From: an uncultured Acidobacteriaceae bacterium
Lineage (GTDB): Bacteria; Acidobacteriota; Terriglobia; Terriglobales; Acidobacteriaceae
Assembly (NCBI GenBank): GCA_963765995.1
Contig: CAVXYT010000023.1
Location: 6,995 to 70,994 of the forward strand
Reading direction: 5' to 3'
DNA length: 64,000 bases
Part shown: one piece after another, positions 1-64,000 of the stretch
Layout of the letters: each line of letters begins with the position of its first letter
Numbering within the stretch: position 1 is the first letter of the stretch
Translations under genes and position numbers: made by a program
The notes under the pieces: model-generated
Told to the model about the DNA's origin: nothing
Databases searched by the model: none
What the model saw: only the letters and a program-made list of their open reading frames with translations

Positions 1-2
1 TG

Positions 3-389
3 CTCACGTGGAAGACCCGCGTGGTGGGGGTGCGCTCGGTTCGCACAGGCGCCGTGGTGGGCTACAACGGGACCTTTGTCGCCACGGAGCCGATGAGGCT
101 GGCGCTGGTGGCCGCGGGCTACGCCGACGGCCTCGACCGCCGGCTCGGTAATCGCTTTAGCTTGCTGGTTCGCGGGGCGCGCGCCCCGCTTGTGGGCCGC
201 GTCAGCATGGACATGGCAACGGTGGACGTGACCGAAATCGAGGGAGTCAAGCCGGGCGACGAGGTGGTGATTCTGGGCGAGCAAGGCGAAGAAACTATCA
301 CCGCCTACGACCACGCCGAGGCGACGGGGACGATTCCCTGGGAGGTCTTTACGCGGATCGGGGTGCGCGTCCGACGGGTTGAGGTTTAA
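3..389 (+). CDS. alr: Alanine racemase, C-terminal part (5' end outside window)
   Basis: LTWKTRVV...GYNGTF...GYADGLDRRLGN...GRVSMDM...TIPWEVFTRIGVRVRR motifs of the Alr C-terminal domain; frame open to the window edge. Confidence 0.93.
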   Translation, partial: LTWKTRVVGVRSVRTGAVVGYNGTFVATEPMRLALVAAGYADGLDRRLGNRFSLLVRGARAPLVGRVSMDMATVDVTEIEGVKPGDEVVILGEQGEETITAYDHAEATGTIPWEVFTRIGVRVRRVEV

Positions 390-445
390 TTGTGCATATC
401 ATAGACCTGCGCGTTGAAGGAGAATGAGCCAGGAGACCAGAAGCT

Positions 446-1198
446 GTGTCGAAGCCGCCGCCGCAACAGAAGAAGAAAGGGAAGAAAACTCGCGCTGCTC
501 AGACGACGCAAGCGAAGATGAGCCTTGGGCTGAGGCTGGGATTTGGCCTCACTCTGGGATTGATTTTTGCATTCGCTGTTTTGTTTGTTACGGCCGGGAC
601 GCTGGACTATTGGCAGGGCTGGGTCTTTCTCGCCGTATTTTTCATTCCAAACGCCTTCACTTTCATCTATTTTCTGAAGCACGACCCGGAGTTTCTGGAA
701 CGACGGCTGCGAAACAAGGAGCGATACGACGAGCAGAAGCTGCTGCTGCGATGGGGCAAGCCGTTTTATCTGGTTGCCTTTCTGCTTCCCGGCTTCGACT
801 ACCGCTGGGGCTGGTCGCGCACTTTGGAGGGCACCGTGCCTCTGTGGCTCACGGTCTTCTCCCTGGCCATGGTATTTGGCAGCCTGTTGCTGATCTTCTG
901 GGTTCTGTATGTCAACCGCTTTGCCTCGCGTACCGTGGAGGTGGAAGCCGGCCAGACGGTGATCTCCCACGGCCCGTACCGTTTGGTTCGCCACCCGTAT
1001 TATTTTGCCACGGTCCTGCTGTGGCTTTTCACGCCGCTGGCGCTGGGTTCCTGGGTTGCCCTGCCGGCCTTTGTGCTGCTCATCCCCTTTTATGTCATCC
1101 GCCTGCTCAACGAAGAAAAGGTGCTGCGTGAGCGACTTTCCGGCTACTCCGAGTACTGCCTTCGCACCCGCTACAGGCTGATTCCGTTTGTCTGGTGA
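446..1198 (+). CDS. Isoprenylcysteine carboxyl methyltransferase (ICMT/PEMT) family membrane protein
   Basis: Several TM segments; C-terminal QTVISHGPYRLVRHPYY...EEKVL...Y.EYC.RTRYRLIPFVW; AGGAGA before GTG 446 (alternative start 518). Confidence 0.85.
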   Translation: MSKPPPQQKKKGKKTRAAQTTQAKMSLGLRLGFGLTLGLIFAFAVLFVTAGTLDYWQGWVFLAVFFIPNAFTFIYFLKHDPEFLERRLRNKERYDEQKLLLRWGKPFYLVAFLLPGFDYRWGWSRTLEGTVPLWLTVFSLAMVFGSLLLIFWVLYVNRFASRTVEVEAGQTVISHGPYRLVRHPYYFATVLLWLFTPLALGSWVALPAFVLLIPFYVIRLLNEEKVLRERLSGYSEYCLRTRYRLIPFVW

Positions 1199-1292
1199 AA
1201 GCTGACTGGCTGTATTCCTCCGGGCAAAAGAACAGGCGCGGGAGAGGAAGCCCACCTGCGCCTGCTTTGTTCTCTTCGGTTTGTTGACAGCG

Positions 1293-2999
1293 TTATTGCT
1301 TGACCGGGGGCGCGGGCGGCACCTTCGGCGCTTTCAGTTGCTTCCCCTCGAACCCCGGCGGAATCCTGTGGTAGGGCGGAACATTCAGCATGGGACCCTT
1401 GGGAGTGGACGGAGCTGCGGGGAAAGTCGCAGGTGGCGCGGGCGGGAATCCCGGACCTTTCTTGATGCGCACATCGCCGTTGTCCGCGTTCAGTATGATC
1501 CTCGATGCGCCGGAGCCGATGGTGAATGTGGCGAGCTTGTTCTCGCCTTCGGTCGCGGGGATGGCATAATCCGAAACGATGTCGCCGTTGTGCGTCCGCG
1601 CGGTCACCGTGGCCGAGGCGTTGGGCGGCAGCGTCACCTCGACGTCACCCTTGCTGTTTTTCGCGTCCACCGAGTAGGCGCCGGCCGGCTCAATCGAGAT
1701 GCGGCCGTTGCGGGTTTCCACGTTGATGTCACCATAGATCTGGTTGAGGTCGATGTCCTTGGAGTGGGTAACCACGCGCACCTGTCCCCTGGCCTCGTTG
1801 ATGCGCAGGTCGCCGGAGTCGAGGGTGAGGTCGCCGGGCAACTCCGCCAGTTCGATGTCGGTCACCGAGGTGTGCATATGCACCGGTCCATGGATGCTTT
1901 CCATGTGCATGTCGCCGAAGATTTCGCCGCTCTGTGTGACCTTGCCGTTGATCTGGGAGAAGGTGATGTCGTTCAAATCCCCGTCAACGGTCAGGTCGCC
2001 CTGGATATCGTGGGCTGATAAGTCGTGGCTGCCTCGTGTGAAGTGCGCCTCCACCGGGCCGACAATCGTGTTCAGTTGAACGTCTCCGCGGGCGGTGACG
2101 CTGATGCCAGTGCCCAGGTTGGCCGCGGTCACATCGCCCTTGCCCGCATTCACGTTTACTTTGACGGTCTTGGGCACGGTAACGGTCAGGTTCACCCTGC
2201 CGCTTGAGTTGCTCTCCGACTTGACCAGCACAGAGCTGCCATTTACCGACAGGCTTGGCTTTTCTGCGTCGAAGATTTTCTTAGCGTCCGCGTCCGAGTC
2301 GGCATAGGCCACTTCGTGCGGCTGCACTTCGATTGCCAACCCGTCGCCTGTCGTAATGCTCACATCGCCGCGAGGATTCTCGATGTCGAGAACGGCATTG
2401 GCGGGAATCTGCTGATTCAGCAACGGTGCGTCAAGATCGTGCTCCGGCAGGCCGAAGGCATTGAAGAAGTCGTCACCGTCGCCGTTCCAATGGAAAAACC
2501 ACGGCCGCGCATGATTCCATCCAGCCGCGCCTAGACCTAACAGGGCCAGCAGGATGAGGATGCCCACAAAGCTGCCGCCACGGCGGACAGGAGTCTCGCG
2601 ACGCAGATCCAGCGCCCACTCTCCCAGCAGGGCCAGGCCGGCGCCGATAAGAAGCAGCGGCCACCAGTGGCCATACCAGCTCCAGAACTGGTCTGCGGCG
2701 ATGTGGCCGGTGAACAATAGCAGAGCGATCACGCCGACGCCGATCAGGATGATGGGTCCGACGACCGAGGGAACGCGCGGGCCGTAGATGCCCACATAGC
2801 TGGACTTCATGGCGTAACGCTGGGCCTTCCAGGCATCGCGCTGCGCGCGCCATGCGGCCCTCTGCTGCTCCCGGTAGACCCGCCACTGAGTCTTGGGATC
2901 GTAAGGCGGATACGGGGGCGGCATGCCGCCTCCTGGATTCGAGTTGGGTTGCGAGTTAGGAGGCGTGTTTGGGGGCATATTCGGCGGTGTACTGCTCAT
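1293..2999 (-). CDS. DUF4097 beta-strand-repeat protein with N-terminal LiaF/DUF5668-type membrane region
   Basis: WWPLLLIGAG membrane motif followed by repeated xGDVx/xGDIx beta strands; start 2999 couples (ATGA) with the stop of the upstream gene. Confidence 0.8.
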   Translation of the reverse strand: MSSTPPNMPPNTPPNSQPNSNPGGGMPPPYPPYDPKTQWRVYREQQRAAWRAQRDAWKAQRYAMKSSYVGIYGPRVPSVVGPIILIGVGVIALLLFTGHIAADQFWSWYGHWWPLLLIGAGLALLGEWALDLRRETPVRRGGSFVGILILLALLGLGAAGWNHARPWFFHWNGDGDDFFNAFGLPEHDLDAPLLNQQIPANAVLDIENPRGDVSITTGDGLAIEVQPHEVAYADSDADAKKIFDAEKPSLSVNGSSVLVKSESNSSGRVNLTVTVPKTVKVNVNAGKGDVTAANLGTGISVTARGDVQLNTIVGPVEAHFTRGSHDLSAHDIQGDLTVDGDLNDITFSQINGKVTQSGEIFGDMHMESIHGPVHMHTSVTDIELAELPGDLTLDSGDLRINEARGQVRVVTHSKDIDLNQIYGDINVETRNGRISIEPAGAYSVDAKNSKGDVEVTLPPNASATVTARTHNGDIVSDYAIPATEGENKLATFTIGSGASRIILNADNGDVRIKKGPGFPPAPPATFPAAPSTPKGPMLNVPPYHRIPPGFEGKQLKAPKVPPAPPVKQ

Positions 3000-3337
3000 G
3001 ACTGTCCTCCCTCGGAGTCCTTTCCGAACTCCTGTGAGTGAGATGAAACATTGGCCGAGTTCTCGGCCGGTGAATACGGCGGCGTAGCGCCGGGATTTGA
3101 CCCTGGATACGCGCCAGGGCCGGGCTGGCCCGGATACGGCCACATCGGATAGCCGCCGTCGGCGGCCAGCGCAGCGCGCTCAGCCAGCATAATCACGCCC
3201 AGCAGAATCAGCAGCAATGGCCAGAACCAATGCCAGAAGTGGTCAATGACGCCTGTCTGATGAAGCAGCGCAATCCCTCCAATCAGCAGCAAAATGGCCG
3301 GAAACCGCAGGCGGCGAATCATGATGTAGCGGCTCAT
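2996..3337 (-). CDS. LiaI/LiaF-like (DUF5668) small membrane protein
   Basis: PAILLLIGGIALL...FWPLLLILLG motif; ATGA overlaps on both sides. Confidence 0.75.
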   Translation of the reverse strand: MSRYIMIRRLRFPAILLLIGGIALLHQTGVIDHFWHWFWPLLLILLGVIMLAERAALAADGGYPMWPYPGQPGPGAYPGSNPGATPPYSPAENSANVSSHSQEFGKDSEGGQS

Positions 3338-4152
3338 TTGGATCCTCCTTGTGAATTTCCAATACGTCGAACGATCAGCCAGACGCCCAGCGCAATCAGC
3401 AGCAGCGGCCAGGCGAAATCAAAGAAGCGGCCGCGGAAGATGTCCAACTGCCCCAGCAGGAACATCAACCCCAGGGCAATCAGCACGATGGCGCCGATCG
3501 GCTCCCTGCGCCGCCAGCAAATCGGCGGCAGCGGCGCGGCAGGATCGACAAAGCCAGCTGCCGGCGGCGTAAACGGGGCCTGGTATGGACTCTGGTACGG
3601 AGCTTGATAAGGCGGCGGAGGCTGCCCGTCCGACGGAGGCGGATAGTCTCCCTCTGCCGGTCCACGTCCGGCGCCGGGTTGGCCAGGATTCCGCATCCGC
3701 GTGCCCATATTCATGTTCAGCCAGTTGCCGACCTCGTTCAGTCCGAAGGGATCGGGCACCGGCTGGCCGTCGCGCAGCGCCTTGGCTGTGTGGAAGGCCT
3801 CAAACGACTGGTAGAGGATCCAGGCGGCAATGAACAGGCCAAAGATCGGGTAGTGGTCGGTGATGCTGACCAGCACCGCGAAGATCGCCACGTGGATGAA
3901 GCCCTTGAAGAACTGGCCGTTATACATCGCGCCTACGCCGGGAATCAGCCCCAGCACCGCAGCGGCTGCTGGGTTGGGTCCGCTTGCCGGAGGCGGAATG
4001 AAGGGCTGTTGATAGCTCTGCCACGCCGTCGAGCAGGGCTCGCAGAGAAGCTGTCCTCCCGCCGCAGTGCGGACGCAGCCGGCGCAGAGCGCCTTGCCGC
4101 AACTCTGGCAATAAGCCGTCGCGTTGATACCACTGTGATTTACGCAATCCAT
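3334..4152 (-). CDS. B-box zinc-finger plus DUF5668 membrane protein
   Basis: N-terminal CVNH...CQSCGKALC..C...LCEPC; TM hairpin LIPGVGAMYNGQ; C-terminal AWPLLLIALG. Confidence 0.8.
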   Translation of the reverse strand: MDCVNHSGINATAYCQSCGKALCAGCVRTAAGGQLLCEPCSTAWQSYQQPFIPPPASGPNPAAAAVLGLIPGVGAMYNGQFFKGFIHVAIFAVLVSITDHYPIFGLFIAAWILYQSFEAFHTAKALRDGQPVPDPFGLNEVGNWLNMNMGTRMRNPGQPGAGRGPAEGDYPPPSDGQPPPPYQAPYQSPYQAPFTPPAAGFVDPAAPLPPICWRRREPIGAIVLIALGLMFLLGQLDIFRGRFFDFAWPLLLIALGVWLIVRRIGNSQGGSK

Positions 4153-5015
4153 CTTGTGCTCCTTTCCCGTAATTCCTCTCGGGAGCCGCCGGAGTGCGCG
4201 GGCCGGTGTTGAAACGTCAGGGATGTTTCCAAATAATCAGAATCGTTGTGAATTGGTTGAACAGCCGGCCCAACAGCCAGACTGTCAGGCTGCTGTGGAG
4301 GATTGTCCTGCTGGCCTCCGGTCCTCGGCTCCGGAGCCTGTCTCGACTCGCCGGGTGCCAGGTCGCGGGGTTTCTGCCGATTGTCTTCGCTTTCACCCTG
4401 GCCCTCGACCTGGGTCGTCCGTCGCAGATCCCGCATCCGGGTTTGCACCTCGTAGACCAGCCGCGAGTTGTCGTAGTAGCGAATGATCGGGGTCGAGGCC
4501 ATGGTCAACTGCCGTTCAAAGAATGAACGCGCTACGCTGGGCCGCAGTTCGGAGAGCCGCAGGCTGCTCAAGTGGATGCCAGTCAGGTTGAGCGTCATGG
4601 CGATGGAAAAGAAGGCCATGGCCGCCGTCATCAGCAGGCGGGGTTCGGCAAAACGCTGGATGCGGGCTACCATGCCGGGGCGCTGCCATGCCGGAACGGA
4701 GACCGGACGCATCGGCAGAACATTGCCGCCTGCCGTCGCCAGTCTCAAACCAGCTTCTTTGCCGGGACCGGAATGCGCAAGGATCCTGTCCAGCAGCCCG
4801 GCCGGAACCTCCGGCTCAGGCGAGAGGAACTCCAGCCATTCGCGGCCCCGGCGCGCTTCCTCAAACAACGCCGCGCAGGCCGGGCAGAGGGCCATATGGG
4901 CGGTAAAGACAGCCTCGTCCTCGGGCTTCAGCAGCCCATCCAGAGAGTCCGCCAAAAGCATCTCCCATTGCCCGCAGGCCGGGGAGTTCGGATTGAAATT
5001 GCGCTCTGCCATCAC
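4140..5015 (-). CDS. Zinc-binding anti-sigma factor (zf-HC2), single TM
   Basis: C...L.D.LDG.L...F.AH...C..C motif, one TM helix, coupled directly downstream of the ECF sigma gene. Confidence 0.85.
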   Translation of the reverse strand: MMAERNFNPNSPACGQWEMLLADSLDGLLKPEDEAVFTAHMALCPACAALFEEARRGREWLEFLSPEPEVPAGLLDRILAHSGPGKEAGLRLATAGGNVLPMRPVSVPAWQRPGMVARIQRFAEPRLLMTAAMAFFSIAMTLNLTGIHLSSLRLSELRPSVARSFFERQLTMASTPIIRYYDNSRLVYEVQTRMRDLRRTTQVEGQGESEDNRQKPRDLAPGESRQAPEPRTGGQQDNPPQQPDSLAVGPAVQPIHNDSDYLETSLTFQHRPAHSGGSREELRERSTRWIA

Positions 5016-5857
5016 ATTACCTCCCTTCTATTACGTTCTAGGAGCCTCGCAAGTTCCGCGCGGCCCCGGCTGATGCGGGATTTAACCGTCCCCTCGGGAA
5101 TACCCAAAACCTGGGCGATCTCCTTGTAGTCCAAATCCTGTAAATCTCTGAGAATAACGGCCTCACGCAGGTCTACGGAAACGCGGGCCAGGGCCTCTTG
5201 CACCATCTTTGCCAGTTCCTTTTTGGCCGCCGACTCGTGCGGCGAGACGCCGCGGGCCGTGAGCCGGTCGATAGGCTTGAGTTCTTCCGCCGACTCCCAG
5301 CCGTCATCCAGCGAAGAGGTAGCGCGCTGGTTGCGGGTCCGCCGGAAGTTGTCCACCAGCAGATTGCGGGTCAAACTCGTGATCCACACCTGCAGGGAGC
5401 CGCGCCCTATGTCGAAGCTGGCCAGATTCGAGTAAATCTTGAGGAATACATCCTGGGTCAGGTCCTCGGCGTCGGCCGGGTTGCCGGTAAAGCGGTAGCA
5501 GAGCCCGTAGACACGCCGGTGCTGCGCGCGAACCAGCTCAGCCCATGCGCTGGAATCGCCGTCCATGCAGCGGCTTACGACTTGGGACCAATCGATCTCC
5601 AGAGAAGCTGCCTCCCTGCACACCGGACGGGCGGCTGGCGCAACCGCCTGGACTCCCACGGGCAGGTCCTGGTCCGTGGGGTGGACCGCAAGGCTCGCCT
5701 GTAAACGGCCTTGCACAAGCTCTTTGCCGTCCGGAATCTGCCGCGGCCTTCGAGCGCCGGTCGCCAGGACTTCCAGGTTGCGCCGCAATGGCTTGGCCGG
5801 GATCCCCAGCGACAGGTCCTTGCCGCTGGGGTGGTTTGCCGGCCACACCAGTCCCAT
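5012..5857 (-). CDS. ECF RNA polymerase sigma factor with N-terminal extension
   Basis: Region 2 DAEDLTQDVFLKIY...WITSLTRNLLVDNFR and region 4 LDYKEIAQVLGIPEGTVKSRISRGR; start 5857 chosen from GGAG upstream (uncertain). Confidence 0.92.
   Translation of the reverse strand: MGLVWPANHPSGKDLSLGIPAKPLRRNLEVLATGARRPRQIPDGKELVQGRLQASLAVHPTDQDLPVGVQAVAPAARPVCREAASLEIDWSQVVSRCMDGDSSAWAELVRAQHRRVYGLCYRFTGNPADAEDLTQDVFLKIYSNLASFDIGRGSLQVWITSLTRNLLVDNFRRTRNQRATSSLDDGWESAEELKPIDRLTARGVSPHESAAKKELAKMVQEALARVSVDLREAVILRDLQDLDYKEIAQVLGIPEGTVKSRISRGRAELARLLERNRREVM
5650..5683 (-). repeat. 35-bp palindromic repeat family A, copy in sigma N-terminal extension
   Basis: CACCCCACGGACCAGGACCTGCCCGTGGGAGTCC on the minus strand. 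Confidence 0.8.
5799..5833 (-). repeat. 35-bp palindromic repeat family A, second copy in sigma N-terminal extension
   Basis: CACCCCAGCGGCAAGGACCTGTCGCTGGGGATCCC on the minus strand. Confidence 0.85.
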
Positions 5858-5896
5858 CCCGCTCCAGCTTAATGTACCCACGCAATGCATATTGCG

Positions 5897-6403
5897 CTAA
5901 TACGCAGGATTTTCCCTATTAGTTCCGTGCAGTTCCACCCAGGCTCCGACAACGCGCGCCGCTTCTTCTAGAAATGCGCGGTCCATCTCCGTGAAAGCTG
6001 CAGGGGTGTGGCTGTCGATATCGATTTCGCCTACGGCCTTGCCGTGTGCGTAGATGGGCACTACGATCTCGGATTTTGTCTTGATGGAGCAGGAAAGATA
6101 GCGCGGGTCCGCGTTCACATCGTCCACCACAACCGTCGCACCAGTGGCAACCGCTGCGCCGCAAATGCCTTCACTGGCGGGGATGCGCACGTGCGGGGTT
6201 GGCTCGCCATGGAACGCGCCCAGCACCAGCGTCTGGGCATCTCCGGGGTCGAGCATATAAAAGCCGGTCCAGTTGTAATGAGGGAGTTTGCCGGCGATGG
6301 CCTCGACGATGGATTTCTCCAGGACATCCAGCGACGGCGCAATCGCGGCCAGCTCGCGAATGCGAGCGAGCAGGGAGATCATCTGCGGTGTGAGGGCGGG
6401 CAT
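5897..6403 (-). CDS. GAF-domain protein (free Met-R-sulfoxide reductase/YebR-like)
   Basis: YNWTGFYML...GAFHG...IP..EGICG.A...SCS..TKSEIVVPI...GEIDIDS. Confidence 0.85.
   Translation of the reverse strand: MPALTPQMISLLARIRELAAIAPSLDVLEKSIVEAIAGKLPHYNWTGFYMLDPGDAQTLVLGAFHGEPTPHVRIPASEGICGAAVATGATVVVDDVNADPRYLSCSIKTKSEIVVPIYAHGKAVGEIDIDSHTPAAFTEMDRAFLEEAARVVGAWVELHGTNRENPAY
5901..5926 (-). promoter_or_regulatory. Candidate autoregulatory ECF promoter
   Basis: GGAAC-N17-CGTA on the minus strand just upstream of the sigma gene; adjacent palindrome CGCAAT-N4-ATTGCG at 5881-5896. Confidence 0.6.
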
Positions 6404-6512
6404 GGTCGTCTCTTTCAGGTTTAGCACGGAGATCCCATGTTTCAAAATCGAGACTTGGTTTCCCAACACATAGAACTGGAATTCCGCATGATATACACCT
6501 AGAATCAATCCA

Positions 6513-7157
6513 ATGAATTCCAAATGCTTGGCAATCGTCGCCTTACTGTTGTCCGCGGCCCCTGTTTTCGGGCAAGCACCGGCAGAGACTAAGAAGTTCG
6601 TCCTTTACGAATTGGATCGATCTTGCGTATGTACCAAAATTAAAAAGGAAACCAAAACCGCTATTGCGACGGAGATCAACGTCGGAAAAGCTGCACACAA
6701 GGTTTTTTACCAGGTTTTTTGGTCACGCACAACACCAAGACATGAATTATTCCGCATTGAAGTTGGTGATTACTCCAGTGGGAAGCTTGTTAAATTGTGG
6801 CATTAAAGTATTGCCGCCGAGGGCGACTTCAACGGCGACGGTCTGCCGGATTATTCCTGGTATGGTGGAGACGACACAGGGGAAGAACGATATCTGTTCT
6901 TGTCTTCGGACAGCGGATACAAACGCGTTGATTTACTGAAGACCGTTGAAGCAGCGTGGCAGCGCCGGTTTAATAAGACCCTTCCTGACCTTGGAGATTC
7001 AGGCGGCAAATATGAACTTGAAGATATAACGCTTGAAAATTCGGCGGAAGGACTGGTGCTCAAGGCTACAGTTCGTTCCAATCCAGTGGTAATAACGACC
7101 CAGACAACCAAGCATACCTACCAGTTCAGCATTGCGCAAGCCGACTTCAAGCCATAA
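6513..7157 (+). pseudogene. Secreted protein with FG-GAP-like motif, interrupted by an in-frame TAA (6804-6806)
   Basis: Signal peptide MNSKCLAIVALLLSAAPVFG; ORFs 6513-6806 and 6900-7157 share a frame, and the sequence after the stop reads SIAAEGDFNGDGLPDYSWYGGDDTG without further stops. Confidence 0.65.
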
Positions 7158-7165
7158 TTATGATC

Positions 7166-7198
7166 TCCCACGTCCCAGAATCGGGACCTGGGGCACCC
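7166..7198 (+). repeat. Intergenic palindromic repeat family B
   Basis: TCCCACGTCCCAGAATCGGGACCTGGGGCACCC hairpin; related copy at 36165-36199. Confidence 0.7.
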
Positions 7199-7223
7199 TC
7201 GTTTCTGTTCCAGGGAAAGGGCC

Positions 7224-8477
7224 TCAATACAGTTGCTGGAAGTCCGGATCGACGGGGTTCTCAAAGAGCGAGGCGTCGCGAGTGACGATGGTCAGTCCCG
7301 AGGGGGTGACAAAGTAGCGGCGCTTGTCCTCGACAGGGTCGTAGCCGATAACCGTGCCCTCAGGAATGTGGACATGGCGGTCGATGATGGCGCGGCGGAT
7401 GCGGCAGTGCCGGCCGATGTTCACATGCGAAAAGACAATGCTCGAGTCCACGGTCGAGTAGGAGTTGACGCGCACATCCTGCGAGAGCACGGAGTTCGAC
7501 ACCGTGGCGCCGGAGATAATCACGCCGGCGGTAATCACCGAGTCGACCGCCGTGCCCGAGCGGCCCGGCTCTGCGAAGACGAACTTGGCCGGCGGATACT
7601 GGCGCACACGGGTGCGGATGGGCCAGTTCTTGTCGTACAGGTTGAAGACCGGCGAAACCGCGCAGAGGTCCATGTTGGCGTCGTAGTAGGCGTCGAGCGT
7701 ACCCACGTCGCGCCAGTAGAGCGCCTGCTGCTTGTTCTCGTCCACGAAGCTGTATGCCATCATCTTTTTCTTGCCCAGCAAGCTGGGCAGAATGTTGTGG
7801 CCGAAGTCGTGTTTTGAGTCGGGGTCTTCGGCGTCAGCGATCAGCGCCTTCAGCAGCACCTCGGTATTGAAGATGTAGATGCCCATCGAGGCATCCACGG
7901 CGTTGGGGTTGAACGGCGAGCGGAAGCTGGTCGAGGCCGGCTTCTCCTGAAAGCCGAGGACCTCGCCCTTCTGGCCCACTTCGACGACCCCATAGCGCGA
8001 AACCTCGTCAGGCGGAATCGGCAGCGTGGACAGCGTGACCTGCGCGCCGGTCTCCTTGTGGTACGCCAGCATCCGGCTGTAGTTCATCTTATAAATGTGG
8101 TCGCCGCTGAGGACGATGATGTACTTGGGCTGTTCGCTGCCGATCGAGTAGATGTTCTGGTAGACGGCATCGGCGGTCCCCATGTACCAGTTCGAGCCGG
8201 TGCGCTGCATAGGCGGCATCAGCTCGAAGAACTCGCCCAGCTCCTGGGCAACGATGCCGGTCCACCCTTCGCGGATGTGCCGGTTCAATGACAGTGCCTT
8301 GTACTGCGTCAGGATGAAGACCTTGCGCAGTCCGGAGTTTATGCAGTTGGAGAGGGTAATGTCGATGATGCGGTAGTGCCCGCCAAAGGGCACGGCCGGT
8401 TTGGCGCGATCCCGGGTGAGAGGAAAGAGCCGTTCTCCCGCTCCGCCCGCAAGCAAAACTCCAAGAGTGTCTCTCAT
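7224..8477 (-). CDS. glgC: Glucose-1-phosphate adenylyltransferase
   Basis: LAGGAGERLFPLTRDRAKPAVPFGG.YRIID..LSNC; WYMGTADAVYQN; GDHIYKMNY; YWRDVGT; C-terminal beta-helix. Confidence 0.97.
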   Translation of the reverse strand: MRDTLGVLLAGGAGERLFPLTRDRAKPAVPFGGHYRIIDITLSNCINSGLRKVFILTQYKALSLNRHIREGWTGIVAQELGEFFELMPPMQRTGSNWYMGTADAVYQNIYSIGSEQPKYIIVLSGDHIYKMNYSRMLAYHKETGAQVTLSTLPIPPDEVSRYGVVEVGQKGEVLGFQEKPASTSFRSPFNPNAVDASMGIYIFNTEVLLKALIADAEDPDSKHDFGHNILPSLLGKKKMMAYSFVDENKQQALYWRDVGTLDAYYDANMDLCAVSPVFNLYDKNWPIRTRVRQYPPAKFVFAEPGRSGTAVDSVITAGVIISGATVSNSVLSQDVRVNSYSTVDSSIVFSHVNIGRHCRIRRAIIDRHVHIPEGTVIGYDPVEDKRRYFVTPSGLTIVTRDASLFENPVDPDFQQLY

Positions 8478-8716
8478 AGCCGGTTAACCCTGCCTTCGCA
8501 CGGATCCCTGCCCGGAGATCCCCGGCCCGGGGCAGGAAGCGCCGCCATTCAATACAGCATATCGTCCAGGGGCACTTTTCTACAGGGATTTCCGAGGGGT
8601 GGAGGATACCACATGCCGACGACTTCGGCAGCCCTTCTCACTTTATAGAAGAAGGCAGCCCCAAAAACAAAACCGGAGCCGCCGCCACTCATGCGCTGGC
8701 CAGGAGCGCCAGTCTT

Positions 8717-9415
8717 CTACCGCTTCTTCGTGAACTTGTACTCGATGCCGACCGAGATGGCGAAGTTGACGTCGAATTGGCTGACCGCAGGCACGCCACT
8801 GGTGCTGTAGTGGGTCATCACCGCGTCGGGCGTGATGCGGAAGACCCAGTGGGCCGAGCGGTTCAGGTCCATGTGCCCGCCGATGATCGCCGCCGGGGCA
8901 ATCTGGTTGTAATAGAAATTCTCTACCGCCGGCGAGACGTTGCCCAAATGCGCATCAAAGTAGGCGCCGCCCACCATCGCATGAGCAATCAGAGCGCCGT
9001 GCTTGTTGTGCGGTCCCAGCCATTCGGGACCGGCGACGAACAAGTACTGGCTGACGAAGGGCCCGTGGACAACATTAGAGCCAGAAGTACCGGCGCCGCT
9101 GCTGCCCAGGTAGCTGCGCCCCGAGCCTTCTACGGCAAAGTGCTTGCTGAACCAATAGGAGCCGGTCAAGTCCAGCCCGCCCAGGTTGGCCCCCTGCAGC
9201 ACGTTAGCGCCTGCCTTCATATGGTCGTAGGCCATGCCCAGTGATACATCGTAGCGGTTGTCGTAGCGCACGCCGGCCAGCGGATCGCTGGCAATGTATG
9301 TGCCATTGCCAGCCGTCGGAGAGGCGGTGCTTTGCGCCTGGGCGCGGGTTCCGGAAGACAAAACCAGGACGGCTACGGCGGCAAGAGCGGCGGAAAATCT
9401 AACTGAAATACGCAT
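8717..9415 (-). CDS. Exported outer-membrane beta-barrel-like protein
   Basis: Signal peptide, amphipathic beta strands, aromatic-rich C-terminus GIEYKF. Confidence 0.65.
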   Translation of the reverse strand: MRISVRFSAALAAVAVLVLSSGTRAQAQSTASPTAGNGTYIASDPLAGVRYDNRYDVSLGMAYDHMKAGANVLQGANLGGLDLTGSYWFSKHFAVEGSGRSYLGSSGAGTSGSNVVHGPFVSQYLFVAGPEWLGPHNKHGALIAHAMVGGAYFDAHLGNVSPAVENFYYNQIAPAAIIGGHMDLNRSAHWVFRITPDAVMTHYSTSGVPAVSQFDVNFAISVGIEYKFTKKR

Positions 9416-9478
9416 CGTATTCCAGCTTACAGGAGCATACCGGCGGGGGACAACGTAAACCGGGCGACAATTTTTCTG

Positions 9479-10165
9479 TTACGGCTCGCAGCGCTCGGTC
9501 CAGCGCGACCAAATCAGGTAGCGCACGGTCAGCACGGTTTCCGCGTAGGTGGAGGCCCATGGATAAGCGGCCGGCTCCGGCGAGAGCGAAAGCGCGGCGT
9601 GAGTGCGCCACTGGAGCGGTAGTTCGTTGAAGATATAACCGGCGCGAGGCAGGTGGCTGGCGCTGGAAACCACCTCCGCTGACCGCCAGTTGTGCGCCTT
9701 CATGATCCGCGCCGCGTAGCAGGCATTCTGGATTGTGTTCCTGGCCTCCGGCTCGATGAAGATGGCAGATTCCGGAATACCCAGCGCGTGGGCAGTTCGC
9801 GCCATCACGCGCGCCTCGAGAAATCCGTTGTGCACCGCTCCTCCAGTCAGAATCAGCCTGGGCGCGACGCCCCGCTCATACTCATGCACCCCCTCGGTCA
9901 CGCGGGCCAACAGCTCCGGCGTAGGGTTGCCGTCGCTGTCGGCCGGATAGCCCAGCACGATAATCGCGTCAAAGCGGGTGAGCGAGGTGTTGGAGGCAGG
10001 CGCTAGCAACCGGACGGCCTCCCCGCAGCCGAGGAGGCCAAGAATCAACAAGATGGCGGCTAGAATCAGCCGGCCCTGCCAGCCCAGCCGTCCTGGCCGC
10101 GCCATGGAGCGACGATGGCTGGTCCGGCGGACGGGCGTCTTGCGGGATGGGCGCGTGCTGGACAA
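9479..10165 (-). CDS. YdcF/DUF218 family protein
   Basis: DAIIVLG...LILTGG...EARVMA...IFIEPEARNTIQNA...VSSASHLPRA. Confidence 0.9.
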   Translation of the reverse strand: MSSTRPSRKTPVRRTSHRRSMARPGRLGWQGRLILAAILLILGLLGCGEAVRLLAPASNTSLTRFDAIIVLGYPADSDGNPTPELLARVTEGVHEYERGVAPRLILTGGAVHNGFLEARVMARTAHALGIPESAIFIEPEARNTIQNACYAARIMKAHNWRSAEVVSSASHLPRAGYIFNELPLQWRTHAALSLSPEPAAYPWASTYAETVLTVRYLIWSRWTERCEP

Positions 10166-10324
10166 AGAAAATCCCCCGCTTCCACTCTAGTGCATTTTCA
10201 CTTCACATATCGCCCATGCAGGAGCATAGAAGGTGGCAGCCAAGTCTCTGTAAAGAGCAGAAGTGAAAATGCTGTAACGCGGAAGCCGGAGCCGTTACGC
10301 CGAAACACATTGCCGGCGGCAAAA

Positions 10325-10948
10325 TCAGCCCAGGTTGGCAGGTACGCCCCATGACGATAAAACGAACTCGGTCAACGGCTTGCGCGTGCGGGGTGTGGTT
10401 TCCAGAGCAATGAGTTCCTCGTGGGCCAATGCGGAGGGTTCGCCCTGGTAGCCGAGGGCGATGACGGCTCCGAGGGCGTAACTGTCTGGGATATCAAGGA
10501 CTTGGCGGGCGGCGTCCTGGTCGTAGCCGGCCATCTGGTGAGAGGTGAGGCCGAGCGCGGCAGCTTGCAGCGTGAGATAGGAGGCGGCTGCTCCCAAGTC
10601 ATAGAGAGCATGGCGGTTGTCTTTACCGTTGTGGGCAAACTTGGTGCTCGCCACGCCCAGGATCAAGACCGGCGCCGCAGCTGCCCAGCCCTGGTTGAAG
10701 CCGATGAGGGTTGAGAATATCTTTTTATAGGTCAATGAGTTACGGGTGCCGACGAGGAAGCGCCAGGGCTGCTCGTTGAAGGAAGAGGCGGTCCAGCGGG
10801 CGGCTTCAAAGACTTTGGCCAAGTCAGCCGGGCTTACGTCGCGGCTGGCAAAGGAGCGCGGGCTCCAGCGGCCGAGCACAGCCGGCAACACGCGCTCGAC
10901 CGTGGGCGCTTGCTTCAAGTTGTTGACTTCAATAGCAGATAGGGTCAT
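10325..10948 (-). CDS. Nitroreductase family protein
   Basis: RWSPRSF...EAARWTASSFNEQPWRF...YDLGAA...LTLQA..LGL.SHQMAG. Confidence 0.92.
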   Translation of the reverse strand: MTLSAIEVNNLKQAPTVERVLPAVLGRWSPRSFASRDVSPADLAKVFEAARWTASSFNEQPWRFLVGTRNSLTYKKIFSTLIGFNQGWAAAAPVLILGVASTKFAHNGKDNRHALYDLGAAASYLTLQAAALGLTSHQMAGYDQDAARQVLDIPDSYALGAVIALGYQGEPSALAHEELIALETTPRTRKPLTEFVLSSWGVPANLG

Positions 10949-11064
10949 GGCGAGAACTCCGTTTGGAAGGATGAATTGCGCTCTGTTTGATTCGAGGCGC
11001 GGGGCGAAGGATTCCTGTTCCCAAGGGAAACGTTGCTTGCACGGACAGTTATCGGGCTGACGAG

Positions 11065-11652
11065 TCAGCAAGTCAGCGAGTCGGCGAGGAGGCTGGATCT
11101 GAGGAGGGCGGAGACGAGAGCAATGGGAAGGCCGACTACGTTGAAGTAGTCGCCTTCGATGCGGGGAATCCAACGGGCGGCGCGGCCCTGGATGGCGTAG
11201 GCGCCGGCTTTGTCCATGGGTTCGCCGGTGGCGACGTAGGCGGCAATGTCTTGTTCGGTGAGGGGGAGGAAGGTGACGGCGGTGGTTTCGGCGGCAACCT
11301 GGGAGGAGGTTGCGGTGACCAGGGCGACGCCGGTGATGACGCTATGGGTGCGGCCGGAGAGGAGACGGAGCATACGGGCGGCGTCGGCGGGGTTTTCGGG
11401 TTTGCCGAGGATTTGGTTGTCGAGGGTGACGGTGGTGTCGGCGCCGAGAACTTGCAGCGCGGCGGAGCATTTGGATGAGAGTTCTGCGAAGACGGCTTCG
11501 GCTTTTTCGCGGGCGAGGCGGGTGACGTAGGCGATGGGATCTTCGTTGGGGAGGGGATCCTCGGGGATGTGGGCGGGATTGACCTCGAAGGTGTAACCGG
11601 CCTGGGCGAGGAGTTCGCGGCGGCGAGGCGAGGATGAGGCGAGGACGAGCAT
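11065..11652 (-). CDS. maf: Maf family nucleotide pyrophosphatase
   Basis: LVLASSSPRRRELL, LAREKA, GADTTV, GKP, LSGRTH.V.TGV, EPMDKAGAYAIQG, GDYFNVVGLP. Confidence 0.95.
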   Translation of the reverse strand: MLVLASSSPRRRELLAQAGYTFEVNPAHIPEDPLPNEDPIAYVTRLAREKAEAVFAELSSKCSAALQVLGADTTVTLDNQILGKPENPADAARMLRLLSGRTHSVITGVALVTATSSQVAAETTAVTFLPLTEQDIAAYVATGEPMDKAGAYAIQGRAARWIPRIEGDYFNVVGLPIALVSALLRSSLLADSLTC

Positions 11653-11746
11653 ATTGAGATTATTACAAAGACAGCAAGTTAGCGCCCGCTTCGTAGGGTT
11701 AGCGAGTTAGCAAGTCAGCGAGTCAGCAGTTTGGTGAGGTGGAAGG

Positions 11747-12790
11747 TCAGACGGTGAGGCCGGTTTGGAGGCCTTTGGGAGTGGCTAGGCCCCATGCCAT
11801 GGCGGGAGTGTTGTGGGCGAGTCCGAAGCGGCCGTCGGGGCCGAGGAGGATGATGCCGCCGTGGCCGCCGAGACGATTGTAGAGATACGAAATGGCTTCT
11901 CGGGCGGCGAGTTCGGGGGCGGTTCCGTTGGCGACGCGATCGGTGGCCCACTTGCCGAGGACCAGCTTCATGATGGGTTCGCCCCAGCCGGTGAGGGAGA
12001 CGGCGGCGGCGAGATTGTCGGCGTAGCAGCCGCAACCGATGAGAGAGGAGTCGCCGACGCGGCCGGGAGTTTTGTTGAGGGTGCCACCGGTGGAGGTGGC
12101 GGCGGCGAGGTTGCCGCGGGCATCGAGGGCGACGGCGCCGACGGTGTCATGACTACTGAAACGCGCGGGATCGTCAACGACAGCAGTCTCAGGGTCTTTG
12201 TCGTCATGGAGGACGGGCTGGAGGGGGGAATTCCACCCCACGGACGAAGACCTGTCCGTGGGGACCCCGGCTTCCTGGCCAGAGAAGGTGGCGTCGCGCA
12301 GGCCGGCGGCCTCGCGGTGCTTGGCATGAGTGAGGCGCTCACGCTCGCGGTCGAGGACCAGTTCGGCGTTGTCAATGAGGGCCATGCCGTGGGCCTGGGC
12401 AAATTGCTCGGCGCCAGCGCCGACGAAGTAGACGTGTTGGCTGTGTTCGAGGACCAGGCGGGCAGCCTGAATGGGGTTGTGGAGGCGCTCGACGCAGGCC
12501 ACGCCGCCAGCCTTCAAGCGGCCACCGTCCATGAGTAGGGCGTCTAGCTGGACGCGGCCGTCGGAGGTGAGAAAGCTGCCATGACCGGCATCGAAGGTGG
12601 GGTCGTCTTCGAGGACGGAGACGGCAGCTTCGACCGCATCGAGGGACGATCCTCCGCGAGAGAGGATGGCATAGCCGGTTTCCAGCGCGTTGCGGACACC
12701 GGCCTGGTGGGCGGCAGCGGCGTCAGCGGGGATGGCCCATGCGCCCCCGTGGACGAGCAGAGTAGGAGCGTGGTGGGCGGGAGAGGTCAC
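11747..12790 (-). CDS. iaaA: Isoaspartyl peptidase/L-asparaginase (Ntn hydrolase)
   Basis: LLVHGGA, LEDDPTFDAG.GS, autocleavage site HD|TVGAVALD, AATSTGG, GRVGDS, SLTGWGE; GTG start 6 nt after TACGAT. Confidence 0.93.
   Translation of the reverse strand: MTSPAHHAPTLLVHGGAWAIPADAAAAHQAGVRNALETGYAILSRGGSSLDAVEAAVSVLEDDPTFDAGHGSFLTSDGRVQLDALLMDGGRLKAGGVACVERLHNPIQAARLVLEHSQHVYFVGAGAEQFAQAHGMALIDNAELVLDRERERLTHAKHREAAGLRDATFSGQEAGVPTDRSSSVGWNSPLQPVLHDDKDPETAVVDDPARFSSHDTVGAVALDARGNLAAATSTGGTLNKTPGRVGDSSLIGCGCYADNLAAAVSLTGWGEPIMKLVLGKWATDRVANGTAPELAAREAISYLYNRLGGHGGIILLGPDGRFGLAHNTPAMAWGLATPKGLQTGLTV
12234..12268 (+). repeat. 35-bp palindromic repeat family A, inside iaaA
   Basis: CACCCCACGGACGAAGACCTGTCCGTGGGGACCCC, antisense to iaaA, in the linker before the cleavage site. 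Confidence 0.88.
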
Positions 12791-13395
12791 CGGAATATCG
12801 TAGAACATTTGGCGCAGGGGTGTGAAAACGCTCCATATTGGGAGTTGATTTGCTTCCGCTCGGACACCTTGTCAACAAAGAGAGGGTGGAGATTTTCGAT
12901 TAAGTTGTTGAATCAACTAGAGAACCGAGTGGTTATTTATGTTGCAGGAAATTTCCTGGAGATTCGTTAAGCTAAGAACAATCAACGAGGAAAAACGAGA
13001 AATGAGAGGACAGGGGAGCGAGGACGAGGCTTTCCTGGTATTTTTCGGACCACTTCCGCGGTACGCGAGCGTGGGGAGAGACTGAAAACACTTTCAGAGG
13101 CCGGATGGACGTTTTGTCTTATTGAAAAGCTGCGGATGGAAGTGTCGGAAGCAGCCAAAGGCAGACGGGCATCTGACAGGATCTGGAAGAGATCAAAACA
13201 TTTTCCGAGTTGACGCGGAGCTGCGAGAGCGTTGCAAGGCGGTTTGGAGTGAAGGAAGAAGCCGCTGAGTCTTCGCGGCGCCAGACGAGACCAATTCGGC
13301 GAATGCAGGGGTGGTTCCTACAAGGAATCACCCCTTTCTCTTTCTACGGAGAAGAGTGCAAGACCGTGTAATGGCGGGACGGGATTGGCGGAAAC

Positions 13396-13749
13396 ATGGT
13401 GTTGGCAAGGACGAGGCAGGCGGCCGGAGGCAGGCCGCATGGAACAGGGATGCAGGCGAAAACAGTCAGCCGCGGAAAAGCAAAGATGGCGGCGGAGGCG
13501 GACAAGGCCCTGGAAGACAACAGCAGCGAGATAACGAAAGGCTTGACCGAGAACGCGAAAAAGGGCAACGCAACGTGCACAAGGCTGCTACTTGCGCTCG
13601 CGGACGGGCTCATCAACTGCGAGAACGAAGTCGTAATGGAGCAGCTTTGCAGTTATGCCGAGAAGCTGGCTTTGGAGCCGGAATGGACTGGCGAAGAAGA
13701 CGATCTGGATGCGGAGACGAGCATCAGAGAACGCGAAGCGAAGGGTTGA
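13396..13749 (+). CDS. Small helical hypothetical protein at the head of the phage-like cluster (small terminase or regulator candidate)
   Basis: 117-aa charged helical ORF, co-oriented with and just upstream of the cluster; function is inferred from position only. Confidence 0.55.
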   Translation: MVLARTRQAAGGRPHGTGMQAKTVSRGKAKMAAEADKALEDNSSEITKGLTENAKKGNATCTRLLLALADGLINCENEVVMEQLCSYAEKLALEPEWTGEEDDLDAETSIREREAKG

Positions 13750-13822
13750 CGATTTGGCCCGCGTGAACAGTAACAGAGATGAACAAAGGCAGGTTCTTCC
13801 CCGGAAGAAAGAAGAGAGGCAG

Positions 13823-16800
13823 ATGAAGCTCACAAATCACAAGTGGTTGCGCGTCAACGGCTGGATTGGACTGTTGTTGATTGAGTTATGCCTGATGTTC
13901 CTGGGGTTAGCAAGCAAGGCCCCGGCGCAGGCGATCAGCACAACGACAGTTCAGGGAACGGTGTATCTGGCGAACGGTCAGCCTGCCACAGGAACACTCG
14001 TGGTGAGCTGGCCATCGTTTACCACGGCGAGCGGTCAGTTGGTGACGGCCGACAGCACGACGGTGACGATTGCGCCGGATGGATTTGTGAGCGTGAATCT
14101 GGCGCCTAATCTGGGGGCGACTCCGGCGGGGTTGTATTACACGGCGGTCTATTACATGAGCGATGGCTCGACTAACACCCAATACTGGGTGGTGCCGACG
14201 GGGACGCAAGCGACGCTGGGGCAGGTGCAGGCGCAGTTGATGCCGGCGACGCGGGCCGTGCAGGCAGTGAGCAAGGCCTATGTGGATCAGGCGATCGCGG
14301 AGCTAACGGGAAGCCTGCTGACGGGATCGGGAGGGACGCTGAGCGGGCCACTTACATTGTGCTGCGATCCGACGCTGCCGTTGCAAGCGGCGGACAAGCA
14401 CTATGTGGACGCAGCATCTGCCTTAGCCGTGCCATTGACAGGCGCGACAATGACCGGGCCGCTGACGAGCGTGAAATTAGGGGCTTTATACCAAGTGGAC
14501 CAGTTTTCCGGATCGGATTTCGGAGCCAAGCTGAGTGCGTGCCTGAGCGGGCTGAGCTCGACGAATGGCGGTACGTGCGATGCGCGCAATTTCACGGGCA
14601 CTCTGTCGATGGGATCGAACCTGACGATTTCGACGGCGAATGCGACGGTTCTGCTGCCTTGCGCGACGATTTCGACTGCCAATCAGTTGATGGTGGCGGC
14701 GGGCACGAGGAATGTGTCGCTGCGCGGGTGCGCATTGCGCGGGGCGAGCACGGCGAGCGGGAGCCAGGGCGGCACGGTGTTTCTGTATTCGGGAACGGGC
14801 GCGATGGTGCAGGTGGGAGACCCGACCTATGCGGCGGACACGATGGGTTTTCATCTGGACAATGTGGTGATTAACACTACGGCTTCGTCCAGCGGAGCGG
14901 CGCAAGGACTGGCGGCCTATCGCACGCAGGAGATGGACCTGGAAAGCTTGTATTTTCTTGGTAACTCGAATCAGACAGGAATGACACTGGACGGGACTGG
15001 GAATTATACCGGGGGAACGTTTCTCGACAACGAATTCAATGGCTACCAGACGGCGGTGAACGCCATCGGGCACCAGATATCGAATCCTGCCACGACAGAT
15101 TGGGTAAATGCGAGCACGTTTGTGCGGTTGCACATCGACTGCCCGACGAGCGGGGGAAGCCCGATCAGCGGGAGTTATGGGATCAACCTGCAACAGGGCG
15201 ATGGAAACACGTTCACGGGCGGAGACGTAGAGGGATGTTCGACGGCATTGCACCTGGGAGCGAACGCGCAAAACAACATGATCGTTGGACTGCGGAACGA
15301 AAACTCGACGAACCAGGTTGTGGCGGATGCGGGCAGTTCGTATAACAACTGGATGACCGGGGGAACGATGTTTACCGGTCAGTTGACCGACAACGGCACG
15401 CGCAACAGCTTCCTTGATGCATTTCACCGGAGTTTCAATGGCCTGAACGGCGATTGGTACGGAAGTCAGAAAGACGCGACGGTCACCAACCACTATCGCC
15501 TGGGGACAGGCGCAGGAAACGAGCGCGGCCTGCTGGACCGCTATCAAAGCGACTACGGCTACCGCTGGACGCTAGGCTTGAGCGACGCGACGGCCGGCGA
15601 GCAGTTTTACCAGATACTGGACGAACTGAACAATGTGTACCGGCTGTCGGTGGGCCAGAATAACAACGGGCAGTCGAGCACGAATAACCAGACGGTGATC
15701 AATGCGGCAGGAACCGGCGCTGTGGTGTTGAACGGATCGAACAACGCGGGGACCGGCGGAGTGGTGATCGGGTCGGGCGGCGCGAGCGAGACGACCGTGG
15801 CGACGATCGGCAACACCGGAAATGCGCAGTTCAACGGGACGCTGCAGGTGGGGGGCGCGTCAACTCTAGCGGGGACCGCAACAGTTAAGAACCAGGCCGA
15901 CGCGGAGATCGATGCGACGCTGTGGGCGGGACTGACGACGAGCCAGAAAGAGTCGTTCATTTACAAGGACTGGAACGGCAACAGCCAGTGGTACATGGTG
16001 AAGGACGGGAGCAATAACTGGGCGCTGAATTCGGCCACAGGCGGATTGGACAGTTTCAAGGCTTACCAGAGCGCCAACAGCGGCGACACGTACATCAACA
16101 CCTCGAACGCTTCCGGGGTCGTGCGCATCAACTACGAGACTGGATCAGGAACTCAGCTAAAAGTATATGGGGGGAACAGCAGCACTCTTTATGCCTCCTT
16201 CACGGGCGCGGCATTGATTCAATTTCCAGGGCTTGCGGCGAGCAGCGGCCACAACTGCCTACAGATCGATAACTCGGGCTATGTCACGAATACGGGGACG
16301 GCCTGCGGCAGCGGAAGCACCAGCGGGACGGTCAACACGGGGACCAGCGGGCAGATTGCCTATTACAGCGGAGCAGGCACAACCCTATCCGGCACAAACA
16401 CGGTTTCCGTAACGGCCGGAGGGACCGGGGCTTCCACGGCTTCAAGCGCGCTGGCGAACCTGGGCGGAGCATCGCTCGCAGGGGCGTCTTTTACGGGACC
16501 GGTGAGTGTTTCGACAACACTGTCTGTAGCAAACAACGCGAGCATCGGGCCGCGGTACGATGTGACGAACTCCGCGTTTGGCGCAGTAGGCAACGGCTCG
16601 ACAGATGACACGGCGGCGATTCAGGCAGCTTTTGACGCTTGTTATCACGGCGGTGTTGCTCCCTACGGCGGCGTGGTTGAGTTTCCCGGTCCTCACAGCT
16701 TTGTGGTCTCCTCCACGATTAACGCGCACGATTCCTGCCAGGTGGAGGGGGTTGTGGGAAGCTCGACCGTGGCCAACGCGCCGGTTCGGGTTCTATGGAA

Positions 16801-19720
16801 GGGCGCGGCAGCGGGAACAGTTTCGACGATTACCGGATACAGCGTAGCAGCGGGCGGCATTGCAACCTTCACAGCCGCAAACAGCCTGACCGCCGGGCAG
16901 TACGTCGATATTGAGGGATTGACTACTACGACAGGCACGACAATGAACCGGCTCATCGCGCCGGTTCTGGCTGCCGGACTATCCACGACGCAGTTTGAAA
17001 TACAGGCGAACGCATCGGCGACGACAACGACATCGGATTCCGGCACTGCAACGACCGTCAACGTGCTTCTTGTCTTTGATTCCAGTGCCAGATACGAACA
17101 GTCCCTCAAGAATATGGAGTTTGCCCTGGCATCCGGCGCGACTACGGGGTCGCTGCAAGTAGACGTGTACTACGGTAGCCGCGTTGATACCGGAACCCAC
17201 GTTGAGAATACCTGGGCGGAGCAAGCCACGATGTATGGTTACTACTTTTCCGGCGGGGGCATCAACGTAGACTTCGACAAAGGCTGGCGGTGCGACTCTG
17301 CCGGGATATCCTGCATCTATTGGCGGCTGTCAGGAGGGGATTCCTTTGGAATAGCCAACGGAACGGCAGACAACAGTCAAGGCGGCACGATGACGCCGAG
17401 CGGCGGCCTGTTAATGGTGGATGGCGCTCCCTGCGTCAACACCTCGTTCCTAAATTTCGAGTCACGGAATGTGCTGTTTGAAGTGAACTCTACGATTACC
17501 TCTGGCCTGGGCATTTTTACGCTGTATGATTGCCCATCAGCCGCACAGAATTTTAACCTGAACCTGGAAAGCACGAGAGAAAGCATAGCTGCGGCATCCA
17601 CCTCCGGTTTCAATTTCCCGGCTATCGTCATGTCTCCGCCGAGTGATTCAAAGCTCACCTTGAACATGGCCGATGGTGGATTCTACAATGGCACCGCGCC
17701 CAACACAACCACAAGGTTTGTTGGGATTCCGGCATTGATGAGAGACGATATAGGAGACGGCCCATTCCTGAGTTATGCTCCTTCGTTCAATAGCCTTGCG
17801 GCTGCTAATAATGCTCCGGAACCGATCTCTCTGATAGGCGATGTTGAGTTCAGCCAACTCTGGCAGCACGGGGTTGAGGCATCGGCATTTCTATTCTCAG
17901 ATACAGCGTACGCCGCGCTTCCCAACGGGACAACGCTGTACTCCGGCCAGGTGCTCGCGCCCCCAGCCTACTGGAACGGGGCCAACGGGAAGCGGTATGC
18001 TCTCGACGTTGTATACCAAACCGGCACGACCGGTTCCCCAAACGCCGGAGCTACCACCTGCACGGATACCGGCTATACAGGAACCATGACCTGCTCCAGC
18101 GCCACGGACTTGTCAGCCGGAAGCGTACTCACGCTAGGGAGCGAAAGCCAAATTACAGTTGCATGGGTGGACAACACGAATCCTTCGGCTGTTATCGTGC
18201 ATAACACAACTTCTTTGCCGCACACAACCAATTCGTCTGCTACTGCGTTGTCCTTCACCGCGCCGGTGCTGGGACCAGAGATTCAAATGCCGACGAAATC
18301 CGCAGCCGCGCCTTCTGCTTTGGCATGGTCGCAGGGAGACTTCGAGCAGAACTCCAGCGCGGTGGCGAATGGTATCTGCGGATGGGTCAATGTGTCAGCC
18401 GGTACGCCGGGAACCTGGACGGCCATTCCGTGCGCCAATAGCAGCGGGCAGATTACAGCGTCTCAGATCGCGCCCGCGTCTCTTCAGGGAACCGATTCAA
18501 AGATTCTTACAGCCGGGACAGTATCGGGCACGGGAGCAGCTCTCTGCACAGACAGCAATGGAGGCGCAACTACTTCCGGCTGCTCCGGGGGCTCCGGGGC
18601 ACCTGCCAATACACCGTCCTGGCTTCAGTATCTTGGCAGCGGAGCGGATGGCTCGTATGAATACAGTTCTACCGGAAGCTGCTCGACGAGTCCGACACAT
18701 TGCGTGACAAGCTGCACTTCGTCAGCGCCGTGTTCGATGGCCGGCGGCGAAATGATCACTACTAATTTTCAAGTGGATTCCGGGGCGTACATCTATGACA
18801 ACATTGCCAGCACGGCAGGGCTAACCATTCATTCACAGGGAGCTTGCAACATCTACGGAACGATTCTGGTCAACGGAGCGAAGAGCACCTGGCCTGCCGG
18901 AAATAAAGGCGTCGGGGGCGGTCCTTCCGGCGGCTCAGGTGGAGGCACCGCGGCGGGTACGGCAGGAACCGCGACTTATCCTACGATTGCCAACACAGGT
19001 TTAGGGAACACATCTGGCGGCACAGCCGGGGCTGCAAGTGGCGGCAACGGTGGAAACGGGACCGCGCCGAGCGCAAATTTTCAAAGATCGGTCACGAACG
19101 CCGGAATTGGCGGAATGGATGGGATGTATCTCACTGGAGCAGCCGGGGTGCAGGGCGGAAGCACTGGCGGCGCGGGCGGTGAAGGTGGTCAAGGACTGGT
19201 TATGATGTGTGCCACGATGAACGGCACAGGCGGCGTCATCGACGCAAGCGGCGCTTATGGGATGCCCCCAGCCGCAAACTCGACTGGGGCAGGAAGCGGC
19301 GGCGGCGGCGGAGTTGTGCTTCTATCCTCGCAAGCTGCTGTTACAAACTGGCCCACAGTTTATGTTGCGGGCGGACCTGGGGGATTGGTCACCGTGCCGG
19401 AAGCCCTGGCAACAGGCGGCGCCTGCACCTCTCAGCCGAAGGCCACTCTCGGCGTTACCAGCGGGGCGTTCAGCGGAACCTGCACGGTGGCGCAAGCGGG
19501 GGCCGGTTGCGGCACGGGCGCAGGCATTACATGGAATATTGCCGGTGGCGGCGGAACGGCGGGAACGGCTGTCATCAACCCAACTTGGAGCAGCGGCACA
19601 CTGGCAAGCTGCACGGTAACGCCGGGTACAAGCACAGGCTATACGGCAGCGACTTACACGACTGCGGGAAAGGGCGGCGACGGCGCGACAGGCTGGTACG
19701 CGGAGTTTGCGGGGTGGTAG
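13823..19720 (+). CDS. Giant tail fibre/tailspike-like protein with two predicted beta-helix regions, Gly-rich C-terminus and N-terminal signal-like peptide
   Basis: About 1965 aa from ATG 13823; fibre-type SKAYVD and AADKHYVD motifs; pectate_lyase_3-type FGAVGNGSTDDTAAIQAAFD; Asn/Gly/Thr-rich repeats; GG-rich tail. Confidence 0.7.
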   Translation: MKLTNHKWLRVNGWIGLLLIELCLMFLGLASKAPAQAISTTTVQGTVYLANGQPATGTLVVSWPSFTTASGQLVTADSTTVTIAPDGFVSVNLAPNLGATPAGLYYTAVYYMSDGSTNTQYWVVPTGTQATLGQVQAQLMPATRAVQAVSKAYVDQAIAELTGSLLTGSGGTLSGPLTLCCDPTLPLQAADKHYVDAASALAVPLTGATMTGPLTSVKLGALYQVDQFSGSDFGAKLSACLSGLSSTNGGTCDARNFTGTLSMGSNLTISTANATVLLPCATISTANQLMVAAGTRNVSLRGCALRGASTASGSQGGTVFLYSGTGAMVQVGDPTYAADTMGFHLDNVVINTTASSSGAAQGLAAYRTQEMDLESLYFLGNSNQTGMTLDGTGNYTGGTFLDNEFNGYQTAVNAIGHQISNPATTDWVNASTFVRLHIDCPTSGGSPISGSYGINLQQGDGNTFTGGDVEGCSTALHLGANAQNNMIVGLRNENSTNQVVADAGSSYNNWMTGGTMFTGQLTDNGTRNSFLDAFHRSFNGLNGDWYGSQKDATVTNHYRLGTGAGNERGLLDRYQSDYGYRWTLGLSDATAGEQFYQILDELNNVYRLSVGQNNNGQSSTNNQTVINAAGTGAVVLNGSNNAGTGGVVIGSGGASETTVATIGNTGNAQFNGTLQVGGASTLAGTATVKNQADAEIDATLWAGLTTSQKESFIYKDWNGNSQWYMVKDGSNNWALNSATGGLDSFKAYQSANSGDTYINTSNASGVVRINYETGSGTQLKVYGGNSSTLYASFTGAALIQFPGLAASSGHNCLQIDNSGYVTNTGTACGSGSTSGTVNTGTSGQIAYYSGAGTTLSGTNTVSVTAGGTGASTASSALANLGGASLAGASFTGPVSVSTTLSVANNASIGPRYDVTNSAFGAVGNGSTDDTAAIQAAFDACYHGGVAPYGGVVEFPGPHSFVVSSTINAHDSCQVEGVVGSSTVANAPVRVLWKGAAAGTVSTITGYSVAAGGIATFTAANSLTAGQYVDIEGLTTTTGTTMNRLIAPVLAAGLSTTQFEIQANASATTTTSDSGTATTVNVLLVFDSSARYEQSLKNMEFALASGATTGSLQVDVYYGSRVDTGTHVENTWAEQATMYGYYFSGGGINVDFDKGWRCDSAGISCIYWRLSGGDSFGIANGTADNSQGGTMTPSGGLLMVDGAPCVNTSFLNFESRNVLFEVNSTITSGLGIFTLYDCPSAAQNFNLNLESTRESIAAASTSGFNFPAIVMSPPSDSKLTLNMADGGFYNGTAPNTTTRFVGIPALMRDDIGDGPFLSYAPSFNSLAAANNAPEPISLIGDVEFSQLWQHGVEASAFLFSDTAYAALPNGTTLYSGQVLAPPAYWNGANGKRYALDVVYQTGTTGSPNAGATTCTDTGYTGTMTCSSATDLSAGSVLTLGSESQITVAWVDNTNPSAVIVHNTTSLPHTTNSSATALSFTAPVLGPEIQMPTKSAAAPSALAWSQGDFEQNSSAVANGICGWVNVSAGTPGTWTAIPCANSSGQITASQIAPASLQGTDSKILTAGTVSGTGAALCTDSNGGATTSGCSGGSGAPANTPSWLQYLGSGADGSYEYSSTGSCSTSPTHCVTSCTSSAPCSMAGGEMITTNFQVDSGAYIYDNIASTAGLTIHSQGACNIYGTILVNGAKSTWPAGNKGVGGGPSGGSGGGTAAGTAGTATYPTIANTGLGNTSGGTAGAASGGNGGNGTAPSANFQRSVTNAGIGGMDGMYLTGAAGVQGGSTGGAGGEGGQGLVMMCATMNGTGGVIDASGAYGMPPAANSTGAGSGGGGGVVLLSSQAAVTNWPTVYVAGGPGGLVTVPEALATGGACTSQPKATLGVTSGAFSGTCTVAQAGAGCGTGAGITWNIAGGGGTAGTAVINPTWSSGTLASCTVTPGTSTGYTAATYTTAGKGGDGATGWYAEFAGW

Positions 19721-19793
19721 GCAGGATCGGCCTGGGTTCCAGTAAATAGGCAAGCCCTTCAGAGAGCCGGAGCACAATGCAAGGAGCACACGG

Positions 19794-21401
19794 ATGGCGG
19801 CACACAGCGCGGGGCTTGTGCGGGAGCGCGTGGACAGGTTTCTCAAACTTGAGAAAGATATGGCGGAGAAAACAGAAGGAAGCACGGCAGTTGCGGGGGA
19901 GCCGCGCTTGTGCCCGGAGAAGCTCAACCGAGAGGAGCTGGAGCGATTTGGGCGGATTCTGGATTCCCGGCCGTCGAGCATGCGGGGGCGGACGGTGGGC
20001 ATGGCGCTGGCCGAGCAGCTTTTGCAGGTAAGGACGCGGGATGGGAGCACGGCGCCGTTGAAGGCGAACGCGGTGCAGCGAGCCTTTGAGCGGCGGCGGG
20101 GCGAGCGGAATATCGTGCTGAAGGCGCGGCAGATGGGGTTGACGACCTGGGCGGCAGCGCGGTTTTTTCTGAAGACGATTACCCGGCCGGGGACACTGAC
20201 GCTGGAGGTTGCGCACACGCAGGAGGCGGCCGAGGAGATCTTCCAGATCGTTCACCGGTTTGTGGACTGGCTACCGGAGGAACTGCGCGAAGGTCCGCTG
20301 CGGACCTCGCGAGCCAATGTGCGGCAGATTGTGTTTCCGGAGATGGATTCGCAGTACAGAGTGGTATCGGCGGGCGAGCGGAACGCGGGGCGGGGATTGA
20401 CGGTGCAGAATCTGCACTGCTCGGAGCAGGCGCGCTGGCCGGGCGATCCGGCGGAGACGCTGGCGGGATTGCGAGCGGCGATGGCGCCGGGAGCGGAGCT
20501 GATTCTGGAGTCGACGCCGGAAGGAGTGGGCGGATGCTTCCACGAGGAGTGGCAGAAGGCCGGCGAGACGGGGATGGTGCGGCACTTCTTTCCCTGGTGG
20601 ATGGAGCAGCGGTACCGGGCCAGGGCGGCGGATAAGGCGAGCCTGACGAACGAAGAGCGGGACCTGATGGCGCACCGCAAACTGGACCTGGAGCAGATTG
20701 GTTATCGACGGCAGATACGGGCGGATTTTCGCGGGCTGGCGCGGCAGGAGTATGCGGAAGATTGCGAAAGCTGCTTTCTGGCCAGCGGGGATTCGGTCTT
20801 TGAGCTGGCGGCGATTGAAGCGCGGCTGGCAACATCGACCGAACCGATTGAACGGCGGCAAAATGGGGAGTTGGAGATTTGGCTGCCGCCGCTCAAGGGC
20901 AAACAGTACCTGGTGGCGGTTGATCCGGCCGGCGGCGGGAGCGAGGGCGACTACTCGGCGGCGCAGGTGCTGGAGCTGGAGACGGGGCTGCAGTGCGCGG
21001 AGTTTGCCGGACACATGGGGGGTCTGGAGCTGGCGCGGCTGGTGACGGCGCTGGCCGATGAGTACAACCAGGCGTGGCTGGTGGTGGAGAGGAATAACCA
21101 CGGGAGCGGCGTTCTGGCGCTGATCGAGACGGCGTGCGGTTACGGGAAGATCTACCGGCAGGGTGGGCAGGCGGGCTGGCTGACGACGTCGGTGAGCCGG
21201 CCGGCGGCGCTGGGGCGGCTGAATGCTGGGCTGGTGGAGGAGCCGGAGCGTTTTCAGAGCCGGAAGTTGCTGGCCGAGTGCCGGAGTTTTGTGCGCCGGC
21301 CGGACGGCGGGAGCGGGGCGCGGCCGGGGACGCATGACGACCGGGTGATGGCGATGGCAATCGGGCTGGGGGCGCGGGCGGAGTTGGTAGGGAAAAGCTA
21401 G
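19794..21401 (+). CDS. Terminase large subunit
   Basis: Walker A IVLKARQMGLTT, Walker B LHCSE, ESTPEG coupling motif, nuclease YLVAVDPAGG..DYSA and HDDRVMA. Confidence 0.92.
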   Translation: MAAHSAGLVRERVDRFLKLEKDMAEKTEGSTAVAGEPRLCPEKLNREELERFGRILDSRPSSMRGRTVGMALAEQLLQVRTRDGSTAPLKANAVQRAFERRRGERNIVLKARQMGLTTWAAARFFLKTITRPGTLTLEVAHTQEAAEEIFQIVHRFVDWLPEELREGPLRTSRANVRQIVFPEMDSQYRVVSAGERNAGRGLTVQNLHCSEQARWPGDPAETLAGLRAAMAPGAELILESTPEGVGGCFHEEWQKAGETGMVRHFFPWWMEQRYRARAADKASLTNEERDLMAHRKLDLEQIGYRRQIRADFRGLARQEYAEDCESCFLASGDSVFELAAIEARLATSTEPIERRQNGELEIWLPPLKGKQYLVAVDPAGGGSEGDYSAAQVLELETGLQCAEFAGHMGGLELARLVTALADEYNQAWLVVERNNHGSGVLALIETACGYGKIYRQGGQAGWLTTSVSRPAALGRLNAGLVEEPERFQSRKLLAECRSFVRRPDGGSGARPGTHDDRVMAMAIGLGARAELVGKS

Positions 21402-21557
21402 TGGTCAGGGATCAGGGGTCAGGGGTCAGGGGTCAGGGGTCAGGGGTCAGATGAATTGTTCGCGCCATTTTCGGGATGTCAAGCATTTCTTCAGAAGATC
21501 AATCTGCTCGCGCCATCGAAGAGAAACTGATCACTGACCACTGTTCACTGTTCACTG
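21401..21557. repeat. Inverted heptamer-repeat arms between terminase and kinase genes
   Basis: GTGGTCA GGGATCA (GGGGTCA)x5 at 21401-21449; TGATCAC TGACCAC TGTTCAC TGTTCAC at 21528-21555. Confidence 0.85.
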
Positions 21558-21571
21558 TCAACGCTTAGAAT
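21544..21571 (+). promoter_or_regulatory. Candidate sigma70 promoter for the kinase/DUF3037 pair
   Basis: TTCACT-N16-TAGAAT, the -35 lying inside the heptamer arm; GGGGGA Shine-Dalgarno before TTG 21607. Confidence 0.45.
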
Positions 21572-21606
21572 TCGATTGTGGCTGTGGACGCGGCGGGGGA
21601 ACGGGC

Positions 21607-22479
21607 TTGGCGGTACTGGCGGTGCAGCATATCCGGCGGATGCGGGGCGGAGCGCAGGGCCAGTTGATGCTGGGCGCGGACGGCCAGGTCTACGTGGTGA
21701 AGTTCCAGAACAACCCGCAGCATATGCGGGTGCTGGCCAACGAGTTTCTGGCCTCACGGCTGGCGGCGGCGGCCGGGCTGGCGGCGCCGGAGACGGAACT
21801 GGTGGAGGTTTCGAGCTGGCTGGTGGAGAATACACCGGAGCTGGAGATCGACCTGGGCAGGAAACGGGTCCGGTGCCAGGCGGGCTTGCAGTTCGGATCA
21901 AGATTTGTGGGCGGCCTGATGCCGGGGCAGGTGGTGGACTACCTGCCCGAGGAGCAGATGACCGAGGTGAGAAACCTGGGCGAGTTTGCCGGCATCCTGG
22001 CGCTGGACAAGTGGACCGGCAATGCGAATGGCAGGCAGGCGGTCTTCGCGCGCAAACAGCGGGAAAGGCGCTACCGGGCGGTTTTTATCGACTACGGGTA
22101 TTGCTTTCACGCCGGGGAATGGAGGTTCGAGGATCTTCCGCTGCGCGGGGTGTATTACCGCAACGATGTCTACCGGGAGATCAGAGGATGGGAATCCTTT
22201 GAGCCCTGGCTGACGCGGCTGGAGACGATGGCGGCGGAGACGGTGTGGGCGGCGGCCAGCGAGGTACCCCCTGAATGGTATGGCGGCGATCTGAGCGAGA
22301 TGGAAGCGCTGGTGGAGAAGCTGCTCCAGCGGCGGAGCCGGATTCGCAAGCTGATTGAAGGATTCGGGAAGTCGGATCGGAAGCCATTTCCGAAATGGGG
22401 CGGGATGGGGAAAGATGTGATGGAAGAGGGTTGGAAAGAGGAACGGTGGGGGACTAACATGACGGGGAGAGTGAATTAG
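21607..22479 (+). CDS. HipA-like (HipA_2-type) Ser/Thr kinase
   Basis: Gly loop MRGGAQ, YVVKF, LANEFLA, FGSRF, catalytic-loop region LDKWTGNANGRQ, DFG-equivalent FIDYGYCF. Confidence 0.85.
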   Translation: MAVLAVQHIRRMRGGAQGQLMLGADGQVYVVKFQNNPQHMRVLANEFLASRLAAAAGLAAPETELVEVSSWLVENTPELEIDLGRKRVRCQAGLQFGSRFVGGLMPGQVVDYLPEEQMTEVRNLGEFAGILALDKWTGNANGRQAVFARKQRERRYRAVFIDYGYCFHAGEWRFEDLPLRGVYYRNDVYREIRGWESFEPWLTRLETMAAETVWAAASEVPPEWYGGDLSEMEALVEKLLQRRSRIRKLIEGFGKSDRKPFPKWGGMGKDVMEEGWKEERWGTNMTGRVN

Positions 22480-22504
22480 AACGAGGCCAGGCGACAGCCA
22501 GATC

Positions 22505-23380
22505 ATGAGTAGCGGAAACGAACGGCGGGCATGCGAGTTTCAACTGCTCCGGTATGTGCCGGATGCGGTGCGGAACGAGTATGTGCATATCGGGGTGATC
22601 CTCCGCGAGCAGGGCGGCGGGCCAACGGAGATCCGGCTTACCCGCGACTGGCGCCGCGTGCGCTGTCTGGATCCGGAGGCCGACACCGCGCTGCTGGAGG
22701 GGATGGAGAGCGAGCTGCGCAGGCGCTTTGAGGCCGAGCCGGATGGGAATCTGATGCGGTTGCTCAGCGAATCGCTCTCGCTGAGCGTGCAGATGACCGA
22801 ACCCAAGGCGTACCTGGCGGAGAGCCTTCCGGCGGGGATGGAAGAGTTGATGCGGCTTTACGTGGAGCCGCCGCCGAGAGAACGAATCCCGCGGCTGAGC
22901 GGCCGGGCGGCGATTCAGGCGAGGATGCGGACAGAGTTTGAACGGGCCGGGGTGTGGGATCTGCTGAGAAAGAAGATTGCGGCTTCGGAGTACACGCGAC
23001 CGGGGGATCCGCTGCGGATTGACGTGGGGTACCGGCCGAATGGGGTGCGCCACCCCGCGGACAAAGACCCGTCCGCGGGGACCCCGTTCATCCGCATGTT
23101 TCACGCGGTGAGCCTGGAGCCGGGCGTGGAGATGGCCAAGGTGCTGGCATTTTCGGCGGCGGGATTGCGGGCCGGCGTGGAGCGCGTGGAGAAGGCCAGC
23201 CTGGAGCTGACCGCGGTGATCGAGCCCGCATTGAAGCTGGGAGCTACCGGCGAGGAGCCGGAGCGGCTGGAGATGTACCGGTTTGGCGTGGAGACGATGG
23301 AAGAAAACCTCATAAGGGTGCTGACGACGTCGGACCTGGGGCGGGTGGCGGAGACGGCGCGGCGGGAGCTGCGGGTGTGA
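22505..23380 (+). CDS. DUF3037 family protein (partner of HipA-like kinase)
   Basis: N-terminal FQLLRYVPDAVRNEYVHIGVIL signature; directly downstream of the kinase. Confidence 0.85.
   Translation: MSSGNERRACEFQLLRYVPDAVRNEYVHIGVILREQGGGPTEIRLTRDWRRVRCLDPEADTALLEGMESELRRRFEAEPDGNLMRLLSESLSLSVQMTEPKAYLAESLPAGMEELMRLYVEPPPRERIPRLSGRAAIQARMRTEFERAGVWDLLRKKIAASEYTRPGDPLRIDVGYRPNGVRHPADKDPSAGTPFIRMFHAVSLEPGVEMAKVLAFSAAGLRAGVERVEKASLELTAVIEPALKLGATGEEPERLEMYRFGVETMEENLIRVLTTSDLGRVAETARRELRV
23051..23085 (+). repeat. 35-bp palindromic repeat family A, inside DUF3037 gene
   Basis: CACCCCGCGGACAAAGACCCGTCCGCGGGGACCCC, translated HPADKDPSAGTP. Confidence 0.88.
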
Positions 23381-23385
23381 GGACA

Positions 23386-23567
23386 GTTGTCAGTGATCAG
23401 TTGTCAGTTCTTTTCGTATAGATTGCAGCTGACGGAAAATTATCAGCACAGGCTTGCAGATAATTATCGGTGTTTGCGGTAGGATCGATTTTGTTGTGAA
23501 GTTCAAGCGGTTGGAAGTCACGGTCTGTCGGCGGGTAGCTGATCACTGACCACTGACAACTGATCAC
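23386..23567. repeat. Inverted heptamer-repeat arms between DUF3037 and portal genes
   Basis: GTTGTCA GTGATCA GTTGTCA at 23386-23406; TGATCAC TGACCAC TGACAAC TGATCAC at 23540-23567. Confidence 0.85.
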
Positions 23568-23579
23568 TGGCGAAGATGA

Positions 23580-23615
23580 GGCATGGCCCTTTCCGGGGCT
23601 GTGCCTTTTTGTTTT
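23580..23615 (+). terminator. Intrinsic terminator immediately upstream of the portal gene
   Basis: Stem GGCATGGCCC / GGGCTGTGCC (10 bp, 2 G-U), 6-nt loop, followed by TTTTTGTTTT. Confidence 0.7.
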
Positions 23616-23635
23616 GGGGCGGCGGGAAAAGGAAG

Positions 23636-24913
23636 GTGCGCGTGAAGGTAGGAGAGCAGTTGCGGGAGATCTGGCGGCAGGCGACCGGAAGTGGCCGCAG
23701 GACGGAGATAGCGGCGGGCGCGGCAGATGCGGAGGCGGAGCGCAGGACGCTGGCGCTGCCTGCGATCCTGAGCCCGGTCCAGTTTCCGGGACAACACTTG
23801 CCCAAGCCGACACCGATGAATCTGCGTAGATTTGCGGAGACCCCGGTTGTCCGGCGAGCGATCAACGTGATCAAGGATCGCATTGCGGCCATGGACTGGC
23901 AGGTGAGGGTGCGGCGCGGCGTGAGGCCGGGAGATTTGGCCTTTGCGGAACGCAAGCTGCGCGCGCTGCGCCGCACGCTGGAAGAGCCGAATGCGACGGA
24001 CAGTTTTCGGACCTTGATTGAACAGGTGATTGAGGACGCGCTTACGGGCGGGTACGGGGCCATCGAGATGGAGCCGACCGGCGACACAGAGCGGCCGGCG
24101 ATGCTGTGGGCGGTGGATGGGGCGTCGATCCGGATCAATCCACGCTGGGACGGACAGCCGGAGACGCCCCGGTATGCGCAGGCGATGCCGGGGCAACTGG
24201 AGTCGAGCGCGATCGAGTTGCGCGACGACCAGCTTATGTATGTGCGCATGAATCCGCGCAGCTTTACGCCCTTCGGGCTGGGACCGCTGGAAGTGGCCTT
24301 CGAGACGGTGAACCAGTTCTTGAGCGCGCACCGATTTGCAGGCAAGCTGGCGGCGAACGCGGTGGCGCAGTATGCGCTGTGGCTGAACGAGGCGACGCCC
24401 GCGCAGCACGACCGGCTGATTCGCTGGTGGCAGGACGAGATCGAGGGAACAGGGCGGGTGCCGTTGATTTCGACCGAGCAGAAGCCGGAGGTACTGCGCT
24501 TTGCCCAGGGGACGGACGCGGATATGCGGCTGGCCTGGCAGGAGTTTCTGATCCGCATGGTGGCTAACTCCTTCGGGCTGCCGCCGCTGATGCTGGGACT
24601 GGAGGCGGATGTCAACCAATCGACCGCGTCGGAGATGACCGATGAGGCCTTCCGCGGGGCGATCTCGCCGTTGGCGATGCTGCTGGCCGGGCACATTACC
24701 CGTGACCTGTTCGGCAAGTGCATTGGCTGGCGGGAGTTTGAGTTTGTCTTCAACGAACTGAACGCGAGGGACGAGGAGACGGAGCTGGCGGTGCAGGTGC
24801 AACTGCTGCAGGCCGGCGTGTTGACGGTGAACGAGGTGCGGGCGATGCGGGGATTGGGACCGCTGGGGCAGGATGGGGCGGCGCAGTTGACGGGCGGAGC
24901 GGAGAGCGCATGA
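23636..24913 (+). CDS. Phage portal protein (HK97-like)
   Basis: VRRAINVIKDRIA, LIEQVIED.LTGGYG.IE, FGLGPLE, FGLPPLMLG, GVLTVNEVRAMRGLGPL; GTG 23636 with GGAAGG upstream (ORF open from 23576). Confidence 0.9.
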   Translation: MRVKVGEQLREIWRQATGSGRRTEIAAGAADAEAERRTLALPAILSPVQFPGQHLPKPTPMNLRRFAETPVVRRAINVIKDRIAAMDWQVRVRRGVRPGDLAFAERKLRALRRTLEEPNATDSFRTLIEQVIEDALTGGYGAIEMEPTGDTERPAMLWAVDGASIRINPRWDGQPETPRYAQAMPGQLESSAIELRDDQLMYVRMNPRSFTPFGLGPLEVAFETVNQFLSAHRFAGKLAANAVAQYALWLNEATPAQHDRLIRWWQDEIEGTGRVPLISTEQKPEVLRFAQGTDADMRLAWQEFLIRMVANSFGLPPLMLGLEADVNQSTASEMTDEAFRGAISPLAMLLAGHITRDLFGKCIGWREFEFVFNELNARDEETELAVQVQLLQAGVLTVNEVRAMRGLGPLGQDGAAQLTGGAESA

Positions 24914-25410
24914 GACTGGAAGCGATGGCGGTAAAGATTCCCCATGTGGACGGGCACCCCAACCGGGTGGCGTTTGAAGGGGTGTTGACGATGGTGAATT
25001 CAGCCAGCGACAAGGCGCCGGCGGGGGCGCGCGGACACCGGGTGATGCTGACCCGCGAGGCGGCGGAGAAGGCGCTGCCTTCGCTGCTGGGCATGGCGGT
25101 GGACTACCGGCCGGGATGGGACGGCCACGACGCGCGGCGCAAGATCGGGTTGCTGACCGAGGCGGATCTGGCGGGCCAGCGACTGGTGGTTCGCGGGTAT
25201 CTCTACGCGCGAGACTTTCCCGAGGTGGCCGAGGCCATACAGGCGCAGACTCCCGAGGCGCTGGGCATGAGTTATGAACTGGCCGACGCGCGGGTGGAAG
25301 ATATGCGGGCCGATGTGTGGAAGCTGACCCGCGTGACCTTTACCGGAGCGGCAATCCTGCTGCGGGACAAGGCGGCTTACCGGGCCACCAGCTTCCGCAT
25401 GGCGAGTTAG
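24910..25410 (+). CDS. Prohead (maturation) protease-like protein
   Basis: GHD and GMSYE motifs matching the His/Ser of HK97/assemblin-type proteases; FTGAAIL; position after portal. Confidence 0.7.
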   Translation: MRLEAMAVKIPHVDGHPNRVAFEGVLTMVNSASDKAPAGARGHRVMLTREAAEKALPSLLGMAVDYRPGWDGHDARRKIGLLTEADLAGQRLVVRGYLYARDFPEVAEAIQAQTPEALGMSYELADARVEDMRADVWKLTRVTFTGAAILLRDKAAYRATSFRMAS

Positions 25411-25425
25411 CAAAAACAGTTCACT

Positions 25426-25570
25426 GTTGTCAGTTGTCAGTTCTCAGTCATTGGTTCACAGCAAGCCATCGATAGAGAGCCGTGGAGAAGTCGCGTCTCG
25501 ATAGCAGCTAACTGTAACTGATCGCTGGAAGCTGACAACTGATCACTGATCACTGAGAACTGACAACTGA
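25426..25570. repeat. Inverted heptamer-repeat arms between protease and scaffold genes
   Basis: GTTGTCA GTTGTCA GTTCTCA at 25426-25446; TGACAAC TGATCAC TGATCAC TGAGAAC TGACAAC at 25533-25567. Confidence 0.85.
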
Positions 25571-25583
25571 AGAAAGGAATGAA

Positions 25584-25982
25584 ATGGAAAACAAAGAGCA
25601 AGAGATTACGGAGCGGCTGGAAGCCGCGACGACCCTGCTGGAGCGGACACTGAGCTGGCTTGAGGAGCGGCAAGGCGTCTTGACCGGCGAAGTGGAGAGG
25701 ATTTCGGCGACCGTCGAGCAGGGCCGGCGGGAGGCGGAACTGGCGGAGAAGCTGGCCGCCGCCGAACGGGAGTTGGCCGAGGTGAAGGCTGGGGCTGCGC
25801 AAAATGTGTTGAACCCGCTGCGCAGGACGTTGCCCTCGACAACCAGCGAGATGCTGGCCAAGCACGGCATCGGCGAGGGCCCGGTGGACGTGCGGACCCT
25901 GGATGCGGCACTGGCCGGGCTGAGCCTGGAACAGCGCATCGCGGTCAAGAGCCAACTACTGCGGGCAGGCGCAATCGCATAA
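25584..25982 (+). CDS. Coiled-coil scaffold-like protein
   Basis: Glu/Ala/Leu/Arg heptad pattern; between protease and capsid genes. Confidence 0.55.
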   Translation: MENKEQEITERLEAATTLLERTLSWLEERQGVLTGEVERISATVEQGRREAELAEKLAAAERELAEVKAGAAQNVLNPLRRTLPSTTSEMLAKHGIGEGPVDVRTLDAALAGLSLEQRIAVKSQLLRAGAIA

Positions 25983-25987
25983 AAGCA

Positions 25988-26008
25988 GTTTTCAGTTGTC
26001 AGTGATCA
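25988..26008. repeat. Heptamer repeat arm before the capsid gene
   Basis: GTTTTCA GTTGTCA GTGATCA. Confidence 0.75.
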
Positions 26009-26045
26009 CTCAAGCAACGGCCCCATGGAGGGGGCGGAGAAGCCT

Positions 26046-27014
26046 ATGAACGCAACCTTTGCAGACATTCACGCGGCAGCAGACTATATCGGGCCGGGCG
26101 CTATCGAAGTTCCGTTGTATCAGACCGAAATTTTCGACATCTGCCGGCGTTCGAGCCCCTTCGGGCAGCGCATCAAGCAGGTTCCGGCGACCGGGCATCC
26201 GTCGCGGTTCTTCGAGGAGACGGCGATTCCGAATCCGGGAACGGCCGGCTTTGTGAATCCGCGCAGCATCGCGCCTACGGTGGTAAGCCCGACGCGCGTG
26301 GAGCGCAGCGTGCCGCTGAAGGCAATCGTTTCGCAGATCAACTACAACCTCTTCGACATCGAGCTGGGCGACCAGCAGAAGCAGTTTGCCTATCTCCAGG
26401 CCAAAGACCTGGTGGATACGGTGAGCGGCGTGATGGTGGCTCATGACGTGGCCTTGTGGAACGGCAACGACACCAGCCTGAGCTCGCCGACGACCACGCA
26501 GTACATGGGCGTGATTCCGCAGATTGTGGCGGGCGGCCTCACGACGACCATCGGCACGACGGCATCAATCGTGGATGGAATCAAGTCGGCTGTGGCGCAG
26601 ATGGTAGCCAATAACGGCTTCCATGTTCGGCCCACGGCGATCTACGCCAACCCCGTGCTGCTGGACCTGATCGACCGGGAGATGAAGACCGAGTTCAACG
26701 TGGTGCTGAATACCGACAACATCACGGGCGGTATTCGGGTGAAGATGCTTTCGACGCAGGCGGGCGATCTGCCGCTGATTCCGGACTGGAGCCTGAGTTA
26801 CACGGGCACGCCGGGCTCGGGCACGGCGGTTTTGCCGGCCTACATCGTGACCGAGGATCTGATCGAGTACCACTGGCTCGGCGATCCGACGCCGCGCATC
26901 TTCCAACTGGGACTGCCGAACTCGCTGACTTACCAGTATGTCGCGGTCAAATTCGGCGCGCCGGTGGTGAAGGGCGCCAACTACGCGCACTACCAGGTTC
27001 TGGTGGACCGGTAG
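26046..27014 (+). CDS. Major capsid protein (HK97 fold, SU10-like)
   Basis: 322 aa, beta-rich; DVALWNG, PTAIYANP, STQAGDLPLIPD; syntenic position portal-protease-scaffold-capsid. Confidence 0.8.
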   Translation: MNATFADIHAAADYIGPGAIEVPLYQTEIFDICRRSSPFGQRIKQVPATGHPSRFFEETAIPNPGTAGFVNPRSIAPTVVSPTRVERSVPLKAIVSQINYNLFDIELGDQQKQFAYLQAKDLVDTVSGVMVAHDVALWNGNDTSLSSPTTTQYMGVIPQIVAGGLTTTIGTTASIVDGIKSAVAQMVANNGFHVRPTAIYANPVLLDLIDREMKTEFNVVLNTDNITGGIRVKMLSTQAGDLPLIPDWSLSYTGTPGSGTAVLPAYIVTEDLIEYHWLGDPTPRIFQLGLPNSLTYQYVAVKFGAPVVKGANYAHYQVLVDR

Positions 27015-27023
27015 ACAACGGCA

Positions 27024-27117
27024 GTGATCAGTGAACAGTGGTCAGTGAACAGTAACAACTGACCGCTGTTCACTGCGTGCCGGAGTTTTGTTCTGATCAC
27101 TGACCACTGACAACTGA
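27024..27117. repeat. Inverted heptamer-repeat arms between capsid and neck genes
   Basis: GTGATCA GTGAACA GTGGTCA GTGAACA at 27024-27051; TGATCAC TGACCAC TGACAAC at 27094-27114. Confidence 0.85.
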
Positions 27118-27129
27118 AGGAAGGATCTT

Positions 27130-27753
27130 ATGGCATATCTGCAGCCAGCGGATTATCAGAATTATGGCTTGCCGGCAGGCACGACGGCGGATTGGATTAC
27201 GGCCGCCACGGCATTGATCAACAGCTACTGCAGGCGGCCAGACCTGAACGTGATCCAGTACATGGAGCGGTTGCGGCTGACCAGCGGATCGCAGACGATG
27301 TTGTTGAGCTATCTTCCATTGGCGCTTCTGGGAACGGCTACAACGCCGATAGTGAGCATCGAGGGCCGTTATGCAAGACCGCGGCGCGGCGAGTTTCCGA
27401 ACCAGCCGCTTCTGGAGATCGCGTTGGCGTTTTCGCTGCCAGGGCAGTGGACGGCGATCGATCCTAACTCCGTAGACTACGACCCCAATACCGGGGAGCT
27501 TACGCTGCCATGGAATGTGCTGGGGCTGCCTTACAACGAGGTGGCGGTGACTTATACGGCGGGGCTGGCGACGATTAGCGACGACGTGAAGACGGCGTGC
27601 GCGCAGATTGTCCGGAATGCGCAGTCCACGCCGGCTCTGAACGCAAGCAAGACCAAGATCGACACGATGCAGATGCAGTATTTCTCGAGTTCGCTGGTGG
27701 ACGAAACAGTGCAGGCCTGGCTGCGTCCCTACGTGGCGAACAGGCTGGGGTGA
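27130..27753 (+). CDS. Head-tail connector (adaptor) protein
   Basis: MAYL...ATALINSYCRR and VAVTYTAG...ISDDVKTACAQIV...L.PY pattern of gp6/gp15-like adaptors. Confidence 0.75.
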   Translation: MAYLQPADYQNYGLPAGTTADWITAATALINSYCRRPDLNVIQYMERLRLTSGSQTMLLSYLPLALLGTATTPIVSIEGRYARPRRGEFPNQPLLEIALAFSLPGQWTAIDPNSVDYDPNTGELTLPWNVLGLPYNEVAVTYTAGLATISDDVKTACAQIVRNAQSTPALNASKTKIDTMQMQYFSSSLVDETVQAWLRPYVANRLG

Positions 27754-27756
27754 AGG

Positions 27757-28191
27757 ATGAGCGATACGGCAGCGCGCAACCCTGTGGGAGCGCCGCGGAT
27801 GCTGGCCGATGCCCTGCTGCGAAGCGTGACAGGAACGACGGCCCTTCTGCGGGTGACGGGCGCAAATACGGATAGCAGTCAGTCCGAGGTGGGGCTGGTG
27901 GCAACGGCTTTTGCCGAAGTGGTGATAAGCCCGGTGGTTATGCGCAAGCTGCGGCCTACCTGGCAGGAGAATGGCGAGTCAAAGTGGGAGCTGCTGGTTT
28001 CGGCGACTGGTGTGGAACAACAGGTGAATGCGCTGGACCTGGCATCGGCCCAGTCTCTGTTTGCGATGACTCTGGCGATTACGGTAGCGGGACAGGATTA
28101 TCTGATTGAGTCGATTGGCGCAAACGAAGCCTTCGGCCAGGTGTATCTCTACCGGTTGCTGTTGCGGGAAGCAAGGCAGCAGGCAGTGTGA
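27757..28191 (+). CDS. Putative head-closure (stopper) protein
   Basis: 144 aa beta-rich ORF ending GQDYLIESIG...YLYRLLL; position after adaptor. Confidence 0.5.
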   Translation: MSDTAARNPVGAPRMLADALLRSVTGTTALLRVTGANTDSSQSEVGLVATAFAEVVISPVVMRKLRPTWQENGESKWELLVSATGVEQQVNALDLASAQSLFAMTLAITVAGQDYLIESIGANEAFGQVYLYRLLLREARQQAV

Positions 28192-28196
28192 GAGCA

Positions 28197-28372
28197 GGGA
28201 TCAGGGGTCAGGGATCAGGGGTCTTGATGCGTGATCAATGGCCAAAACCGTGTTTCCGACCCAATCGCGGCTTTTTGTCAACGAACATTGACCCGGAAAG
28301 GTGAGTGGGAAAGCAAGGGAAGTTGATCAAGGAGAGGTTTTCTGATCCCTGATCCCTGACCCCTGATTCCTG
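28197..28372. repeat. Inverted heptamer-repeat arms before the tail genes
   Basis: GGGATCA GGGGTCA GGGATCA at 28197-28217; TGATCCC TGATCCC TGACCCC TGATTCC at 28343-28370. Confidence 0.85.
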
Positions 28373-28379
28373 TCTTCTT

Positions 28380-28865
28380 ATGCAAAATGCGAAAGATTCG
28401 TTTTATATGGCACTGCGCACGCGGCTGGCGGCGATCAATCCAGAGCGGACGATTCTGCTGCGCGGAGCGGTAAGGCCAGGGATTCTGGCGGAGGAAGCCG
28501 AGGCTCCCTTCAGCCAGCTTCCCAACGATGTGTTTGTTCTGCGCTGGCTGGGCCTGGGCGTCGATTTTGATCTCGGGTCCATGATGGTGGCCGAGCAGTG
28601 CGAGGTGATCTATCAGACCTGCGGAACGCAAAGCTTCAGCGGGTTGGACCGCGGCCGGTCGCTGAGCGAGTTGGACGAGGAACTTGTGGCGATGATGCAG
28701 CCTTTCTACACCGCCAAGCTTAACTTCACGGCAACGCCGCCGGCGGCGATGCTGACGAAGGTGTTCTGGGATGAGCCGGAGTTTGCGCCGATCGTGGTCC
28801 AACGGGACCAGCTGAGCCGTTCCGCAAAAGTGATGGTTTACAGCTACCAGGAGCAGGGGGAGTAA
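28380..28865 (+). CDS. Putative tail terminator/completion protein
   Basis: 161 aa, N-terminal helix SFYMALRTRLAA then alpha/beta pattern; position between neck and tube genes. Confidence 0.45.
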   Translation: MQNAKDSFYMALRTRLAAINPERTILLRGAVRPGILAEEAEAPFSQLPNDVFVLRWLGLGVDFDLGSMMVAEQCEVIYQTCGTQSFSGLDRGRSLSELDEELVAMMQPFYTAKLNFTATPPAAMLTKVFWDEPEFAPIVVQRDQLSRSAKVMVYSYQEQGE

Positions 28866-29840
28866 ATGGCGACGACTTGGTTTTCGGCTCCCGCACCGGT
28901 GGCGCGGCGGGTTCGAGGGTATTTTGCGCCGGTGAACCGGACGGTGCAGACGCCAGTGCTCTTCGACCCGGCGGAGCAGGGCAGTTTCAGCCTGAGCGCT
29001 CCGCCGGCTCCATGGATCAGCCTGGGTTGGATTCAACAGTTCACACGCAAGCAGGGAAGCAAGACCGCCGCTGTGTTGACGGGCATTCCCGCTGGAACGC
29101 TGGAGCAGGTGCGCGAGACGCTTGAGGCGCAGGTGAGCTTTGAATTTCTGAGCTGGACCAAACTGACCATGGCTCTGGCGACGGGCTCGCAACACATGAA
29201 CCTGCTGGCTCCCGCAAGCGGAGCGACTCTGGCGGCGGATGGAGCAACGGCTGCCGCGGCAGTTACGGTGCTGAGCGGATCGACGGCTACATCCATCGTG
29301 CTGGCCTCGGCCGATGCGGCTACTTTTTCTGCTGGTTCGATCATTGCGCTGGACGCGGATTACACGGGGCAGACCGGATATGTGGGCGCGCCTGTATCTG
29401 GAGCGTATGTGCGCACTGCATTAACGGATGTAAATTACATCCGGCGCGTGACCTTTAACGTCGCATTGGTGTCTGCGGTGACTTCCACCGGCTTAACACT
29501 TGCCGAGCCGTTACCGGGCGGAGCTCCTGCGGCCGGTTCCAGGTTGCAGGCAGTCACAGGATTTGTGGATCGCGAGGGCGGCTGTTTCTATCAAGAGTGG
29601 TCGGCGCTGTTTGTGATGGAGGGCAGCCAGGGGGAACGGATCTTCTTCCACTATCCACGGCTGCAGACCATGGCCAGCGCACAAGAAACCGCATTGCCGT
29701 TGGACGGCAAGCAGAAGGCCGGGCTGGCGCGGGTGTTGCTCAAAGGCCAGTTTCTGGCGCTGCCCGTGACCGATCCTCTGGATGGGGAGCGAGTGGTCTG
29801 TTACCGGAGTTTCCTGCCCGCGGCACACGCTCTGGTGTAG
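28866..29840 (+). CDS. Putative tail tube protein with inserted domain
   Basis: Beta-rich N- and C-terminal parts (WISLGWIQQF, QVSFEFL, RIFFHYPRL) around an Ala/Thr/Ser-rich insert; synteny. Confidence 0.5.
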   Translation: MATTWFSAPAPVARRVRGYFAPVNRTVQTPVLFDPAEQGSFSLSAPPAPWISLGWIQQFTRKQGSKTAAVLTGIPAGTLEQVRETLEAQVSFEFLSWTKLTMALATGSQHMNLLAPASGATLAADGATAAAAVTVLSGSTATSIVLASADAATFSAGSIIALDADYTGQTGYVGAPVSGAYVRTALTDVNYIRRVTFNVALVSAVTSTGLTLAEPLPGGAPAAGSRLQAVTGFVDREGGCFYQEWSALFVMEGSQGERIFFHYPRLQTMASAQETALPLDGKQKAGLARVLLKGQFLALPVTDPLDGERVVCYRSFLPAAHALV

Positions 29841-29890
29841 GCGAGTCGGCAAGTCAGCACAACAGCAAGTCAGCAGGGCAGAGAGTCACG

Positions 29891-32206
29891 ATGAAGATCA
29901 CGATCAACGGGCAAGACTACACGGCCGCGCTCGATGCAGTGCGGCCGTTGACGATCGAGCGAAAGCTGAACGCGCCCTCCCTGTGTCAACTGTGTCTGAG
30001 CCTGCCAACCAACGGAAGTTTGACGTCTCCCCTGCGCTATCAGTCTCTCGCCGTAGTGGGAGACGACGGAACATATTATTTTACGGGGTACATCGCGGTA
30101 AGTCCTCTGCCGGAATATGCAGGCTTTGCGATGGAGGGCCCGCGCTATCGGATTGCGATTCAGGCTTTGAGCGACGAGCTTTTGCTGGACCAAAACCTGA
30201 TGCCTCCCAGTACTGGCGCAACGGGAGAAAGCGCGGGGACGCTGATGACGGCGCTGGTAGCCCACGCGGGAGGCGCCGGGCTATCGACTCTGGGGCTTTC
30301 GCTCAGCGCGGCGGTGAGCAACTTTGCCCCCGACAAGGGCGCGCCGTGGAGCAAGAGCGCCGGACAGGTGGCAAACATGGCGCGGGCCGCGTATCGCGCG
30401 GTCAATGGAGCGCTCACAGCCTCCTCTGTGCCCGGCACGGTGCATCCACTGAATGAGACGGACGGCAGCTTGAACCTGGCAACCCTGGCCTTCACAGCCA
30501 GCGTCAAACGCGCTCTGGCGAACGATGTGACGGTGTGCGGAGAGCATGAGCCGGTTGCTTATGTTACCGAATACTTTCTGGGTGACGGAGTAACAACACA
30601 GTTTTATCTGGCGCAAGATCCGTTCTTTCCCGCCACGTCCAAGTCCATCATCATCCGCGAACTCTTCAACGAATCGCAGATCAACCAGTGCGTGTGGGGA
30701 GTTACAGGCGGGGCAGGTTACCTTACGCTGGGAGCCGGCGGGCTGGCGATAAACGGCGGCAATGGAATCGACGGGGACACGCTGCTCGCCTGGCTTGACC
30801 CTGTGGAGATGGGCGGAACTCTGCTGCTGGAGGCTGTGGGAGTAACTCTTGCACTGGGCAGCACAGGGGCATTGGCCGGCTTCTTTGTCGGCATGGACAG
30901 GCAGACTACGTGCGTCGCGGGCTTTCAGGTGACAGCGCAGCCAGGCACCGGGGCAGTCACATTGCAGCCACTCATCAATGGCAGTCCGGTGGGAACGACT
31001 TATGCGATCAATCCAGCCTATCAATACACACTGCGCGTCCGGGTGCATTGCCCAGAGAACGAACGGGCGCTGGCGATCTATCGCTCCTTTGGAGATAGCG
31101 GGGCAATTACCTCCGGCGGCGAGTTGAATGCGGCTCCGGGCATGGTGCAGATGGAGATCCAGCAGTTTGTTGACGGAGTGGGAGGGATGCCGGTAACTCT
31201 GTATGACGGAGCTATCTCCAACCTTCCCGCGGCTTGCAATGTGGTGGCGGCGAGCAGCATCAATCTGATTGGAACCATGCGTGCGCTCAACTTGACCAAT
31301 CTGGGCTCGGGCTGGGTGGTGAGCACACCGCCAAGCGGCGGTCCCTACACTCGGCGAGTTGGCACGACGGCCGAGGCGGCCGAGTGCTATCTGGAGCGCA
31401 CGGGCAAGGTGGTATTTTATACCGGGTATACGCCGGTAGCGGGCGAGCAGATTGCGGTGAGTTACCGCACTGTGGGCAGGGCAGTAGGTCGAGCCGTCAA
31501 CACCGCCAGCCAGGCGGCGTTGGCCGCGGCGGGAATGCCGACCGAGGCCGCGTGGATCGGCTCGGTGACCAATCCCCCGGCGCGCAGTTCCGCGGACTGC
31601 CGCAATGCGGCTCTGGTGATGGAGCAGGCGGCGGCCAGCGTGAGCGCGCTGTGGAGCGGCACTTACAAGGGGAACCGGTTGAGCTTTGCCGCCGATGTCT
31701 GGCCGGGCGATGCGCTGTTGCTGAACGCGCCTTCAACCAGCCTGGACGCGCAGGTGGTGGTGCGGACTGTCAAGGTGAGTTACAGCGCGAGCTATCCCGA
31801 TCTGGTGGAGTATGCCATTGTCTTCGCCAACGACTGGGCCGACGATCTGGCGATCAAGACCAGCGCGACGGTACCCGCTGATGCGTGGCTTCCGGCGCCG
31901 ATTGCGCCGACCGTGCTGGCGAATCTGAACAGCCTCACGGTGACTACGCTGAATGGAACCACGTTGACAATCAATGCCGGTGTTACTCCGCCCACAGGCG
32001 GAGGATTCGAGGTGCGGTTGCGAGACTTTGACTTCATGGCGGGCACGGACCCGGCGCTGGTGATGCGGTCGACAACTCCGGCCATGACTTTCTCTCGCAT
32101 CAGCGCCAACGACCGGTTCTATATCCGGATGTACGACGGCTCGACGCCGCCAAACTACTCGGAGTTTTCAACGGCACTATTCATCAACCTGCCGCTTGGA
32201 TCGTAA
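29891..32206 (+). CDS. Tail tip/baseplate hub-like protein with C-terminal beta domains
   Basis: MKITINGQDY...LTIERKLNAPSLCQL hub-like start, FLGDGVTTQFYL, 771 aa beta-rich; last large gene of the cluster. Confidence 0.6.
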   Translation: MKITINGQDYTAALDAVRPLTIERKLNAPSLCQLCLSLPTNGSLTSPLRYQSLAVVGDDGTYYFTGYIAVSPLPEYAGFAMEGPRYRIAIQALSDELLLDQNLMPPSTGATGESAGTLMTALVAHAGGAGLSTLGLSLSAAVSNFAPDKGAPWSKSAGQVANMARAAYRAVNGALTASSVPGTVHPLNETDGSLNLATLAFTASVKRALANDVTVCGEHEPVAYVTEYFLGDGVTTQFYLAQDPFFPATSKSIIIRELFNESQINQCVWGVTGGAGYLTLGAGGLAINGGNGIDGDTLLAWLDPVEMGGTLLLEAVGVTLALGSTGALAGFFVGMDRQTTCVAGFQVTAQPGTGAVTLQPLINGSPVGTTYAINPAYQYTLRVRVHCPENERALAIYRSFGDSGAITSGGELNAAPGMVQMEIQQFVDGVGGMPVTLYDGAISNLPAACNVVAASSINLIGTMRALNLTNLGSGWVVSTPPSGGPYTRRVGTTAEAAECYLERTGKVVFYTGYTPVAGEQIAVSYRTVGRAVGRAVNTASQAALAAAGMPTEAAWIGSVTNPPARSSADCRNAALVMEQAAASVSALWSGTYKGNRLSFAADVWPGDALLLNAPSTSLDAQVVVRTVKVSYSASYPDLVEYAIVFANDWADDLAIKTSATVPADAWLPAPIAPTVLANLNSLTVTTLNGTTLTINAGVTPPTGGGFEVRLRDFDFMAGTDPALVMRSTTPAMTFSRISANDRFYIRMYDGSTPPNYSEFSTALFINLPLGS

Positions 32207-32250
32207 ACGATATTTTTTGAACGATGGTGGATGGGGTCCGGCATATGCGG

Positions 32251-32472
32251 ATGATGAATGAATTCGAAGCGCAGGTGCTGAGCGACTTGAGCGTGCTGAA
32301 GACGCAGATGACCGGCCTGATGGGCGACGGCAACGGCGGGCGGCTGGCCGATCTGGAGAGGCGCATGGAGCGGCACGAGCAAAACTGGCAGCGCGCCAAA
32401 GGATTTCTAGCGGCGGTCAGCGTGCTGCTCGCAGTGGTGGAAGTGGCCTTCGAGGCTTGGCACCGGCACTGA
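32251..32472 (+). CDS. Small coiled-coil plus C-terminal TM protein (holin/XhlA-like)
   Basis: RLADLERRMERHE coiled coil, one hydrophobic helix GFLAAVSVLLAVVEVAF; end of cluster. Confidence 0.5.
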   Translation: MMNEFEAQVLSDLSVLKTQMTGLMGDGNGGRLADLERRMERHEQNWQRAKGFLAAVSVLLAVVEVAFEAWHRH

Positions 32473-32503
32473 GATAAGAACTCAACTTTCAAGCCGAGCA
32501 GGC

Positions 32504-34318
32504 TTACTCGTTCTTTTCCCAGCGCTTGGGCCGACGATTCTGCTGCAGGATTTTTTTGCGCAGTCGGAGCGACTTGGGCGTCACTTCGACCATCTCGTCG
32601 TCGGCGATGAATTCGATGGCCTGCTCCAGGTTGAGGTTCCTGTAAGGCACCAGCCGGATGGCCTCGTCGGCGCTGGAGGCGCGCATGTTGGTCATGTGTT
32701 TTTCGCGGACGACGTTTACGTCGAGGTCCTTGTCGCGCGAATGTTCGCCGACGATCATTCCCTCGTAGACCTCAACGCCCGCGCCCACAAACAACATCCC
32801 GCGCTCCTGCAATCCGTTCAGCGAATAGGTCGTCGTCAGTCCCTGGCGGTCGGAAACCAGAGCGCCGGTGGGCCGCTGCGGAATCTCGCCCTGGTAGGGA
32901 ATGTAGCCGTCGAAGAGCGCATTCATCACAATCGTCCCGCGGGTCTCGGTGAGCATCTCGCTGCGCAGGCCGATGAGGCCGCGGCTGGGCACGCGAAACT
33001 CCATGCGCACGCGGCCCGAGCCATGATTGTGCATCTTGGTCATCTCGCCCTTGCGCGGCCCCAGCTTCTCGATCACCGTGCCGGTGTAGGCATCGGGAAC
33101 GTCGATGGTCAGATGCTCCACCGGCTCCATGCGCGTGCCGTCCACCACCTTGGTGACTATCTCCGGCCGGCCGGCGGAAAGCTCGAAGCCCTCGCGGCGC
33201 ATCATCTCAATCAAAATCGCCAGTTGCAGCTCGCCCCGGCCCAGCACTTTGAAGCTGTCCGGCGAGCCGGTATCCTCGACGCGAATGCTGACGTTGGTCA
33301 GCAGCTCTTTTTCCAGCCTCTCGCGCAGATTGCGGCTGGTTACGTATTGGCCCTCGCGTCCGGCAAACGGCGAATTGTTCACGCTGAATTGAATGGCAAT
33401 GGTCGGTTCGTCAATCACAATCAGCGGCAGCGGCGACGGGTTTTCGACGCTGGTGATGGTTTCGCCGATGGTGATGCCCTCGACTCCGGCCACGGCCACA
33501 ATGTCGCCCATGGTGGTCTCGGTGGTCTCGATGCGCTTGAGGCCGCTGAAGGTGAACAGTTTGGTGATGCGCGTCTTCATCAGCGAGCCGTCGCGCTTGG
33601 AAATGGTCACGTCGTCGCCGAAGTGGAGCGTGCCCTGGAAGACGCGGCAGATAGCGATGCGGCCGAAGTAATCGGAATAATCGAGATTGGTGACCAGAAT
33701 CTGCAAGGTGCCGTCGGCGTCGCCGGTGGCCGGCGGAATCTCGGAGACGATGGTCTCGAAGAGCGGCTGCAGGTCCACGCCGGGAGTGGCCGGATCAAGC
33801 GTCGCCGTGCCTGCTTTGGCTACCGCGTAGAGCACCGGAAAATCGAGCTGCGATTCGTCGGCGTCGAGGTCGATGAAGAGGTCGTAGATCTCGTTCAAAA
33901 CTTCTTGCGGGCGCGCATCGGGGCGGTCGATTTTGTTGATGACCACAATGGGCTTGAGATGCGCTTCGAGCGCCTTGGCCAACACGTAGCGCGTTTGCGG
34001 CAGCGGTCCTTCGGCCGCGTCCACCAACAGCATCACGCCGTCCACCATTTTCAGAGCGCGTTCCACCTCGCCGCCAAAATCGGCGTGGCCCGGCGTGTCC
34101 ACAATGTTGATCTTGCCGCCCTCAAAGACGATGGCCGTGTTCTTGGCCAGGATGGTGATGCCCCGCTCCCGCTCCAATTCGTTGGAGTCCATCACCCGGT
34201 CGGCCACCTGCTCGTTGGCGCGGAATGTCCCCGACTGCCGCAGCATGGCGTCCACGAGAGTGGTCTTGCCGTGGTCAACATGAGCAATGATGGCGATATT
34301 ACGTATCGTCTGGGTCAC
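32504..34318 (-). CDS. typA: Translational GTPase TypA/BipA
   Basis: [73 protein letters not shown]. Confidence 0.98.
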
Positions 34319-34377
34319 AGGGGAGCTTTTCCTTCTCTTGGTTCGGCCAAGCGGGCCATGGGTTTGGAGAGAAATAC

Positions 34378-34400
34378 AGGGATCAGGGGTCAGAGATCAG
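34378..34400. repeat. Single heptamer repeat arm upstream of typA
   Basis: GGGATCA GGGGTCA GAGATCA. Confidence 0.65.
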
Positions 34401-34587
34401 GTATCAGAAGACCCTCAAAGCACTCTCAACATAGAGACATTTGCCGCACAATGCGTCACCTTCTATTGTATCAGCAGTGGAGAAAAGCAGGCCCAGCGCG
34501 GGTGGATCCGCTTTTGCCCGCTAGAAATCATGCACCGAGCGCGCATCCATCGCAGTAAAATGGCCTTGCTTCGCTTTTGCTCTCCGC

Positions 34588-34722
34588 ATGAATCGACCGG
34601 CCAAATCTCGCCAGGCAAGGCCGCGCCCACAGCGTCTGGTTCTGGTGTGCGTCGTTGCGTTTGCCGTTTTGCTGCTGCTGTTGCGGATGCTCGTGTTTGT
34701 GCATGGGCATGGAAGGCATTGA
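34588..34722 (+). CDS. 44-aa single-pass membrane protein (below the ORF-track cutoff)
   Basis: MNRPAKSRQARPRPQRLVLVCVVAFAVLLLLLRMLVFVHGHGRH; TAAAAT upstream; ends 23 nt before the glycosylase gene. Confidence 0.55.
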   Translation: MNRPAKSRQARPRPQRLVLVCVVAFAVLLLLLRMLVFVHGHGRH

Positions 34723-34745
34723 CGACCTGGAACGGAGTTCCCCCG

Positions 34746-35267
34746 ATGAAATCTCTCAGCTTCGATGCAGTGGAATCCGCCGATGCTCGTGTGCTGATCC
34801 TGGGAACACTGCCGGGCGTGAAGTCGCTGGAGATGGGCGAATATTATGCCCACCCCAGGAATTGTTTTTGGTGGATCATGGGTAAGCTCGTCGGTGCTTC
34901 GCCTGAGATGGCATATCAGGATCGTCTTAGCCGGCTTCGTAAGAGCAGAATCGCGCTGTGGGATGTCTGCCGTTCCGCCGAGCGCGCCGGAAGCAGCGAT
35001 GCAAACATTCTGATGGAAACCATCGAGCCCAATGATTTCCGAGCGTTTCTCGCCAATCATCCGCGCATCGAATTGATCTGCTTCAACGGTCACCCGGCCG
35101 CAAACCTCTTTCGCCGCAAAGTCGCTCCATCGCTCACCGGCCTTCGCCCCATCCCACAGCAAGCCCTGGTCTCCACCAGCCCCGCCAGCGCGCGCTTCAC
35201 GCGAGAAGAAAAGTTGTCGCGCTGGCGTGAGTGCCTGGCTCCATTCATCGAGCGCAAGCGCAACTGA
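34746..35267 (+). CDS. Uracil-DNA glycosylase superfamily, Mug/deoxyinosine glycosylase type
   Basis: VLILGTLPG..SL...YYAHPRNCFW, IALWDV, GSSDANI, FNG, STSPA. Confidence 0.88.
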   Translation: MKSLSFDAVESADARVLILGTLPGVKSLEMGEYYAHPRNCFWWIMGKLVGASPEMAYQDRLSRLRKSRIALWDVCRSAERAGSSDANILMETIEPNDFRAFLANHPRIELICFNGHPAANLFRRKVAPSLTGLRPIPQQALVSTSPASARFTREEKLSRWRECLAPFIERKRN

Positions 35268-35290
35268 AATTTCTTTCAAATACCGGCTTT

Positions 35291-35566
35291 GTGTCAGGGC
35301 GCGACTTCAAAGCCTGTCCTGAGCGCAGTCGAAGGGTGCCATTCATCCGGAGGGAGCAGAGGCCTTCAGGCCTCTGAATGTTGGCCTTCAAGATCAGCGG
35401 CTTCAGCCGCGGAGATTTCGCAGGGAATAAGGCCCAGGCCTGAAGGCCCTGTTGATTTGATGCATCGGTTTTCAGGAGCCTGAAGGCTCCTGCTCCCTCC
35501 GCAGGGGCTAAAGCCCACCATCCTTTTGCAATCGCTTACAGCACGACTAAAGTCGTGCCCTGACAC
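35291..35566. repeat. Nested REP/REPIN-like composite palindromic element
   Basis: Outer inverted repeat GTGTCAGGGCGCGACTT ... AAGTCGTGCCCTGACAC; inner pair GGAGGGAGCAGAGGCCTTCAGGCCTCTGAA (35349-35378) / TTCAGGAGCCTGAAGGCTCCTGCTCCCTCC (35471-35500); also GGGGCTAAAGCCC and CCTGAGCGCAGTCGAAGG units. Confidence 0.8.
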
Positions 35567-35687
35567 AATGCACCTGCGGTGCGGTGCCATACGGTTCTTG
35601 ATTTCGCAAGTCTCATATTCAAAACCTGTGGTATTCGTCCACTTTGGAATAGTCAGACCCTATTGGACTACTTGCCTGACACCCAAT

Positions 35688-36149
35688 TCAATTAGTTTTA
35701 CCGTCATACTTCTCAAGAATATTCTGAGCCTTCTTCTTGATGTAATCTGGCACCTTGGTCTTCTCAGCAAGCGCCACGAGTATTTCCGCTTCCTCCCGCG
35801 TCAGGTCGACGTGGCGCCCAAAAAGCTCTAAGAAGCGGCTGAAGCTGTCGTCGTACCTGGATGGGCGCAGTAGGTTCGCAAGCATATGGTTTATGGCCAA
35901 CGAGAGCAGGAAAAACAGCCCACCGACAAAAAACACGAATTGGGATGTTAAAGGCCCGCTCACATGCTCGGCTTGCCAGAACCCCACGCCCACGACGAGA
36001 ATAACGCACGCGTAAAAAGCAACCCACGCAGCAGTCCATAAGTGACGCTTCTGATCGCTAACATTCGGAACAAACCTTGCGTAGAATCGTTCCGCAATAC
36101 CCAAGATTGCTAATACGCTCCCACATACGACCGGTACCCAAGAACTCAT
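35688..36149 (-). CDS. Hypothetical membrane protein (AT-richer than neighbours)
   Basis: Three hydrophobic segments, 153 aa. Confidence 0.55.
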   Translation of the reverse strand: MSSWVPVVCGSVLAILGIAERFYARFVPNVSDQKRHLWTAAWVAFYACVILVVGVGFWQAEHVSGPLTSQFVFFVGGLFFLLSLAINHMLANLLRPSRYDDSFSRFLELFGRHVDLTREEAEILVALAEKTKVPDYIKKKAQNILEKYDGKTN

Positions 36150-36164
36150 AGCATTAAACCTCTG

Positions 36165-36199
36165 CCGGGTTCCCTACGTTCGGATTTTCGAATCTGGGA
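36165..36199 (-). repeat. Intergenic palindromic repeat family B
   Basis: TCCCAGATTCGAAAATCCGAACGTAGGGAACCCGG on the minus strand, just downstream of recA. Confidence 0.65.
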
Positions 36200-36219
36200 T
36201 TCAACCGTGAACCAGAAAA

Positions 36220-37296
36220 CTACCCTTTGCGCCCCCGCACCGCTTCCTTGGCTTCAGCCGGTCCGCTAGCCGGCACTTCGGGGATTTCGCCTTTGATGCC
36301 GCCGATGTTGAGCCTCTTGCGCAGCTCGGCGTCGAGTTTGGCGAAGATGTCCTTGTTGTCGCGCAGGTAGGCGCGGGTGTTTTCGCGGCCCTGGCCGATG
36401 CGCTCGCCGGCGTATGCGTACCATGCGCCGGACTTTTCAACGATGTTATTGGCCACGGCCAGGTCCAGCACGTCGCCCTCTTTGCTGATTCCCTCGCCGT
36501 AGAGGATGTCGAACTCCGCCTCGCGGAAGGGCGCGGCCACCTTGTTTTTGACGATCTTGACCTTGGTGCGGTTGCCGGTGACAGCGTCGCCGTCCTTGAT
36601 GGCGGCGATGCGGCGAATGTCCACGCGGACAGACGAATAAAACTTCAGAGCCCGGCCGCCGGTGGTGGTCTCCGGGTTGCCGAACATGACGCCGATCTTT
36701 TCGCGAATCTGATTGATAAAGATCAGCGCCGTGCGGGATTTCGAGACCGTGCCGGTGAGCTTGCGCAATGCCTGGGACATGAGGCGGGCCTGCAGGCCCA
36801 TGTGGGACTCGCCCATCTCGCCGTCCAACTCGGCTTTAGGCACCAGCGCGGCCACCGAATCCACCACCAGCACGTCGATGGCGCCGGAGCGGACCAGGGC
36901 CTCGGTGATTTCCAGGGCCTGCTCGCCGCTGTCGGGCTGCGAAACCAGAAGGTTGTCGATATCCACGCCCAATTTGCGCGCGTAGGCGGGGTCGAGGGCG
37001 TGCTCGGCATCGACAAATGCAGCCAAACCGCCCGCCTTTTGCGCCTCGGCGATCACCTGCAAGCAGATCGTCGTCTTGCCCGAGGATTCGGGGCCGAAGA
37101 CCTCGCTGACGCGGCCACGCGGGATTCCGCCCACGCCCAGAGCAGCGTCGAAACTGATTGAGCCGGTGGAGATTACGGCAATGGGCACCAGCGCTTCCTT
37201 GGACCCGAGCCGGACAATCGACCCTTTACCAAACTGTTTTTCGATCTGTGCAAGGGCCAGTTCTACGGCCTTGGTGCGGTCATCGGCTATCGCCAT
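36220..37296 (-). CDS. recA: Recombinase RecA
   Basis: [69 protein letters not shown]. Confidence 0.99.
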
Positions 37297-37492
37297 TTGG
37301 GGGGCTCCTCAAGAGTGTGCTCACCTCGTCCGGCTCCTGCTTTCCTGCGAGGAAACAGCGCGGCGGCATGGATTGGATTTCGATGGGATTGTAGCAGGGC
37401 GGGACACACAATTGACAGAGAAAAATGGCGAAGAGACGGAGAAGCATTAAACCAAACAACCAAATTTAACATTCCGCATCAATTTCCATAAA

Positions 37493-37521
37493 TTGCATCA
37501 TTTTTTATTTTGATGTAGTAT
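37493..37521 (+). promoter_or_regulatory. Sigma70 promoter with overlapping palindromic operator for vapBC
   Basis: TTGCAT-N17-TAGTAT; TGCATCA-N10-TGATGTA inverted repeat; ATG 6 nt after the -10 (likely leaderless). Confidence 0.7.
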
Positions 37522-37527
37522 GAGGAT

Positions 37528-37785
37528 ATGAGAACCACGATCACACTGAACGACGAAACTCATACCTTTGTTAGCTATTACGCTCATGCGCGCGGACTCA
37601 CGCTCAGTGCGGCCATTGAGGAACTGCTTCGCAAAGCGCAGGCGCCGCCGGAATCTATACCCAAAATCGTATTTTCTCCAGACGGTTTTCCGACGTTTCC
37701 TCCTTCCGGGACAGGCAGGGTTGTCACGGACGAGATGGTGAAGAGACTCGAGGAGGAAGAGTTTGATCCTGAAAAGTTTGCTTGA
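37528..37785 (+). CDS. vapB: VapB-type ribbon-helix-helix antitoxin
   Basis: MRTTITLND...LSAAIEELLRK RHH pattern; overlaps the PIN gene start. Confidence 0.8.
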   Translation: MRTTITLNDETHTFVSYYAHARGLTLSAAIEELLRKAQAPPESIPKIVFSPDGFPTFPPSGTGRVVTDEMVKRLEEEEFDPEKFA

Positions 37786-38200
37786 TTTGAACATCTTGAT
37801 CGCGCTCACGGATCCCGAGCACCAGCATCATCAGAAGGCGCGAAACTGGCTCACTTCTTCCGTTGCAGGGCGATTGGGCATTTGCCCTTTGACGGAGGCG
37901 GGATTTTTACGCGTGACGACGAATCCCGTATTCCACCCCGGCCCACGTACTTTGGAGCAAGCAATCGCCATTCTTCAGGCTCTCAAGGAACGTGATGACT
38001 ATTGGTATTGTCCGATCGACAGAAGCTGGGTCGAACTCACCGCTCCGTTCGCCGCGCGCATCTTCGGCCATCAACAGGTGACCGATGCTTATCTTTTAGG
38101 GCTTGCGATCAAAGAGAAAGGTGTGTTGGTCACCTTCGACAAGGGCATCCAATATATGGCGGGCGCGGAGTTCAGCCAGAACGTTCTGGTCCTCGAATAG
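37763..38200 (+). CDS. vapC: VapC-type PIN-domain ribonuclease toxin
   Basis: LLDLNILIAL, CPLTEAGFLR, QVTDAYLLGLA, LVTFD acidic PIN motifs. Confidence 0.9.
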   Translation: MILKSLLDLNILIALTDPEHQHHQKARNWLTSSVAGRLGICPLTEAGFLRVTTNPVFHPGPRTLEQAIAILQALKERDDYWYCPIDRSWVELTAPFAARIFGHQQVTDAYLLGLAIKEKGVLVTFDKGIQYMAGAEFSQNVLVLE

Positions 38201-38229
38201 AAAGACGTGGAGTATACGGAACGTGCGGC

Positions 38230-38526
38230 TCAGACGGTGTAGGCGCCGATGCGGACCTCGCGGCTGGTGAGCTGGTCGCAGGCGCGGTCCAGGGTTTCGT
38301 ATTCCTGGTCGTGGTCCTTGCGGAAGGCGCGGAAGGCCTCTTCGCTGGCCCAGCGGTCGATGGTCAGGTAGCTGCCGGGGATGTAGGCGTCGCGCAGCAA
38401 CTCGGTGCCCTGGTAACCGGGCGAGGTGCGGAACAATTGCGCCCACGAGCCCTCGGACGAATAGGCGGCCTCAAAGCCGGCAATCTTCTCTTCGGCAACC
38501 TCGAACTGCCAAACAACGACGAACAT
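38230..38526 (-). CDS. Antibiotic biosynthesis monooxygenase (ABM) family protein
   Basis: MFVVVWQFEV...FE.AY...PGYQGTELLRD...YLTIDRWASEEAF. Confidence 0.8.
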   Translation of the reverse strand: MFVVVWQFEVAEEKIAGFEAAYSSEGSWAQLFRTSPGYQGTELLRDAYIPGSYLTIDRWASEEAFRAFRKDHDQEYETLDRACDQLTSREVRIGAYTV

Positions 38527-38582
38527 GCGCGTTTCCAATCTTGTCTTTATGGTAGCGCAGCGGGAGTGCGAAGGCGAAGGCC

Positions 38583-41351
38583 TCAGATCTTTTGTAAATT
38601 GGCGAACTTTTCCATCAGCTTTTTCACTCCGTGGCGGGAGAAGAGGATAGTGAGCTTGGCGCCTTCGCCGTCGCCTTCGCGCAGGAGGATGGCGCCTTCT
38701 CCGTACTTCGCATGGCGGACGTGCTGACCTTATTTCAGGCCGGTCGCGCCTTTTGGCTGCGGAAGATCGATGGCCGGACGGGCGAGAGTGCCGGGCTTGA
38801 TAGCTCCGCCCTTACCACCAAAGAAGCGTGCGATGTTGTCGATGGAATCAGGCTGTGCCTCCGCGCCTCCGTCTTTCGCCGTCTCCGCGCTTTTGCGCGA
38901 GGGGCTCGCTTCGTGGCTTGCCGCTGGGGCTTTGGCGGTCATCCAGGAGGCGACAAAGGGCTTGGAGGAGGAGCCATTCGCGCCCGCGCCGTAGCTCTTA
39001 TTTCCGCTGGGCGTGAATCCCTTGGCGGGTGAACGCGGGGCTTCCTGGTTTTCGTCTTCGTAGTTGTAGTGACGGTCGGCGAAGTCGCCGGAGTGAGCGT
39101 GGCGGCGGGATGCGCCCGATCGGGAGCCTGCGCTGGTATAGCCGGGAGTGGACCACACTGGGCTGCGTCCGCCGAGGTTTTCGATCAACCGGTTGGGGAC
39201 TTCTTCGAGGAAGCGGGAGGGGATGCTCATCTCCGGGGCGTCGTTTCCGTAGCGGCGGCGGTAGTGGGCGCGGGTGAGGATGAGCGAGTTCATGGCGCGG
39301 GTCATGCCGACGTAGCAGAGACGGCGCTCCTCTTCTAACTCATCTGGATTGTTGAGGGTGCGGGAGTGGGGAAACAGGCCCTCCTCCAGTCCTGCAAGAA
39401 AGACCAGCGAAAACTCCAGGCCCTTGGCGGCGTGCAGGGTCATCAGCGTGACGCGGGCGTCGGGGTCGAACTGGTCGGTGTCGGAGGCCAGAGCGGCGTG
39501 GTCGAGGAACTCGGCCAGAGTCTCGCCGCGGGCTTCGGCGTCGTGCGCGGCGTTGGCCAGCTCCTTCAGGTTTTCAATGCGGCTGAAGGCCTCCGGCGAG
39601 CCTTCGGTCTCCAGAGCTTTGATGTAGCCGGTGCGGTCGAGGAGGAAGCGGATCAGCTCTGGCAGCGTGGCTGCGTCGCCTGGAGTGCGAAAACCCACGA
39701 CCTGTTCTTCGCCGATGGTTGCGGAATCCTCGCTTTCTCTCTTTGAACTGACGGAGTCGGCCGTGGACGCCCCGAACCCGAAGCCGGTGTCCGCGTCCTC
39801 GCCGGATTCCGCGCCGGCGGCCACGTCAGCCGAGAGCTTGCCGGCGAAGTCGGGATCCATCATCGCCTGAGCGTCCAGAATGAGCTGTCTGAAAGACTCA
39901 AGAGCCATCAGCGCCCGCGTGGGGATCAGCCGGTTCTGGATAGCGGCTCCCAGGGCCTCCCAGGTGGAGGCGCCGGTCTCCAGAGCCAGCCGCTCCAGGG
40001 TTTCCAGCGTGGTTTTGCCGATGCCGCGGGCCGGAGTGTTGATGACCCTCTGCAAGGCCATCGAATCGTGGGGGTTGCGGATCAGCCTCAGGTAAGCGAG
40101 CAGGTCCTTGATCTCGGCTCTCTCGTAGAAGCTGAAACCGCCGACCATGGTGTAGGAGATGTTGTAGCGGCGCAGCGCCTCCTCCACCAGCCGGGACTGA
40201 GCATTGGTCCGGTACAACACCGCGCAGTGGGCTTTTTCAGTGGTCTCTCCTCCGGCCGTCTCCGCCTGGCGCAGGAAAGCCTGAATGCGGTCGGCGATAA
40301 ACAGCGCCTCGTTTTCTCCGTCGGGGGCTTCATAGTAGCCGATCAGCGAGCCGCCCTGGCGATCGGTCCACAGCTTCTTGCCCTTGCGCTTGAGGTTGTT
40401 GGCTACCACCGCTCCCGCCGCTTCCAAAATCATCTGCGTGGAGCGGTAGTTCTGCTCCAGGCGCACGATGCGGGCGCTGGGAAAGTCCTTTTCAAACTCC
40501 AGAATGTTGCGGATGTCGGCGCCGCGCCACGAATAAATGCTCTGATCCTCGTCTCCCACCGCGCAGACGTTCTGATGCTCGCCGGCCAGCAGCTTCATCA
40601 GCTCGTACTGAGGCCGGTTGGTGTCCTGGTACTCGTCCACCAACAAATATCTGTACCTGCGCTGGTAGCGCTCTCTCACCTCGGAGGAAACCTTCAGCAG
40701 ACGCACCGCCTCCAGCAGCAGGTCATCGAAATCCAGCGCGTTACACTTGCGCAGTTCGGCCTTGTAGCCCTGGTAGATGTGGGCGATGCGCTCGCTGTTG
40801 GCGTCTTTTGAGGCGAGGTAATACTCCTGGGGATCGACCATGTGGCTCTTGGCCCAGGAGATGCGGCCCAGAACCGCGCGGGGGGTGAGCTGCTTGGTGT
40901 CCAGGCCCATGCGCTTCATGATCTGCTTGACGACAGCCAACTGGTCGTTCTCATCGTAGATGGCAAAGGAGCGGGTCAGGCCGTCACCGGGGTCCCCAGC
41001 GACAGATCCACGTCGCTGGGGTGAATCGTTGCCGACTTTGAGGGCCTCAATGTCACGCCGCAAAATGCGCACGCAGAACGAGTGAAAGGTACAGAGCAGC
41101 GGCCGGGCCAGCGAGGAGTGGCCCAGCAGCCGGTCGACGCGTTCTCCCATCTCGCTGGCGGCCTTGTTGGTGAAGGTGACGGCCAGAATCGAGTCCGGCG
41201 CGACGCCTTTCTCGCGAATTAGCCAGGCAATCCGGCTGGTGATGACGCGGGTCTTCCCCGAGCCGGCCCCGGCCAGAATCAGCAGCGGGCCCTCGGTGGC
41301 CTCCACGGCGGCGCGCTGTTCGGGATTCAGGTTGGAGAGAGGCGGCTGCAA
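38583..41351 (-). CDS. uvrD: UvrD/PcrA helicase; C-terminal Tudor domain separated by an in-frame TAA at 38730-38732
   Basis: LNPEQ, LAGAGSGKTRV, AVTFTNKAA, LVDEYQDTN, VGDEDQSIYSWRGA, LEQNYRST, MTLHAAKGLEF, EEERRLCYVGMTRA; after the stop the frame continues GQHVRHAKYGEG...KKLMEKFANLQKI*. Confidence 0.93.
40989..41023 (-). repeat. 35-bp palindromic repeat family A, inside uvrD
   Basis: CACCCCAGCGACGTGGATCTGTCGCTGGGGACCCC, translated in another frame as SPQRRGSVAGDP. Confidence 0.88.
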
Positions 41352-41589
41352 GGGGCAAGTCCAGGCGGGAAGAGTCCTAGATCTAGTGTACTGGTTAGGG
41401 CGTTGAGAGAGCAGAGTGCCCGCCCAGCAGTGCCCGTCGAGTGCGCCGATGGTTTCCTGTTACGCGACTGTTGACGAGAGAGTAACTACCAAGTGGCCGG
41501 TGATACACCCGGAACGAATATTTGCCAGTGGCCATCCTGTAACCGTCCCTTCTTGCTCGACCCCGCGTTGGGGTTTACACTCGCTACCA

Positions 41590-42270
41590 ATGATCTTTCT
41601 AGTCGCTTGGCTGGCACTCACCGTTCTCTACGTTCTCGGCGGGATGTGGGTGTACCTGCGAAAGGCGAGAACACACCAGCTCAGGAAGAGAATCTCCGTA
41701 GTCTTGCTTCTTCTGTTCCTGATAGCCATGTTGCCCATCCAGTGCCTGACCGAATATTCAATTTCCCTCTCATTTGGGCCAGTCTTGATTCTGGGTTTGT
41801 CTCTCGGAGCTTGCTTCCTGGAAGAAATCCTCGTTTGGCGGGAGGGTCGCGTATTTGGGCTGGCAGGAATTCCCGGACTTGTTGCAGCACTGACCTTATT
41901 TGTCGGCCTTTTCTTTACGAGCGGCGGTATTTTTGATCCGGCTGGAACTGCGTCACTCTCCCCGTTCATGTCGGGAAGACTTTCCCCGGTCTTGTCCTAT
42001 CGCATAACAGTCGGTCAAAGCATTATTGGTGCCGATACGATTTACAGGTACGAGATCTACAAGAATCCACTTCGGTTCCCATTTGTCCAGAGACGCATTC
42101 AGAGCGAATCGGTCCCGTTGGGGTGTATGGACCCGGATGGCATCGCGTCCCACCGCATCGTCCCTGAGATTAGCCTTGGCCCAGACGCGAAGACCTTGCA
42201 TCTGACGTGCGCGTACCCGGACAGCGAGATTCGCCCAGATACTAGCGTGGACGTCAGACTCCAGAATTGA
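41590..42270 (+). CDS. Hypothetical membrane protein
   Basis: Four hydrophobic segments then a soluble C-terminal domain. Confidence 0.55.
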   Translation: MIFLVAWLALTVLYVLGGMWVYLRKARTHQLRKRISVVLLLLFLIAMLPIQCLTEYSISLSFGPVLILGLSLGACFLEEILVWREGRVFGLAGIPGLVAALTLFVGLFFTSGGIFDPAGTASLSPFMSGRLSPVLSYRITVGQSIIGADTIYRYEIYKNPLRFPFVQRRIQSESVPLGCMDPDGIASHRIVPEISLGPDAKTLHLTCAYPDSEIRPDTSVDVRLQN

Positions 42271-42345
42271 ATTTCTCCCTATATTGTCGCCAAGTGGGAA
42301 GTAACCCCGTTTTCCGCCCATTGTCCGTTTGGCGGTGATACGGTC

Positions 42346-42703
42346 TCAGGACCACTCTGAGCAGCCGAGAATCCGTGCAGTCAGAAAGAGAATTCCAATA
42401 AGGAGCCAGAGCACTATTGTGCGAACAAACCAAATTCCCGTTCGATCATTACACTCAGGGTTGGCCGGATCATAGCGCAAAGGGAGAGTGTCCCCTTCAC
42501 ACCACGGCTTACTCCAGTGGAATTCAGCTAGGACTTCGTGGGAATTGGCTAAGTAACGAACCTGAATGGAATAGTTCGAAACTCCCAAGTACAATTCGCC
42601 GGCCCACCATTCAGCCGGAATGCAGGCCAACACTATGGCCTCAGTCTCAATCCAGGATCTGCGTCGAAATTGTGATCTCCAGAAGGCCCAAGCATTCATG
42701 TTC
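42346..42703 (-). CDS. DUF3592-like small membrane protein
   Basis: W.ETEA.V...VRY...G..LPLRYDPANPE, then a C-terminal TM helix; start uncertain. Confidence 0.5.
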
Positions 42704-42834
42704 CAAGAGTATGGCACAACTCCATTCACTCCGACGCGAATCCGTGGAGTTGCCTCGATCTTCACTATGTCCGGTTTGTCAGCAAACCGGAGATTACCAC
42801 TCGATAAACAACATAGAGACAGCCAGTCGGATTA

Positions 42835-43398
42835 CTATGGAACTCGGGCCTTCGGTGGCAGCAGCCAAAGCACTGCAACGATCCCGATCAGTGCCAGAGA
42901 GGCAACAGGCCGGAAGTAGGCCACGGGAATCGCAGTGAGATAAAGCGAAACGGAGGCTATCTGTTTGCCCCAGCTTGCGTGCGCGGGTGCCGCACTCTGC
43001 GATCGTACCTGGATCCACAGCGCCATATATCCGAGCCCCGGAAAAATGCTGACTGCAGCATAGAGCGCGGTGGTGAACGACGACAGCCCCTTGACGCCAA
43101 TCCAGTTAGTCGCAAACGGAAACAGCGAGAGGCAAAAGAGAAACACCAGGTTGGCCCACAAAATACCATGGCTGACCGTCTCCACCTCATCGATGAGGTA
43201 GTGATGGTTCACCCAGTAAATTCCGATCTGCACGAAGGTGAGCAGGTAGAGGAAGATGGTAGGCAGCACTACGAGCAGACCGGCTAAGCCGTCCGGCCCC
43301 GGTACCTTCAGCTCCAGCACCATTATGGTGATGATGACAGCAATGACGCCGTCGGAGAACGCCTCTAGACGTGCCGGACTAAGGCCTTTTCTGCTCAT
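42835..43398 (-). CDS. TMEM175 (DUF1211) family K+ channel
   Basis: RLEAFSDGVIAVIITIMVLEL, IGIYWVNHH, CLSLFPFAT. Confidence 0.92.
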   Translation of the reverse strand: MSRKGLSPARLEAFSDGVIAVIITIMVLELKVPGPDGLAGLLVVLPTIFLYLLTFVQIGIYWVNHHYLIDEVETVSHGILWANLVFLFCLSLFPFATNWIGVKGLSSFTTALYAAVSIFPGLGYMALWIQVRSQSAAPAHASWGKQIASVSLYLTAIPVAYFRPVASLALIGIVAVLWLLPPKARVP

Positions 43399-43493
43399 TC
43401 TGATTCCAACTTAGCACGGAGCCCGGTTCTCCATCTCCAAAAACGACATGAGTGTCGATTAATTTTGTACCCAGCATTTATCCTGTAGAGACT

Positions 43494-44054
43494 ATGCCCA
43501 CTTCCCATCAACGTCATCGTCGCGTGGCGGTTTTCTGCGGATCGTCCGACGGAACCAATCCCGCATTTGTTGCCGAGGCTCGTGCGTTGGGCGCTGCCGT
43601 CGCTGCCGCCGGGCTGGGGCTGGTCTATGGCGGGGCGTGCGTGGGGCTGATGGGCGCGGTGGCCGATGCGGCGCTGGCCGCCGGCGCTGAAGTAATCGGC
43701 GTGCTGCCCGCGGTGCTGAACGGCCGCGAGATTGAGCACACCGGGCTGACCACGCTCGAACTGGTGCCCTCCATGCACGCGCGCAAGGCGCGCCAGGTTG
43801 AGCTGGCCGATGCGTTTCTGGTGTTGCCGGGCGGCTACGGCACCATGGACGAGATGGTCGAGGTGGTGACCTGGGCGCAACTCGGCCTGCACGCGAAGCC
43901 CTGCATCCTGATCAACACCGCCGGGTACTGGAACGGGCTGCTGGCCTTTCTCGACACTGCGGTTGCAGCGGGGTTCGTAAAGCCGCAGAACCGGAGGCTG
44001 GTGCAAGTGGTAGCCAACGCGCAAGAGGCGGTGGGGATGGTGGTTAGGGGCTAG
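43494..44054 (+). CDS. LOG family phosphoribohydrolase (TIGR00730-like)
   Basis: VAVFCGSS, LVYGG..VGLMGAVA, MHARK, LPGGYGTMDE, NTAGYW. Confidence 0.93.
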   Translation: MPTSHQRHRRVAVFCGSSDGTNPAFVAEARALGAAVAAAGLGLVYGGACVGLMGAVADAALAAGAEVIGVLPAVLNGREIEHTGLTTLELVPSMHARKARQVELADAFLVLPGGYGTMDEMVEVVTWAQLGLHAKPCILINTAGYWNGLLAFLDTAVAAGFVKPQNRRLVQVVANAQEAVGMVVRG

Positions 44055-44174
44055 CTGCGCTCGACAGGGCCGTTTTCACCTCCACGGCGGAATTCGCGCG
44101 CCTGTTTGCGGATAATTACTGTCCCTCGTCGCACAATCAATACATGAACAAGGTCCAGAGTCACGTGCACTTCC

Positions 44175-44198
44175 TGACCACTGACCACTGATCACTGA
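44175..44198. repeat. Single heptamer repeat arm in the LOG-trpC spacer
   Basis: TGACCAC TGACCAC TGATCAC TGA. Confidence 0.7.
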
Positions 44199-44468
44199 AA
44201 GCTGGGTACCCCCCCACCCCCCCTACCCCAGGGGGGTATAAATTTCCCCTGAAACCTTGCAGATTATTTCTAACCCGTTTGTAATCAATGCCTGTTGAAA
44301 ACTTTTCGCCCCCAAATTCTCCCGCATGGTGAGATTTGACCCCTGAAAATCACCGGAAAAATCCGATTTTCGCCTAAATAAAAAACCCTAAAGCGTCGCT
44401 CCATGGCCTTTCCGCTAACTTGCCGGAGGCCTTGCGCTTCGGACTTTTCCGTATACTCATCGCAGAGT

Positions 44469-45278
44469 ATGTCTACTCACCTCGACAAAATTCTGGCCGC
44501 GACGCGCGCCACAGTGGCCGCGGCAAAGGCGCATCTTCCCATCGCGGAGCTGGAGCGGCTGGCCGCCGCGCACCAGCCGCGCGGTTGGGCTGCGTCCTTG
44601 CGGCGGCAGGCGGCCGCGGGCTTTGCCGTCATCGCCGAGATCAAGAAAGCCTCGCCCTCCAAAGGACTGATTCGCGCGGAGTTCGACGCGGCGCAACTTG
44701 CCCGGAGCTACTTCGCCGGCGGCGCGGCGGCGCTGTCGGTGCTGACCAACGAGCCGTTCTTTCAGGGCAGCCTGCGCAACCTCGAGCTGGCTTCGGCGGC
44801 AGTTCCGCTGCCCTGCCTACGCAAGGACTTTACGGTGGACGAGTACCAGATCGTGGAGGCGCGCGCGCACCACGGGGATGCGATTTTGCTCATTGCCGCC
44901 GCGCTTAGCGATGGCGAACTTCAGCGTTTTGCCGCAACCACGCACGCTCTTTCACTCGACGTGCTGGTCGAGGTGCACACGGCTGCCGAGCTTGATCGCG
45001 TGCTCTCGGCGCTGGGCGAAACCGGCGCCGACGCCATCGGCGTGAACAACCGCGACCTTGGAACATTTGATGTCCGTCTGGAAACCTCGCTCGAACTGGT
45101 GCAGCGGATTCCGCCCGCCGTGGTGCGCGTGGCCGAGAGCGGCCTTAAAGCGCCTGAAGACCTGGCGCGGCTGCGCGCGGCGGGCTTCGACGCCTTTCTG
45201 ATTGGCGAGAGCCTGATGCGCCAGCCCGATCCCGGCGCGGCGCTCAAGGCGCTGCTGACTGGAGTCCAAGCGCGATGA
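44469..45278 (+). CDS. trpC: Indole-3-glycerol phosphate synthase
   Basis: VIAEIKKASPSKGLIR, LSVLTNEPFFQGS, LRKDF.VDEYQ, GVNNRDL, VAESG, FLIGESLMR. Confidence 0.97.
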   Translation: MSTHLDKILAATRATVAAAKAHLPIAELERLAAAHQPRGWAASLRRQAAAGFAVIAEIKKASPSKGLIRAEFDAAQLARSYFAGGAAALSVLTNEPFFQGSLRNLELASAAVPLPCLRKDFTVDEYQIVEARAHHGDAILLIAAALSDGELQRFAATTHALSLDVLVEVHTAAELDRVLSALGETGADAIGVNNRDLGTFDVRLETSLELVQRIPPAVVRVAESGLKAPEDLARLRAAGFDAFLIGESLMRQPDPGAALKALLTGVQAR

Positions 45279-45955
45279 GCATCTGGATAAAAATCTGCGC
45301 CAATACCTCGCTCGAGGACGCGCTGCTGGCCGCTGAAGCCGGAGCGGACGCGGTAGGATTCGTCTTTGCGCCCAGCCCGCGCAGGGTGACAGCGGTCCAG
45401 GTCGCGGCCATCGTTCCGCATCTGCCGGCAACCGTCGAGAAGATCGGCGTTTTTGTCGACGCCGCGCTGGATGAGATCGTCTCCACGGTTCAAGCCTGTG
45501 GCCTGACCGGCGTGCAACTCCATTTCGACGCGGACCCCGAGCTGCCGGCCAGACTCCACGAGCGCCTGGGGCCGGAACTGCGCATCCTGCGCGTGGTGCA
45601 CTTTGGCGCGGAAACTGCCGGGCGGTATGCTGCCCAGTTCGCCGAGCACGCCCGGAACCCGCACGTGGATGCAGTGCTGGTAGACGCGCGGACTGCCTCT
45701 GCCGTTGGCGGGACGGGCGTGACCTTTAACTGGGCCGAGGCGCGCAAAGCGCTCTTTCAAAACGCGGAAGCGCGGAAGCGACTCATCGCCGCCGGCGGGC
45801 TCAACCCTGCCAACGTGGCCGCAGCCATCGCCGCGCTGCACCCCTGGGGCGTGGACGTAGCCTCCGGCGTTGAAGCCGCGCCGGGCCGCAAGGACCCGGC
45901 CAAAGTGCGGGAGTTTGTGGCCCGCACAAAGATGGCGACTCGCGAGATGGCGTGA
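45275..45955 (+). CDS. trpF: Phosphoribosylanthranilate isomerase
   Basis: IKICA.T, GADAVGFVFA.SPRRV, IGVFVD, VQLH, GGTG.TFNW, AGGLNPANV, GVDVASGVE..PGRKD. Confidence 0.96.
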   Translation: MSIWIKICANTSLEDALLAAEAGADAVGFVFAPSPRRVTAVQVAAIVPHLPATVEKIGVFVDAALDEIVSTVQACGLTGVQLHFDADPELPARLHERLGPELRILRVVHFGAETAGRYAAQFAEHARNPHVDAVLVDARTASAVGGTGVTFNWAEARKALFQNAEARKRLIAAGGLNPANVAAAIAALHPWGVDVASGVEAAPGRKDPAKVREFVARTKMATREMA

Positions 45956-46188
45956 CTGAAAAGCCTGCGACCAGGACGAGCCCGAACAACCAATCTGGCG
46001 GCTGATAACTCTCGCGCCCAGTTCCGCCGCCAGCGCTGCCGTGTTATCAGTCGAACCGTCATCAACGACGAACACTTCCTCCGGCTTCAATGTTTGCGAG
46101 AAGACGGACTGAAGGCAGCGCGGCAAAAAGCCGCGGCGTTATTGGCCGGAATGACAACACAGATCTTGTTCACAAACGCCCTGCCATT
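45940..46188 (-). pseudogene. Truncated, frameshifted GT2 glycosyltransferase N-terminus
   Basis: NKICVVIPANNAAAF, a frame change in a 5-T run (about 46125-46129), then LPRCLQSVFSQTLKPEEVFVVDDGSTDNT...; the GT2-like pattern ends after about 60 aa where it meets the trpF 3' end. Confidence 0.75.
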
Positions 46189-47714
46189 CATCGCGAACGA
46201 GTCAGCAGGTCCAGAACCATGTTCGCCTGAATGGCGATCGGCCTGGGCAACATGCCGGCTACTGCATCGAGGCGGGCGCGGTCTTCTGGCTCCAGCACGC
46301 GCATTAGGTAGAAGAGCCCGAAGAGAACGATAAGGGAAGCGACACCGCCGCACAGGATGGCCCATAACGGCGTAGCAAGCTGCACAACAACGTAATGCGC
46401 GGTCAGGGATGCCGACGCGCTGATAAAGGCAATCTTTGCCACCAGCAGCCAGGGAAGTTTCACTTTGTAGAGGTGGATGGAGATGGCCCACATCAACCCG
46501 ACGGCTGCCAACTGCGCCGCGCCATTGCCGATGCATGCGCCCACCGCGCCGTGGGCCGGAATAAGATACCACGCAACGCTGATATCGATTATCCCCGCTA
46601 GTACTGTCGCGGCGATCACATAGCGCTGCCGCTCGAAACTCTCCAGCAAGTTCTGTGCGGGCGCGAGAAAGGCTTTGAACATACACAGTAGCGGCGCCAG
46701 CGTCACCACTATCATTGCACCCTCAAACTTATGCCCGTAGAAAAGCATCAGCGCCGGATATGCCAGCGACGCGGCGATGAAGTGGAGCGGTATCGACATC
46801 AGAGCGATGTAGCGGAAAGTAGAGGCGGCAAGTTCAGGCAGCCTGGATTTGTCCCGCCCGTACTGCGCGAAAATGGTTGCGCCGGCCGCCGTACCGAAGA
46901 TGGTCGCCACAAGGAGCAACTGTTCGGCCATGGTAAAAGCAACGGAATAAAAGGACACCTGCTTCACATCCGAGCACAGCGCCTTTAGCAGGATGATTTC
47001 AGAGCGTCCCCAAACGATCTGCGCCACAAACATGCTGCCAACGGCCTGCAACGCGAACGGCGTCATGCGCTGGCGCAGGCCTGGCGGATGAGCATGAGTT
47101 GTCTCCCATGCCAGTACACGCTTCATCGTTGGAAAGAAGCGCACGAGAAAATCGGCGGCTCGCATGCTGAGCAGCGACGCGCCGACGCCGACAACTCCCC
47201 AATGAAACAACACCGTTGCTGCAATAGCCGTGAAGTAGGTCAAAGCTGAGGCGATAGATCCCGGAAGATTCTTCGCCAAATCTTCCGCGGCGGTGTTGGC
47301 CTGGGCCGAGATGAAATTGATCATTGCAGGCCAAATGCTTAGTACGATAAGAACCGAGGCCAGCCAGTACTCTCCAGAGGCAGACCTGGCCACCCAGAAA
47401 ACAAAGCCGGATGTGGCCAGCGTGGCCAGGCCAAGCTGCAATAGAAGAGTCCGCAGATAAATGTACCGCGCGGTTCCCCGGTCGCCCATGCCGATAAATT
47501 CGGCCATGTACTTCCGCGTAGTCGCGGGAATGCCCATGCTGCCCAGGCTGCTGACCAGGTTGGCGATATATGAGATATAAATGAGATAGGCGTTCTTCTC
47601 AGGTCCTAGATAGCGGTTAATTGCGATCGACGTAGTAAACAGAACTACAGCGTTAATTATGTTTTCGATGCTGAACCAGCCGGCATTCCGGGCGATGGTC
47701 TTGGTGTTTTTCAT
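46188..47714 (-). CDS. Polysaccharide flippase (Wzx/PST family)
   Basis: About 12-14 TM segments; IARNAGW, YLGPE, QVSFYSVA, LIPAHGAVGACI. Confidence 0.88.
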   Translation of the reverse strand: MKNTKTIARNAGWFSIENIINAVVLFTTSIAINRYLGPEKNAYLIYISYIANLVSSLGSMGIPATTRKYMAEFIGMGDRGTARYIYLRTLLLQLGLATLATSGFVFWVARSASGEYWLASVLIVLSIWPAMINFISAQANTAAEDLAKNLPGSIASALTYFTAIAATVLFHWGVVGVGASLLSMRAADFLVRFFPTMKRVLAWETTHAHPPGLRQRMTPFALQAVGSMFVAQIVWGRSEIILLKALCSDVKQVSFYSVAFTMAEQLLLVATIFGTAAGATIFAQYGRDKSRLPELAASTFRYIALMSIPLHFIAASLAYPALMLFYGHKFEGAMIVVTLAPLLCMFKAFLAPAQNLLESFERQRYVIAATVLAGIIDISVAWYLIPAHGAVGACIGNGAAQLAAVGLMWAISIHLYKVKLPWLLVAKIAFISASASLTAHYVVVQLATPLWAILCGGVASLIVLFGLFYLMRVLEPEDRARLDAVAGMLPRPIAIQANMVLDLLTRSR

Positions 47715-47837
47715 GTCGAAATCAACTCTGATCCAAAAAGTATCGGCACACCATTCGCCCGCGCCAGTCAATTAGTGCATACTGGCAGCCGTCAGCACGT
47801 CGCGCACCGCCGGCTGCCATTAAAGCCACGTTGTTGT

Positions 47838-50171
47838 CTAACCTAGTCCTTGCAACGCGGCCCGCGCGTCCTTTGCCGCCTGCGAATTCGGCTCCATCGA
47901 AATGGCCTTCTTAAAATGGATCGTTGCGTTGTTTCTATCTCCAAGCTTGACGTATACCATTCCCAGGTGATACTGCATGGCCGTGCTGTTTGGATTGATT
48001 TTGATGGCGTCTTCCAGAAGATCGCGGGCGTATCCGTAGGTTCCCTTGAAGTAGTATGCCCACGCCAAAGTGTCGGCGGAGTTAGGTGAATCTGGCATGC
48101 CGCGCCGCGCCGTTTCCGCCAGCGTCAAGGCCACATCCACGTTTTCGCCATTCTGAAGCATTAGATAGGCAAGATTGTTGGCGGCGACAGGCTGTGCGGG
48201 CTGGAGTGCAAGAGCCTTCTTGTAGTAGTCCTCGGCCTTCCTTGTATCTCCGCTCGATTCCACCAGGGTTCCAAGAATGGCCAGGGCTCCGGCATTGCTG
48301 GGATGGGCCTTCGACCATTGCTCCCAGGCGCCAATCGCATTTGCCGCCTGTCCGCGCTGAACCTGAAGCTGCGCGTAAAGCGCAACCGCCTCGCCATCAT
48401 CGGGATTTACCTCCATGGCTTTCTGAGCCGTGGCGGCTGCCTGATCGAGGTTCTTGTTTTGTATCTGTAACTGAGCGAGCAAATCGTAGAAGCCGCTATT
48501 CTTCGGATTCTTCGCGATTTGCGCATTCAAGCGGGACAGTGCATGGTCCGGCTGCTTCTTGAGGAGATCGTAACCGACCAGCCCGCGCAAGGAGGCAATC
48601 GAATTAGGATCGTACTGTAAAGCTTGCTCCAACAGCGCGGCTCCTTCCGGGTATCGTTTTTGCGCGTAGCGAAGTTCGCCAAGCATTAGATAAGCCTGCG
48701 CGCTTTGCGGGGCAATGCTCATTGCGATCTTCATGTCGGCCTCAGCCTTGTCCGGTGAGTTATGGGACAACTCCACCATAGCTCGCCACAGATAGCCGCC
48801 AGGAAAACGAGGGGCGGCGGCAATCGTCTTGTCGGCCACATCGGCCAGCATGTTCATGTCGCCCCGCTGACCTGCAATGCGCGCAAGTTCCTCCTGTGCC
48901 TCCAAGTCCCGCGGATTCAGTTGCGCCGCCATGCGAAAGCTCCTCTCGGCCAGAGCGCTATCGCCCTTAACCATGGCGGCCTTGCCCAGCCAGAACTGAA
49001 TAAAGGCGTCCTTCGGGGCATCGTTCGCGGCACTTTGAAGGGCGTTGATCGCGTCAACCAACTTGCCATTGTTGAGCAATACAATTCCGTTCAGCACAGC
49101 GACCTGTGGATCCTTGCCATTCTTCTTCATCAACCCGGTTACCACGGTTTGAGCGGTCGCAAAGTCCTTGGTTTGAAGAAGAATCCGGACGTATCCCTCC
49201 TGCACAGAAACATTCTTGGGGTACTTTTGAGCAAGGCTTGCAAACTCCGCCCTGGCTTTGTCAATTTGACCGGAAGCAGCGTAGTAGTCAGCCAGCATTC
49301 TCACTCCCTGCGGGCTGTCCGCAAGATCGTTCGAAGCCTGACGAAGCACTATCTCGGCCCTCGCCTGATCGCCTTGCTTCAAAATCACCTGAGCAAGGGC
49401 TTCCCGCGCGCTTGGATTCTTCGGATCGGTAGCTACGGCACTCCAGCATACCTGCTCGGCTTCCTGCAAACGGCCGTTCTTGACATAGAAAGAGGCGAGC
49501 AGCAGTTTGGCATTCACAGACTTCGGATCGAGCGCAACCGACTTCTTCATTTCGTCTTCAACGGAAGAACTTAGAGTAGAATCACCCGCTTCAAGCAACG
49601 CGAGGGCTTCATGAAACGCCGCATCGTTCGGGGCCAATTCCAGCGCGCGATGAATTTCAGTCAGAGCCATATCTTTCTGTCCCCGCCTGGCCGCTATGCG
49701 GGAAAGCAAAGCGTGGACATCGGCGTTGTTAGGCTGAGCCTCCATCACCGCAACGGCCTGCGCCTGGGCGTCGTCGGTCCTGCCTCCGGCAAGCAGCAGG
49801 CTTCCGAGATCGATCCGCGCCTTGTAGTTTGCCGGCTGCAGGGTGACGGTCCGCTGGAGTTCGGCGTAAGCGGCGTTCCACGCGCCCATATGGAGGTACG
49901 TCTGCGACAGGGCATAATGCGCATCGGCAAAGTTCTTGTCAATTTTCAGGGCGTTGGAAAACTGAATGACGGCTTCTCTGTCCTTGCCCTGAGCGCTATA
50001 CCGCTGCCCGCTTTCCAGATATTTATGCTTGCGCACGTTTGGATCACGGAAGCATCCGGACAATAGTGCGAGCGACAGAAAGAGCGCAACTATCCCAACA
50101 GCCGCGCGACGATTCCTCGGCCTCCAATTGCCATCGAAGCCGGATTGAAATGCATTAAATCCGCTTTTCAT
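47838..50171 (-). CDS. TPR-repeat lipoprotein (PrsT-like, exosortase system)
   Basis: Lipobox LLSGC, many TPR repeats, C-terminal AANNLAYL...ADTLAWAYY..G.Y. Confidence 0.85.
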   Translation of the reverse strand: MKSGFNAFQSGFDGNWRPRNRRAAVGIVALFLSLALLSGCFRDPNVRKHKYLESGQRYSAQGKDREAVIQFSNALKIDKNFADAHYALSQTYLHMGAWNAAYAELQRTVTLQPANYKARIDLGSLLLAGGRTDDAQAQAVAVMEAQPNNADVHALLSRIAARRGQKDMALTEIHRALELAPNDAAFHEALALLEAGDSTLSSSVEDEMKKSVALDPKSVNAKLLLASFYVKNGRLQEAEQVCWSAVATDPKNPSAREALAQVILKQGDQARAEIVLRQASNDLADSPQGVRMLADYYAASGQIDKARAEFASLAQKYPKNVSVQEGYVRILLQTKDFATAQTVVTGLMKKNGKDPQVAVLNGIVLLNNGKLVDAINALQSAANDAPKDAFIQFWLGKAAMVKGDSALAERSFRMAAQLNPRDLEAQEELARIAGQRGDMNMLADVADKTIAAAPRFPGGYLWRAMVELSHNSPDKAEADMKIAMSIAPQSAQAYLMLGELRYAQKRYPEGAALLEQALQYDPNSIASLRGLVGYDLLKKQPDHALSRLNAQIAKNPKNSGFYDLLAQLQIQNKNLDQAAATAQKAMEVNPDDGEAVALYAQLQVQRGQAANAIGAWEQWSKAHPSNAGALAILGTLVESSGDTRKAEDYYKKALALQPAQPVAANNLAYLMLQNGENVDVALTLAETARRGMPDSPNSADTLAWAYYFKGTYGYARDLLEDAIKINPNSTAMQYHLGMVYVKLGDRNNATIHFKKAISMEPNSQAAKDARAALQGLG

Positions 50172-50261
50172 TTTTCTTCCATCCTTTCAGGCTGTCTCTT
50201 GACCGAAAATTTGAATTCATTGGCTGCGCCACGTTCCATTTCACTGTTCCTTTAAATGCTC

Positions 50262-50903
50262 CTAATCGGGGATAAATCGCGGCAGCATGGGTGTCAGGCG
50301 CATGGTGAATTCCTCGGCGCGTTTTTTTGCGTCTGAAACTTCTTCGCCGGGAGCGATCGGCGTGATAACACGGACCAGCGCGCCATCCGTGCGATTCATC
50401 CGTATTGCATCCATGACCATGTAAATCTTCGCCATGAATTCGTTTGCCACGCTGCGCCCATGCGCCTGGTACCAGTAGATGACAAACTCCCTTGCCTCGC
50501 CGTTGGCAACAATGTATTCTCCCACGCGATGCGGCTTGCCGTTCACATCGTTCAAATCGACGTAGCTCGACGACACGAAGACCCAACCTGCCCCTGGCAG
50601 GCAATGCTTCGGAGAATGGATGGTCTGGCCAGTTCTCTGGGTGGGGAAATAGCCGATGAAGAGACCAATTGGCGCCGCTTGCGGCCTGCGGGAATAAAGG
50701 CGCGAAAGGAAGTCTCCGGACCCGAGAACATCGAGCGTCTCCTGGTCGATTTGCTGGTCGCTTCCAACCCATCCCGCGATGACGCCCGGTAACTGCGACA
50801 AGGGCTCGCTGGAGGGATTCCGATCGGTACTGGAGCGCGTATGCAACAGCAGCGCCGTTCCCGTAAGCAGCAGGACCGCAGTCCAGAAACGAAGGTTCTT
50901 CAT
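50262..50903 (-). CDS. epsI: Exosortase-associated EpsI family protein
   Basis: LFIGYFPTQRTGQTIHSPKHCLPGAGW, YWYQAHGR, RTDGALVRV. Confidence 0.9.
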   Translation of the reverse strand: MKNLRFWTAVLLLTGTALLLHTRSSTDRNPSSEPLSQLPGVIAGWVGSDQQIDQETLDVLGSGDFLSRLYSRRPQAAPIGLFIGYFPTQRTGQTIHSPKHCLPGAGWVFVSSSYVDLNDVNGKPHRVGEYIVANGEAREFVIYWYQAHGRSVANEFMAKIYMVMDAIRMNRTDGALVRVITPIAPGEEVSDAKKRAEEFTMRLTPMLPRFIPD

Positions 50904-51787
50904 GTCTGCCGCCTTTTACCTGGGAAGAGGCTCATTGCGCGATGGACAAGATACAAGAATGTCAACGATACCAAAAAAATAACCCAGCCTGAAAACTCAT
51001 GAAAAAAGCCCATGGCTTTGTCCGGATCCCAATACTGGACGCACAATCCGGTGCCGAGAATGCGCACCGCGTTGGCTGCAATCGCGATCGGAACGCTGGC
51101 CACGGCGAGAACTATACGCCGCCAGACGGACTTCTCGAGGAAGTATCCATAAAAAACCGCCAGCGTGAACAGGCTCATCAGGGAGCGGATGCCGCTGCAG
51201 GCCTCGGCCACCTCCAGCTTCATCAAGGGAAGCTCGAGGACGTTGCCCTCCCGCAGAACCGGCACCCAGAATAGATCAAGCAGGCCACTGGCAAGCTTGG
51301 AAGCCAGGATCTGCAGCGGAAAGGTGATCTGGTTGAAGAGGATGGCCGGAAGCGGAATAGCCAGCAACAGGACCAGCAGGGCGAAGCGCAGCTCCTTCAA
51401 GAACAGCCGTCCGCCAAAGCAAAGCACCAGTCCGGCCAACAGGAAAATCAGCGAAACCCGCGAGAGGAAGAGCTCGGATCCGTAGACCCCCAGGAGCAGA
51501 ACGACGAGCCCCAGGACCATCACGGCAATTCCACTCCAGGAAGGAGCGACTTTTATTGAGCGAAGGGTCTCTCTCTTCTCCCACACCAGATAGGCGGCGA
51601 ACGGGGGCACCAGGAATCCGTGAGAGAAATCAGGTATCTGCCACCAGTCAGTGATTAGCTTCGCCAGCACCTGGTAATAAACCGCCACGATCAGCAGGCA
51701 TATCACCACCGAACCCACTGCAAATTGAGCGTAGCGAGAGCGCCAGTCCCTTAGGGGATCCGTAGAAGCCTGTGTGCCTTGATCCAT
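50900..51787 (-). CDS. epsH: Exosortase (EpsH/Xrt family)
   Basis: DFSHGFLVP, LAIPLP, PLQ, EVAEACSGIRSL (catalytic Cys), AIAANAVRI (Arg), FHEFSGW (His). Confidence 0.93.
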   Translation of the reverse strand: MDQGTQASTDPLRDWRSRYAQFAVGSVVICLLIVAVYYQVLAKLITDWWQIPDFSHGFLVPPFAAYLVWEKRETLRSIKVAPSWSGIAVMVLGLVVLLLGVYGSELFLSRVSLIFLLAGLVLCFGGRLFLKELRFALLVLLLAIPLPAILFNQITFPLQILASKLASGLLDLFWVPVLREGNVLELPLMKLEVAEACSGIRSLMSLFTLAVFYGYFLEKSVWRRIVLAVASVPIAIAANAVRILGTGLCVQYWDPDKAMGFFHEFSGWVIFLVSLTFLYLVHRAMSLFPGKRRQT

Positions 51788-51866
51788 TTTCCCGGTCCTC
51801 AAGCCTTATCGATCCGTACCACTCTACACTAGCAATCGGAGGCCGAAAGTGAAACGGTTCGATTCA

Positions 51867-51938
51867 GGGGAATTCCCGATGAATTCCCCTTTTGTTTGGG
51901 AATCCGCCTTCCGGTGTTAGTGGAAAATGAATTCCACT
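51867..51938. promoter_or_regulatory. Two inverted repeats in the divergent epsH/regulator promoter region
   Basis: GGGGAATTC-N5-GAATTCCCC (51867-51889) and AGTGGAA-N6-TTCCACT (51919-51938). Confidence 0.5.
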
Positions 51939-52118
51939 TTTCGGGACAATTAATGGTACACTGTTTCCCTGTGGGAGGGGACAACTCTGCCTTTTCTTCG
52001 GCGTCGCCCTGGAAAGCGCGTCCCTAAGCCCATATCCCGCAGGGAAGCCAATTCCTCGTTCTTCTCCCCCAGGTTTGGAACCTGCATTACTAAAGATGAA
52101 GTGAACTTTGGTCCCCTT

Positions 52119-53036
52119 ATGGCAACAATTGCAATGATCCAGAATGGGAAGCGGCAGGCACGGCCGGCCTCTCCTGCTGAAACGCGGATTCAACACGCGA
52201 TTGCCCGAATTGCCGAAAGCGACTGCCCGGTCTTGATCCTGGGCGAGCATGGCGCCGGGAAGCGATTTGTTGCCGCGCAAATCCACGCGAAGTCGAATCT
52301 GTCGCGCAGCGCGTTCCGGGAGATCCGCTGCATGGATGCCAACGCACCGGCCCTGCAGGCTGCGCTCTCTACTAAGGGAACGGTTTATCTTGCTGAAATA
52401 ACAGATCTTAGCCTTTCCCTGCAGGAACTGATCGTCAACACCCATTTTCGCTCCGGGCAGGTGCAAGGCTGCCGCCTCCTATGTGGTTCGAGCCGCGACC
52501 TTCCAGACGAGGTCAAGTCGTGGCGCATGAGAGAGGATTTCTACTACCTCGTATCAGCCGTTACGCTCCGGATTCCTCCACTGCGCTGCAGGAAGTCAGA
52601 GATTCTCTCCATCGCCGATGAGCTTTTGACGCAATACTCGAAGCAGTTTGACCGTCCCAAGCCGGTTCTCTGCAAGGAAATCATCGGACACCTGATGGAG
52701 CACACCTGGCCCGGCAATCTCTCCGAACTTCAGACGGCAATCAAGACCTTCGTCGCCATCGGGGACCAGGCAATTTCTCTGGCGGCCATCAAGGCGGCGT
52801 CGCCATCGGGGAGGCCGAACGGAAACCGCAGGCATCTGCTGTTGAAGGAAGCCACGCGTGCCTCATCGATCCAGCTCGAACGCCAGTTGATCACAGAGGT
52901 TCTGGTTTCAACCGGCGGCAATCGGAAACGCGCCGCGGTCGATCTCGGAATCAGCTATAAGGCCCTGCTCTACAAACTCAAGCAGATCGAAACGGAAAAC
53001 CAATCCGCATTCTGCATGAATGGAGTTGCACTATGA
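52119..53036 (+). CDS. Degenerate sigma54-activator-type AAA+ regulator with Fis HTH, no receiver domain
   Basis: VLILGEHGAGK, FREDFYY-like MREDFYYL, IPPLRCRK, WPGNLSEL, GGNRKRAA.DLGISYKALLYKLK; GAFTGA loop absent. Confidence 0.85.
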   Translation: MATIAMIQNGKRQARPASPAETRIQHAIARIAESDCPVLILGEHGAGKRFVAAQIHAKSNLSRSAFREIRCMDANAPALQAALSTKGTVYLAEITDLSLSLQELIVNTHFRSGQVQGCRLLCGSSRDLPDEVKSWRMREDFYYLVSAVTLRIPPLRCRKSEILSIADELLTQYSKQFDRPKPVLCKEIIGHLMEHTWPGNLSELQTAIKTFVAIGDQAISLAAIKAASPSGRPNGNRRHLLLKEATRASSIQLERQLITEVLVSTGGNRKRAAVDLGISYKALLYKLKQIETENQSAFCMNGVAL

Positions 53037-53692
53037 AACCAGGAAGCCTTCTCGTGGCGGCATTTCTTGCTTCGGCGCTTTTCTGCCCGGCTCAAGACAA
53101 TAAACCGGCTGCGCCGGACACGGCCAAACCGGCTGCGCCAGACGCGGCCAAGCCGGCTGCACCGGACACGGCCAAACCGGCTGCGCCAGACGCGGCCAAG
53201 CCGTCTGTGACCGACAGCTATGTCATCGGCGCTTCCGACGTTATCAGCGTGACCGTATTCAAAGAGCCGACTTTATCGGGCGGTCTGCTTGTCCGGCCTG
53301 ACGGCATGGTCTCGATGCCGCTTCTGGGCGATGTCCAGGCCTCTGGCAAGACGCCTCTGCAGTTGGCGGACGAAATTACGGACAAGCTCAAAAAGTACGT
53401 ACAGGATCCGAATGTGTCTGTAGTTCTGACGCAGATCAACAGCAAGAGAGTCTATCTGATCGGGGAAGTGGGTAAACCCGGACCTGTCGAGATGACTTCC
53501 GGCATGACCTTGCTTCAGGCAATCGCCACAGCCGGCGGACTTACACAATTCGCAAACTCGAAGAAGATTTACATCTTGCGCAACGATGGCGGAAAGCAGC
53601 AGAAGATTCCCGTGCAATACAAGCAAGCATTGAGGGGCGACGGCTCGCTCAATCTCACTCTGAATCCGGGCGATACGATTGTCGTTCCGTAG
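53033..53692 (+). CDS. Polysaccharide export protein (Wza-like Poly_export + SLBB)
   Basis: YVIGASDVISVTVF, VRPDGMVSMPLLG, VYLIGEV.KPG, LLQAIATAGG, LNPGDTIVVP. Confidence 0.92.
   Translation: MKPGSLLVAAFLASALFCPAQDNKPAAPDTAKPAAPDAAKPAAPDTAKPAAPDAAKPSVTDSYVIGASDVISVTVFKEPTLSGGLLVRPDGMVSMPLLGDVQASGKTPLQLADEITDKLKKYVQDPNVSVVLTQINSKRVYLIGEVGKPGPVEMTSGMTLLQAIATAGGLTQFANSKKIYILRNDGGKQQKIPVQYKQALRGDGSLNLTLNPGDTIVVP
53102..53203 (+). repeat. Four 24-bp tandem repeats encoding KPAAPD(T/A)A
   Basis: AA(A/G)CCGGCTGC(G/A)CC(G/A)GAC(A/G)CGGCC x4 in the N-terminal linker of the export protein. Confidence 0.9.
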
Positions 53693-53702
53693 GACTGCCC
53701 AA

Positions 53703-54941
53703 ATGAAACCATTTGCCACACTCATGGCGATTCTATTCATCGCCAGCGCCACGGCGAGAGCGCAAGTTGTTCCTGCGGCGACCGGCCCGGCAGGGCTGCC
53801 GCTCAGCGGCGCTCTGCACTACCATCTGAGCTACTCGCAGATGGTGCAGTTCTATGGCGGTCAAACCGCGCAGAATAGCATCTTATCCGGAGAGGCAACC
53901 TACAAAAATTCCAGCCCGGCCTACCCGTTCAGCCTGATGTATTCGGGCGGCAATTTGTGGAACATCTCCGGCTCCTCCGGGGAATCCGGGGTATTCCAAC
54001 ATATGTTGGCTTCGCAAGGCTTTGTCGGGCGCAAACAGTCATTCACTCTCCGTGACGACGCGAGCTATCTGCCGGAAGCGCCGACCACGGGATTTTCGGG
54101 CATCCCCGGCGTGGGCAACCTGCCCGGATTGCCCATCCCGCCGACCCTGTCGGTGCTCACGCTGAACACGCCCAGCGTCCTTAATGCCACTAGCGCGAAT
54201 TACACGCACAATCTTGGCCACGCAATCAGCTTCGGCGGCAACGGCAGCTACCAAATCCTGCGTTTCCCTGACGGCAATGGCCTGGAAATGGATTCCTGGC
54301 AGGCGGGCCCGCAAATCACCCGGCGGCTGAACGCTCTCAATTCAATATCAGCTCAATACACTTTTTCTCACATCAGCTATCCGGGGTACACGTTCACCAT
54401 GGATACTCAATCCGCGCTGTTTGGGGACCGGCGTACGTGGAGCCGGCGGTTCCAGACGAACGTCTCGGCCGGGCCGCAATGGGTACGGAGCTCAGACAGC
54501 GCGACTATTCCTACATCGATAAACCTCACCGTGAACGCGACTGCGACCTACACGACTCCGTCAACCTCGGCCACGCTCAGCTATTTCCGTACAGTAGCAG
54601 GCGGTTCGGGGGTGGAGACGCAGTTTGGGATAGAAACCAACACCGCCAGCGCCAGTCTTATGCGAAAGTATGGCAGGAACCTGGACTTAAGCGCTACGGG
54701 CGCGTACATGCGCACCCAGGGGTTGCAACTAGGATTGTCGCAGATCGGCGTGATCAACGCAGAGTATGGCGGAGTGGCGGCGACGCGGCGATGGGGCAGA
54801 TATATCATCGTATTCGCGAACTACACGGCAATCCATCAGTCGTCGAGCTCAGTGATTCCAGCGAATGCCATCAACGGGCTGTCGCAGGTGGTCAGTTTCG
54901 GCGTCGGCTACTCTCCGCGGGAAACACACTTCAGGAAGTAA
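53703..54941 (+). CDS. Outer-membrane beta-barrel of the EPS export system
   Basis: Signal peptide, alternating amphipathic beta strands, terminal SFGVGYS; operon context. Confidence 0.7.
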   Translation: MKPFATLMAILFIASATARAQVVPAATGPAGLPLSGALHYHLSYSQMVQFYGGQTAQNSILSGEATYKNSSPAYPFSLMYSGGNLWNISGSSGESGVFQHMLASQGFVGRKQSFTLRDDASYLPEAPTTGFSGIPGVGNLPGLPIPPTLSVLTLNTPSVLNATSANYTHNLGHAISFGGNGSYQILRFPDGNGLEMDSWQAGPQITRRLNALNSISAQYTFSHISYPGYTFTMDTQSALFGDRRTWSRRFQTNVSAGPQWVRSSDSATIPTSINLTVNATATYTTPSTSATLSYFRTVAGGSGVETQFGIETNTASASLMRKYGRNLDLSATGAYMRTQGLQLGLSQIGVINAEYGGVAATRRWGRYIIVFANYTAIHQSSSSVIPANAINGLSQVVSFGVGYSPRETHFRK

Positions 54942-54957
54942 CTCATCAAGGAGGCCT

Positions 54958-56472
54958 ATGCTCGGGCATCGTGAACTGACAATGCGGGACTACGAGGAAA
55001 TGCTGAAGCGGCGATTCTGGTTGATTTTGACTTCCGCGGTCCTCCTTCTGGGGATTGGTCTCGGAATCAGCTACATCCTGCCTCCGCAGTACTTGTCTCA
55101 GACGCTGGTGCTCATCGAGCAGCAGAAGGTTCCGGAAGACTATGTGAAGCCCGTCGTCGATGAAGATCTAGGCGCGCGGCTGGCGTCTATGAAGGAACAG
55201 ATTCTGAGCCGCTCGCGCATCGAGCCGATCATCGAGCGGTACGGCCTGTATGCCGGCGGCAAATACACCATGGACGATCGCGTCGATCTGACGCGCAAGG
55301 CCATAGGAATCAAACCGATTTCTCCGGGCCAGTCGTCGCGCGGGATGCCAGGCTTCTTTATCACGTTCAAGGCGCAGGACGCGCGCACCGCCCAACAGGT
55401 GTGCGGCGATATCACATCGCTTTTCGTCAGCGCGAATCTCAGCGAGCGCGCGGAGACTGCCGAAGGCACGACCGATTTCCTCAAACAGCAACTCGCCGAC
55501 TCAAAAAGAAACCTCGACGATCAGGATGCAAAACTTGCAGCCTTCGAGCGCAAGTACGTCGGCAAGCTTCCCGAGCAGGAATCGGCGAATACGAACACTC
55601 TTCAGGCGCTCACGACCCAGCTTGACGCTGCGACCCAGGCGGTGAATCGCATACAGCAAAATGGGACCTTTCTTGAATCAATGATCGCCCAGCAGGCACA
55701 GGAATCGCCACGCACCGACCCGGCTACAGGAGCATCAGCGGATACACTCACGACTCAGCTCAAGGATGCGATTACACAGCAAAAGGATCTGGAGGCTCTC
55801 TACACTCCAGATTATCCAGACATAGTCGCGATTAAGCGCAAGATCGCCAATCTGCGGGCGGAGATCGCGCGCAACGCAGCCGAGCCGGCGAAGACAGGGA
55901 CCGCTGCTCATTCTCCTGACACACCGCAGCTTCAACAGCTAAAAGCTCAGCTTCGCGCGGAGCGACAGTCCTTGGTCTCCGCCAAGCAGGAGCAGGCCCG
56001 GATCGAGCAGCAGGTTCGCACCTACGAGTCGAGACTTGAGTCAAGCCCCATGGTCGAGGAAGAGTATAAACAAATCACTCGCGACCATGAGACGGCTTTG
56101 CAGTTCTACAATACTCTGCTGACCAAGATGAACGAATCGTCCATGGCCACCGCTCTTGAACACCGCCAGCAGGGCGAACAGTTCCACGTAATGGATGCTC
56201 CCAACCTTCCGGACGCTCCTACCTTCCCGAACCATTTCATCTTTGCCGGTGGCGGCCTTGCTTCCGGCCTGATTCTGGGCCTGCTTCTTGCCGCGCTGCT
56301 CGAATACCGCGATACCGCCCTGCGCAACGAGAGCGATATTTGGGCTTTCACCAAACTGCCGACGCTGGCCGTCGTCTCCTACATCAACGATATTGATCAC
56401 CCCCGCGCGTCCCGCAGGCGCGGGAAACTCTTTTCGCGTACGGCTAAACCCATAGAAAGCGCGCCCGGATAG
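54958..56472 (+). CDS. Polysaccharide co-polymerase/chain-length determinant (Wzz/GumC)
   Basis: N- and C-terminal TM helices, long coiled coils, GEQFHVMDAPNLP..P.FPN. Confidence 0.9.
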   Translation: MLGHRELTMRDYEEMLKRRFWLILTSAVLLLGIGLGISYILPPQYLSQTLVLIEQQKVPEDYVKPVVDEDLGARLASMKEQILSRSRIEPIIERYGLYAGGKYTMDDRVDLTRKAIGIKPISPGQSSRGMPGFFITFKAQDARTAQQVCGDITSLFVSANLSERAETAEGTTDFLKQQLADSKRNLDDQDAKLAAFERKYVGKLPEQESANTNTLQALTTQLDAATQAVNRIQQNGTFLESMIAQQAQESPRTDPATGASADTLTTQLKDAITQQKDLEALYTPDYPDIVAIKRKIANLRAEIARNAAEPAKTGTAAHSPDTPQLQQLKAQLRAERQSLVSAKQEQARIEQQVRTYESRLESSPMVEEEYKQITRDHETALQFYNTLLTKMNESSMATALEHRQQGEQFHVMDAPNLPDAPTFPNHFIFAGGGLASGLILGLLLAALLEYRDTALRNESDIWAFTKLPTLAVVSYINDIDHPRASRRRGKLFSRTAKPIESAPG

Positions 56473-56474
56473 CC

Positions 56475-57407
56475 ATGTACAAATCCTTCTTTGGCCTTCG
56501 CGTCCTTCCTTTCGGAACAAGCCCGGACCCGCGGTTTCTCTTCCTGAGGCCGCAGATCAGGGAGGCGCTTGCCTGCCTGCAATACGGCATTGCAGCGCGC
56601 AAGGGCTTTGTGGTCATGACGGGAGAAGTGGGAACAGGGAAAACAACACTGCTCAGGGCAGTTCTGGACACGTTTGCCAAGGGGCGCATTGCGACGGCTT
56701 TCGTTTCCAATCCGCGCCTGGATGTACTTGACTTTTTCGAATTGATGCTCACGGACTTCGGCATCCCGCCCAAGACGCGGACGAAGTCAGCTATGCTTTT
56801 GCAACTCAATGGCTGGCTCATCGAGCGCTTCCGCGCTCATCAGCTGTGCGCCATAGTGGTCGATGAAGCGCAGGATCTTTCCTGGGAACTTCTCGAAGAG
56901 ATTCGTTTGCTGACCAATCTCGAGACCTCATCGGAGAAGCTGGTGCAGATTGTCCTTTCCGGCCAGCCTGAACTCGAAGAAAAGCTCTACCACCCAGATC
57001 TTCGCCAGCTTCGCCAGCGCGTTTCCCTGTGGTGCAGAACCAAGTCGCTGAACAGCGAAGAGACGCAGGCTTACATCAAAGAAAGATTGCGCATCGCAGG
57101 AGCCAGCCAGCCGGTGTTCTTGCCTGATGCGGCGGAACTTGTCTATCACTACTCGAAAGGAATTCCTCGCATCATCAATCTGATCTGCGAGCATGCCTTG
57201 ATCGACGCTTATGCTGAACAGGTCAAGCCGGTCCCGGCGTACATCGTTGAGTCTGTCGGTCTGGAGCTCGATCTTGCTCAGCATCCATTCACAATCTCGT
57301 ACCCGGCCATGCAAGCGTTGATGAAGCGTACTCTGCAACCCAATATGCTCAACACCATAACACCCGTCGCCGACAGCGCGGGCTCACTGAAGGAACGTGA
57401 AATATGA
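56475..57407 (+). CDS. ExeA-family AAA ATPase (exosortase/EPS-associated)
   Basis: FFGL..LPF..SPDPRF, TGEVGTGKTT, VVDEAQ, LSGQPEL, LRQLRQR, GIPRIINLIC. Confidence 0.92.
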   Translation: MYKSFFGLRVLPFGTSPDPRFLFLRPQIREALACLQYGIAARKGFVVMTGEVGTGKTTLLRAVLDTFAKGRIATAFVSNPRLDVLDFFELMLTDFGIPPKTRTKSAMLLQLNGWLIERFRAHQLCAIVVDEAQDLSWELLEEIRLLTNLETSSEKLVQIVLSGQPELEEKLYHPDLRQLRQRVSLWCRTKSLNSEETQAYIKERLRIAGASQPVFLPDAAELVYHYSKGIPRIINLICEHALIDAYAEQVKPVPAYIVESVGLELDLAQHPFTISYPAMQALMKRTLQPNMLNTITPVADSAGSLKEREI

Positions 57408-58324
57408 GCCGCATATACGATGCACTTCAAAGGGCGGATCTTGAACGGCAAGCCGCCAAGGGAACAGACTCCACAACAACTGACGATCCGTTCGTTCTCC
57501 CCGGCGCCGAGGCTTTGCGGCCGATCAAGACCGGCGTCATCCTTGAGAACATCACACAGCATTCGTGGCAGCCATCGATGGCCTCCCTTCCGACGCTCGG
57601 AGACCGCGGCGAAAGCATCGAGCAGTTTCGCGGCCTGCGATCACAAATCTATCAGTTTCGCGATAAGTCTCCGCTAAAGACGATTCTTGTCAGCAGCGGC
57701 ATGCCCTCGGAAGGCAAGACCTTTGTAGCTGCAAATCTGGCCATTAGCCTTGCGCGCAACAGTAACAACACGGTTCTACTCATTGACGCCGACCTGCGCA
57801 AGCCCGCGCTCCACGAAATCCTGGGCGCTCCCAACACGCCGGGGCTCATGGAGTATCTCGCGGGAACCGCGGAAATGCATGACATACTGCAGCGCAACCA
57901 GGCTCCCCGCAATGTCGATGCCGACCTCTTGCACAATATCCCGGATTTTACCTTTATACCCGCCGGCACGGGCGGCGACAACTCTTCAGAGCTCATCGCA
58001 AATCACCGTATCGAAGAACTGATAGCCGCCCTTTCACCGCTCTTCGACTGGATCCTGATCGACTCCCCGCCAGCCCTCGTGTTTGCGGATGCAACCGATA
58101 TGTCCCGCGCCGCCGATGCAGTATTGCTTGTTGCCCGCGGAGCAACCACGCCTTTCGATGTAGCGCAGCGCGCGCAGGCCGCCTTCAGCAACTCGCGCAT
58201 CCTCGGCTTCGTGCTGAATGCAGTCAAGAACGCTCCACGCAACACCTCTTACTACTACGGATACGGCAAGCAAGAGACTGGCGCCGGATCGCACCGGCGA
58301 AAGGATAAGCAGAAACAAGGATGA
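57404..58324 (+). CDS. CpsD/CapB family BY-kinase
   Basis: EQFRGLR, SGMPSEGKTFVAANLA, LLIDADLRKP, LIDSPP, Tyr cluster SYYYGY. Confidence 0.93.
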   Translation: MSRIYDALQRADLERQAAKGTDSTTTDDPFVLPGAEALRPIKTGVILENITQHSWQPSMASLPTLGDRGESIEQFRGLRSQIYQFRDKSPLKTILVSSGMPSEGKTFVAANLAISLARNSNNTVLLIDADLRKPALHEILGAPNTPGLMEYLAGTAEMHDILQRNQAPRNVDADLLHNIPDFTFIPAGTGGDNSSELIANHRIEELIAALSPLFDWILIDSPPALVFADATDMSRAADAVLLVARGATTPFDVAQRAQAAFSNSRILGFVLNAVKNAPRNTSYYYGYGKQETGAGSHRRKDKQKQG

Positions 58325-59694
58325 TCAGACTTTTTAACGTCTACTATCCTACACGGACTTTGGTGCTGCTTCTTTGCGAGGTGCTCCTCGTGGGCGGCTC
58401 ATTTCTGCTGGCCACCGCCTGCCTCATGGGGCCGGATACTTACATCGTTCTGTTCTACGAGAACGGGTTGCTGAAGATCGCCGGCATCACCGTCTTCACC
58501 CTGCTCCTCACTTATTACTTCGATCTGTATGAACCGCGTCGCATCTCAGAGAGCTGGGAGATATACTTCCGCCTGCTGCTCGTTCTCGGAGTGCTATCTT
58601 TTGTTCTCGCCGGGATCGTCTATTTTGCCCCAGATCTGGATATCGGCCCTTATGTTTTTGTCGTTGGTATCTCCTTCCTTGCAGCTCTTCTCGTCTTCTG
58701 GCGCGGGGCCTATGAGTGGATCATCGGTCTCCCCATGTTTCGCGAGCGGGTCTATGTTCTGGGCTGCGGCGAGCGGGCTCGCGCCGTGGTCGAGCTACTG
58801 CGGACCAGCCGCGATGCCGGCATGGAAGTCATCGGCTGGAAAGGCGAGAGCGAAGTCCATGGACTGCTCGATCACTTCTCCGCGGATCTTCGCTCCTTCC
58901 GCGGCTTGAGGCCCGGCATTGATCGCGTCATTGTTGCAATGGAAGAACGTCGCGAATCGATGCCTGTTCGAGAACTGCTTGACCTTCGTCTCTGTGGCGT
59001 TGTCGTTGAAAATTCCAACGAGCTCATGGAGCGGCTTTCGGGCAGACTGCCGCTGGACGGTCTCAATCCTAGCACCCTCATCTTCTCTGAGGGCTTCCGA
59101 ATGAGCGCATTGCAGCAGCTTTTCCGGCGTTTGCTCTCCTTCGCAGTTTCTTTTATTGCGCTATTGATTTGCCTGCCGTTTATCCCGCTGATCATTCTTG
59201 CGGTTCGCCTCTCGTCACCAGGACCCATCTTTTTTAGCCAGACGCGAGTCGGACAGCGCGGGCGCTTGTTTACCGCCTATAAGTTCCGCACTATGCGGGT
59301 GGACGCCGAAACGCAGGGAGCAGTGTGGGCGACCAAGAACGATCCGCGCGTCACTCCGATTGGCAGGTTCATGCGAAGCACTCGGCTCGACGAGATTCCG
59401 CAGCTCTGGAACGTCCTTTATGGAGACATGGCCTTTGTCGGTCCCCGTCCTGAGCGCCCGGAGTTTGTGCAGTGGCTTAACCAGGAGATTCCCTTCTACG
59501 ACGTGCGTCACATGATTCGCCCAGGTATTACCGGTTGGGCACAGGTGCGCTATCAATACGGCGCAAGCCTGGAGGAGACCAAGCGGAAGCTCGAATACGA
59601 TCTCTACTACGTCAAGCACCAGTCGATTGGTCTCGACTTGCTCATCATGTTTGAGACCATCAAAACAATCATTCTGCGGAGGGGCGCCCAGTGA
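58321..59694 (+). CDS. Priming polyprenyl-phosphate sugar transferase
   Basis: SPGPIFFSQTRVG, YKFRTM, DPRVT.IGRFMR.TRLDEIPQLWNVL.GDM.FVGPRPERP, PGITGWAQV, KLEYDLYY. Confidence 0.95.
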   Translation: MIRLFNVYYPTRTLVLLLCEVLLVGGSFLLATACLMGPDTYIVLFYENGLLKIAGITVFTLLLTYYFDLYEPRRISESWEIYFRLLLVLGVLSFVLAGIVYFAPDLDIGPYVFVVGISFLAALLVFWRGAYEWIIGLPMFRERVYVLGCGERARAVVELLRTSRDAGMEVIGWKGESEVHGLLDHFSADLRSFRGLRPGIDRVIVAMEERRESMPVRELLDLRLCGVVVENSNELMERLSGRLPLDGLNPSTLIFSEGFRMSALQQLFRRLLSFAVSFIALLICLPFIPLIILAVRLSSPGPIFFSQTRVGQRGRLFTAYKFRTMRVDAETQGAVWATKNDPRVTPIGRFMRSTRLDEIPQLWNVLYGDMAFVGPRPERPEFVQWLNQEIPFYDVRHMIRPGITGWAQVRYQYGASLEETKRKLEYDLYYVKHQSIGLDLLIMFETIKTIILRRGAQ

Positions 59695-60938
59695 AAATCA
59701 TCTTCTGGCTGTCGCTGATAGGCATCCTCTACACCTACCTGGGATATCCCGCGGTGATGTGGATGCTCGCCCGGCTGCGTCCACGGCCCTGGACAGCCAG
59801 GCCGATCTCTCCCAGTGTGAGTGTTGTGCTTGCGGTGTATAACGGCGAGGCGCTGCTCCCGCGCAAGATCGAGCACCTGCTTGGCCTCGACTATCCCAAC
59901 ATCAAAGAGATCATCATCGTCTCGGATGGCTCAACCGACGACACAGCGGAATTGCTGGCTCGTCAGCGCCATTCGCGCCTCATCACGGTCATCCTTGATG
60001 AGCACAGTGGCAAGGCGGTTGCCGTCAACGCCGGTGTGTCGAAAGCCACGGCGGAAGTGATCCTCTTCGTGGATCTTCGGCAAGAGATCGCTCCCGGCGC
60101 GATTCAGAAGTTAGTCAGCAACTTCGCAGACCCGAATGTTGGCTGCGTAACCGGCGAATTGATTCTGCGCAAGGAATCCCACGACGGCGCCTCCGCGGCT
60201 GTCAGCGGGGTTTATTGGCGCTATGAGAAATGGATCAGGAGTTGTGAATCTATCTGCGGTTCCCCGGTCGGCGTCTCTGGTTGTTTCTACGCGATTCGCC
60301 GCGAACTCGCCGTGCCGCAGCCGGCCGGAATAATCCTGGATGATATGTTCCAGCCGCTTTCGATTATCCGCAAGGGCTACCGGTCAGTCATTGATGCGCA
60401 TGCCTGCGTCTACGACACCTGGCCAGCGAGAATTGAAGAGGAGTTTCATCGTAAGGTGCGCACACTGGCTGGAAACTTCCAGCTCTTCCGTCTTGCGCCG
60501 TGGACGCTGACTCCGCGGAATCCAGTCCTCTTTCAGCTTGTCTCGCACAAGGTCATGCGACTTGTGGTGCCTTACCTGCTGGTTCTGCTGCTTATCTCCA
60601 CATTGGCGCTTTCGGGCGGCTCGCTCATCTATGCGGCATTCGCCGCCCTGCAGATTTTCGGCTGGACCGTCGCTATTGCCGGCCTGCGCTACCGGATTCC
60701 CGCTCTGCATCGGGTCACGGCTCCGGCCAGCGCGCTGCTCGTGCTCAAAGTTGCCGCCGTCGTTGGGCTTTATAGATTTCTCTTTACGCGTGGTCCGCTT
60801 TGGAAGATATGGACTTCTCATGGGCCGGGAGAGCAGACTGCAGCTCCTGATACTGCGAACTCCGCGCCGCCGGAACCCTTTGCGCCTGCCGCGGGAAATG
60901 ACAAACGTAGAATTCTCTTGAATGATTCACATCGATGA
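59691..60938 (+). CDS. GT2 glycosyltransferase
   Basis: VSVVLAVYNGE, VSDGSTD, GKAVAVN, YWRYE, ILDD, R.RTLAG; TM helices at both ends. Confidence 0.9.
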   Translation: MKIIFWLSLIGILYTYLGYPAVMWMLARLRPRPWTARPISPSVSVVLAVYNGEALLPRKIEHLLGLDYPNIKEIIIVSDGSTDDTAELLARQRHSRLITVILDEHSGKAVAVNAGVSKATAEVILFVDLRQEIAPGAIQKLVSNFADPNVGCVTGELILRKESHDGASAAVSGVYWRYEKWIRSCESICGSPVGVSGCFYAIRRELAVPQPAGIILDDMFQPLSIIRKGYRSVIDAHACVYDTWPARIEEEFHRKVRTLAGNFQLFRLAPWTLTPRNPVLFQLVSHKVMRLVVPYLLVLLLISTLALSGGSLIYAAFAALQIFGWTVAIAGLRYRIPALHRVTAPASALLVLKVAAVVGLYRFLFTRGPLWKIWTSHGPGEQTAAPDTANSAPPEPFAPAAGNDKRRILLNDSHR

Positions 60939-60956
60939 GAGGAACATTAAGCCGTC

Positions 60957-62066
60957 ATGAGACCCTTGAAAGCGCTGGCCATTTTCATGCTGGGAGTCAT
61001 GGCGGGAATGGGAGCCATCGTGGCTATCCACCGTCTCCACAACCACATCGTCTTCGCCAGGAGTGCCCAGCACCTCAAGGCCCACATCGCCTTTGCGCTG
61101 GATAGAGCTTTAGGCGGCAAGGCAAGGGCGGCAAGGCTGGAGCACGTCGTCGCGCCTGCGGCCTATTTTCCCGCGGGTTCAATCTGGACACAGGACATAA
61201 GTCACGCGCCCCTCGATCCTCAATCCTCCACAATCATCGCCTGGCTCGAGGGTGCGGGCGGATGGGGACACAACAATAAGGTACAAGTCGATTTCGCCAT
61301 GCGGGTATTGCAGGCGGACGCCTCCACGCCACAAGTTCCCTTTCGCAAAGGTTTGGGGTTTTACACTCGGGATTCCGACATGGTCTCAACCTTTCCCCTT
61401 CCTGCCGGTGGCGGCATAGAAGGGCAGGCCGACTATCAGTGCCCTATTGACCAGAGCGATTGCCACCTGATTGTGGCCGACCGTGGCCACGCCAAACTCT
61501 ATGAAGCCTATCAGGCCAACTACGCGGATGGCGCTCTTTCCGCAACCGGCCTTGTGGTGTGGGACCTCAATCGCATTTATCCGCCGTCGGGACGTGGAGA
61601 TCAATGCACCAGTACCGACGCCGCCGGCTTCCCGGTCGCGCCGCTGCTCTTCAATGCCGACGAACTCGCTACAGGAAGCATCAACCACGCCATCCGCTTT
61701 ATTCTCCCCAATCCGCGGATTCGCGCGCACGTTTTTGTGCATCCTGCCACTCACGCCGGTGCTCCGCGCGGGCCGATTGATGCTCCTCCAATGGGCGCCC
61801 GCTTCCGCCTGAAAGCCTCGTACGATATGTCGCAACTAACACCCGCGGCGCAAGTCGTCGCGCGAGCCATGCAGAAATACGGCATGTTCCTATCCGACGG
61901 CGGCAATATCGCCCTCACCGCGCAGAATGACGCTGATACGAAAGCAAAGTACGCCGACATTGATTTCGGCCCTCGCGATTTGGCGGATCTGAAAGTGACA
62001 GACTTTGAAGTTGTCGATTTTGGAACCCCAATCCGATTAACCGATGACTGTGTGCGGAATCCATGA
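60957..62066 (+). CDS. Membrane-anchored or secreted protein of unknown function in the EPS operon
   Basis: N-terminal hydrophobic helix; motifs WTQDIS.AP.D, DCHLIV, STDAAGFP, INHAIRF, PMGARFRL, YGMFLSDGG. Confidence 0.7.
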   Translation: MRPLKALAIFMLGVMAGMGAIVAIHRLHNHIVFARSAQHLKAHIAFALDRALGGKARAARLEHVVAPAAYFPAGSIWTQDISHAPLDPQSSTIIAWLEGAGGWGHNNKVQVDFAMRVLQADASTPQVPFRKGLGFYTRDSDMVSTFPLPAGGGIEGQADYQCPIDQSDCHLIVADRGHAKLYEAYQANYADGALSATGLVVWDLNRIYPPSGRGDQCTSTDAAGFPVAPLLFNADELATGSINHAIRFILPNPRIRAHVFVHPATHAGAPRGPIDAPPMGARFRLKASYDMSQLTPAAQVVARAMQKYGMFLSDGGNIALTAQNDADTKAKYADIDFGPRDLADLKVTDFEVVDFGTPIRLTDDCVRNP

Positions 62067-62201
62067 CGCGGCAGGCGCCTTTTCCGTCTCAATCTAAGCG
62101 CAATAGTGGCGTGAGCGAAAGTTACTCAGGATTGAAGATAAAAGCAATCAATGTGTCCTGTCCTATCCTTGCACTAGCGAGATTATTAAAGGGGATCTTG
62201 A

Positions 62202-62990
62202 ATGAATACTCCAACTGACGACCAGCCGCTGCTTTCCATTGTTGTTCCGGCCTACAACGAAGAAGCCACGTTGTCCGAGATAGTGGCGCGTCTGCTGGCG
62301 GTTCCGAACGCCGGCGAAATCATCATCGTCGATGATTGCTCTACCGATGGGACGCGGGCGATCGCCGACCGGTTGGCGGCGGAACACCCGACGATCAAAG
62401 TCGCCCGCCATTCCAGAAACCGGGGCAAAACCGAGGCGCTGAAGACGGGCTTTTCGCTGACGACAGGCCGAATCGTCATCGTTCAGGATGCCGACCTGGA
62501 ATACGACCCCGCGGAGATCGGCGACGTGATTGCGCCGATTGTGGAAGGCTACGCGGATGTGGTTTACGGCTCTCGCTTTCTTGTGCGCAAGGCATCGCGT
62601 GTGCTGTACTTCTACCACTACCTCGGCAACAAGTCACTGACATTTCTTTCGAACCTGTGCACAAACGTTAACATGACCGATGTCGAAACCTGTTATAAGG
62701 CGTTTCGCGGCGATATTATCCGCAACATGAAGATCATCAGCACCGGATTTGGCTTCGAGATTGAAGTTACTGCGAAAGTGGCCAAACTTGGCGTCGCCAT
62801 CTACGAGGTGCCGATTTCGTATCACGGGCGGACTTACGAGGAGGGGAAAAAGATCGGGATGAAGGATGGCATCGCGGCGCTGTGGTATATCTTGCGGTTC
62901 AACTTCCTCTGCAGCCTCGAGGATTCCTTCCGCGCTCTTCCGGAGGCCGGAAGCGCGCAGCGCGCCGCCAGAAAGAAGAGCGCTAGTTAG
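62202..62990 (+). CDS. DPM1-like GT2 glycosyltransferase
   Basis: LSIVVPAYNEE, VDDCSTDGT, NRGK..AL..G, QDADLEYDP, VYGSRF, TDVETCYK, FEIEVT. Confidence 0.93.
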   Translation: MNTPTDDQPLLSIVVPAYNEEATLSEIVARLLAVPNAGEIIIVDDCSTDGTRAIADRLAAEHPTIKVARHSRNRGKTEALKTGFSLTTGRIVIVQDADLEYDPAEIGDVIAPIVEGYADVVYGSRFLVRKASRVLYFYHYLGNKSLTFLSNLCTNVNMTDVETCYKAFRGDIIRNMKIISTGFGFEIEVTAKVAKLGVAIYEVPISYHGRTYEEGKKIGMKDGIAALWYILRFNFLCSLEDSFRALPEAGSAQRAARKKSAS

Positions 62991-63092
62991 GCTGTTCCCC
63001 CATCTCGTTGGGTCATGCAAAGTATGAGAACCCTATTTATAACACACTCCGGCTACCGAAGAGCCGTGATCAGATGTTCGCCCGAAACAGGC

Positions 63093-63998
63093 TCATCGAG
63101 CTGCGGCCGCCCTGCCCGCAACTCGCGGGGTGTTGCGATAAAGGTCCATGTAGGCGTCGACCATAGTTTGCAGAGTAAAGCGCGAGTTAAACGCTTCCTC
63201 GGCGTTCGTCGAGAATCGCTTCCGTTCCGCATCACTGGCCGCCAGCCGCAGAATCGCTGCAGCCATCTCTGCAGGATCTGCCGCAGACACAGTAAACCCT
63301 GCCTGCGCCAGCCGCACAACTTCCGCCATTCCGCCCACGTCGGTCACAATTGCCGGGAGTCCCAGCGAGAGGGCCTGCAGGAGGGACATGGGCAATCCCT
63401 CCGACTTCGACGACATGATAAATGCGTCGGCCGCGGAAAAGAACGGCGCCACGTCGAGTTGCTGTCCCCAGAATGTGACTTGCGAAGCGATGCCCAACTC
63501 TCTAGCCAAACTCTCCAGGGCCTTTCGCTCGCTGCCCTCGCCCACCATCCAAAGCTGCAAATCCGGTATAGACCAGAGCGCGGCGCGAAAGGCATTCAGT
63601 AGCAGCGCATGGTTCTTCACCGGCTCAAGCCGGCCGACGTAAACCAGCGTGAATCCTTCTTTCCGAGGCAAGAGTTCTTTCGTCACGCGCTCTATAGGTA
63701 CTGCGCCGTTATAAATGCGCACAATCTTTCTTGGCGAGACACTGTGAATACTCTTCATATTATTCGCCGTTGCGTCGCAGATGCCGACAATCCAGTCGCA
63801 ACAGGTAGCCGCAAAGGCATATTTCAACTCTGCAATTAGCCTGCGCGGCGCGGCCACGAGGCTATGGCGAGTCGACACAATGCTTGGCACGCCGGCTATC
63901 CGGGCAGCCATGGCAGCATAAACTGTCGGCGTCGGATTATGAAGATGAACCACGTTGGGATGCGATTCTTTGAAGATGTGGAAGAAATTCCGCGCGGA
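63093..63998 (-). CDS. GT4 glycosyltransferase (5' end outside window)
   Basis: VVHLHN, VGRLEPVKNH, VGEG, FIMSS.SEGLP.SLLQAL..GLP.IVTDVGG. Confidence 0.92.
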   Translation of the reverse strand, partial: SARNFFHIFKESHPNVVHLHNPTPTVYAAMAARIAGVPSIVSTRHSLVAAPRRLIAELKYAFAATCCDWIVGICDATANNMKSIHSVSPRKIVRIYNGAVPIERVTKELLPRKEGFTLVYVGRLEPVKNHALLLNAFRAALWSIPDLQLWMVGEGSERKALESLARELGIASQVTFWGQQLDVAPFFSAADAFIMSSKSEGLPMSLLQALSLGLPAIVTDVGGMAEVVRLAQAGFTVSAADPAEMAAAILRLAASDAERKRFSTNAEEAFNSRFTLQTMVDAYMDLYRNTPRVAGRAAAAR

Positions 63999-64000
63999 GT

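Follow-up and report, generated by a model that had tools for sequence, protein, structure and literature searches.

The window, the 64-kb stretch of Acidobacteriaceae DNA analysed here, contains genes for an ECF sigma factor, an isoaspartyl peptidase/L-asparaginase (iaaA), a DUF3037 protein and a UvrD/PcrA-type helicase, whose open reading frames (ORFs) are crossed by copies of a short palindrome. A covariance model scan of the window returned exactly five 42-nt matches (44-68 bits), all at the places proposed in a preliminary description; the next-best match scored 16 bits, nothing else exceeded 17 bits, and the weaker matches came from these five palindromes read on the opposite strand. That description had also read the encoded peptides correctly, and its compensatory stem changes (ACGG/CCGT, GCGG/CCGC and AGCG/CGCT) are real. 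Its unit length of 35 bp has to be revised, since the measured unit is 42 nt, made up of a 37-bp element and a 5-bp flanking direct repeat. The element has the layout 5'-C CACCCC NNNN AC GAAGACCT GT N'N'N'N' GGGG ACCCC G-3' and as a single strand would form a hairpin whose 10-bp stem closes on a loop of 8 nt. Sequence itself is conserved in the loop and at the termini, and in the four middle stem pairs complementarity alone; four of the five window copies have perfect stems of 8-10 bp. Across the family, 127 of 134 cores are free of stop codons in all six frames (36% of shuffled cores), and it is because of this openness that ORFs run through the copies regardless. All five copies therefore lie in ORFs as first described, but only three are coding insertions.

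The other two copies, both on the minus strand, are at the sigma factor gene. Its long annotated ORF (292 codons) extends to 5890 and includes the copies at codons 19-31 and 69-79, with the sigma domains beginning at residues 102-119 (Sigma70_r2 at 119-186, r4_2 at 229-280). Compared with a 94% relative (L120), the first 100 codons carry 9 non-synonymous changes beside 4 synonymous ones, evenly distributed among the codon positions, against a synonymous to non-synonymous ratio of 25:2 in the remainder, where 24 of 29 changes are at third positions (Fisher p = 1e-4). The first 100 codons thus appear to evolve neutrally, and this pattern, together with the downstream sigma domains, indicates that the two copies are non-coding and belong to the 5' leader rather than to the protein. 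The Pfam domains, substitution pattern and candidate starts give a probable true coding sequence at 5012..5623 (minus strand), with a GTG at 5623 or an ATG at 5566 as plausible starts. Copy 1 (5645..5686; 44.1 bits), some 25-80 nt before the likely start, is degenerate: its 3' end is GGGAGTCC instead of GGGGACCCC, and its fold does not beat those of shuffled sequences (z = -0.6; the other four score -2.6 to -3.9). Copy 2 (5795..5836; 56.7 bits), apparently untranslated, has the stem AGCG/CGCT with one mismatch adjoining the loop, and its flanks, GCAAA/GCCAA, are identical at four of five positions. Both copies are conserved in L120 and are probably older copies in the 5' leader of an ECF sigma operon.

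In UvrD, iaaA and the DUF3037 gene, by contrast with the leader copies, the element is an exact in-frame insertion of 42 nt (14 amino acids) that is missing from orthologues 93-98% identical. This bears out the earlier proposal of a mobile hairpin that adds new peptide and is tolerated in protein loops; peptide-free orthologues are abundant. Copy 3 (12231..12272, core 12234-12268, plus strand; 68.2 bits) has a perfect 10-bp stem, ACGG/CCGT, with a DNA fold energy of -12.8 kcal/mol (z = -3.3), and lies antisense in iaaA (11747..12808, minus strand; Asparaginase_2, Pfam E = 3.8e-95). Its 42 nt are absent from L120 and present in a 98% relative (L122). The peptide, GVPTDRSSSVGW (residues 181-192), is within a 46-residue linker (173-218) preceding the nucleophile Thr, as had been suggested; residues 15-172 and 219-349 are the only parts to which solved homologues could be aligned, and none covers the linker.

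Copy 4 (23048..23089, core 23051-23085, plus strand; 58.9 bits; perfect stem GCGG/CCGC) is sense in the DUF3037 gene (22505..23380, plus strand; PF11236 at residues 12-120) and encodes R-HPADKDPSAGTP-F, residues 182-195. Orthologues are 278 aa long when empty and 292 aa when filled. Exactly these 42 nt are missing from a 98%-identical colinear relative (L127), in which the flanks are identical (GGGGTG|ATCCGC), and the copy is the only large indel between the two across 20.8 kb. Empty alleles are also found in soil metagenome contigs (runs X7 and X2). Among 80 orthologous metagenome loci, 54 are empty, 17 carry one unit, one carries two tandem units, five carry a nested sister element and one is partly deleted. 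Orthologous copies are decaying in place in L143, L180 and L171 at the DNA level and as HLANKNVTMDAQ at the protein level, and in the L135 copy both partners of a C-G pair have changed, in place, to A-T.

Copy 5 (40985..41026, core 40989-41023, minus strand; 55.6 bits; perfect stem AGCG/CGCT) is sense in uvrD (38730..41351, minus strand; UvrD-helicase, Pfam E = 5e-95, and UvrD_C) and encodes SPQRRGSVAGDP, residues 110-121. The 14 residues are missing from 116 of 120 orthologues, including three that are 93-95% identical (P0002-P0004), and empty-site DNA was seen in L118. The insertion point falls between PcrA residues 107 and 108, and no solved structure of PcrA, UvrD or Rep has the insertion. 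The site is filled in four non-sister lineages whose nearest neighbours, 95-98% identical, are empty, and the filled alleles differ in their stems (AGCG/CGCT, AAGG/CCTT and ATCG/CGCT). The record of insertion at these three genes is one of presence and absence compared between relatives, not of an insertion or excision event seen directly.

Covariation of the stem holds across the family as well as in the window. Among 85 distinct copies, 93.9% of stem cells are paired, against 82.7% in shuffles, and 96 double-sided stem changes were counted where 37 +/- 3.8 were expected, a number reached in none of 500 shuffles; the signal collapses once the partners are slid by 1-3 columns. The flanking repeat is similarly discrete. 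In 29 of 124 singleton copies, positions -6..-2 match +2..+6 at no fewer than four of five positions (expected 4.5, permutation maximum 10), and no excess of matches was found at -1/+7 or -7/+1 in the same comparison. Nine of these repeats are perfect, all with G first. Perfect repeats flank the copy in the UvrD gene of L123 (GCGAA) and those in iaaA of L125 (GTGTC) and L126 (GCTTC). A clear repeat is confined to about a quarter of copies, and matches are poor at the three window insertions (2/5 in UvrD, 2/5 in iaaA, 1/5 in DUF3037), which needs either age or acquisition of filled alleles through homologous recombination. The left flank of the window iaaA copy, GAAGC, matches another lineage's repeat, and the DUF3037 gene is mosaic between the 98% relatives, diverging by 4.3% where its surroundings diverge by about 2%; both observations are consistent with recombination without being proof of it.

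At least 117 stretches with the element were found in the species genome collection, nearly all from Acidobacteriaceae genomes, with Terracidiphilus, Tunturibacter and Silvibacterium among the matches listed. In soil metagenomes, read depth over the element spikes up to about 20-fold, and 23049-52 and 23085-86 are the exact points of divergence for many contigs. Both orientations, all frames and hundreds of unrelated contexts are represented among the copies. About half are outside long ORFs. A depth of 100 codons or more within an ORF is reached by 33% of copies and by 47% of random positions; the copies' rate is about 70% of the random one. Further host proteins include UvrA (two loci), UvrC, Lhr, a ValRS-like enzyme, GH3 and GH67. 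Four hydrophilic frames are used disproportionately; their Pro/Gly/Ser/Asp-rich peptides are HPxDxDLSxGTP, GVPxDRSSSxGW, PGSPxTGLxxWGG and PPxRRxPVAGDP. Tandem arrays with a 42-nt period reach six units in one CoaE gene and two in one ABC exporter, and copies are nested inside other hairpin repeats and inside each other.

We consider it probable, at roughly 70%, that the five sequences are members of a transposable-element family of soil Acidobacteriaceae, one whose elements are very small and non-autonomous. The best reading is that of a new MITE/REP/RPE-like family with an unusual mix of features, moved by a putative enzyme. We infer that the element spreads by transposition in trans and that the folded hairpin is the feature which this enzyme would recognise. 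Integration would duplicate 5 bp of target, G first, and each insertion of 37 bp plus the duplication would thus add 42 bp, or 14 codons. Since that footprint carries no stop in any of six frames, a gene hit by the element stays in frame and is not cut short: its protein gains 14 amino acids and the gene remains unbroken, as has happened with three of the five window copies. Purifying selection, to which frame usage and location point, would keep insertions in linkers and loops and favour the four hydrophilic frames, and the flanking 5-bp repeats may permit unequal exchange, which would produce 42-nt units in tandem (repeats of 14 aa in the protein) and, at times, loss. To our knowledge, structure recognition through a covarying stem combined with target duplication is typical of no well-studied bacterial transposase class. 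The window contains no transposase or autonomous partner, and a tblastn search of about 1 Mb of loci, a weak one, found none either.

Some of these features are also those of an element of the REP/REPIN type, moved by a HUH tyrosine transposase (RAYT or TIRYT) that handles single-stranded hairpins and inserts or excises them seamlessly, with no target duplication. The size of 35-38 nt, the GC-rich hairpin with its covarying stem, the conserved loop and ends and structure-based recognition would all agree with such an origin, intragenic REPs are documented in UvrD, UvrA and other repair genes, and Acidobacteria have their own clade of TIRYT Y1 transposases (PMC3733652). The cleanest filled/empty pair, the window and L127, has neither duplication nor microhomology, and recurrent filling of identical sites fits target-specific insertion or precise excision. 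We nevertheless regard this origin as unlikely: a REP/RAYT-type mechanism leaves no duplication, whereas the 5-bp repeat is significant and is perfect in the best-preserved alleles; the copy alignment has the GTAG/CGTC tetranucleotide at neither end; the TIRYT motif GGGGWSAS is unmatched by GGGGACCC; the copies are not mainly extragenic; and no Y1 transposase gene was seen adjoining them, although the tblastn search is a weak test.

The mosaic DUF3037 gene, the iaaA left flank resembling another lineage's allele, the same sites filled in several lineages, the leader copies conserved in the 94% relative and the paired change in L135 could alternatively reflect old, immobile copies, with ancient filled/empty polymorphisms shuffled by homologous recombination and the hairpin kept for host use, for example as a protein-binding site or mRNA structure. 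This seems improbable, because the orthologous DUF3037 copies decay in place, which argues against function there, because copies occur in both orientations, all frames and hundreds of unrelated contexts, because nesting requires insertion activity, and because the metagenome depth implies very many copies. A hairpin RNA, reverse-transcribed and integrated at staggered nicks by target priming, would reconcile structure recognition with a short target duplication; it is that combination of covarying stem and duplication which suggests it, and the sharply defined ends on both sides, the duplication length fixed at 5 bp, the lack of a poly-A or other 3' tail and of 5' truncations, and the lack of a reverse transcriptase seen near copies make it very improbable. 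Finally, recurrence of the HPxDxDLSxGTP peptide in many proteins might suggest a selected 14-residue protein module rather than a DNA element, an idea effectively refuted by frame and orientation diversity: the same DNA is read in at least four frames and on both strands to give unrelated peptides, long ORFs contain only about half of the copies, and conservation tracks base pairing, not codons.

The mobile DNA element that we favour resembles several known systems. Rickettsia palindromic elements (RPE), reportedly described by Ogata and colleagues in 2000 as in-frame palindromic insertions adding peptide segments, likewise enter genes without destroying the protein and also occur in non-coding DNA. 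Compared by description, they differ in host (Alphaproteobacteria rather than Acidobacteriota) and in size (RPE-1 measures about 100-150 bp, the present element 37 bp and its footprint 42 bp), and the 5-bp flanking repeat and 42-nt tandem arrays are seen here. MITEs, such as the Correia elements of Neisseria and Nezha of cyanobacteria, are non-coding, have terminal inverted repeats and usually measure 50-500 bp. The present element shares with them inverted repeats able to form a hairpin, duplication of the target site, dispersal in many copies, nesting and, occasionally, in-frame insertion into coding sequence. At 37 bp, however, it is well below their usual size, its inner arm positions covary freely, as in a structure-recognised hairpin, instead of being conserved in sequence like transposase-binding repeats, and, unlike for MITEs, we know of no parent insertion sequence.

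The intragenic REPs of the GTAG/CGTC superfamilies are GC-rich hairpins with units of 20-40 bp. Only a minority lie in ORFs, where they add 20-30 aa as dimers, notably in UvrA/B/C/D, PolA and RecBCD; N-terminal copies labelled 'intragenic' often prove to be extragenic (Di Nocera et al., 2013; PMC3733652), exactly like the sigma copies here. The present copies differ in having no GTAG/CGTC head, in being single units rather than inverted dimers, in their 5-bp flanking repeat, in the absence of a known REPtron and in a far higher ORF share (the 33%, against 47% at random, at the 100-codon threshold). REPINs, in turn, are inverted REP doublets outside genes, tied to a single-copy RAYT gene that they flank (Bertels and Rainey, 2011; PMC3116915); neither the doublets, nor the extragenic location, nor a flanked RAYT gene was seen for the present element, which is like them in consisting of short hairpin repeats that persist and replicate in a lineage, with mostly vertical inheritance within a bacterial family.

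A profile search recovered the five copies of the element that the preliminary description had placed in the window, and nothing else: two in the leader of a sigma factor gene (copies 1 and 2, 5645-5686 and 5795-5836, both on the minus strand) and one each in iaaA (copy 3, 12231-12272, plus strand), in a DUF3037 gene (copy 4, 23048-23089, plus strand) and in uvrD (copy 5, 40985-41026, minus strand). With a covariance model of 85 distinct members of the family these five scored 44-68 bits; the next matches (at most 17 bits) are these palindromes read on the opposite strand. A scan of the window for perfect hairpins (CCCC-N6-loop-N6'-GGGG) found four of the five, with stems of 8-10 bp. Folded as DNA, copies 2-5 reach -11.7 to -14.1 kcal/mol (z -2.6 to -3.9; the G+C content of the window is 59.6%); copy 1, whose 3' end is degenerate, folds no better than shuffled sequence. 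The 64-kb window had no match to any Rfam family at the gathering score, and blastn with the 42-nt unit gave none in a plasmid collection. Scanning one genome per species for an exact pattern, in which the termini, part of the loop and one stem pair were fixed, yielded at least 134 copies on at least 117 stretches of DNA. Among the matches listed, the hosts are nearly all Acidobacteriaceae (Terracidiphilus, Tunturibacter/Tunturiibacter, Silvibacterium and metagenome-assembled genomes), and the nearest proteins to the window genes carry the Terracidiphilus label, which makes this the probable genus of the window. The sole element-bearing contig labelled Gammaproteobacteria among the 80 listed, L023 (CAWEZY010000004.1), is probably a mis-binned Acidobacteriaceae contig or belongs to a mislabelled bin. 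In soil and peat metagenomes containing the window sequence, contig depth over the element is up to about 20-fold higher, and many contigs part from the window at exactly 23049-23052 and at 23085-23086; they represent copies of the element in different surroundings.

The compensatory stem changes first noticed among the window copies extend through the family. In the alignment of 85 distinct copies (A1), 93.9% of stem cells are paired (82.7% when shuffled), 96 cells carry double-sided changes (37 +/- 3.8 when shuffled), and the covariation score of 0.282, against 0.090, was reached by none of 500 shuffles; sliding the partners by 1-3 columns leaves only about 40% paired. Of the cells in the five stem pairs that the search pattern left free, 85% are Watson-Crick, compared with 58% (maximum 63.5%) in shuffled data, and the two central pairs interchange among C-G, G-C, A-T and T-A. 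Since the stem covaries while the loop (GAAGACCT) and the termini are the parts conserved in sequence, the maintained feature is the hairpin, with loop and ends read as sequence. One oddity is an A.C mismatch at the pair adjoining the CCCC/GGGG clamp, present in 32 of the 85 copies.

Although the repeat unit had been given as 35 bp, its constant footprint in uvrD, iaaA and DUF3037 is 42 nt, which is also the period of its tandem arrays (six units in locus L082 and pairs in L005, L030 and L072; the pair in L078 has a 41-nt spacing). Outside the 35-nt core, conservation is confined to positions -1 (C, 81%), +1 (G, 96%) and +2 (G, 79%). The left and right flanks correlate within copies along a single diagonal of five positions, -6 to -2 with +2 to +6, where matches reach 0.60 per position against 0.25 expected, with no excess at -7/+1 or -1/+7. 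At least four of these five positions match in 29 of 124 singleton copies, for an expectation of 4.5 and a maximum of 10 in 300 permutations, and nine copies have perfect 5-bp flanking repeats, every one beginning with G. A filled uvrD allele (L123) reads GCGAA-C[core]G-GCGAA where empty orthologues have GGC GAA once, and filled iaaA alleles carry the perfect repeats GTGTC (L125) and GCTTC (L126). Because the flank correlation spans five positions and the cleanest alleles show a 5-bp repeat, the anatomy is a 37-bp element plus a 5-bp flanking duplication, 42 nt in all. We rejected other splits (35+7, 36+6, 38+4 or a circularly permuted 42-nt unit), as the excess matching is limited to five positions, -6 equals +2 (G) in 9/9 perfect cases, and -7 and -1 are unmatched with +1 and +7. 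The flanking repeats of the window insertions are poorer (2/5 in UvrD, 2/5 in iaaA and 1/5 in DUF3037), and beyond the leading G the only target feature shared by the three gene sites is a G-rich run upstream (GGGGTG^, GGGGGGAA^ and GGCGGCG^), with n = 3 too few to call a motif. Three intergenic filled/empty pairs (L118 7996-8037, L120 8998-9039 and L171 5511-5552) gave no clean junction, their orthologous regions having diverged or been rearranged too far.

All five copies had been described as lying inside protein-coding genes; this holds for UvrD, iaaA and DUF3037, where they form 14-aa insertions with empty orthologues, and fails for the two sigma copies. The anticipated insertion of 12-16 aa proved to be exactly 14 residues in UvrD, missing at the site in 116 of 120 orthologues, the nearest (93-95% identity) included, and a 93% identical relative (L118) lacks the 42 nt at the DNA level. 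The UvrD site falls between PcrA residues 107 and 108, where the solved PcrA, UvrD, Rep and UvrD1 structures have no insertion. In iaaA the insertion is present in the 98% relative, whereas the 94% relative and dozens of others have 339 aa, not 353, with a DNA difference of 42 nt between filled and empty alleles. As had been proposed, this copy sits in the linker ahead of the cleavage site, within the 46 residues (173-218) that separate the alpha-subunit core from the nucleophile Thr, a segment to which no solved homologue aligns. The linker is a hot spot for sequence derived from repeats; relatives (proteins P0160-P0186 and P0240) carry other inserts there, for example a 14-aa unit, EKGTGSSEEGKSFS, repeated up to about seven times in tandem, and a GTGFSPYI...RALAPEG segment. 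DUF3037 orthologues are either 278 or 292 aa long. An AlphaFold2 model of the DUF3037 host (42-sequence alignment) had a mean pLDDT of 38, too low to place the insertion on the surface, and placement was made instead by alignment to solved PcrA and asparaginase structures.

How the filled and empty alleles came to be distributed can be read in two ways. Four lineages, about 89-90% identical to one another, are filled at the UvrD site, each with empty nearest neighbours (95-98%), and the three filled alleles with readable DNA differ in their stems, including a fully compensated AAGG/CCTT versus AGCG/CGCT. The iaaA site is qualitatively similar, being filled in at least eight lineages at the same position and in the same orientation. 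Such reuse could reflect a strong target preference with repeated insertion, or it could be an old polymorphism spread through recombination. At DUF3037, a relative 98% identical and colinear over 20.8 kb (L127) differs from the window in a single large respect, the absence of 23048-23089, with identical flanks and a clean junction without target duplication. Metagenome contigs hold empty alleles too. The 80 metagenome orthologues divide into 54 without the element, 17 with a single unit, one with a tandem pair, five in which a second, related element sits nested inside the first, one with a partial deletion and two left unanchored. Being common to many lineages, with flanks scattered around the target GTGAT, the DUF3037 insertion is clearly old. 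The gene is also mosaic, with 38 mismatches in 876 nt between window 22505-23380 and L127 10001-10837, against about 2% in the surrounding 20 kb, and clusters of mismatches at nt 98-135 and 803-813, a pattern that suggests recombination at the locus. Given this mosaic, and given that the left flank of iaaA in the window (GAAGC) equals the flanking repeat of another lineage, filled and empty alleles have probably also spread by homologous recombination, which weakens the case for the window's own insertions as recent transpositions. Both the age of the DUF3037 insertion and these signs of recombination bear on the poorer flanking repeats in the window.

The sigma copies occupy codons 19-31 and 69-79 of a 292-codon ORF (5012-5890), in an operon with an anti-sigma gene (zf-HC2, 4140-5015) and a LiaF-like gene (3334-4152); sigma-70 region 2 begins at residue 119. 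In the 94% relative both copies are present and the alignment is ungapped. Here the claim of coding insertions gives way to the substitution pattern: codons 1-100 have 13 substitutions, distributed 3/5/5 by codon position (4 synonymous, 9 non-synonymous), whereas 24 of the 29 substitutions in the remaining 192 codons fall at third positions (25 synonymous against 2 non-synonymous; Fisher p = 1.1e-4 for the contrast). As substitutions in the first 100 codons lack a coding pattern, the N-terminal extension is untranslated. The true start is likely the GTG at 5623 or the ATG at 5566, and the ORF owes its length to an element that is stop-free in every frame. Just upstream of the long ORF lies an ECF-type promoter-like motif, GGAAC-N17-CGTA (5926-5901, minus strand); if this is a promoter, as the known ECF consensus suggests, copies 1 and 2 would be in the 5' UTR.

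None of the six frames of the consensus unit contains a stop codon, and 127 of 134 cores are likewise six-frame stop-free, against 36% of composition-matched shuffles. The depletion of copies in coding DNA is only mild, unlike that of classical REPs, which are predominantly extragenic and downstream of genes: 61% of copies lie at least 50 codons deep in an ORF, compared with 75% of random positions in the same loci, and 33% against 47% lie at least 100 codons deep. The coding frame could be assigned confidently for 35 copies, of which 12, 11, 6 and 4 use four hydrophilic, Pro/Gly/Ser/Asp-rich frames and one each the remaining two (TPATKTCRRGP or RGPQRQVFVAGV). Pfam-confirmed hosts elsewhere are CoaE, with six tandem units, an ABC exporter, with two units between its membrane and ATPase domains, and an Lhr helicase; further hosts are two UvrA loci, UvrC, a class I tRNA synthetase, GH67 and GH3. 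DNA-repair hosts are conspicuous in this listing (two UvrA loci, UvrC, UvrD and Lhr; L085, L093, L012, L033 and the window uvrD), which is unweighted by protein length or linker content; intragenic REPs are likewise notable in DNA-repair proteins of other phyla (Di Nocera et al., PMC3733652).

Copies also nest in other repeats. About 10% of singleton copies stand at the apex of a longer perfect palindrome (at least 8 bp), against 1.3% expected; 17 copies break another hairpin repeat, TCCCAGGTCTCAAAATCGAGA^CCTGGGGCACCC, and eight form the centre of a ~170-bp palindromic element with its own terminal inverted repeats. Other Acidobacteriaceae hairpin repeats include TCCCAGGTCTCAAAATCGAGACCTGGGGCACCC, TTCCCACCCTTTCGCC...GGCGAAAGGATGGGGCAC and the ~170-bp palindrome, with ends CTAGAGCGGTTCTCCAATTCACG (in L012, L029, L041, L042, L054, L060, L063 and others, and at L118 7950-8060), and the 42-nt unit is often found in their apical loops. 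A sister family (L139-L141, L154 and L174, about 3577-3612; L006 7068; L021 4028; L088 6373) has the same termini and a 36-nt core (CACCCCAGCGAGCAAAGAYCGCTCGCCGGGGACCCC; CACCCC-AGCGAG-CAAAGAYCG-CTCGCC-GGGGACCCC), with a 45-nt footprint where nested; some lineages carry it nested within their DUF3037 copy, and there it encodes ...PNEQRSLVGDPES.... Because the sister families have common termini and different interiors, the mobilising activity is suggested to read termini and fold.

We put at roughly 70% the probability that the family is a non-autonomous transposable element, which would be mobilised in trans and integrate by a 5-bp staggered cut; for any particular enzyme class as the mobiliser our confidence is much lower. 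The covarying stem argues, by analogy with HUH/Y1 systems or integron attC sites, that a folded single strand may be recognised. However, HUH/Y1 'peel and paste' leaves no duplication, so the flanking repeats speak against it, and insertion without target-site duplication, as in REP/REPIN-RAYT and IS200/IS605, does not describe a family in which 29/124 copies match at four or more of five flank positions (4.5 expected). A tblastn search of about 1 Mb of loci and the window with E. coli RayT and IS200 TnpA, a weak search, gave nothing below E = 1. In L044 two inverted copies 2.6 kb apart could have marked a REPtron, but the ORFs between them look, from their translations, like ordinary host genes, none of them recognisably transposase-like. 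Nor did the window or the loci show an autonomous insertion sequence sharing the element's ends.

In size the family resembles REPs (imperfect palindromes of 20-40 bp in many copies), having a 35-nt core and a 10-bp stem. REPs of the GTAG and CGTC superfamilies, however, end in those tetranucleotides, whereas the element ends in CCACCCC and GGGGACCCCG in A1; CGTC is found only inside it, where loop meets stem on the complementary strand. Like MITEs, which are small and non-coding with terminal inverted repeats and a fixed-length target-site duplication, it has two 10-nt inverted arms, cannot encode a protein in 37 bp, and shows a 5-position duplication with a constant 42-nt footprint, but it is smaller than typical MITEs. 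The likeness to Rickettsia palindromic elements drawn earlier is apt: those too insert in frame and leave the host protein intact, as the 14-aa insertions do in UvrD, iaaA and DUF3037, where purifying selection still acts on the flanking sequence and orthologues without the insertion are known. RPE-1 is longer (about 100-150 bp) and RPE families are restricted to Rickettsia, so that size and host set apart a 37-bp element of Acidobacteriaceae. The phenomenon is not new in kind, since in-frame palindromic insertions are known from Rickettsia RPEs and from intragenic REPs in Opitutus, Thauera and Rickettsia (PMC3733652). Di Nocera et al. also described an Acidobacteria-specific Y1 transposase clade, TIRYT, flanked by long inverted repeats (PMC3733652), whose motif GGGGWSAS the element does not match. 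Full-text literature searches gave no description of this family. It is distinct from the known cases in its very small size, its fixed 14-codon footprint (element plus duplication), its six-frame openness, its near-random coding occupancy, and its combination of a covarying hairpin with target duplication.

It would rank among the smallest transposable units known and offer a clear case of mobile DNA that host genes can absorb. As element and duplication together come to a multiple of three, free of stop codons, coding DNA is accessible to it, and it could colonise the ~88% of a bacterial genome normally closed to repeats. Acidobacteriaceae are an abundant, little-studied soil group, and in their housekeeping and DNA-repair proteins the element is a source of length polymorphism and of new loop or repeat sequence. 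Gene callers can be misled, since ORFs cross copies and acquire false N-terminal extensions, as for the sigma factor here, and presence or absence varies between 98%-identical genomes, making a strain-level marker. Taken together, the flanking-repeat signature and the covarying hairpin indicate a mobilisation mechanism yet to be identified. A bolder reading, which we think rather unlikely, is of a minimal 37-bp, structure-recognised transposable hairpin adapted to genes and moved by an enzyme class new to such elements, one that would read the hairpin and make a staggered 5-bp target cut. Its near-even spread over coding and non-coding DNA would follow from a unit that, with its duplication, makes 14 codons stop-free in six frames, and it would steadily supply 14-residue loop insertions and tandem repeats to essential proteins (UvrA, UvrC, UvrD, CoaE and a tRNA synthetase) across a major soil phylum.

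The neighbourhood of DUF3037 (13300-32200) looks phage-derived and is syntenic in relatives 93-98% identical. It contains a 2021-aa ORF without a Pfam hit (13655-19720), and a HipA_2-like kinase gene (21607-22479) and DUF3037 (22505-23380) flanked by a terminase-like ORF (19794-21401, Terminase_6C at cutoff) and a phage portal gene (23576-24913, E = 1e-52). A separate inverted repeat, unrelated to the element, follows an ORF ending at 27014; it spans 27029-27075 and consists of 18-nt arms, 94% complementary, with an 11-nt spacer (CAGTGAACAGTGGTCAGT / ACTGACCGCTGTTCACTG).

What the first reader, a model, noticed from the sequence alone, without database searches (positions are those of the whole stretch)
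13396..32472. Domesticated gene-transfer-agent-like head-tail cluster between iaaA and typA
Seen: about 19 kb of co-oriented open ORFs giving terminase, portal, protease, scaffold, capsid, adaptor, stopper, tail-like proteins and a holin-like gene. I find no integrase, excisionase, repressor, replication gene, endolysin, tape measure or att-type direct repeat. Both flanks are core genes, codon style matches the host, and three host repeat families have entered its spacers and one gene without breaking frames. Established: RcGTA, CcGTA and BaGTA are host-retained phage structural modules that cannot replicate themselves, package host DNA and draw some functions from other loci. Inference: a vertically inherited GTA-like particle (or another domesticated capsid-tail machine) in an Acidobacteria-type host, a phylum for which I know of no characterised GTA.
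Basis: partly seen in the sequence, partly recalled or inferred. Interest (0 to 1): 0.92.

Follow-up and report, generated by a model that had tools for sequence, protein, structure and literature searches.

The report
Domesticated phage particle genes in Acidobacteria
A set of phage head and short-tail genes has become a fixed, strongly conserved and transcribed part of the chromosome in hundreds of soil and peat Acidobacteria species, so it probably builds a DNA-packaging particle that serves the bacterium (gene transfer is the leading guess), but no one has yet shown what the particle does.

Summary
The cluster is real. TerL, portal, an HK97-fold capsid protein, a head-tail adaptor and a gp27/Mu-gp44-type tail hub are confirmed. 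A protease-like and a scaffold-like gene are supported by homology to one fused gene in a related siphophage. About 6 kb of the reported 19 kb is a giant secreted protein.

No integrase, repressor, replication gene, tRNA, tape measure or recognisable tail tube was found.

At least 579 species genomes of Terriglobales carry the capsid gene. In the 80 best loci the genes keep the same order between housekeeping genes (typA, purEK).
- dN/dS is 0.07-0.14 for every cluster gene, against 0.067 for typA.
- Synonymous divergence tracks typA (rho 0.72).
- TerL catalytic motifs are invariant.
- Capsid transcripts in peat metatranscriptomes are at or above typA level.

GTA function is plausible but untested. 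One clade lacks TerL at the locus, and there is no sequence relationship to RcGTA. I found no publication calling it a GTA; earlier papers probably listed it as a "provirus". The cultured strain Occallatibacter riparius carries it, so it can be tested.

The parts
13396..13749 (+). g01, a small ORF (117 aa) upstream of the giant gene. Doubtful member; no evidence that it is a small terminase.
   Evidence: No family hit. Only one weak orthologue, in L052 between the asparaginase gene and TerL (38% identity).
13823..19720 (+). g02, a giant secreted protein (1965 aa from MKLTNHKW). It has a conserved N-terminal domain, a variable remainder, and a possible beta-helix depolymerase motif (GSTDDTAAIQAAFDA). 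It is always found directly upstream of TerL.
   Evidence: No Pfam, PHROG or PADLOC hit. The signal peptide is conserved in orthologues. Adjacency to TerL is kept in the permuted variant. Faint pectate-lyase hit, E 0.93. dN/dS 0.12.
19794..21401 (+). Large terminase (TerL): ATPase plus RNaseH-like nuclease.
   Evidence: PHROG 2 E 4.5e-23 and Terminase_6C. Walker A-like KARQxGxTT, HCSE, EST, and nuclease D377, E432, D515/D516 are 98-100% conserved in 54 sequences of 50-89% identity. dN/dS 0.14.
21607..22479 (+). HipA-like Ser/Thr kinase (toxin of a HipAD / DS-6 / PDC-M66 pair).
   Evidence: PF20613 HipA_2 E 2e-11. PADLOC PDC-M66A E 8e-10. Present in all loci. dN/dS 0.115.
22505..23380 (+). DUF3037 protein (antitoxin/partner of the kinase).
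   Evidence: PF11236 E 4e-18. PDC-M66B E 3e-6. Relatives are experimentally validated as a defence TA pair (PMC12548924, PMC13092281).
23578..23607 (+). Terminator-like hairpin followed by a T run, between the TA pair and portal.
   Evidence: 13-bp stem followed by TTTGTTTT. It lies inside the longest portal ORF, so the real portal start is further downstream.
23576..24913 (+). Portal protein. The true start is probably downstream: orthologue alignments begin at residue 27-58.
   Evidence: PF04860 E 1e-52. TIGR01537 portal_HK97 below cutoff. Profile E 1e-112 to the phage L107 portal.
24910..25410 (+). g07, a protease-like head maturation protein (candidate).
   Evidence: No library hit. Profile E 3e-34 to the N-part of the 391-aa gene between portal and capsid in phage contig L107. 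Invariant His, Ser and Asp residues. dN/dS 0.078.
25584..25982 (+). g08, a coiled-coil scaffold-like protein (candidate).
   Evidence: Position between g07 and the capsid gene. Weak match (E 9e-4) to the same 391-aa L107 protein. Only coiled-coil type hits otherwise.
26025..27014 (+). Major capsid protein, HK97 fold. It belongs to a narrow, un-named sequence family.
   Evidence: AlphaFold pLDDT 77, pTM 0.72. Foldseek hits to SPO1, HK97, D3 and encapsulins, E ~1e-12, probability 1.0. 87-97% identity in 80 species. dN/dS 0.078. Transcribed in peat.
27130..27753 (+). Head-tail adaptor.
   Evidence: PHROG 442 E 5e-18. Profile E 4e-18 to the L107 224-aa protein.
27757..28191 (+). g11, a connector-position protein (a stopper/head-closure role is inferred from position only).
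   Evidence: No hit anywhere. Length is conserved at 144 aa, also in O. riparius. dN/dS 0.09.
28380..28865 (+). g12, a connector/tail-terminator-position protein (inferred from position only).
   Evidence: No hit. 161 aa in all species. Its stop abuts the g13 start. dN/dS 0.12.
28866..29840 (+). g13, a 324-aa protein directly upstream of the hub. It sits in the distal-tail or tube position; its identity is undecided.
   Evidence: No PDB, PHROG, Pfam or NCBIfam hit. Marginal hmmsearch E 0.0055 to the L107 putative tube protein, but hhalign probability only 1.4%.
29891..32206 (+). g14, the tail hub (Tal-type). It has an N-terminal gp27/Mu gp44/VgrG-like domain, a central ConA-like lectin/glucanase sandwich, and a C-terminal domain.
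   Evidence: AlphaFold pLDDT 76.8. Foldseek PDB hits 1wru, 3cdd, 7b5h and T5 7zhj, E 1e-7 to 1e-5. BFVD siphophage minor tail proteins, E down to 1.6e-18.
32224..32472 (+). g15, an 82-aa protein with an N-terminal coiled coil and a C-terminal hydrophobic helix (holin/XhlA-like architecture).
   Evidence: Sequence. No family hit. 87% median identity, dN/dS 0.073.
21405..28373 (.). Paired heptad-repeat arrays, (NCAGNNN)n after a stop codon and (NNNCTGN)n before the next start. They occupy spacers 21405-21558, 23383-23570, 25430-25570, 25985-26005, 27021-27117 and 28194-28373. Four spacers fold into long stems.
   Evidence: 12 of the 15 arrays in the window lie here; shuffles give 0.7. 205 arrays in the cluster against 17 in the flanks across 53 other species. 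MFE z-scores -4.6 to -8.6.

Best explanation
This is a host-fixed ('domesticated') remnant of a siphophage structural module. It has been inherited vertically in Terriglobales (Acidobacteriota) and is kept by purifying selection.

Proposed working (inferred):
1. TerL, portal, a protease-like protein, a scaffold-like protein and an HK97-fold capsid protein build a head that packages DNA.
2. The adaptor and two small connector-position proteins close the head.
3. A stubby tail with no tape measure is attached, ending in g13 and a trimeric gp27-like hub (g14) that carries a lectin-like domain.
4. The small membrane protein g15 may help release.

The particle cannot propagate itself, because the locus has no replication, integration or regulatory genes. 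It is therefore most likely a host-serving DNA-carrying particle. Gene transfer (a GTA evolved independently of all known ones) is the leading candidate function.

Three other features are part of the conserved unit, but their roles are inferred only: the embedded HipA-like kinase/DUF3037 pair, the secreted giant protein upstream of TerL, and the hairpin-forming heptad repeats in the spacers. Possible roles are producer-cell arrest or stabilisation of the locus, matrix degradation or receptor, and differential expression of the operon.

My sub-confidences: domesticated and vertically inherited 0.85; makes DNA-filled particles 0.6; acts as a GTA 0.35.
For: Anatomy:
- TerL, portal and adaptor are identified by profiles.
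- The capsid protein has the HK97 fold.
- The hub has the gp27/gp44 fold and is siphophage Tal-like.
- g07 and g08 are homologous to a fused portal-to-capsid gene in phage contig L107. That contig is a true siphophage with TerL, portal, a capsid protein 40% identical to this one, and a 3709-aa tape measure.

No mobility genes: no integrase, repressor, replication gene or tRNA.

Distribution: at least 579 species genomes. Gene order is the same in 80 loci between housekeeping genes. A complete copy exists in the cultured strain Occallatibacter riparius. A second deep clade has a hub only 31% identical. A rearranged variant keeps every gene.

Selection: dN/dS is 0.07-0.14 in all genes, against 0.067 for typA. 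dS co-varies with typA (rho 0.72; 0.48 against 0.47 in the nearest relative). Mantel r = 0.43, 0 of 2000 permutations.

DNA handling is under selection: TerL ATPase and nuclease motifs are 98-100% conserved.

Expression: capsid transcripts occur in many peat and permafrost metatranscriptomes. In four of them capsid depth is equal to or above typA depth, and 5-10 times the portal/g07 depth.
Against: - No particle, packaged DNA or transfer has been observed.
- No small terminase was identified.
- No tape measure and no recognisable tail tube were found, so DNA delivery is not assured.
- About 11-14 of the 80 loci lack TerL (and g02) at the locus, yet keep the other genes at dN/dS 0.05-0.18. I could not check whether TerL lies elsewhere in those genomes.
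- The giant protein next to TerL has a signal peptide, which is odd for a virion part.
- The embedded validated defence pair allows a defence-centred reading.
- Population-level capsid RNA at housekeeping level is higher than expected if only a rare subpopulation produces particles. However, contig depth is a poor measure of expression.
- There is no sequence relationship to RcGTA families.
Confidence: 0.55

Rival explanations
1. Defence-centred element. The locus is kept because it protects against phages. The HipA-like kinase/DUF3037 toxin-antitoxin pair aborts infection. The phage-derived structural proteins act as sensors, decoys or interference factors, for example by mis-assembling or hijacking the capsids of related siphophages, as satellites do. 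The particle is not a gene-transfer vehicle.
For: The pair matches PADLOC PDC-M66A/B. Relatives (DS-6/HipAD; the Retron-Sda1 operon) defend E. coli experimentally. It is embedded in every copy and moves with the TerL-portal block in the rearranged variant. The related siphophage (L107) and the large phage contigs carrying a capsid homologue (L100/L101) came from environmental metagenomes; their hosts are not known. Steady capsid transcription fits a standing defence better than a rare altruistic burst.
Against: A two-gene TA system does not need 11 or more structural genes. Yet all of them, including the TerL catalytic residues, are under equally strong constraint. No known defence system has this make-up, and none of the other genes matches a PADLOC model.
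Confidence: 0.15
2. Killer particle, that is, a phage-like bacteriocin of the PBSX kind. A defective phage particle is released by lysis, adsorbs to competitors through the hub's lectin domain and kills them. The DNA it packages is incidental.
For: It is a head-plus-tail particle with no replication genes. It has a small XhlA/holin-like membrane protein. The hub carries a carbohydrate-binding-type domain, and a possible depolymerase is encoded alongside.
Against: No sheath, tube, tape measure or other killing device was recognised. PBSX-type elements are usually strain-variable in their receptor-binding parts, whereas the hub here evolves under dN/dS 0.14 with no hypervariable end. No immunity gene is evident.
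Confidence: 0.1
3. Ordinary mobile or decaying element. This could be a cryptic prophage remnant kept only by toxin-antitoxin addiction or by chance. Or it could be an active satellite or phage that integrates site-specifically near typA and spreads horizontally.
For: Earlier studies listed widely shared 'proviruses' of Terriglobales that probably include this region (PMC11924767 group ii, PMC5900883). IMG/VR holds 21 contigs with it. Some loci have insertions, and one shows partial decay (L036, L025).
Against: There is no integrase, att site or tRNA. The left flank differs between clades without any sign of mobility genes. dS equals host dS. dN/dS is about 0.1 in every gene across at least 80 species, which neutral decay or addiction alone would not give. 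The IMG/VR contigs are host contigs of up to 55.8 kb (L086/L103) or short fragments holding the same cluster; the 74-214 kb contigs L100/L101 are phage contigs that share only the capsid gene.
Confidence: 0.05

Closest known systems
RcGTA-type gene transfer agents of Alphaproteobacteria (Rhodobacter capsulatus GTA, CcGTA)
   Same: A chromosomal, vertically inherited head-tail cluster derived from an HK97-like siphophage, about 13-15 kb, without replication or integration genes. It is under purifying selection, sits between core genes, and has a gp27-like hub at the tail tip. Some parts may be encoded elsewhere.
   Different: No detectable sequence homology beyond generic HK97-type portal and terminase; no NCBIfam GTA model matches. 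No tape measure, recognisable tube or small terminase. It carries an embedded kinase toxin-antitoxin pair and an adjacent secreted giant protein. TerL is missing from the locus in one clade. The host phylum is different. Function is untested.
Other independently evolved GTAs and viriforms (BaGTA, VSH-1, Dd1, VTA)
   Same: The same concept: a phage structural module exapted by a host lineage. This would be one more independent origin.
   Different: Unrelated genes and hosts. Those elements have experimental proof of DNA packaging and transfer.
PBSX-like defective prophages / phage-like bacteriocins of Bacillus
   Same: A non-replicating particle locus kept in the chromosome. It has a small XhlA-like membrane protein architecture and packages DNA without propagating.
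   Different: PBSX has a contractile tail with sheath, tube and tape measure, its own regulators and an endolysin. None of these is seen here.
Capsid-forming PICIs (cf-PICI satellites)
   Same: A compact module of TerL, portal, protease, capsid and connectors without a full tail.
   Different: cf-PICIs are mobile (integrase, replication, helper-phage control) and have no tail-tip genes. This locus has no mobility genes, does have a hub, and is vertically inherited.
HipAD / DS-6 / PADLOC PDC-M66 (HipA-like kinase + DUF3037)
   Same: g04 and g05 have the same two-domain, two-gene architecture.
   Different: Here the pair is a fixed internal component of a phage-derived structural operon rather than a stand-alone island gene pair. 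Its activity is untested.
Environmental siphophage contig L107 (capsid 40% identical)
   Same: It has the same portal, fused g07+g08, capsid and adaptor families in the same order. It probably represents the ancestral phage type.
   Different: It has its own unrelated TerL, DNA-metabolism genes, tail chaperone-position genes and a 3709-aa tape measure. It has no kinase pair.

Membership tests
Gene transfer agent (functional class) | Phage-like structural gene cluster in the chromosome that lacks the genes for its own replication, integration or lysogeny control. | tested here: met
   Pfam, PHROG and NCBIfam scans of all ORFs in 13.4-32.5 kb and of the flanks find none. No tRNA.
Gene transfer agent (functional class) | Vertical inheritance with the host lineage and purifying selection on the structural genes. 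| tested here: met
   Synteny in 80 species. dN/dS 0.07-0.14. dS tracks typA, rho 0.72. Mantel test 0 of 2000 permutations.
Gene transfer agent (functional class) | Particles are produced and released. | not testable with these tools
   Only transcription in metatranscriptomes is shown.
Gene transfer agent (functional class) | Particles package essentially random host DNA in pieces too small to carry the whole locus. | not testable with these tools
   TerL catalytic motifs are conserved, but the packaged DNA is unknown and no small terminase was found.
Gene transfer agent (functional class) | Delivery of the DNA into recipient cells, with recombination. | not testable with these tools
   A hub protein is present. 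No tube or tape measure was recognised.
RcGTA-like GTAs (alphaproteobacterial type) | Homology of the head-tail genes to the RcGTA g1-g15 families. | tested here: not met
   NCBIfam scan of 10 proteins gives only portal_HK97, below its cutoff. No GTA/TIGR0221x model matches.
RcGTA-like GTAs (alphaproteobacterial type) | Gene set includes a small terminase, tail tube, tape measure, distal tail protein, hub and megatron. | tested here: not met
   Only the hub was recognised. There is no ORF of tape-measure character between the adaptor and the hub.
HK97-type tailed-phage head module | HK97-fold capsid protein, portal (PF04860), and a TerL with ATPase and RNaseH-like nuclease. | tested here: met
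Temperate prophage (intact or recently decayed) | Integrase and att repeats, repressor/lysis-lysogeny genes, variable insertion, and genes decaying neutrally. | tested here: not met
   None of these genes was found. No long direct repeats bracket the cluster. Constraint is strong.
Capsid-forming PICI satellites | Integrase, a replication/primase module and helper-dependent regulation; a head genes-only cargo. | tested here: not met
   No integrase or replication genes. A tail hub is present.
HipAD / DS-6 / PDC-M66 defence pair | Adjacent HipA-family kinase and DUF3037 protein. | tested here: met
   PF20613 and PF11236. PDC-M66A/B.
HipAD / DS-6 / PDC-M66 defence pair | Kinase toxicity neutralised by the partner, and protection against phage. 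| not testable with these tools
   Shown for relatives only (PMC12548924, PMC13092281).
PBSX-like phage-like bacteriocin | Contractile tail (sheath, tube, tape measure, baseplate) and its own lysis cassette with an endolysin. | tested here: not met
   No such families in any scan. Only a small XhlA-like architecture, without a family hit.

The most novel reading that the evidence does not exclude
This is the first gene transfer agent of the phylum Acidobacteriota, and a sixth or later independent origin of GTAs. It would be a siphophage-derived particle that has lost its tube and tape measure and is fixed across Terriglobales. It would have its own kinase toxin-antitoxin switch, a co-inherited secreted depolymerase or receptor protein, and repeat-hairpin spacers that set gene dosage. 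If so, it would be a major route of DNA exchange among the dominant bacteria of acidic soils and peat, and a source of the 'microbial DNA' seen in soil viromes.
Probability: 0.3. Interest if true: 0.92.

Novelty: new variant of a known kind. Interest (0 to 1): 0.8.

Why it matters
Acidobacteriaceae and their relatives are among the most abundant and active bacteria in acidic soils, peat and thawing permafrost, yet almost nothing is known about how they exchange genes.

This phage-derived particle locus is as conserved as a translation factor, present in hundreds of their species and transcribed in the field. It is either a new, independently evolved gene transfer agent or a new kind of exapted capsid machine.

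Either answer bears on three things:
- how soil viromes are read, where such regions are routinely counted as proviruses and where much particle-protected DNA is microbial;
- the recurring question of why bacteria keep phage structural modules;
- the biology of HipA-type kinase defence pairs.

A cultured carrier, Occallatibacter riparius, makes the question directly testable.

Tried and rejected
- Exact-sequence lookup of the portal ORF found nothing, because the annotated start is too far upstream.
- Pfam, PHROG, PADLOC, NCBIfam and PDB-sequence searches gave no usable hit for g07, g11, g12, g13, g15 and the giant protein. This includes 36 divergent orthologues scanned one by one.
- The hint that g13 equals the tube protein of phage L107 (hmmsearch E 0.0055) was not upheld by hhalign (probability 1.4%).
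- A diverse capsid alignment could not be used to scan IMG/VR because it has no conserved stretch.
TerL depth is not comparable, because TerL is less conserved at the nucleotide level.
- Generic promoter and terminator scans were no better than shuffles.
- I rejected the idea that the giant protein is a virion tail fibre as the first choice, because of its conserved signal peptide.
- I rejected the encapsulin-type reading, despite encapsulin hits in Foldseek, because TerL, portal, adaptor and hub are present and constrained.
- Literature searches for a GTA in Acidobacteria or Acidobacteriota found none.

Full report
**What is in the window**

Between an Asparaginase_2 gene (11747-12808, minus strand) and typA (32504-34318, minus strand) lie fifteen co-oriented plus-strand ORFs.

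Profile searches identify four of them directly:
- a large terminase (19794-21401; PHROG 2 E 4.5e-23; Terminase_6C);
- a portal (23576-24913; PF04860 E 1e-52);
- a head-tail adaptor (27130-27753; PHROG 442 E 5e-18);
- unexpectedly, a HipA_2 kinase (21607-22479) and a DUF3037 protein (22505-23380) between terminase and portal.

The presumed capsid gene (26025-27014) matches no Pfam, PHROG or NCBIfam model. Its AlphaFold model, built on 37 sequences (pLDDT 77, pTM 0.72), matches HK97-fold capsid proteins of SPO1, HK97, D3 and many others at Foldseek probability 1.0.

The last large gene really starts at 29891 (MKITINGQDY). Its model (75 sequences, pLDDT 76.8) has three parts. The N-terminal ~250 residues match the central hub of Mu (gp44), MuSo2, contractile-injection spikes, VgrG and the T5 tail tip, with E 1e-7 to 1e-5. 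A ConA-like lectin/glucanase sandwich follows, then a C-terminal domain. Over its full length it resembles siphophage minor tail proteins, with E down to 1.6e-18.

The 166-aa and 132-aa genes between portal and capsid have no library hit. Their profiles match one 391-aa gene at the same position in a related phage contig (E 3e-34 and 9e-4). This is the usual protease-scaffold arrangement.

Three genes (27757-28191, 28380-28865, 28866-29840) remain unassigned despite every search available.

The final 82-aa gene encodes a coiled coil followed by a hydrophobic C-terminal helix. This is holin/XhlA-like in architecture only.

Nothing in the region or its flanks resembles an integrase, repressor, replication protein, endolysin, tape measure, sheath or tube. 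There is no tRNA.

- Six of the nineteen kilobases (13823-19720) are a single 1965-aa protein. Its N-terminal Sec signal peptide is conserved in orthologues. It has no family hit. The only fold hint is a pectate-lyase-type 'GSTDDTAAIQAAFDA' motif (PDB 5olp, E 0.93).
- The kinase/DUF3037 pair was missed. It matches PADLOC candidate system PDC-M66. Relatives (DS-6, 'HipAD', and the pair in the Retron-Sda1 operon) have been shown to be kinase-toxin/antitoxin anti-phage systems (PMC12548924, PMC13092281).
- The repeat said to have entered a gene lies in the g13-g14 spacer once the hub start is corrected.

**Is it inherited with the host?**

The capsid protein has more than 4000 database relatives. 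The best 120 clusters are all 88-93% identical. At 50% clustering the whole family collapses to 301 representatives. It is therefore a narrow family that is hugely represented in one lineage.

The best 80 are all Terracidiphilus, Acidobacteriaceae or Terriglobales.

In those 80 loci the genes from the kinase to the 82-aa gene are present in the same order, and TerL lies upstream in most of them. Gene lengths are nearly identical. typA, or purE-purK then typA, lies downstream.

The cultured strain Occallatibacter riparius (CP093313.1) has the complete set, followed by purE-purK.

Measured against the window:
- Every cluster gene has dN/dS of 0.07-0.14. typA has 0.067 and the asparaginase gene 0.115.
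- Cluster dS correlates with typA dS across 39 genomes (rho 0.72). In the nearest relatives it is equal (0.48 against 0.47; 0.51 against 0.52).
- Protein distance matrices of cluster and typA are correlated (Mantel r = 0.43; 0 of 2000 permutations).

A second deep clade of Terriglobales carries the same gene set with a hub only 31% identical.

A third variant has the block [giant gene-TerL-kinase-DUF3037-portal] moved to between g13 and the hub. It has lost no gene.

Only one locus (L036) shows clear partial decay, and a few have insertions.

None of the refuting outcomes was seen.

**Is DNA handling selected?**

In 54 TerL sequences of 50-89% identity, these motifs are 98-100% conserved: the Walker A-like KARQxGxTT, the HCSE and EST motifs, and nuclease residues D377, E432 and D515/D516.

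This argues for a DNA-packaging head rather than an empty shell. I therefore set aside the encapsulin hits among the fold matches.

**Is it expressed?**

Near-identical capsid 31-mers occur in many peat, permafrost and wetland metatranscriptomes.

In four of them:
- assembled-contig depth over the capsid gene (about 30-150, with peaks above 300) equals or exceeds that over typA (about 5-100), and the two genes are equally conserved;
- capsid depth is 5-10 times that over portal and g07.

Contig depth is a rough measure and sums over related strains. TerL cannot be compared fairly because it is less conserved at the nucleotide level.

**Where did it come from?**

An environmental 40-kb contig (L107) has a capsid protein 40% identical. 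It carries, in order: a TerL, a homologous portal, the fused g07+g08 gene, the capsid gene, a homologous adaptor, several small genes, a 282-aa gene in the tube position, two chaperone-position genes and a 3709-aa tape measure.

The ancestor was therefore most likely a long-tailed siphophage. The acidobacterial locus has lost the tape measure, and no tube can be recognised. What remains after the adaptor is two small connector-position proteins, g13 and the hub.

Whether g13 is a tube or a distal-tail protein is undecided. I infer a very short, non-contractile tail. This is inference from gene content only.

**Spacer repeats**

Arrays of three or more heptads with CAG in fixed phase occur 15 times in the window, against 0.7 in shuffles. 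Twelve of them lie in the cluster's spacers. Typically one array follows a stop codon and the complementary array precedes the next start.

Four spacers fold into long stems with z-scores of -4.6 to -8.6.

In 53 other species there are 205 such arrays inside the cluster span and 17 in the flanks, about 7-fold denser per kb.

They are therefore a conserved property of the operon, not random host repeats. A role in RNA processing, stability or attenuation would fit the higher capsid RNA, but that is speculation.

**Open problems**

1. Eleven to fourteen of the 80 loci have neither TerL nor the giant gene at the locus; an acetate/butyrate-kinase-type gene lies upstream instead. Within that clade the remaining genes still show dN/dS of 0.05-0.18. 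I could not search the rest of those genomes. TerL at a second locus would parallel the multi-locus RcGTA 'genome'. True absence would undercut DNA packaging as the function.
2. No small terminase was found.
3. The giant protein is tied to TerL in every arrangement but is secreted. A matrix-degrading enzyme or a surface receptor are guesses.
4. The embedded toxin-antitoxin pair could be a producer-cell switch, a stabiliser of the locus, or the main reason for retention. The last alone cannot explain constraint on all structural genes.

**Comparison with what is known**

Functionally and evolutionarily the locus looks like a gene transfer agent. It is a phage structural module without self-propagation genes, vertically inherited, under purifying selection, and set among core genes.

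It is not a member of the RcGTA family. No NCBIfam GTA model matches, and the tape measure, tube and small terminase are missing.

It is not a prophage, a cf-PICI satellite or a PBSX-type element by their defining features (see the membership table).

Earlier work probably saw this region. A gene-order-conserved group of 'proviruses' shared by Terriglobales, including Ca. Koribacter versatilis Ellin345 and Granulicella sp. WH15, is described in PMC11924767. Prophage clusters of Acidobacteria are described in PMC5900883. A peat-moss study noted a shared phage-like contig matching an Acidobacteriaceae genome and mentioned GTAs only as a general possibility (PMC12142844). I could not verify that these are the same element. 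I found no paper that proposes or tests a GTA in this phylum.

**Verdict**

My confidences:
- about 0.85 that this is a domesticated, vertically inherited phage-derived locus;
- about 0.6 that it makes DNA-filled particles;
- about 0.35 that those particles act as a GTA.

Defence-related and killer-particle functions are the main rivals.

It is a new variant of a known kind (an exapted phage particle, or viriform) in a phylum where none is characterised. A cultured carrier is available for decisive experiments.

Noticed in passing
window 21405-28373 (spacers); also 34376-34410 and 44171-44205: Heptad arrays (NCAGNNN)n and their complements bracket most intergenic spacers of the cluster and fold into long stems. 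They are conserved in position across species and about 7-fold enriched over the flanks. Two similar arrays lie outside the cluster (the typA-UDG spacer and near 44.2 kb).
   Followed up: partly
L100 and L101 (IMG/VR contigs of 74 kb and 214 kb), capsid homologue at 10001-10966: Large phage contigs carry a gene 68% identical to the capsid protein. It sits among DNA ligase, DprA-like, thymidylate synthase, polynucleotide kinase, CCA-adding enzyme and RNA ligase genes, not next to a portal or terminase. This may be a host-to-phage capture of the domesticated capsid gene.
   Followed up: partly
L046, L047, L049, L050, L062-L064, L068, L070, L073, L079 (upstream of the kinase gene): One clade has no TerL and no giant gene at the locus; an acetate/butyrate-kinase-like gene is the left neighbour. 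The other cluster genes there stay under dN/dS of 0.05-0.18.
   Followed up: partly
L103 and L106 (also L086, L088, L095, L104): A rearranged variant of the cluster: g07..g13, then giant gene-TerL-kinase-DUF3037-portal, then hub and g15. All genes are kept.
   Followed up: yes
window 32473-32503, compared with other loci (e.g. L039 16831-18087, L038 8842-9576): In about half of the related species purE and purK lie between the last cluster gene and typA. In this window they are absent and typA follows directly.
   Followed up: partly
window 34287-41351: Genes for DNA repair and recombination lie just beyond typA: a UDG-family glycosylase, recA (36220-37296), a PIN-domain protein and a UvrD-type helicase (38730-41351). 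The neighbourhood may be coincidental.
   Followed up: no
window 44921-64000: An exopolysaccharide/exosortase locus: EpsH exosortase (50900-51802), DUF3485 EpsI-type protein, a 777-aa TPR protein and a family 2 glycosyltransferase; the ORFs further downstream (about 52-64 kb) were not scanned, apart from 53679-54941, which had no hit. The giant cluster protein has no PEP-CTERM end.
   Followed up: no
window 53102-53221: Four to five tandem copies of a 24-nt unit (AAACCGGCTGCGCCGGACACGGCC) inside an ORF. They encode a proline/alanine-rich peptide repeat.
   Followed up: no
window 13307-13335: A strong terminator-like hairpin (13-bp stem plus T-rich tail) on the plus strand, immediately upstream of the small ORF g01, with no plus-strand gene before it.
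   Followed up: no
L036 8865-11535; L025 865-7112; L073 8752-10001; L010 3768-5456: Lineage-specific damage or insertions. L036 has a truncated g07 and a g10/g11 fusion-deletion and no TerL. L025 has about 6 kb inserted between DUF3037 and portal. L073 and L010 have 1-2 kb insertions. Many of these assemblies may be long-read (not checked), so some frameshifts may be sequencing errors.
   Followed up: no

Follow-up and report, generated by a model that had tools for sequence, protein, structure and literature searches.

A Putatively Exported Fibre Protein Encoded Beside the Terminase of a GTA-like Gene Cluster in Acidobacteriaceae

Introduction

Tail fibres and tailspikes are textbook products of cytoplasmic assembly. 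The locus analysed here raises the question of whether a fibre of a phage-type particle may mature outside the cytoplasm. It lies in a window of 64,000 nucleotides (the whole stretch of DNA under analysis) from an uncultured Acidobacteriaceae bacterium, where a giant gene immediately before the terminase encodes a fibre-like protein with an apparent signal peptide. What is new here is the conservation of that signal, the pairing of the cysteines, a family-wide N-terminal "handle" encoded before terL, the mosaic tips, and the existence of signal-bearing relatives in siphophages.

The fibre gene and its neighbours

The fibre ORF (13823..19720, plus strand) encodes 1,965 aa beginning MKLTNHKWLRVNGWIGLLLIELCLMFLGLASKAPAQA and sits within an open frame spanning 13655..19720 on the same strand. 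Its ATG at 13823 is preceded by GAGAGG, placed 5 nt upstream, and the same MKLTNHEW... start occurs in about 70 of 120 homologues. A true start 3' of the hydrophobic segment, which the first-pass annotation had named as fatal to its reading, is ruled out by this shared upstream start and by the position of the next in-frame Met past the hydrophobic core; that Met is residue 112, within a conserved beta-sandwich, and a downstream start is therefore untenable. The immediate neighbours of the gene are:

13307..13335, plus strand: terminator-like hairpin with a 13-bp stem and a T-rich tail
13396..13749, plus strand: small conserved gene of 117 aa with a GGRPHG motif, directly 5' of the fibre gene
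19794..21401, plus strand: terL, the large terminase subunit (phrog_2, E 4.5e-23), 74 nt downstream of the fibre gene

The host unit on the left ends at this hairpin, which forms the left boundary of the cluster; in a relative that is 93% identical, the left-flanking genes belong to the host and lie on the minus strand. The frame of the small gene is kept in distant relatives at 31-38% identity, and an overlapping frame (13311-13766) was dropped in its favour. Its product has no family match and is possibly a small terminase or a regulator. On the other side, terL is followed by the portal gene (PF04860, E 1.4e-52), in agreement with the initial placement of the fibre gene before the terminase. 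The fibre gene lies at the packaging end of the cluster, outside the tail module.

Domain architecture of the fibre protein

The whole fibre protein has no match in Pfam, PHROG or NCBIfam, and signals came from segment scans and profiles. The following segments are delineated:

13823..13933, plus strand: predicted Sec/SPase-I-type signal peptide, aa 1-37 (n-region 1-13, h-region 14-30, c-region 31-37)
13934..14212, plus strand: beta-sandwich "handle", aa 38-130 (AlphaFold2 pLDDT ~75), the part conserved family-wide
14213..14497, plus strand: stalk with two KxYVD...GGT(M/L)(T/S)GPLTL repeats and a vicinal Cys-Cys, aa 131-225
14498..15742, plus strand: beta-helix block 1, aa 226-640, the best-conserved block in the genus (85-92% identity), with three invariant Cys pairs
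15743..16537, plus strand: Gly/Asn/Thr-rich second stalk, aa 641-905, with the invariant pair C812/C828 and a low-confidence beta-rich model
16538..17722, plus strand: beta-helix block 2, aa 906-1300, with a pectate-lyase-3-type N-cap (YDVTNSAFGAVGNGSTDDTAAIQAAFDAC)
17723..18679, plus strand: linker and small beta domains, aa 1301-1619, with putative recombination breakpoints placed by homologue coverage classes
18680..19720 (including the stop codon), plus strand: Gly-rich C-terminal tip, aa 1620-1965, ending GWYAEFAGW, one of at least 10 interchangeable tip types

Foldseek pairs the handle with small domains of phage fibres that are N-terminal or of the neck-fibre kind. The stalk motifs read SKAYVD and DKHYVD, each then followed by GGTLSGPLTL or GATMTGPLT, and one homologue bears the classical fibre repeat LASPALTGTPTAPT. 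A profile of the stalk region built from 15 genera (A3) matches the prophage hyaluronidase tail fibres HylP (3eka, 2yvv, 2dp5, 2c3f) at E 1e-5; PHROG tail-fibre matches are weak (E 0.013-0.028). The KxYVD motifs first taken as fibre-type are thus borne out, and a stalk of the phage tail-fibre type supports descent from a phage fibre.

Both blocks are modelled as right-handed parallel beta-helices, with AlphaFold2 monomer pLDDT of ~90 for aa 220-510 (block 1) and ~80 for aa 910-1300 (block 2). Their best Foldseek matches are phage tailspikes and capsule depolymerases (E 1e-5 to 2e-5), with TM-scores that are low because the models contain several domains. Block 1 has no Pfam match. Block 2 reaches 22.2 bits against PF12708, under the cut-off of 27, and several homologues have a precomputed PF12708 match; it also matches tailspike PHROGs (E 7e-5), 5olp in a PDB motif search, and KP34p57, AP22 gp54 and the K1 lyase in Foldseek. 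The two beta-helix-like blocks of the original description are accordingly recovered in the models, and its label "double tailspike" can be kept as a description of the predicted fold only. The Gly-rich tail that it reported corresponds to aa 1620-1965, a segment with no family match and no PDB sequence match.

Homologues share a conserved N-terminal stretch of ~900 aa and differ in their distal modules, a mosaic that includes at least 10 unrelated tip types. By analogy, this conserved-N, mosaic-C polarity is typical of receptor-binding, particle-anchored fibres. We also considered an autotransporter or T5SS adhesin, as the C-terminus ends in an aromatic W. This was ruled out, as there is no conserved C-terminal beta-barrel translocator: homologues exchange C-termini of at least 10 unrelated types, and it is the N-terminal end that is conserved.

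A conserved putative signal peptide

The basic N-terminus, hydrophobic core and A-x-A site that prompted the idea of export recur in 96 complete homologue N-termini (those with names are Terracidiphilus) and in 14 of 14 other genera, in which the predicted signal peptide ends A/G/S-Q immediately before the handle. In the fibre protein itself, the n-region carries K2, H6, K7 and R10 as positive charges, the h-region is WIGLLLIELCLMFLGLA, and AlphaFold2 predicts a helix at aa 15-30. The hydrophobic core is ~17 residues long, with one embedded Glu in this genome's copy. Candidate cleavage points fall between APA and QA or between AQA and IS.

Across the 96 N-termini, the median n-region net charge is +2, the best 12-residue Kyte-Doolittle window has a median of 2.46 and a minimum of 1.58, and the median signal length is 37 aa. 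If the cut follows AQA, Ala occupies -3 in 79% and A, G, S or T occupies -1 in 94%; if it falls two residues earlier, after APA, a small residue is found at -1 in 95% and Gln at +1 in 91%. By sequence, the segment is the least conserved of the protein (54% identity versus 70-94% in the mature part), as expected of a signal peptide. An architecture that is conserved while its sequence drifts, with an n/h/c layout and an AxA junction, reads as the product of selection for Sec/SPase recognition. Within the genus, the n-region MKLTNHEWLR is unusually conserved.

Two other export routes were set aside. There is no lipobox Cys (no L-[AS]-[GA]-C motif), which rules out a lipoprotein, and the n-region lacks a twin arginine, which rules out Tat export of the kind known from WceF. 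At 37 aa the signal is on the long side. In a genome-wide scan by a crude rule that places cleavage sites too early, the host's own exported proteins share an "...A/G-Q + TTGxIxGxV" layout, and long signals occur among them.

Paired cysteines

The mature fibre protein contains 32 Cys. Among 20 full-length homologues, 14 of the 16 neighbouring Cys pairs are jointly present or jointly absent, and even counts are found in 36 of 39 proteins (20/20 full-length homologues, 5/5 phage relatives and 11/14 other genera). That cysteines come and go in pairs, in even numbers, suggests an oxidising compartment and gives independent support to folding outside the cytoplasm.

Signal-bearing relatives of beta-helix 1

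Beta-helix 1 belongs to a small family (347 representatives at E<=1e-3). A signal peptide was present in all of the more distant relatives examined that looked complete, and the signals of phage relatives are short, classical and cleavable-looking. In siphophages, such signal-bearing relatives occupy the tail-fibre slot after J-like proteins. In phage tail modules, handle-less relatives with signal peptides are found after J (L022 and L016), between Dit and the hub (L020), and between the chaperones and the tape measure (L026). L020 and L022, both encoded by phages, look like soluble exported enzymes, so an exported form need not be particle-bound.

Distribution and organisation of the cluster

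The handle was found in 118 of 151 Acidobacteriaceae genomes and 110 of 142 genera, mostly in single copy. The fibre gene precedes terL in 14 of 14 genera, and terL is its constant right-hand neighbour, at times with one extra gene between them; in several genera, a second beta-helix gene with a signal peptide lies there. This order persists in the rearranged block order B-A-C and in split clusters, including G017 and G020. The first-pass annotation had made linkage to the cluster in relatives a test of its reading, and the fibre gene does adjoin terL in every arrangement seen. No other protein of the cluster is fibre-like or carries a signal peptide.

In 14 of 14 genera the cluster keeps a colinear order, with the capsid-like g329 at 70-82% identity. 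It is flanked by host genes, tolerates block rearrangements and splits, and contains an embedded HipA-like/DUF3037 pair; integration or replication genes are absent from the window. In some genomes, in-frame stops interrupt terL or the portal gene, which means that an intact particle system is not universal. Rather than a phage late operon, the cluster is made up of domesticated blocks that can be rearranged, which qualifies the initial premise that fibre genes come last in the tail module. As judged here from its genes alone, it is GTA-like: a vertically inherited, syntenic, mostly single-copy head-tail set. It has been inherited by most of the sampled Acidobacteriaceae genera, the family being named as in the sources. 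A search of IMG/VR for the handle in free phages returned only copies of the same cluster, and hence no phage ancestor with this handle.

Comparison with known systems

The tailspikes and depolymerases of phages (P22 gp9, Sf6 TSP, AS12 gp42 and AP22 gp54 of Acinetobacter, Klebsiella KP34p57, Geobacillus virus E2 ORF18) share beta-helix bodies with the fibre and, like it, join a conserved N-terminal anchor to exchangeable distal parts. A single chain with two beta-helix modules also resembles multi-depolymerase fibres. Their folding is cytoplasmic and they lack a signal peptide, whereas the fibre has a conserved Sec-type signal and ~16 conserved Cys pairs; the cysteines of P22 TSP are reduced in the native protein. 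Their sequence similarity to the fibre is marginal (PF12708 under cut-off), and the fibre gene stands before terL rather than in the tail module. Similarly, HylP1, HylP2 and HylP3 of streptococcal prophages, to which the stalk repeat GGTMTGPL...QAATKHYVD gives the profile-level match reported above, are fibrous phage enzymes that cut host polysaccharide, as the fibre is proposed to do. The match covers only ~45 residues, however, and the HylP proteins, ~340 aa long and without a signal peptide, are part of the virion in phages of Gram-positive hosts.

RcGTA-type GTAs resemble the cluster in being vertically inherited, mostly single-copy head-tail sets that may be spread over several loci; the fibre can be likened to their polysaccharide-binding appendages, the fibres and head spikes. 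The likeness noted here is one of organisation; RcGTA belongs to a different phylum, and the cluster has its embedded HipA-like/DUF3037 pair. We know of no GTA fibre with a signal peptide.

A bacterial precedent is WceF of Pantoea stewartii, an exported tailspike-like beta-helix protein of 736 aa that keeps a phage-type, head-binding-like N-terminal domain, carries a Tat signal, is exported folded and is encoded in an EPS biosynthesis operon (PMC7949094). WceF shows that tailspike folds can work after export. In contrast, the fibre has a Sec-type signal without twin arginine and 1,965 aa with Cys pairs, and its gene neighbours are terL and portal in a phage-like cluster, not EPS genes. Likewise, secreted and SAR endolysins (fOg44 Lys44, P1 Lyz) are phage-encoded, pass through the host's Sec machinery and stay outside the cytoplasm until the envelope gives way (PMC6116005); unlike the fibre as we read it, they are lysis enzymes, neither structural nor receptor-binding.

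A proposed route and its alternatives

The fibre appears to be exported and to belong with the cluster because its signal architecture is conserved, its cysteines are paired and its adjacency to terL is constant. To this extent the original reading of an exported receptor-binding or depolymerase protein stands; after export, the protein may, as it proposed, attach to particles outside the cytoplasm, capture particles from a position on the cell surface, or remodel capsule. Comparison of sequences yields the architecture, the conserved signal, the Cys pairing, the constant position beside terL and the mosaicism of the distal modules. What we infer is that the protein is exported, cleaved, disulfide-bonded, trimeric and enzymatically active and, most of all, that it attaches after lysis. 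The recognition protein probably matures outside the cytoplasm. Our best explanation, to which we give tentative preference, is that the protein may be a Sec-exported, disulfide-bonded receptor-binding or depolymerase fibre of a domesticated GTA-like system that joins particles only after the envelope has been breached.

By this route, the fibre would be synthesised as a pre-protein and moved over the inner membrane by its Sec-type signal, and signal peptidase I would cut beside the invariant (Q)A-x-STTTVQG N-terminus. The long beta-structured chain would then fold in the periplasm with ~16 disulfide bonds. The handle and the HylP-like stalk would dock it to a conserved partner, and the conserved beta-helix 1 together with the swappable beta-helix 2 and tip modules would bind or cut the surface polysaccharide of target cells. 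Because heads and tails assemble in the cytoplasm, the fibre would meet a particle only once the producer's envelope is breached. A literature search found no tailed phage or GTA reported with a fibre added outside the cytoplasm, and a search for signal peptides on tail fibres returned nothing relevant. Against this reading stand the length of the signal, the exported relatives without a handle, the place of the gene at the packaging end and the in-frame stops in some genomes; moreover, a chain of ~200 kDa in the periplasm would still have to cross or leave the outer membrane.

Alternatively, the protein may be exported and never join a particle, a possibility that we regard as real if doubtful. 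It would then bind or depolymerise glycans at the cell surface or as a secreted protein, would be expressed along with the packaging genes, and might trim the producer's own capsule or EPS for particle escape, destroy receptors against re-adsorption to debris, or expose the receptors of neighbours. Signal conservation and Cys pairing speak for export under this reading as well, and WceF, an exported tailspike-like trimer that trims the EPS of its own cell, offers a precedent (PMC7949094). The handle-less relatives of beta-helix 1 sit at varying positions of the tail module, as is typical of accessory genes, and the second signal-bearing beta-helix gene before terL in several genera points the same way. 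A free enzyme would hardly explain, however, why a family-wide, cluster-specific handle is followed by a phage-fibre stalk; the cluster, moreover, offers no other fibre candidate, and a conserved N-terminus with a mosaic C-terminus is the polarity of fibres anchored to particles.

An uncleaved signal anchor, which would tether the fibre to the inner membrane with a periplasmic body, for example as a docking site for particles under assembly or on arrival, is unlikely. The long hydrophobic core with its embedded Glu and the unusually conserved n-region would suit it, and signal-anchor-release endolysins are a phage precedent in which later release is possible (PMC6116005). An anchor needs neither small residues at -3 and -1 nor Gln at +1, yet these are conserved in the genus and most other genera, and the signals of the phage relatives look classical and cleavable.

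Slightly less probable again is a particle-bound pool that is not exported, with folding and joining in the cytoplasm and a hydrophobic N-terminus that serves in buried docking, as a propeptide or in membrane insertion at infection. This is the textbook route of every tailed phage studied, and all other proteins of the cluster lack a signal peptide. Covarying, paired cysteines in even counts nevertheless suggest an oxidising compartment, and an n/h/c layout that varies in sequence and not in architecture, with its AxA junction, fits Sec/SPase selection.

Finally, an ordinary host adhesin or glycanase gene beside a prophage remnant, which would fit the lack of whole-protein family matches and an N-terminus resembling the host's exported proteins with carboxypeptidase-regulatory-like starts, is highly improbable and close to refuted by synteny, given adjacency to terL in 14 of 14 genera, two block orders and split clusters, a stalk of the phage tail-fibre type and a C-terminus that is not a conserved anchor.

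Implications

It is conceivable, though we would not presume it, that most sampled genera of Acidobacteriaceae, a major family in soil, keep a host-owned GTA-like particle machine whose sole recognition fibre is Sec-exported, cleaved, disulfide-bonded in the periplasm and joined after lysis. If so, part of a phage-type particle would mature in another compartment, and, with the signal-bearing beta-helix relatives in acidobacterial siphophages, extracytoplasmic maturation of receptor-binding proteins would be a regular, undescribed route for tailed-phage-type particles. Prediction would change, since signal peptides are now counted as evidence against a structural role; expression for depolymerase and host-range work would change as well, because oxidative folding would be needed. 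The question also bears on GTA-like systems in Acidobacteria, which are abundant in soil and genetically hard to manipulate. The cluster is seen in several single-contig genomes.

Gene start and neighborhood

The fibre gene occupies a plus-strand reading frame that a frame scan finds open from 13655 to 19720. We place its start at 13823, where GAGAGG stands 5 nt upstream; for P0002, the gene caller of the public protein collection picked a TTG 23 codons upstream. Translation from 13823 gives an N-terminus of MKLTNHKWLRVNGWIGLLLIELCLMFLGLASKAPAQA followed by ISTTTVQGTVYLANG, and MKLTNHEW is the exact start in about 70 of 120 homologues.

13307-13335: strong terminator-like hairpin, upstream of the next two genes
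13396-13749: conserved 117-aa gene, between hairpin and fibre gene
13823-19720 (+): fibre gene, product of 1,965 aa
19794-21401 (+): terL, large terminase subunit (phrog_2, E 4.5e-23)

The first-pass annotation had described a signal-type N-terminus, fibre motifs, two beta-helix-like blocks and a Gly-rich tail in a gene placed ahead of the terminase. All of these features are present, and terL lies 74 nt downstream, with no terminator-like site detected between the two genes in a terminator scan. Beyond terL follow a HipA-like/DUF3037 pair, a portal gene (PF04860, E 1.4e-52) and a head-tail adaptor. The 117-aa protein, always encoded upstream of the fibre gene, has a GGRPHG motif and an acidic C-terminus; no family match was found for it, and it could be a small terminase or a regulator.

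Domain structure of the fibre protein

Modelled by AlphaFold2 from alignments of its family, the fibre protein divides as follows.

aa 15-30: helix
aa 40-130: beta-sandwich, pLDDT about 75
aa 131-225: stalk, poorly modelled
aa 220-510: first beta-helix, pLDDT about 90
aa 910-1300: second beta-helix, pLDDT about 80
C-terminal domain: beta-rich and Gly-rich, pLDDT about 70

In Foldseek searches of the PDB, the first half best matches phage tailspikes (Geobacillus virus E2 ORF18, P22, Acinetobacter AS12 gp42, K5A lyase and Sf6) and the second half capsule depolymerases (KP34p57, AP22 gp54 and K1 lyase), both at E of about 1e-5 and with TM-scores that are low because the models are multi-domain. 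Matches in BFVD are tail fibres, tailspikes and pectate-lyase-superfamily proteins. A profile of the N-terminal beta-sandwich (the handle) and stalk, built from 15 genera, matches the streptococcal prophage hyaluronidase tail fibres HylP (E 1e-5) across a GGTMTGPL...QAATKHYVD repeat, and the classical fibre repeat LASPALTGTPTAPT is present in a homologue of a different genus. The second beta-helix block scores 22.2 bits against PF12708, under the cut-off of 27, and E 7e-5 against tailspike PHROGs. From these fold, profile and repeat matches, the product is a phage-type fibre carrying two tailspike-like modules, with putative roles as trimer and enzyme.

Its family, more than 830 homologues whose named members are all Terracidiphilus, is polar. 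About 900 N-terminal residues are conserved, and homologue coverage falls into classes of about 20, 34, 45, 53, 68-71, 79-81 and 100%, which indicates recombination at domain boundaries. A conserved N-terminus with exchanged distal modules is, by sequence, the pattern of receptor-binding proteins. The C-termini are of at least 10 unrelated types, which excludes an autotransporter-like C-terminal anchor.

A predicted Sec signal and paired cysteines

We assessed the signal peptide by comparing homologues. Medians over 96 with complete N-termini, for the segment preceding the invariant STTTVQGTVY, are 37 aa in length, +2 in n-region net charge and 2.46 on the Kyte-Doolittle scale for the top 12-residue hydrophobic window. 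A cut after AQA would leave Ala at -3 in 79% and A/G/S/T at -1 in 94%; a cut two residues earlier (AxA/QA) would leave a small residue at -1 in 95% and Gln at +1 in 91%. This architecture is retained although the segment has the lowest identity in the protein (54% vs 70-94% in the mature part). In other genera of the family (14/14), a basic stretch and a hydrophobic stretch of unrelated sequence end in an A/G/S-Q junction that abuts the conserved TTTVQ(G/D)TVYRADG. Exported host proteins of the same genome share the layout, with a signal ending A/G-Q and then xTTGxIxGxV. Lipobox and twin arginine are both absent from the N-terminus, which makes the predicted type Sec/SPase I.

In the n-region of the signal (13823-13861), the first 12 residues, MKLTNHEWLRAG, vary far less within the genus than does the hydrophobic core after them, which is atypical of a signal-peptide n-region and may reflect constraint on translation initiation or RNA.

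The 32 cysteines of the mature protein fall into neighboring pairs. Comparison of 20 full-length homologues shows that in 14 of 16 pairs the two members are kept or missing together; 1157/1164, 1519/1537 and 1620/1627, for example, are gained and lost jointly. The count, from 22 to 32, is even in all of these homologues (20/20), as it is in 5/5 phage-encoded relatives and 11/14 homologues from other genera. Because disulfide bonds yield such paired gain and loss, and disulfides point to folding outside the cytoplasm, the pairing gives independent, sequence-level support for extracytoplasmic folding.

Linkage to a domesticated cluster

Of 25 genomes in the genus, 22-23 have each of three elements (fibre N-terminus, terL and portal), mostly in one copy, and the three follow in that order on one contig and strand wherever contigs permit. 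Family-wide, 118 of 151 genomes (110 of 142 genera) encode the handle, usually once, and a search of IMG/VR for it returned copies of this cluster only. In 14 single-contig or near-complete genomes, each from a different other genus, the order fibre, terL, HipA-like, DUF3037, portal, g166, g329, adaptor, g161, g324 and g869 holds in all as far as the stretches reach, with the HipA-like/DUF3037 pair undetectable in one. Capsid-like g329 (26025-27014, 329 aa), which has no Pfam or PHROG match, shows the highest identity in the cluster across these genera (70-82%). The hub-like g869 (29840-32206) has 29-43% identity across genera and no signal peptide; its true start is probably the Met of MKITINGQDY..., about 80 codons inside the listed ORF.

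Parts of the cluster move as blocks. In the window these stand as A (fibre, terL, HipA-like, DUF3037, portal), B (g166 to g324) and C (g869). Two IMG/VR contigs (L050 and L051) are permuted, with the g166-g324 stretch first, fibre to portal second and g869 last (B-A-C in L051). In L033, G017 and G020, a long distance separates the fibre to DUF3037 genes from those for portal and tail. Cluster flanks are ordinary host genes that differ from lineage to lineage. By these comparisons, the cluster is a domesticated system of phage-like (GTA-like) type, passed on vertically, and the fibre gene belongs to its core.

Some otherwise complete genomes have single in-frame stops (terL and portal in G007:C1, portal in G001:C8 and G020:C4, fibre in G005:C2), for which local decay, recoding and sequencing error are possible causes. 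Some genera have a single additional gene of about 2.5 kb, itself signal-bearing, between the fibre gene and terL. One example (L045, 6625-8925) encodes 766 aa with a signal-peptide-like start, MLVWLLCGAAWG then TTYYVDPAGSNANNG, typical of secreted right-handed beta-helix proteins.

Relatives of the first beta-helix block in phages

IMG/VR contigs encode proteins 47-67% identical over the first beta-helix block. Those with an intact N-terminus all have a short classical signal peptide (e.g., AGA/Q, IQA/Q and AYA/T), as do all more distant, complete-looking members inspected in an all-against-all search. Four, with even cysteine counts, sit at varying positions in true siphophage structural modules whose remaining tail proteins lack a signal.

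L016, 9440-12400: after central tail fibre J (E 1.6e-112)
L020, 9803-12136: between Dit-like and hub-like genes
L022, 9908-12859: after tape measure, Dit-like, phrog_778, minor tail protein and J-like genes, in that order
L026, 7785-11600: between tail chaperones and tape measure

The L020 and L022 proteins, without any handle, look like soluble exported enzymes; those of L013, L016 and L026 have a beta-sandwich, with collagen-like repeats too in two of the three, and look like fibres.

Proposed role and alternatives

Sequence comparisons show a protein of fibre type whose export signal is under selection, whose cysteines are paired and whose function is tied to the packaging and head-tail cluster. 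Signal peptides are reported on endolysins (PMC6116005) and some Porphyromonas phage genes (PMC10367356); our literature search found none on tail fibres, and no acidobacterial GTA. A phage tail fibre or tailspike with a conserved, predicted Sec signal, sited in a domesticated cluster, appears new and would surprise phage structural biologists.

The first-pass annotation had read the product as an exported receptor-binding or depolymerase protein, attached to particles outside the cytoplasm or displayed on the cell. The selected export signal, cysteine pairing and cluster linkage now partly support that reading, and the steps after translation are what we infer. Tentatively, we propose that the protein would be exported by Sec and cleaved, would fold oxidatively in the periplasm, and would join the particle as its receptor-binding/depolymerase fibre, docking via the conserved handle upon breach of the producing cell's envelope. 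In vitro addition to particles works for some phage fibres and tailspikes, which makes late docking plausible.

The main rival, which we consider somewhat unlikely, is a protein exported but never on particles, acting as a capsule/EPS conditioner or receptor-destroying enzyme. The handle-less phage relatives favor it, as does the precedent of WceF (PMC7949094), a tailspike-like trimer that is exported by Tat and trims the EPS of its own cell. It is improbable that the N-terminus is an uncleaved signal anchor, given the small residues at the predicted junction, and a shade more improbable that the particle-bound pool is not exported. An unrelated host gene is a very remote prospect; the fibre gene remains with terL in every arrangement found.
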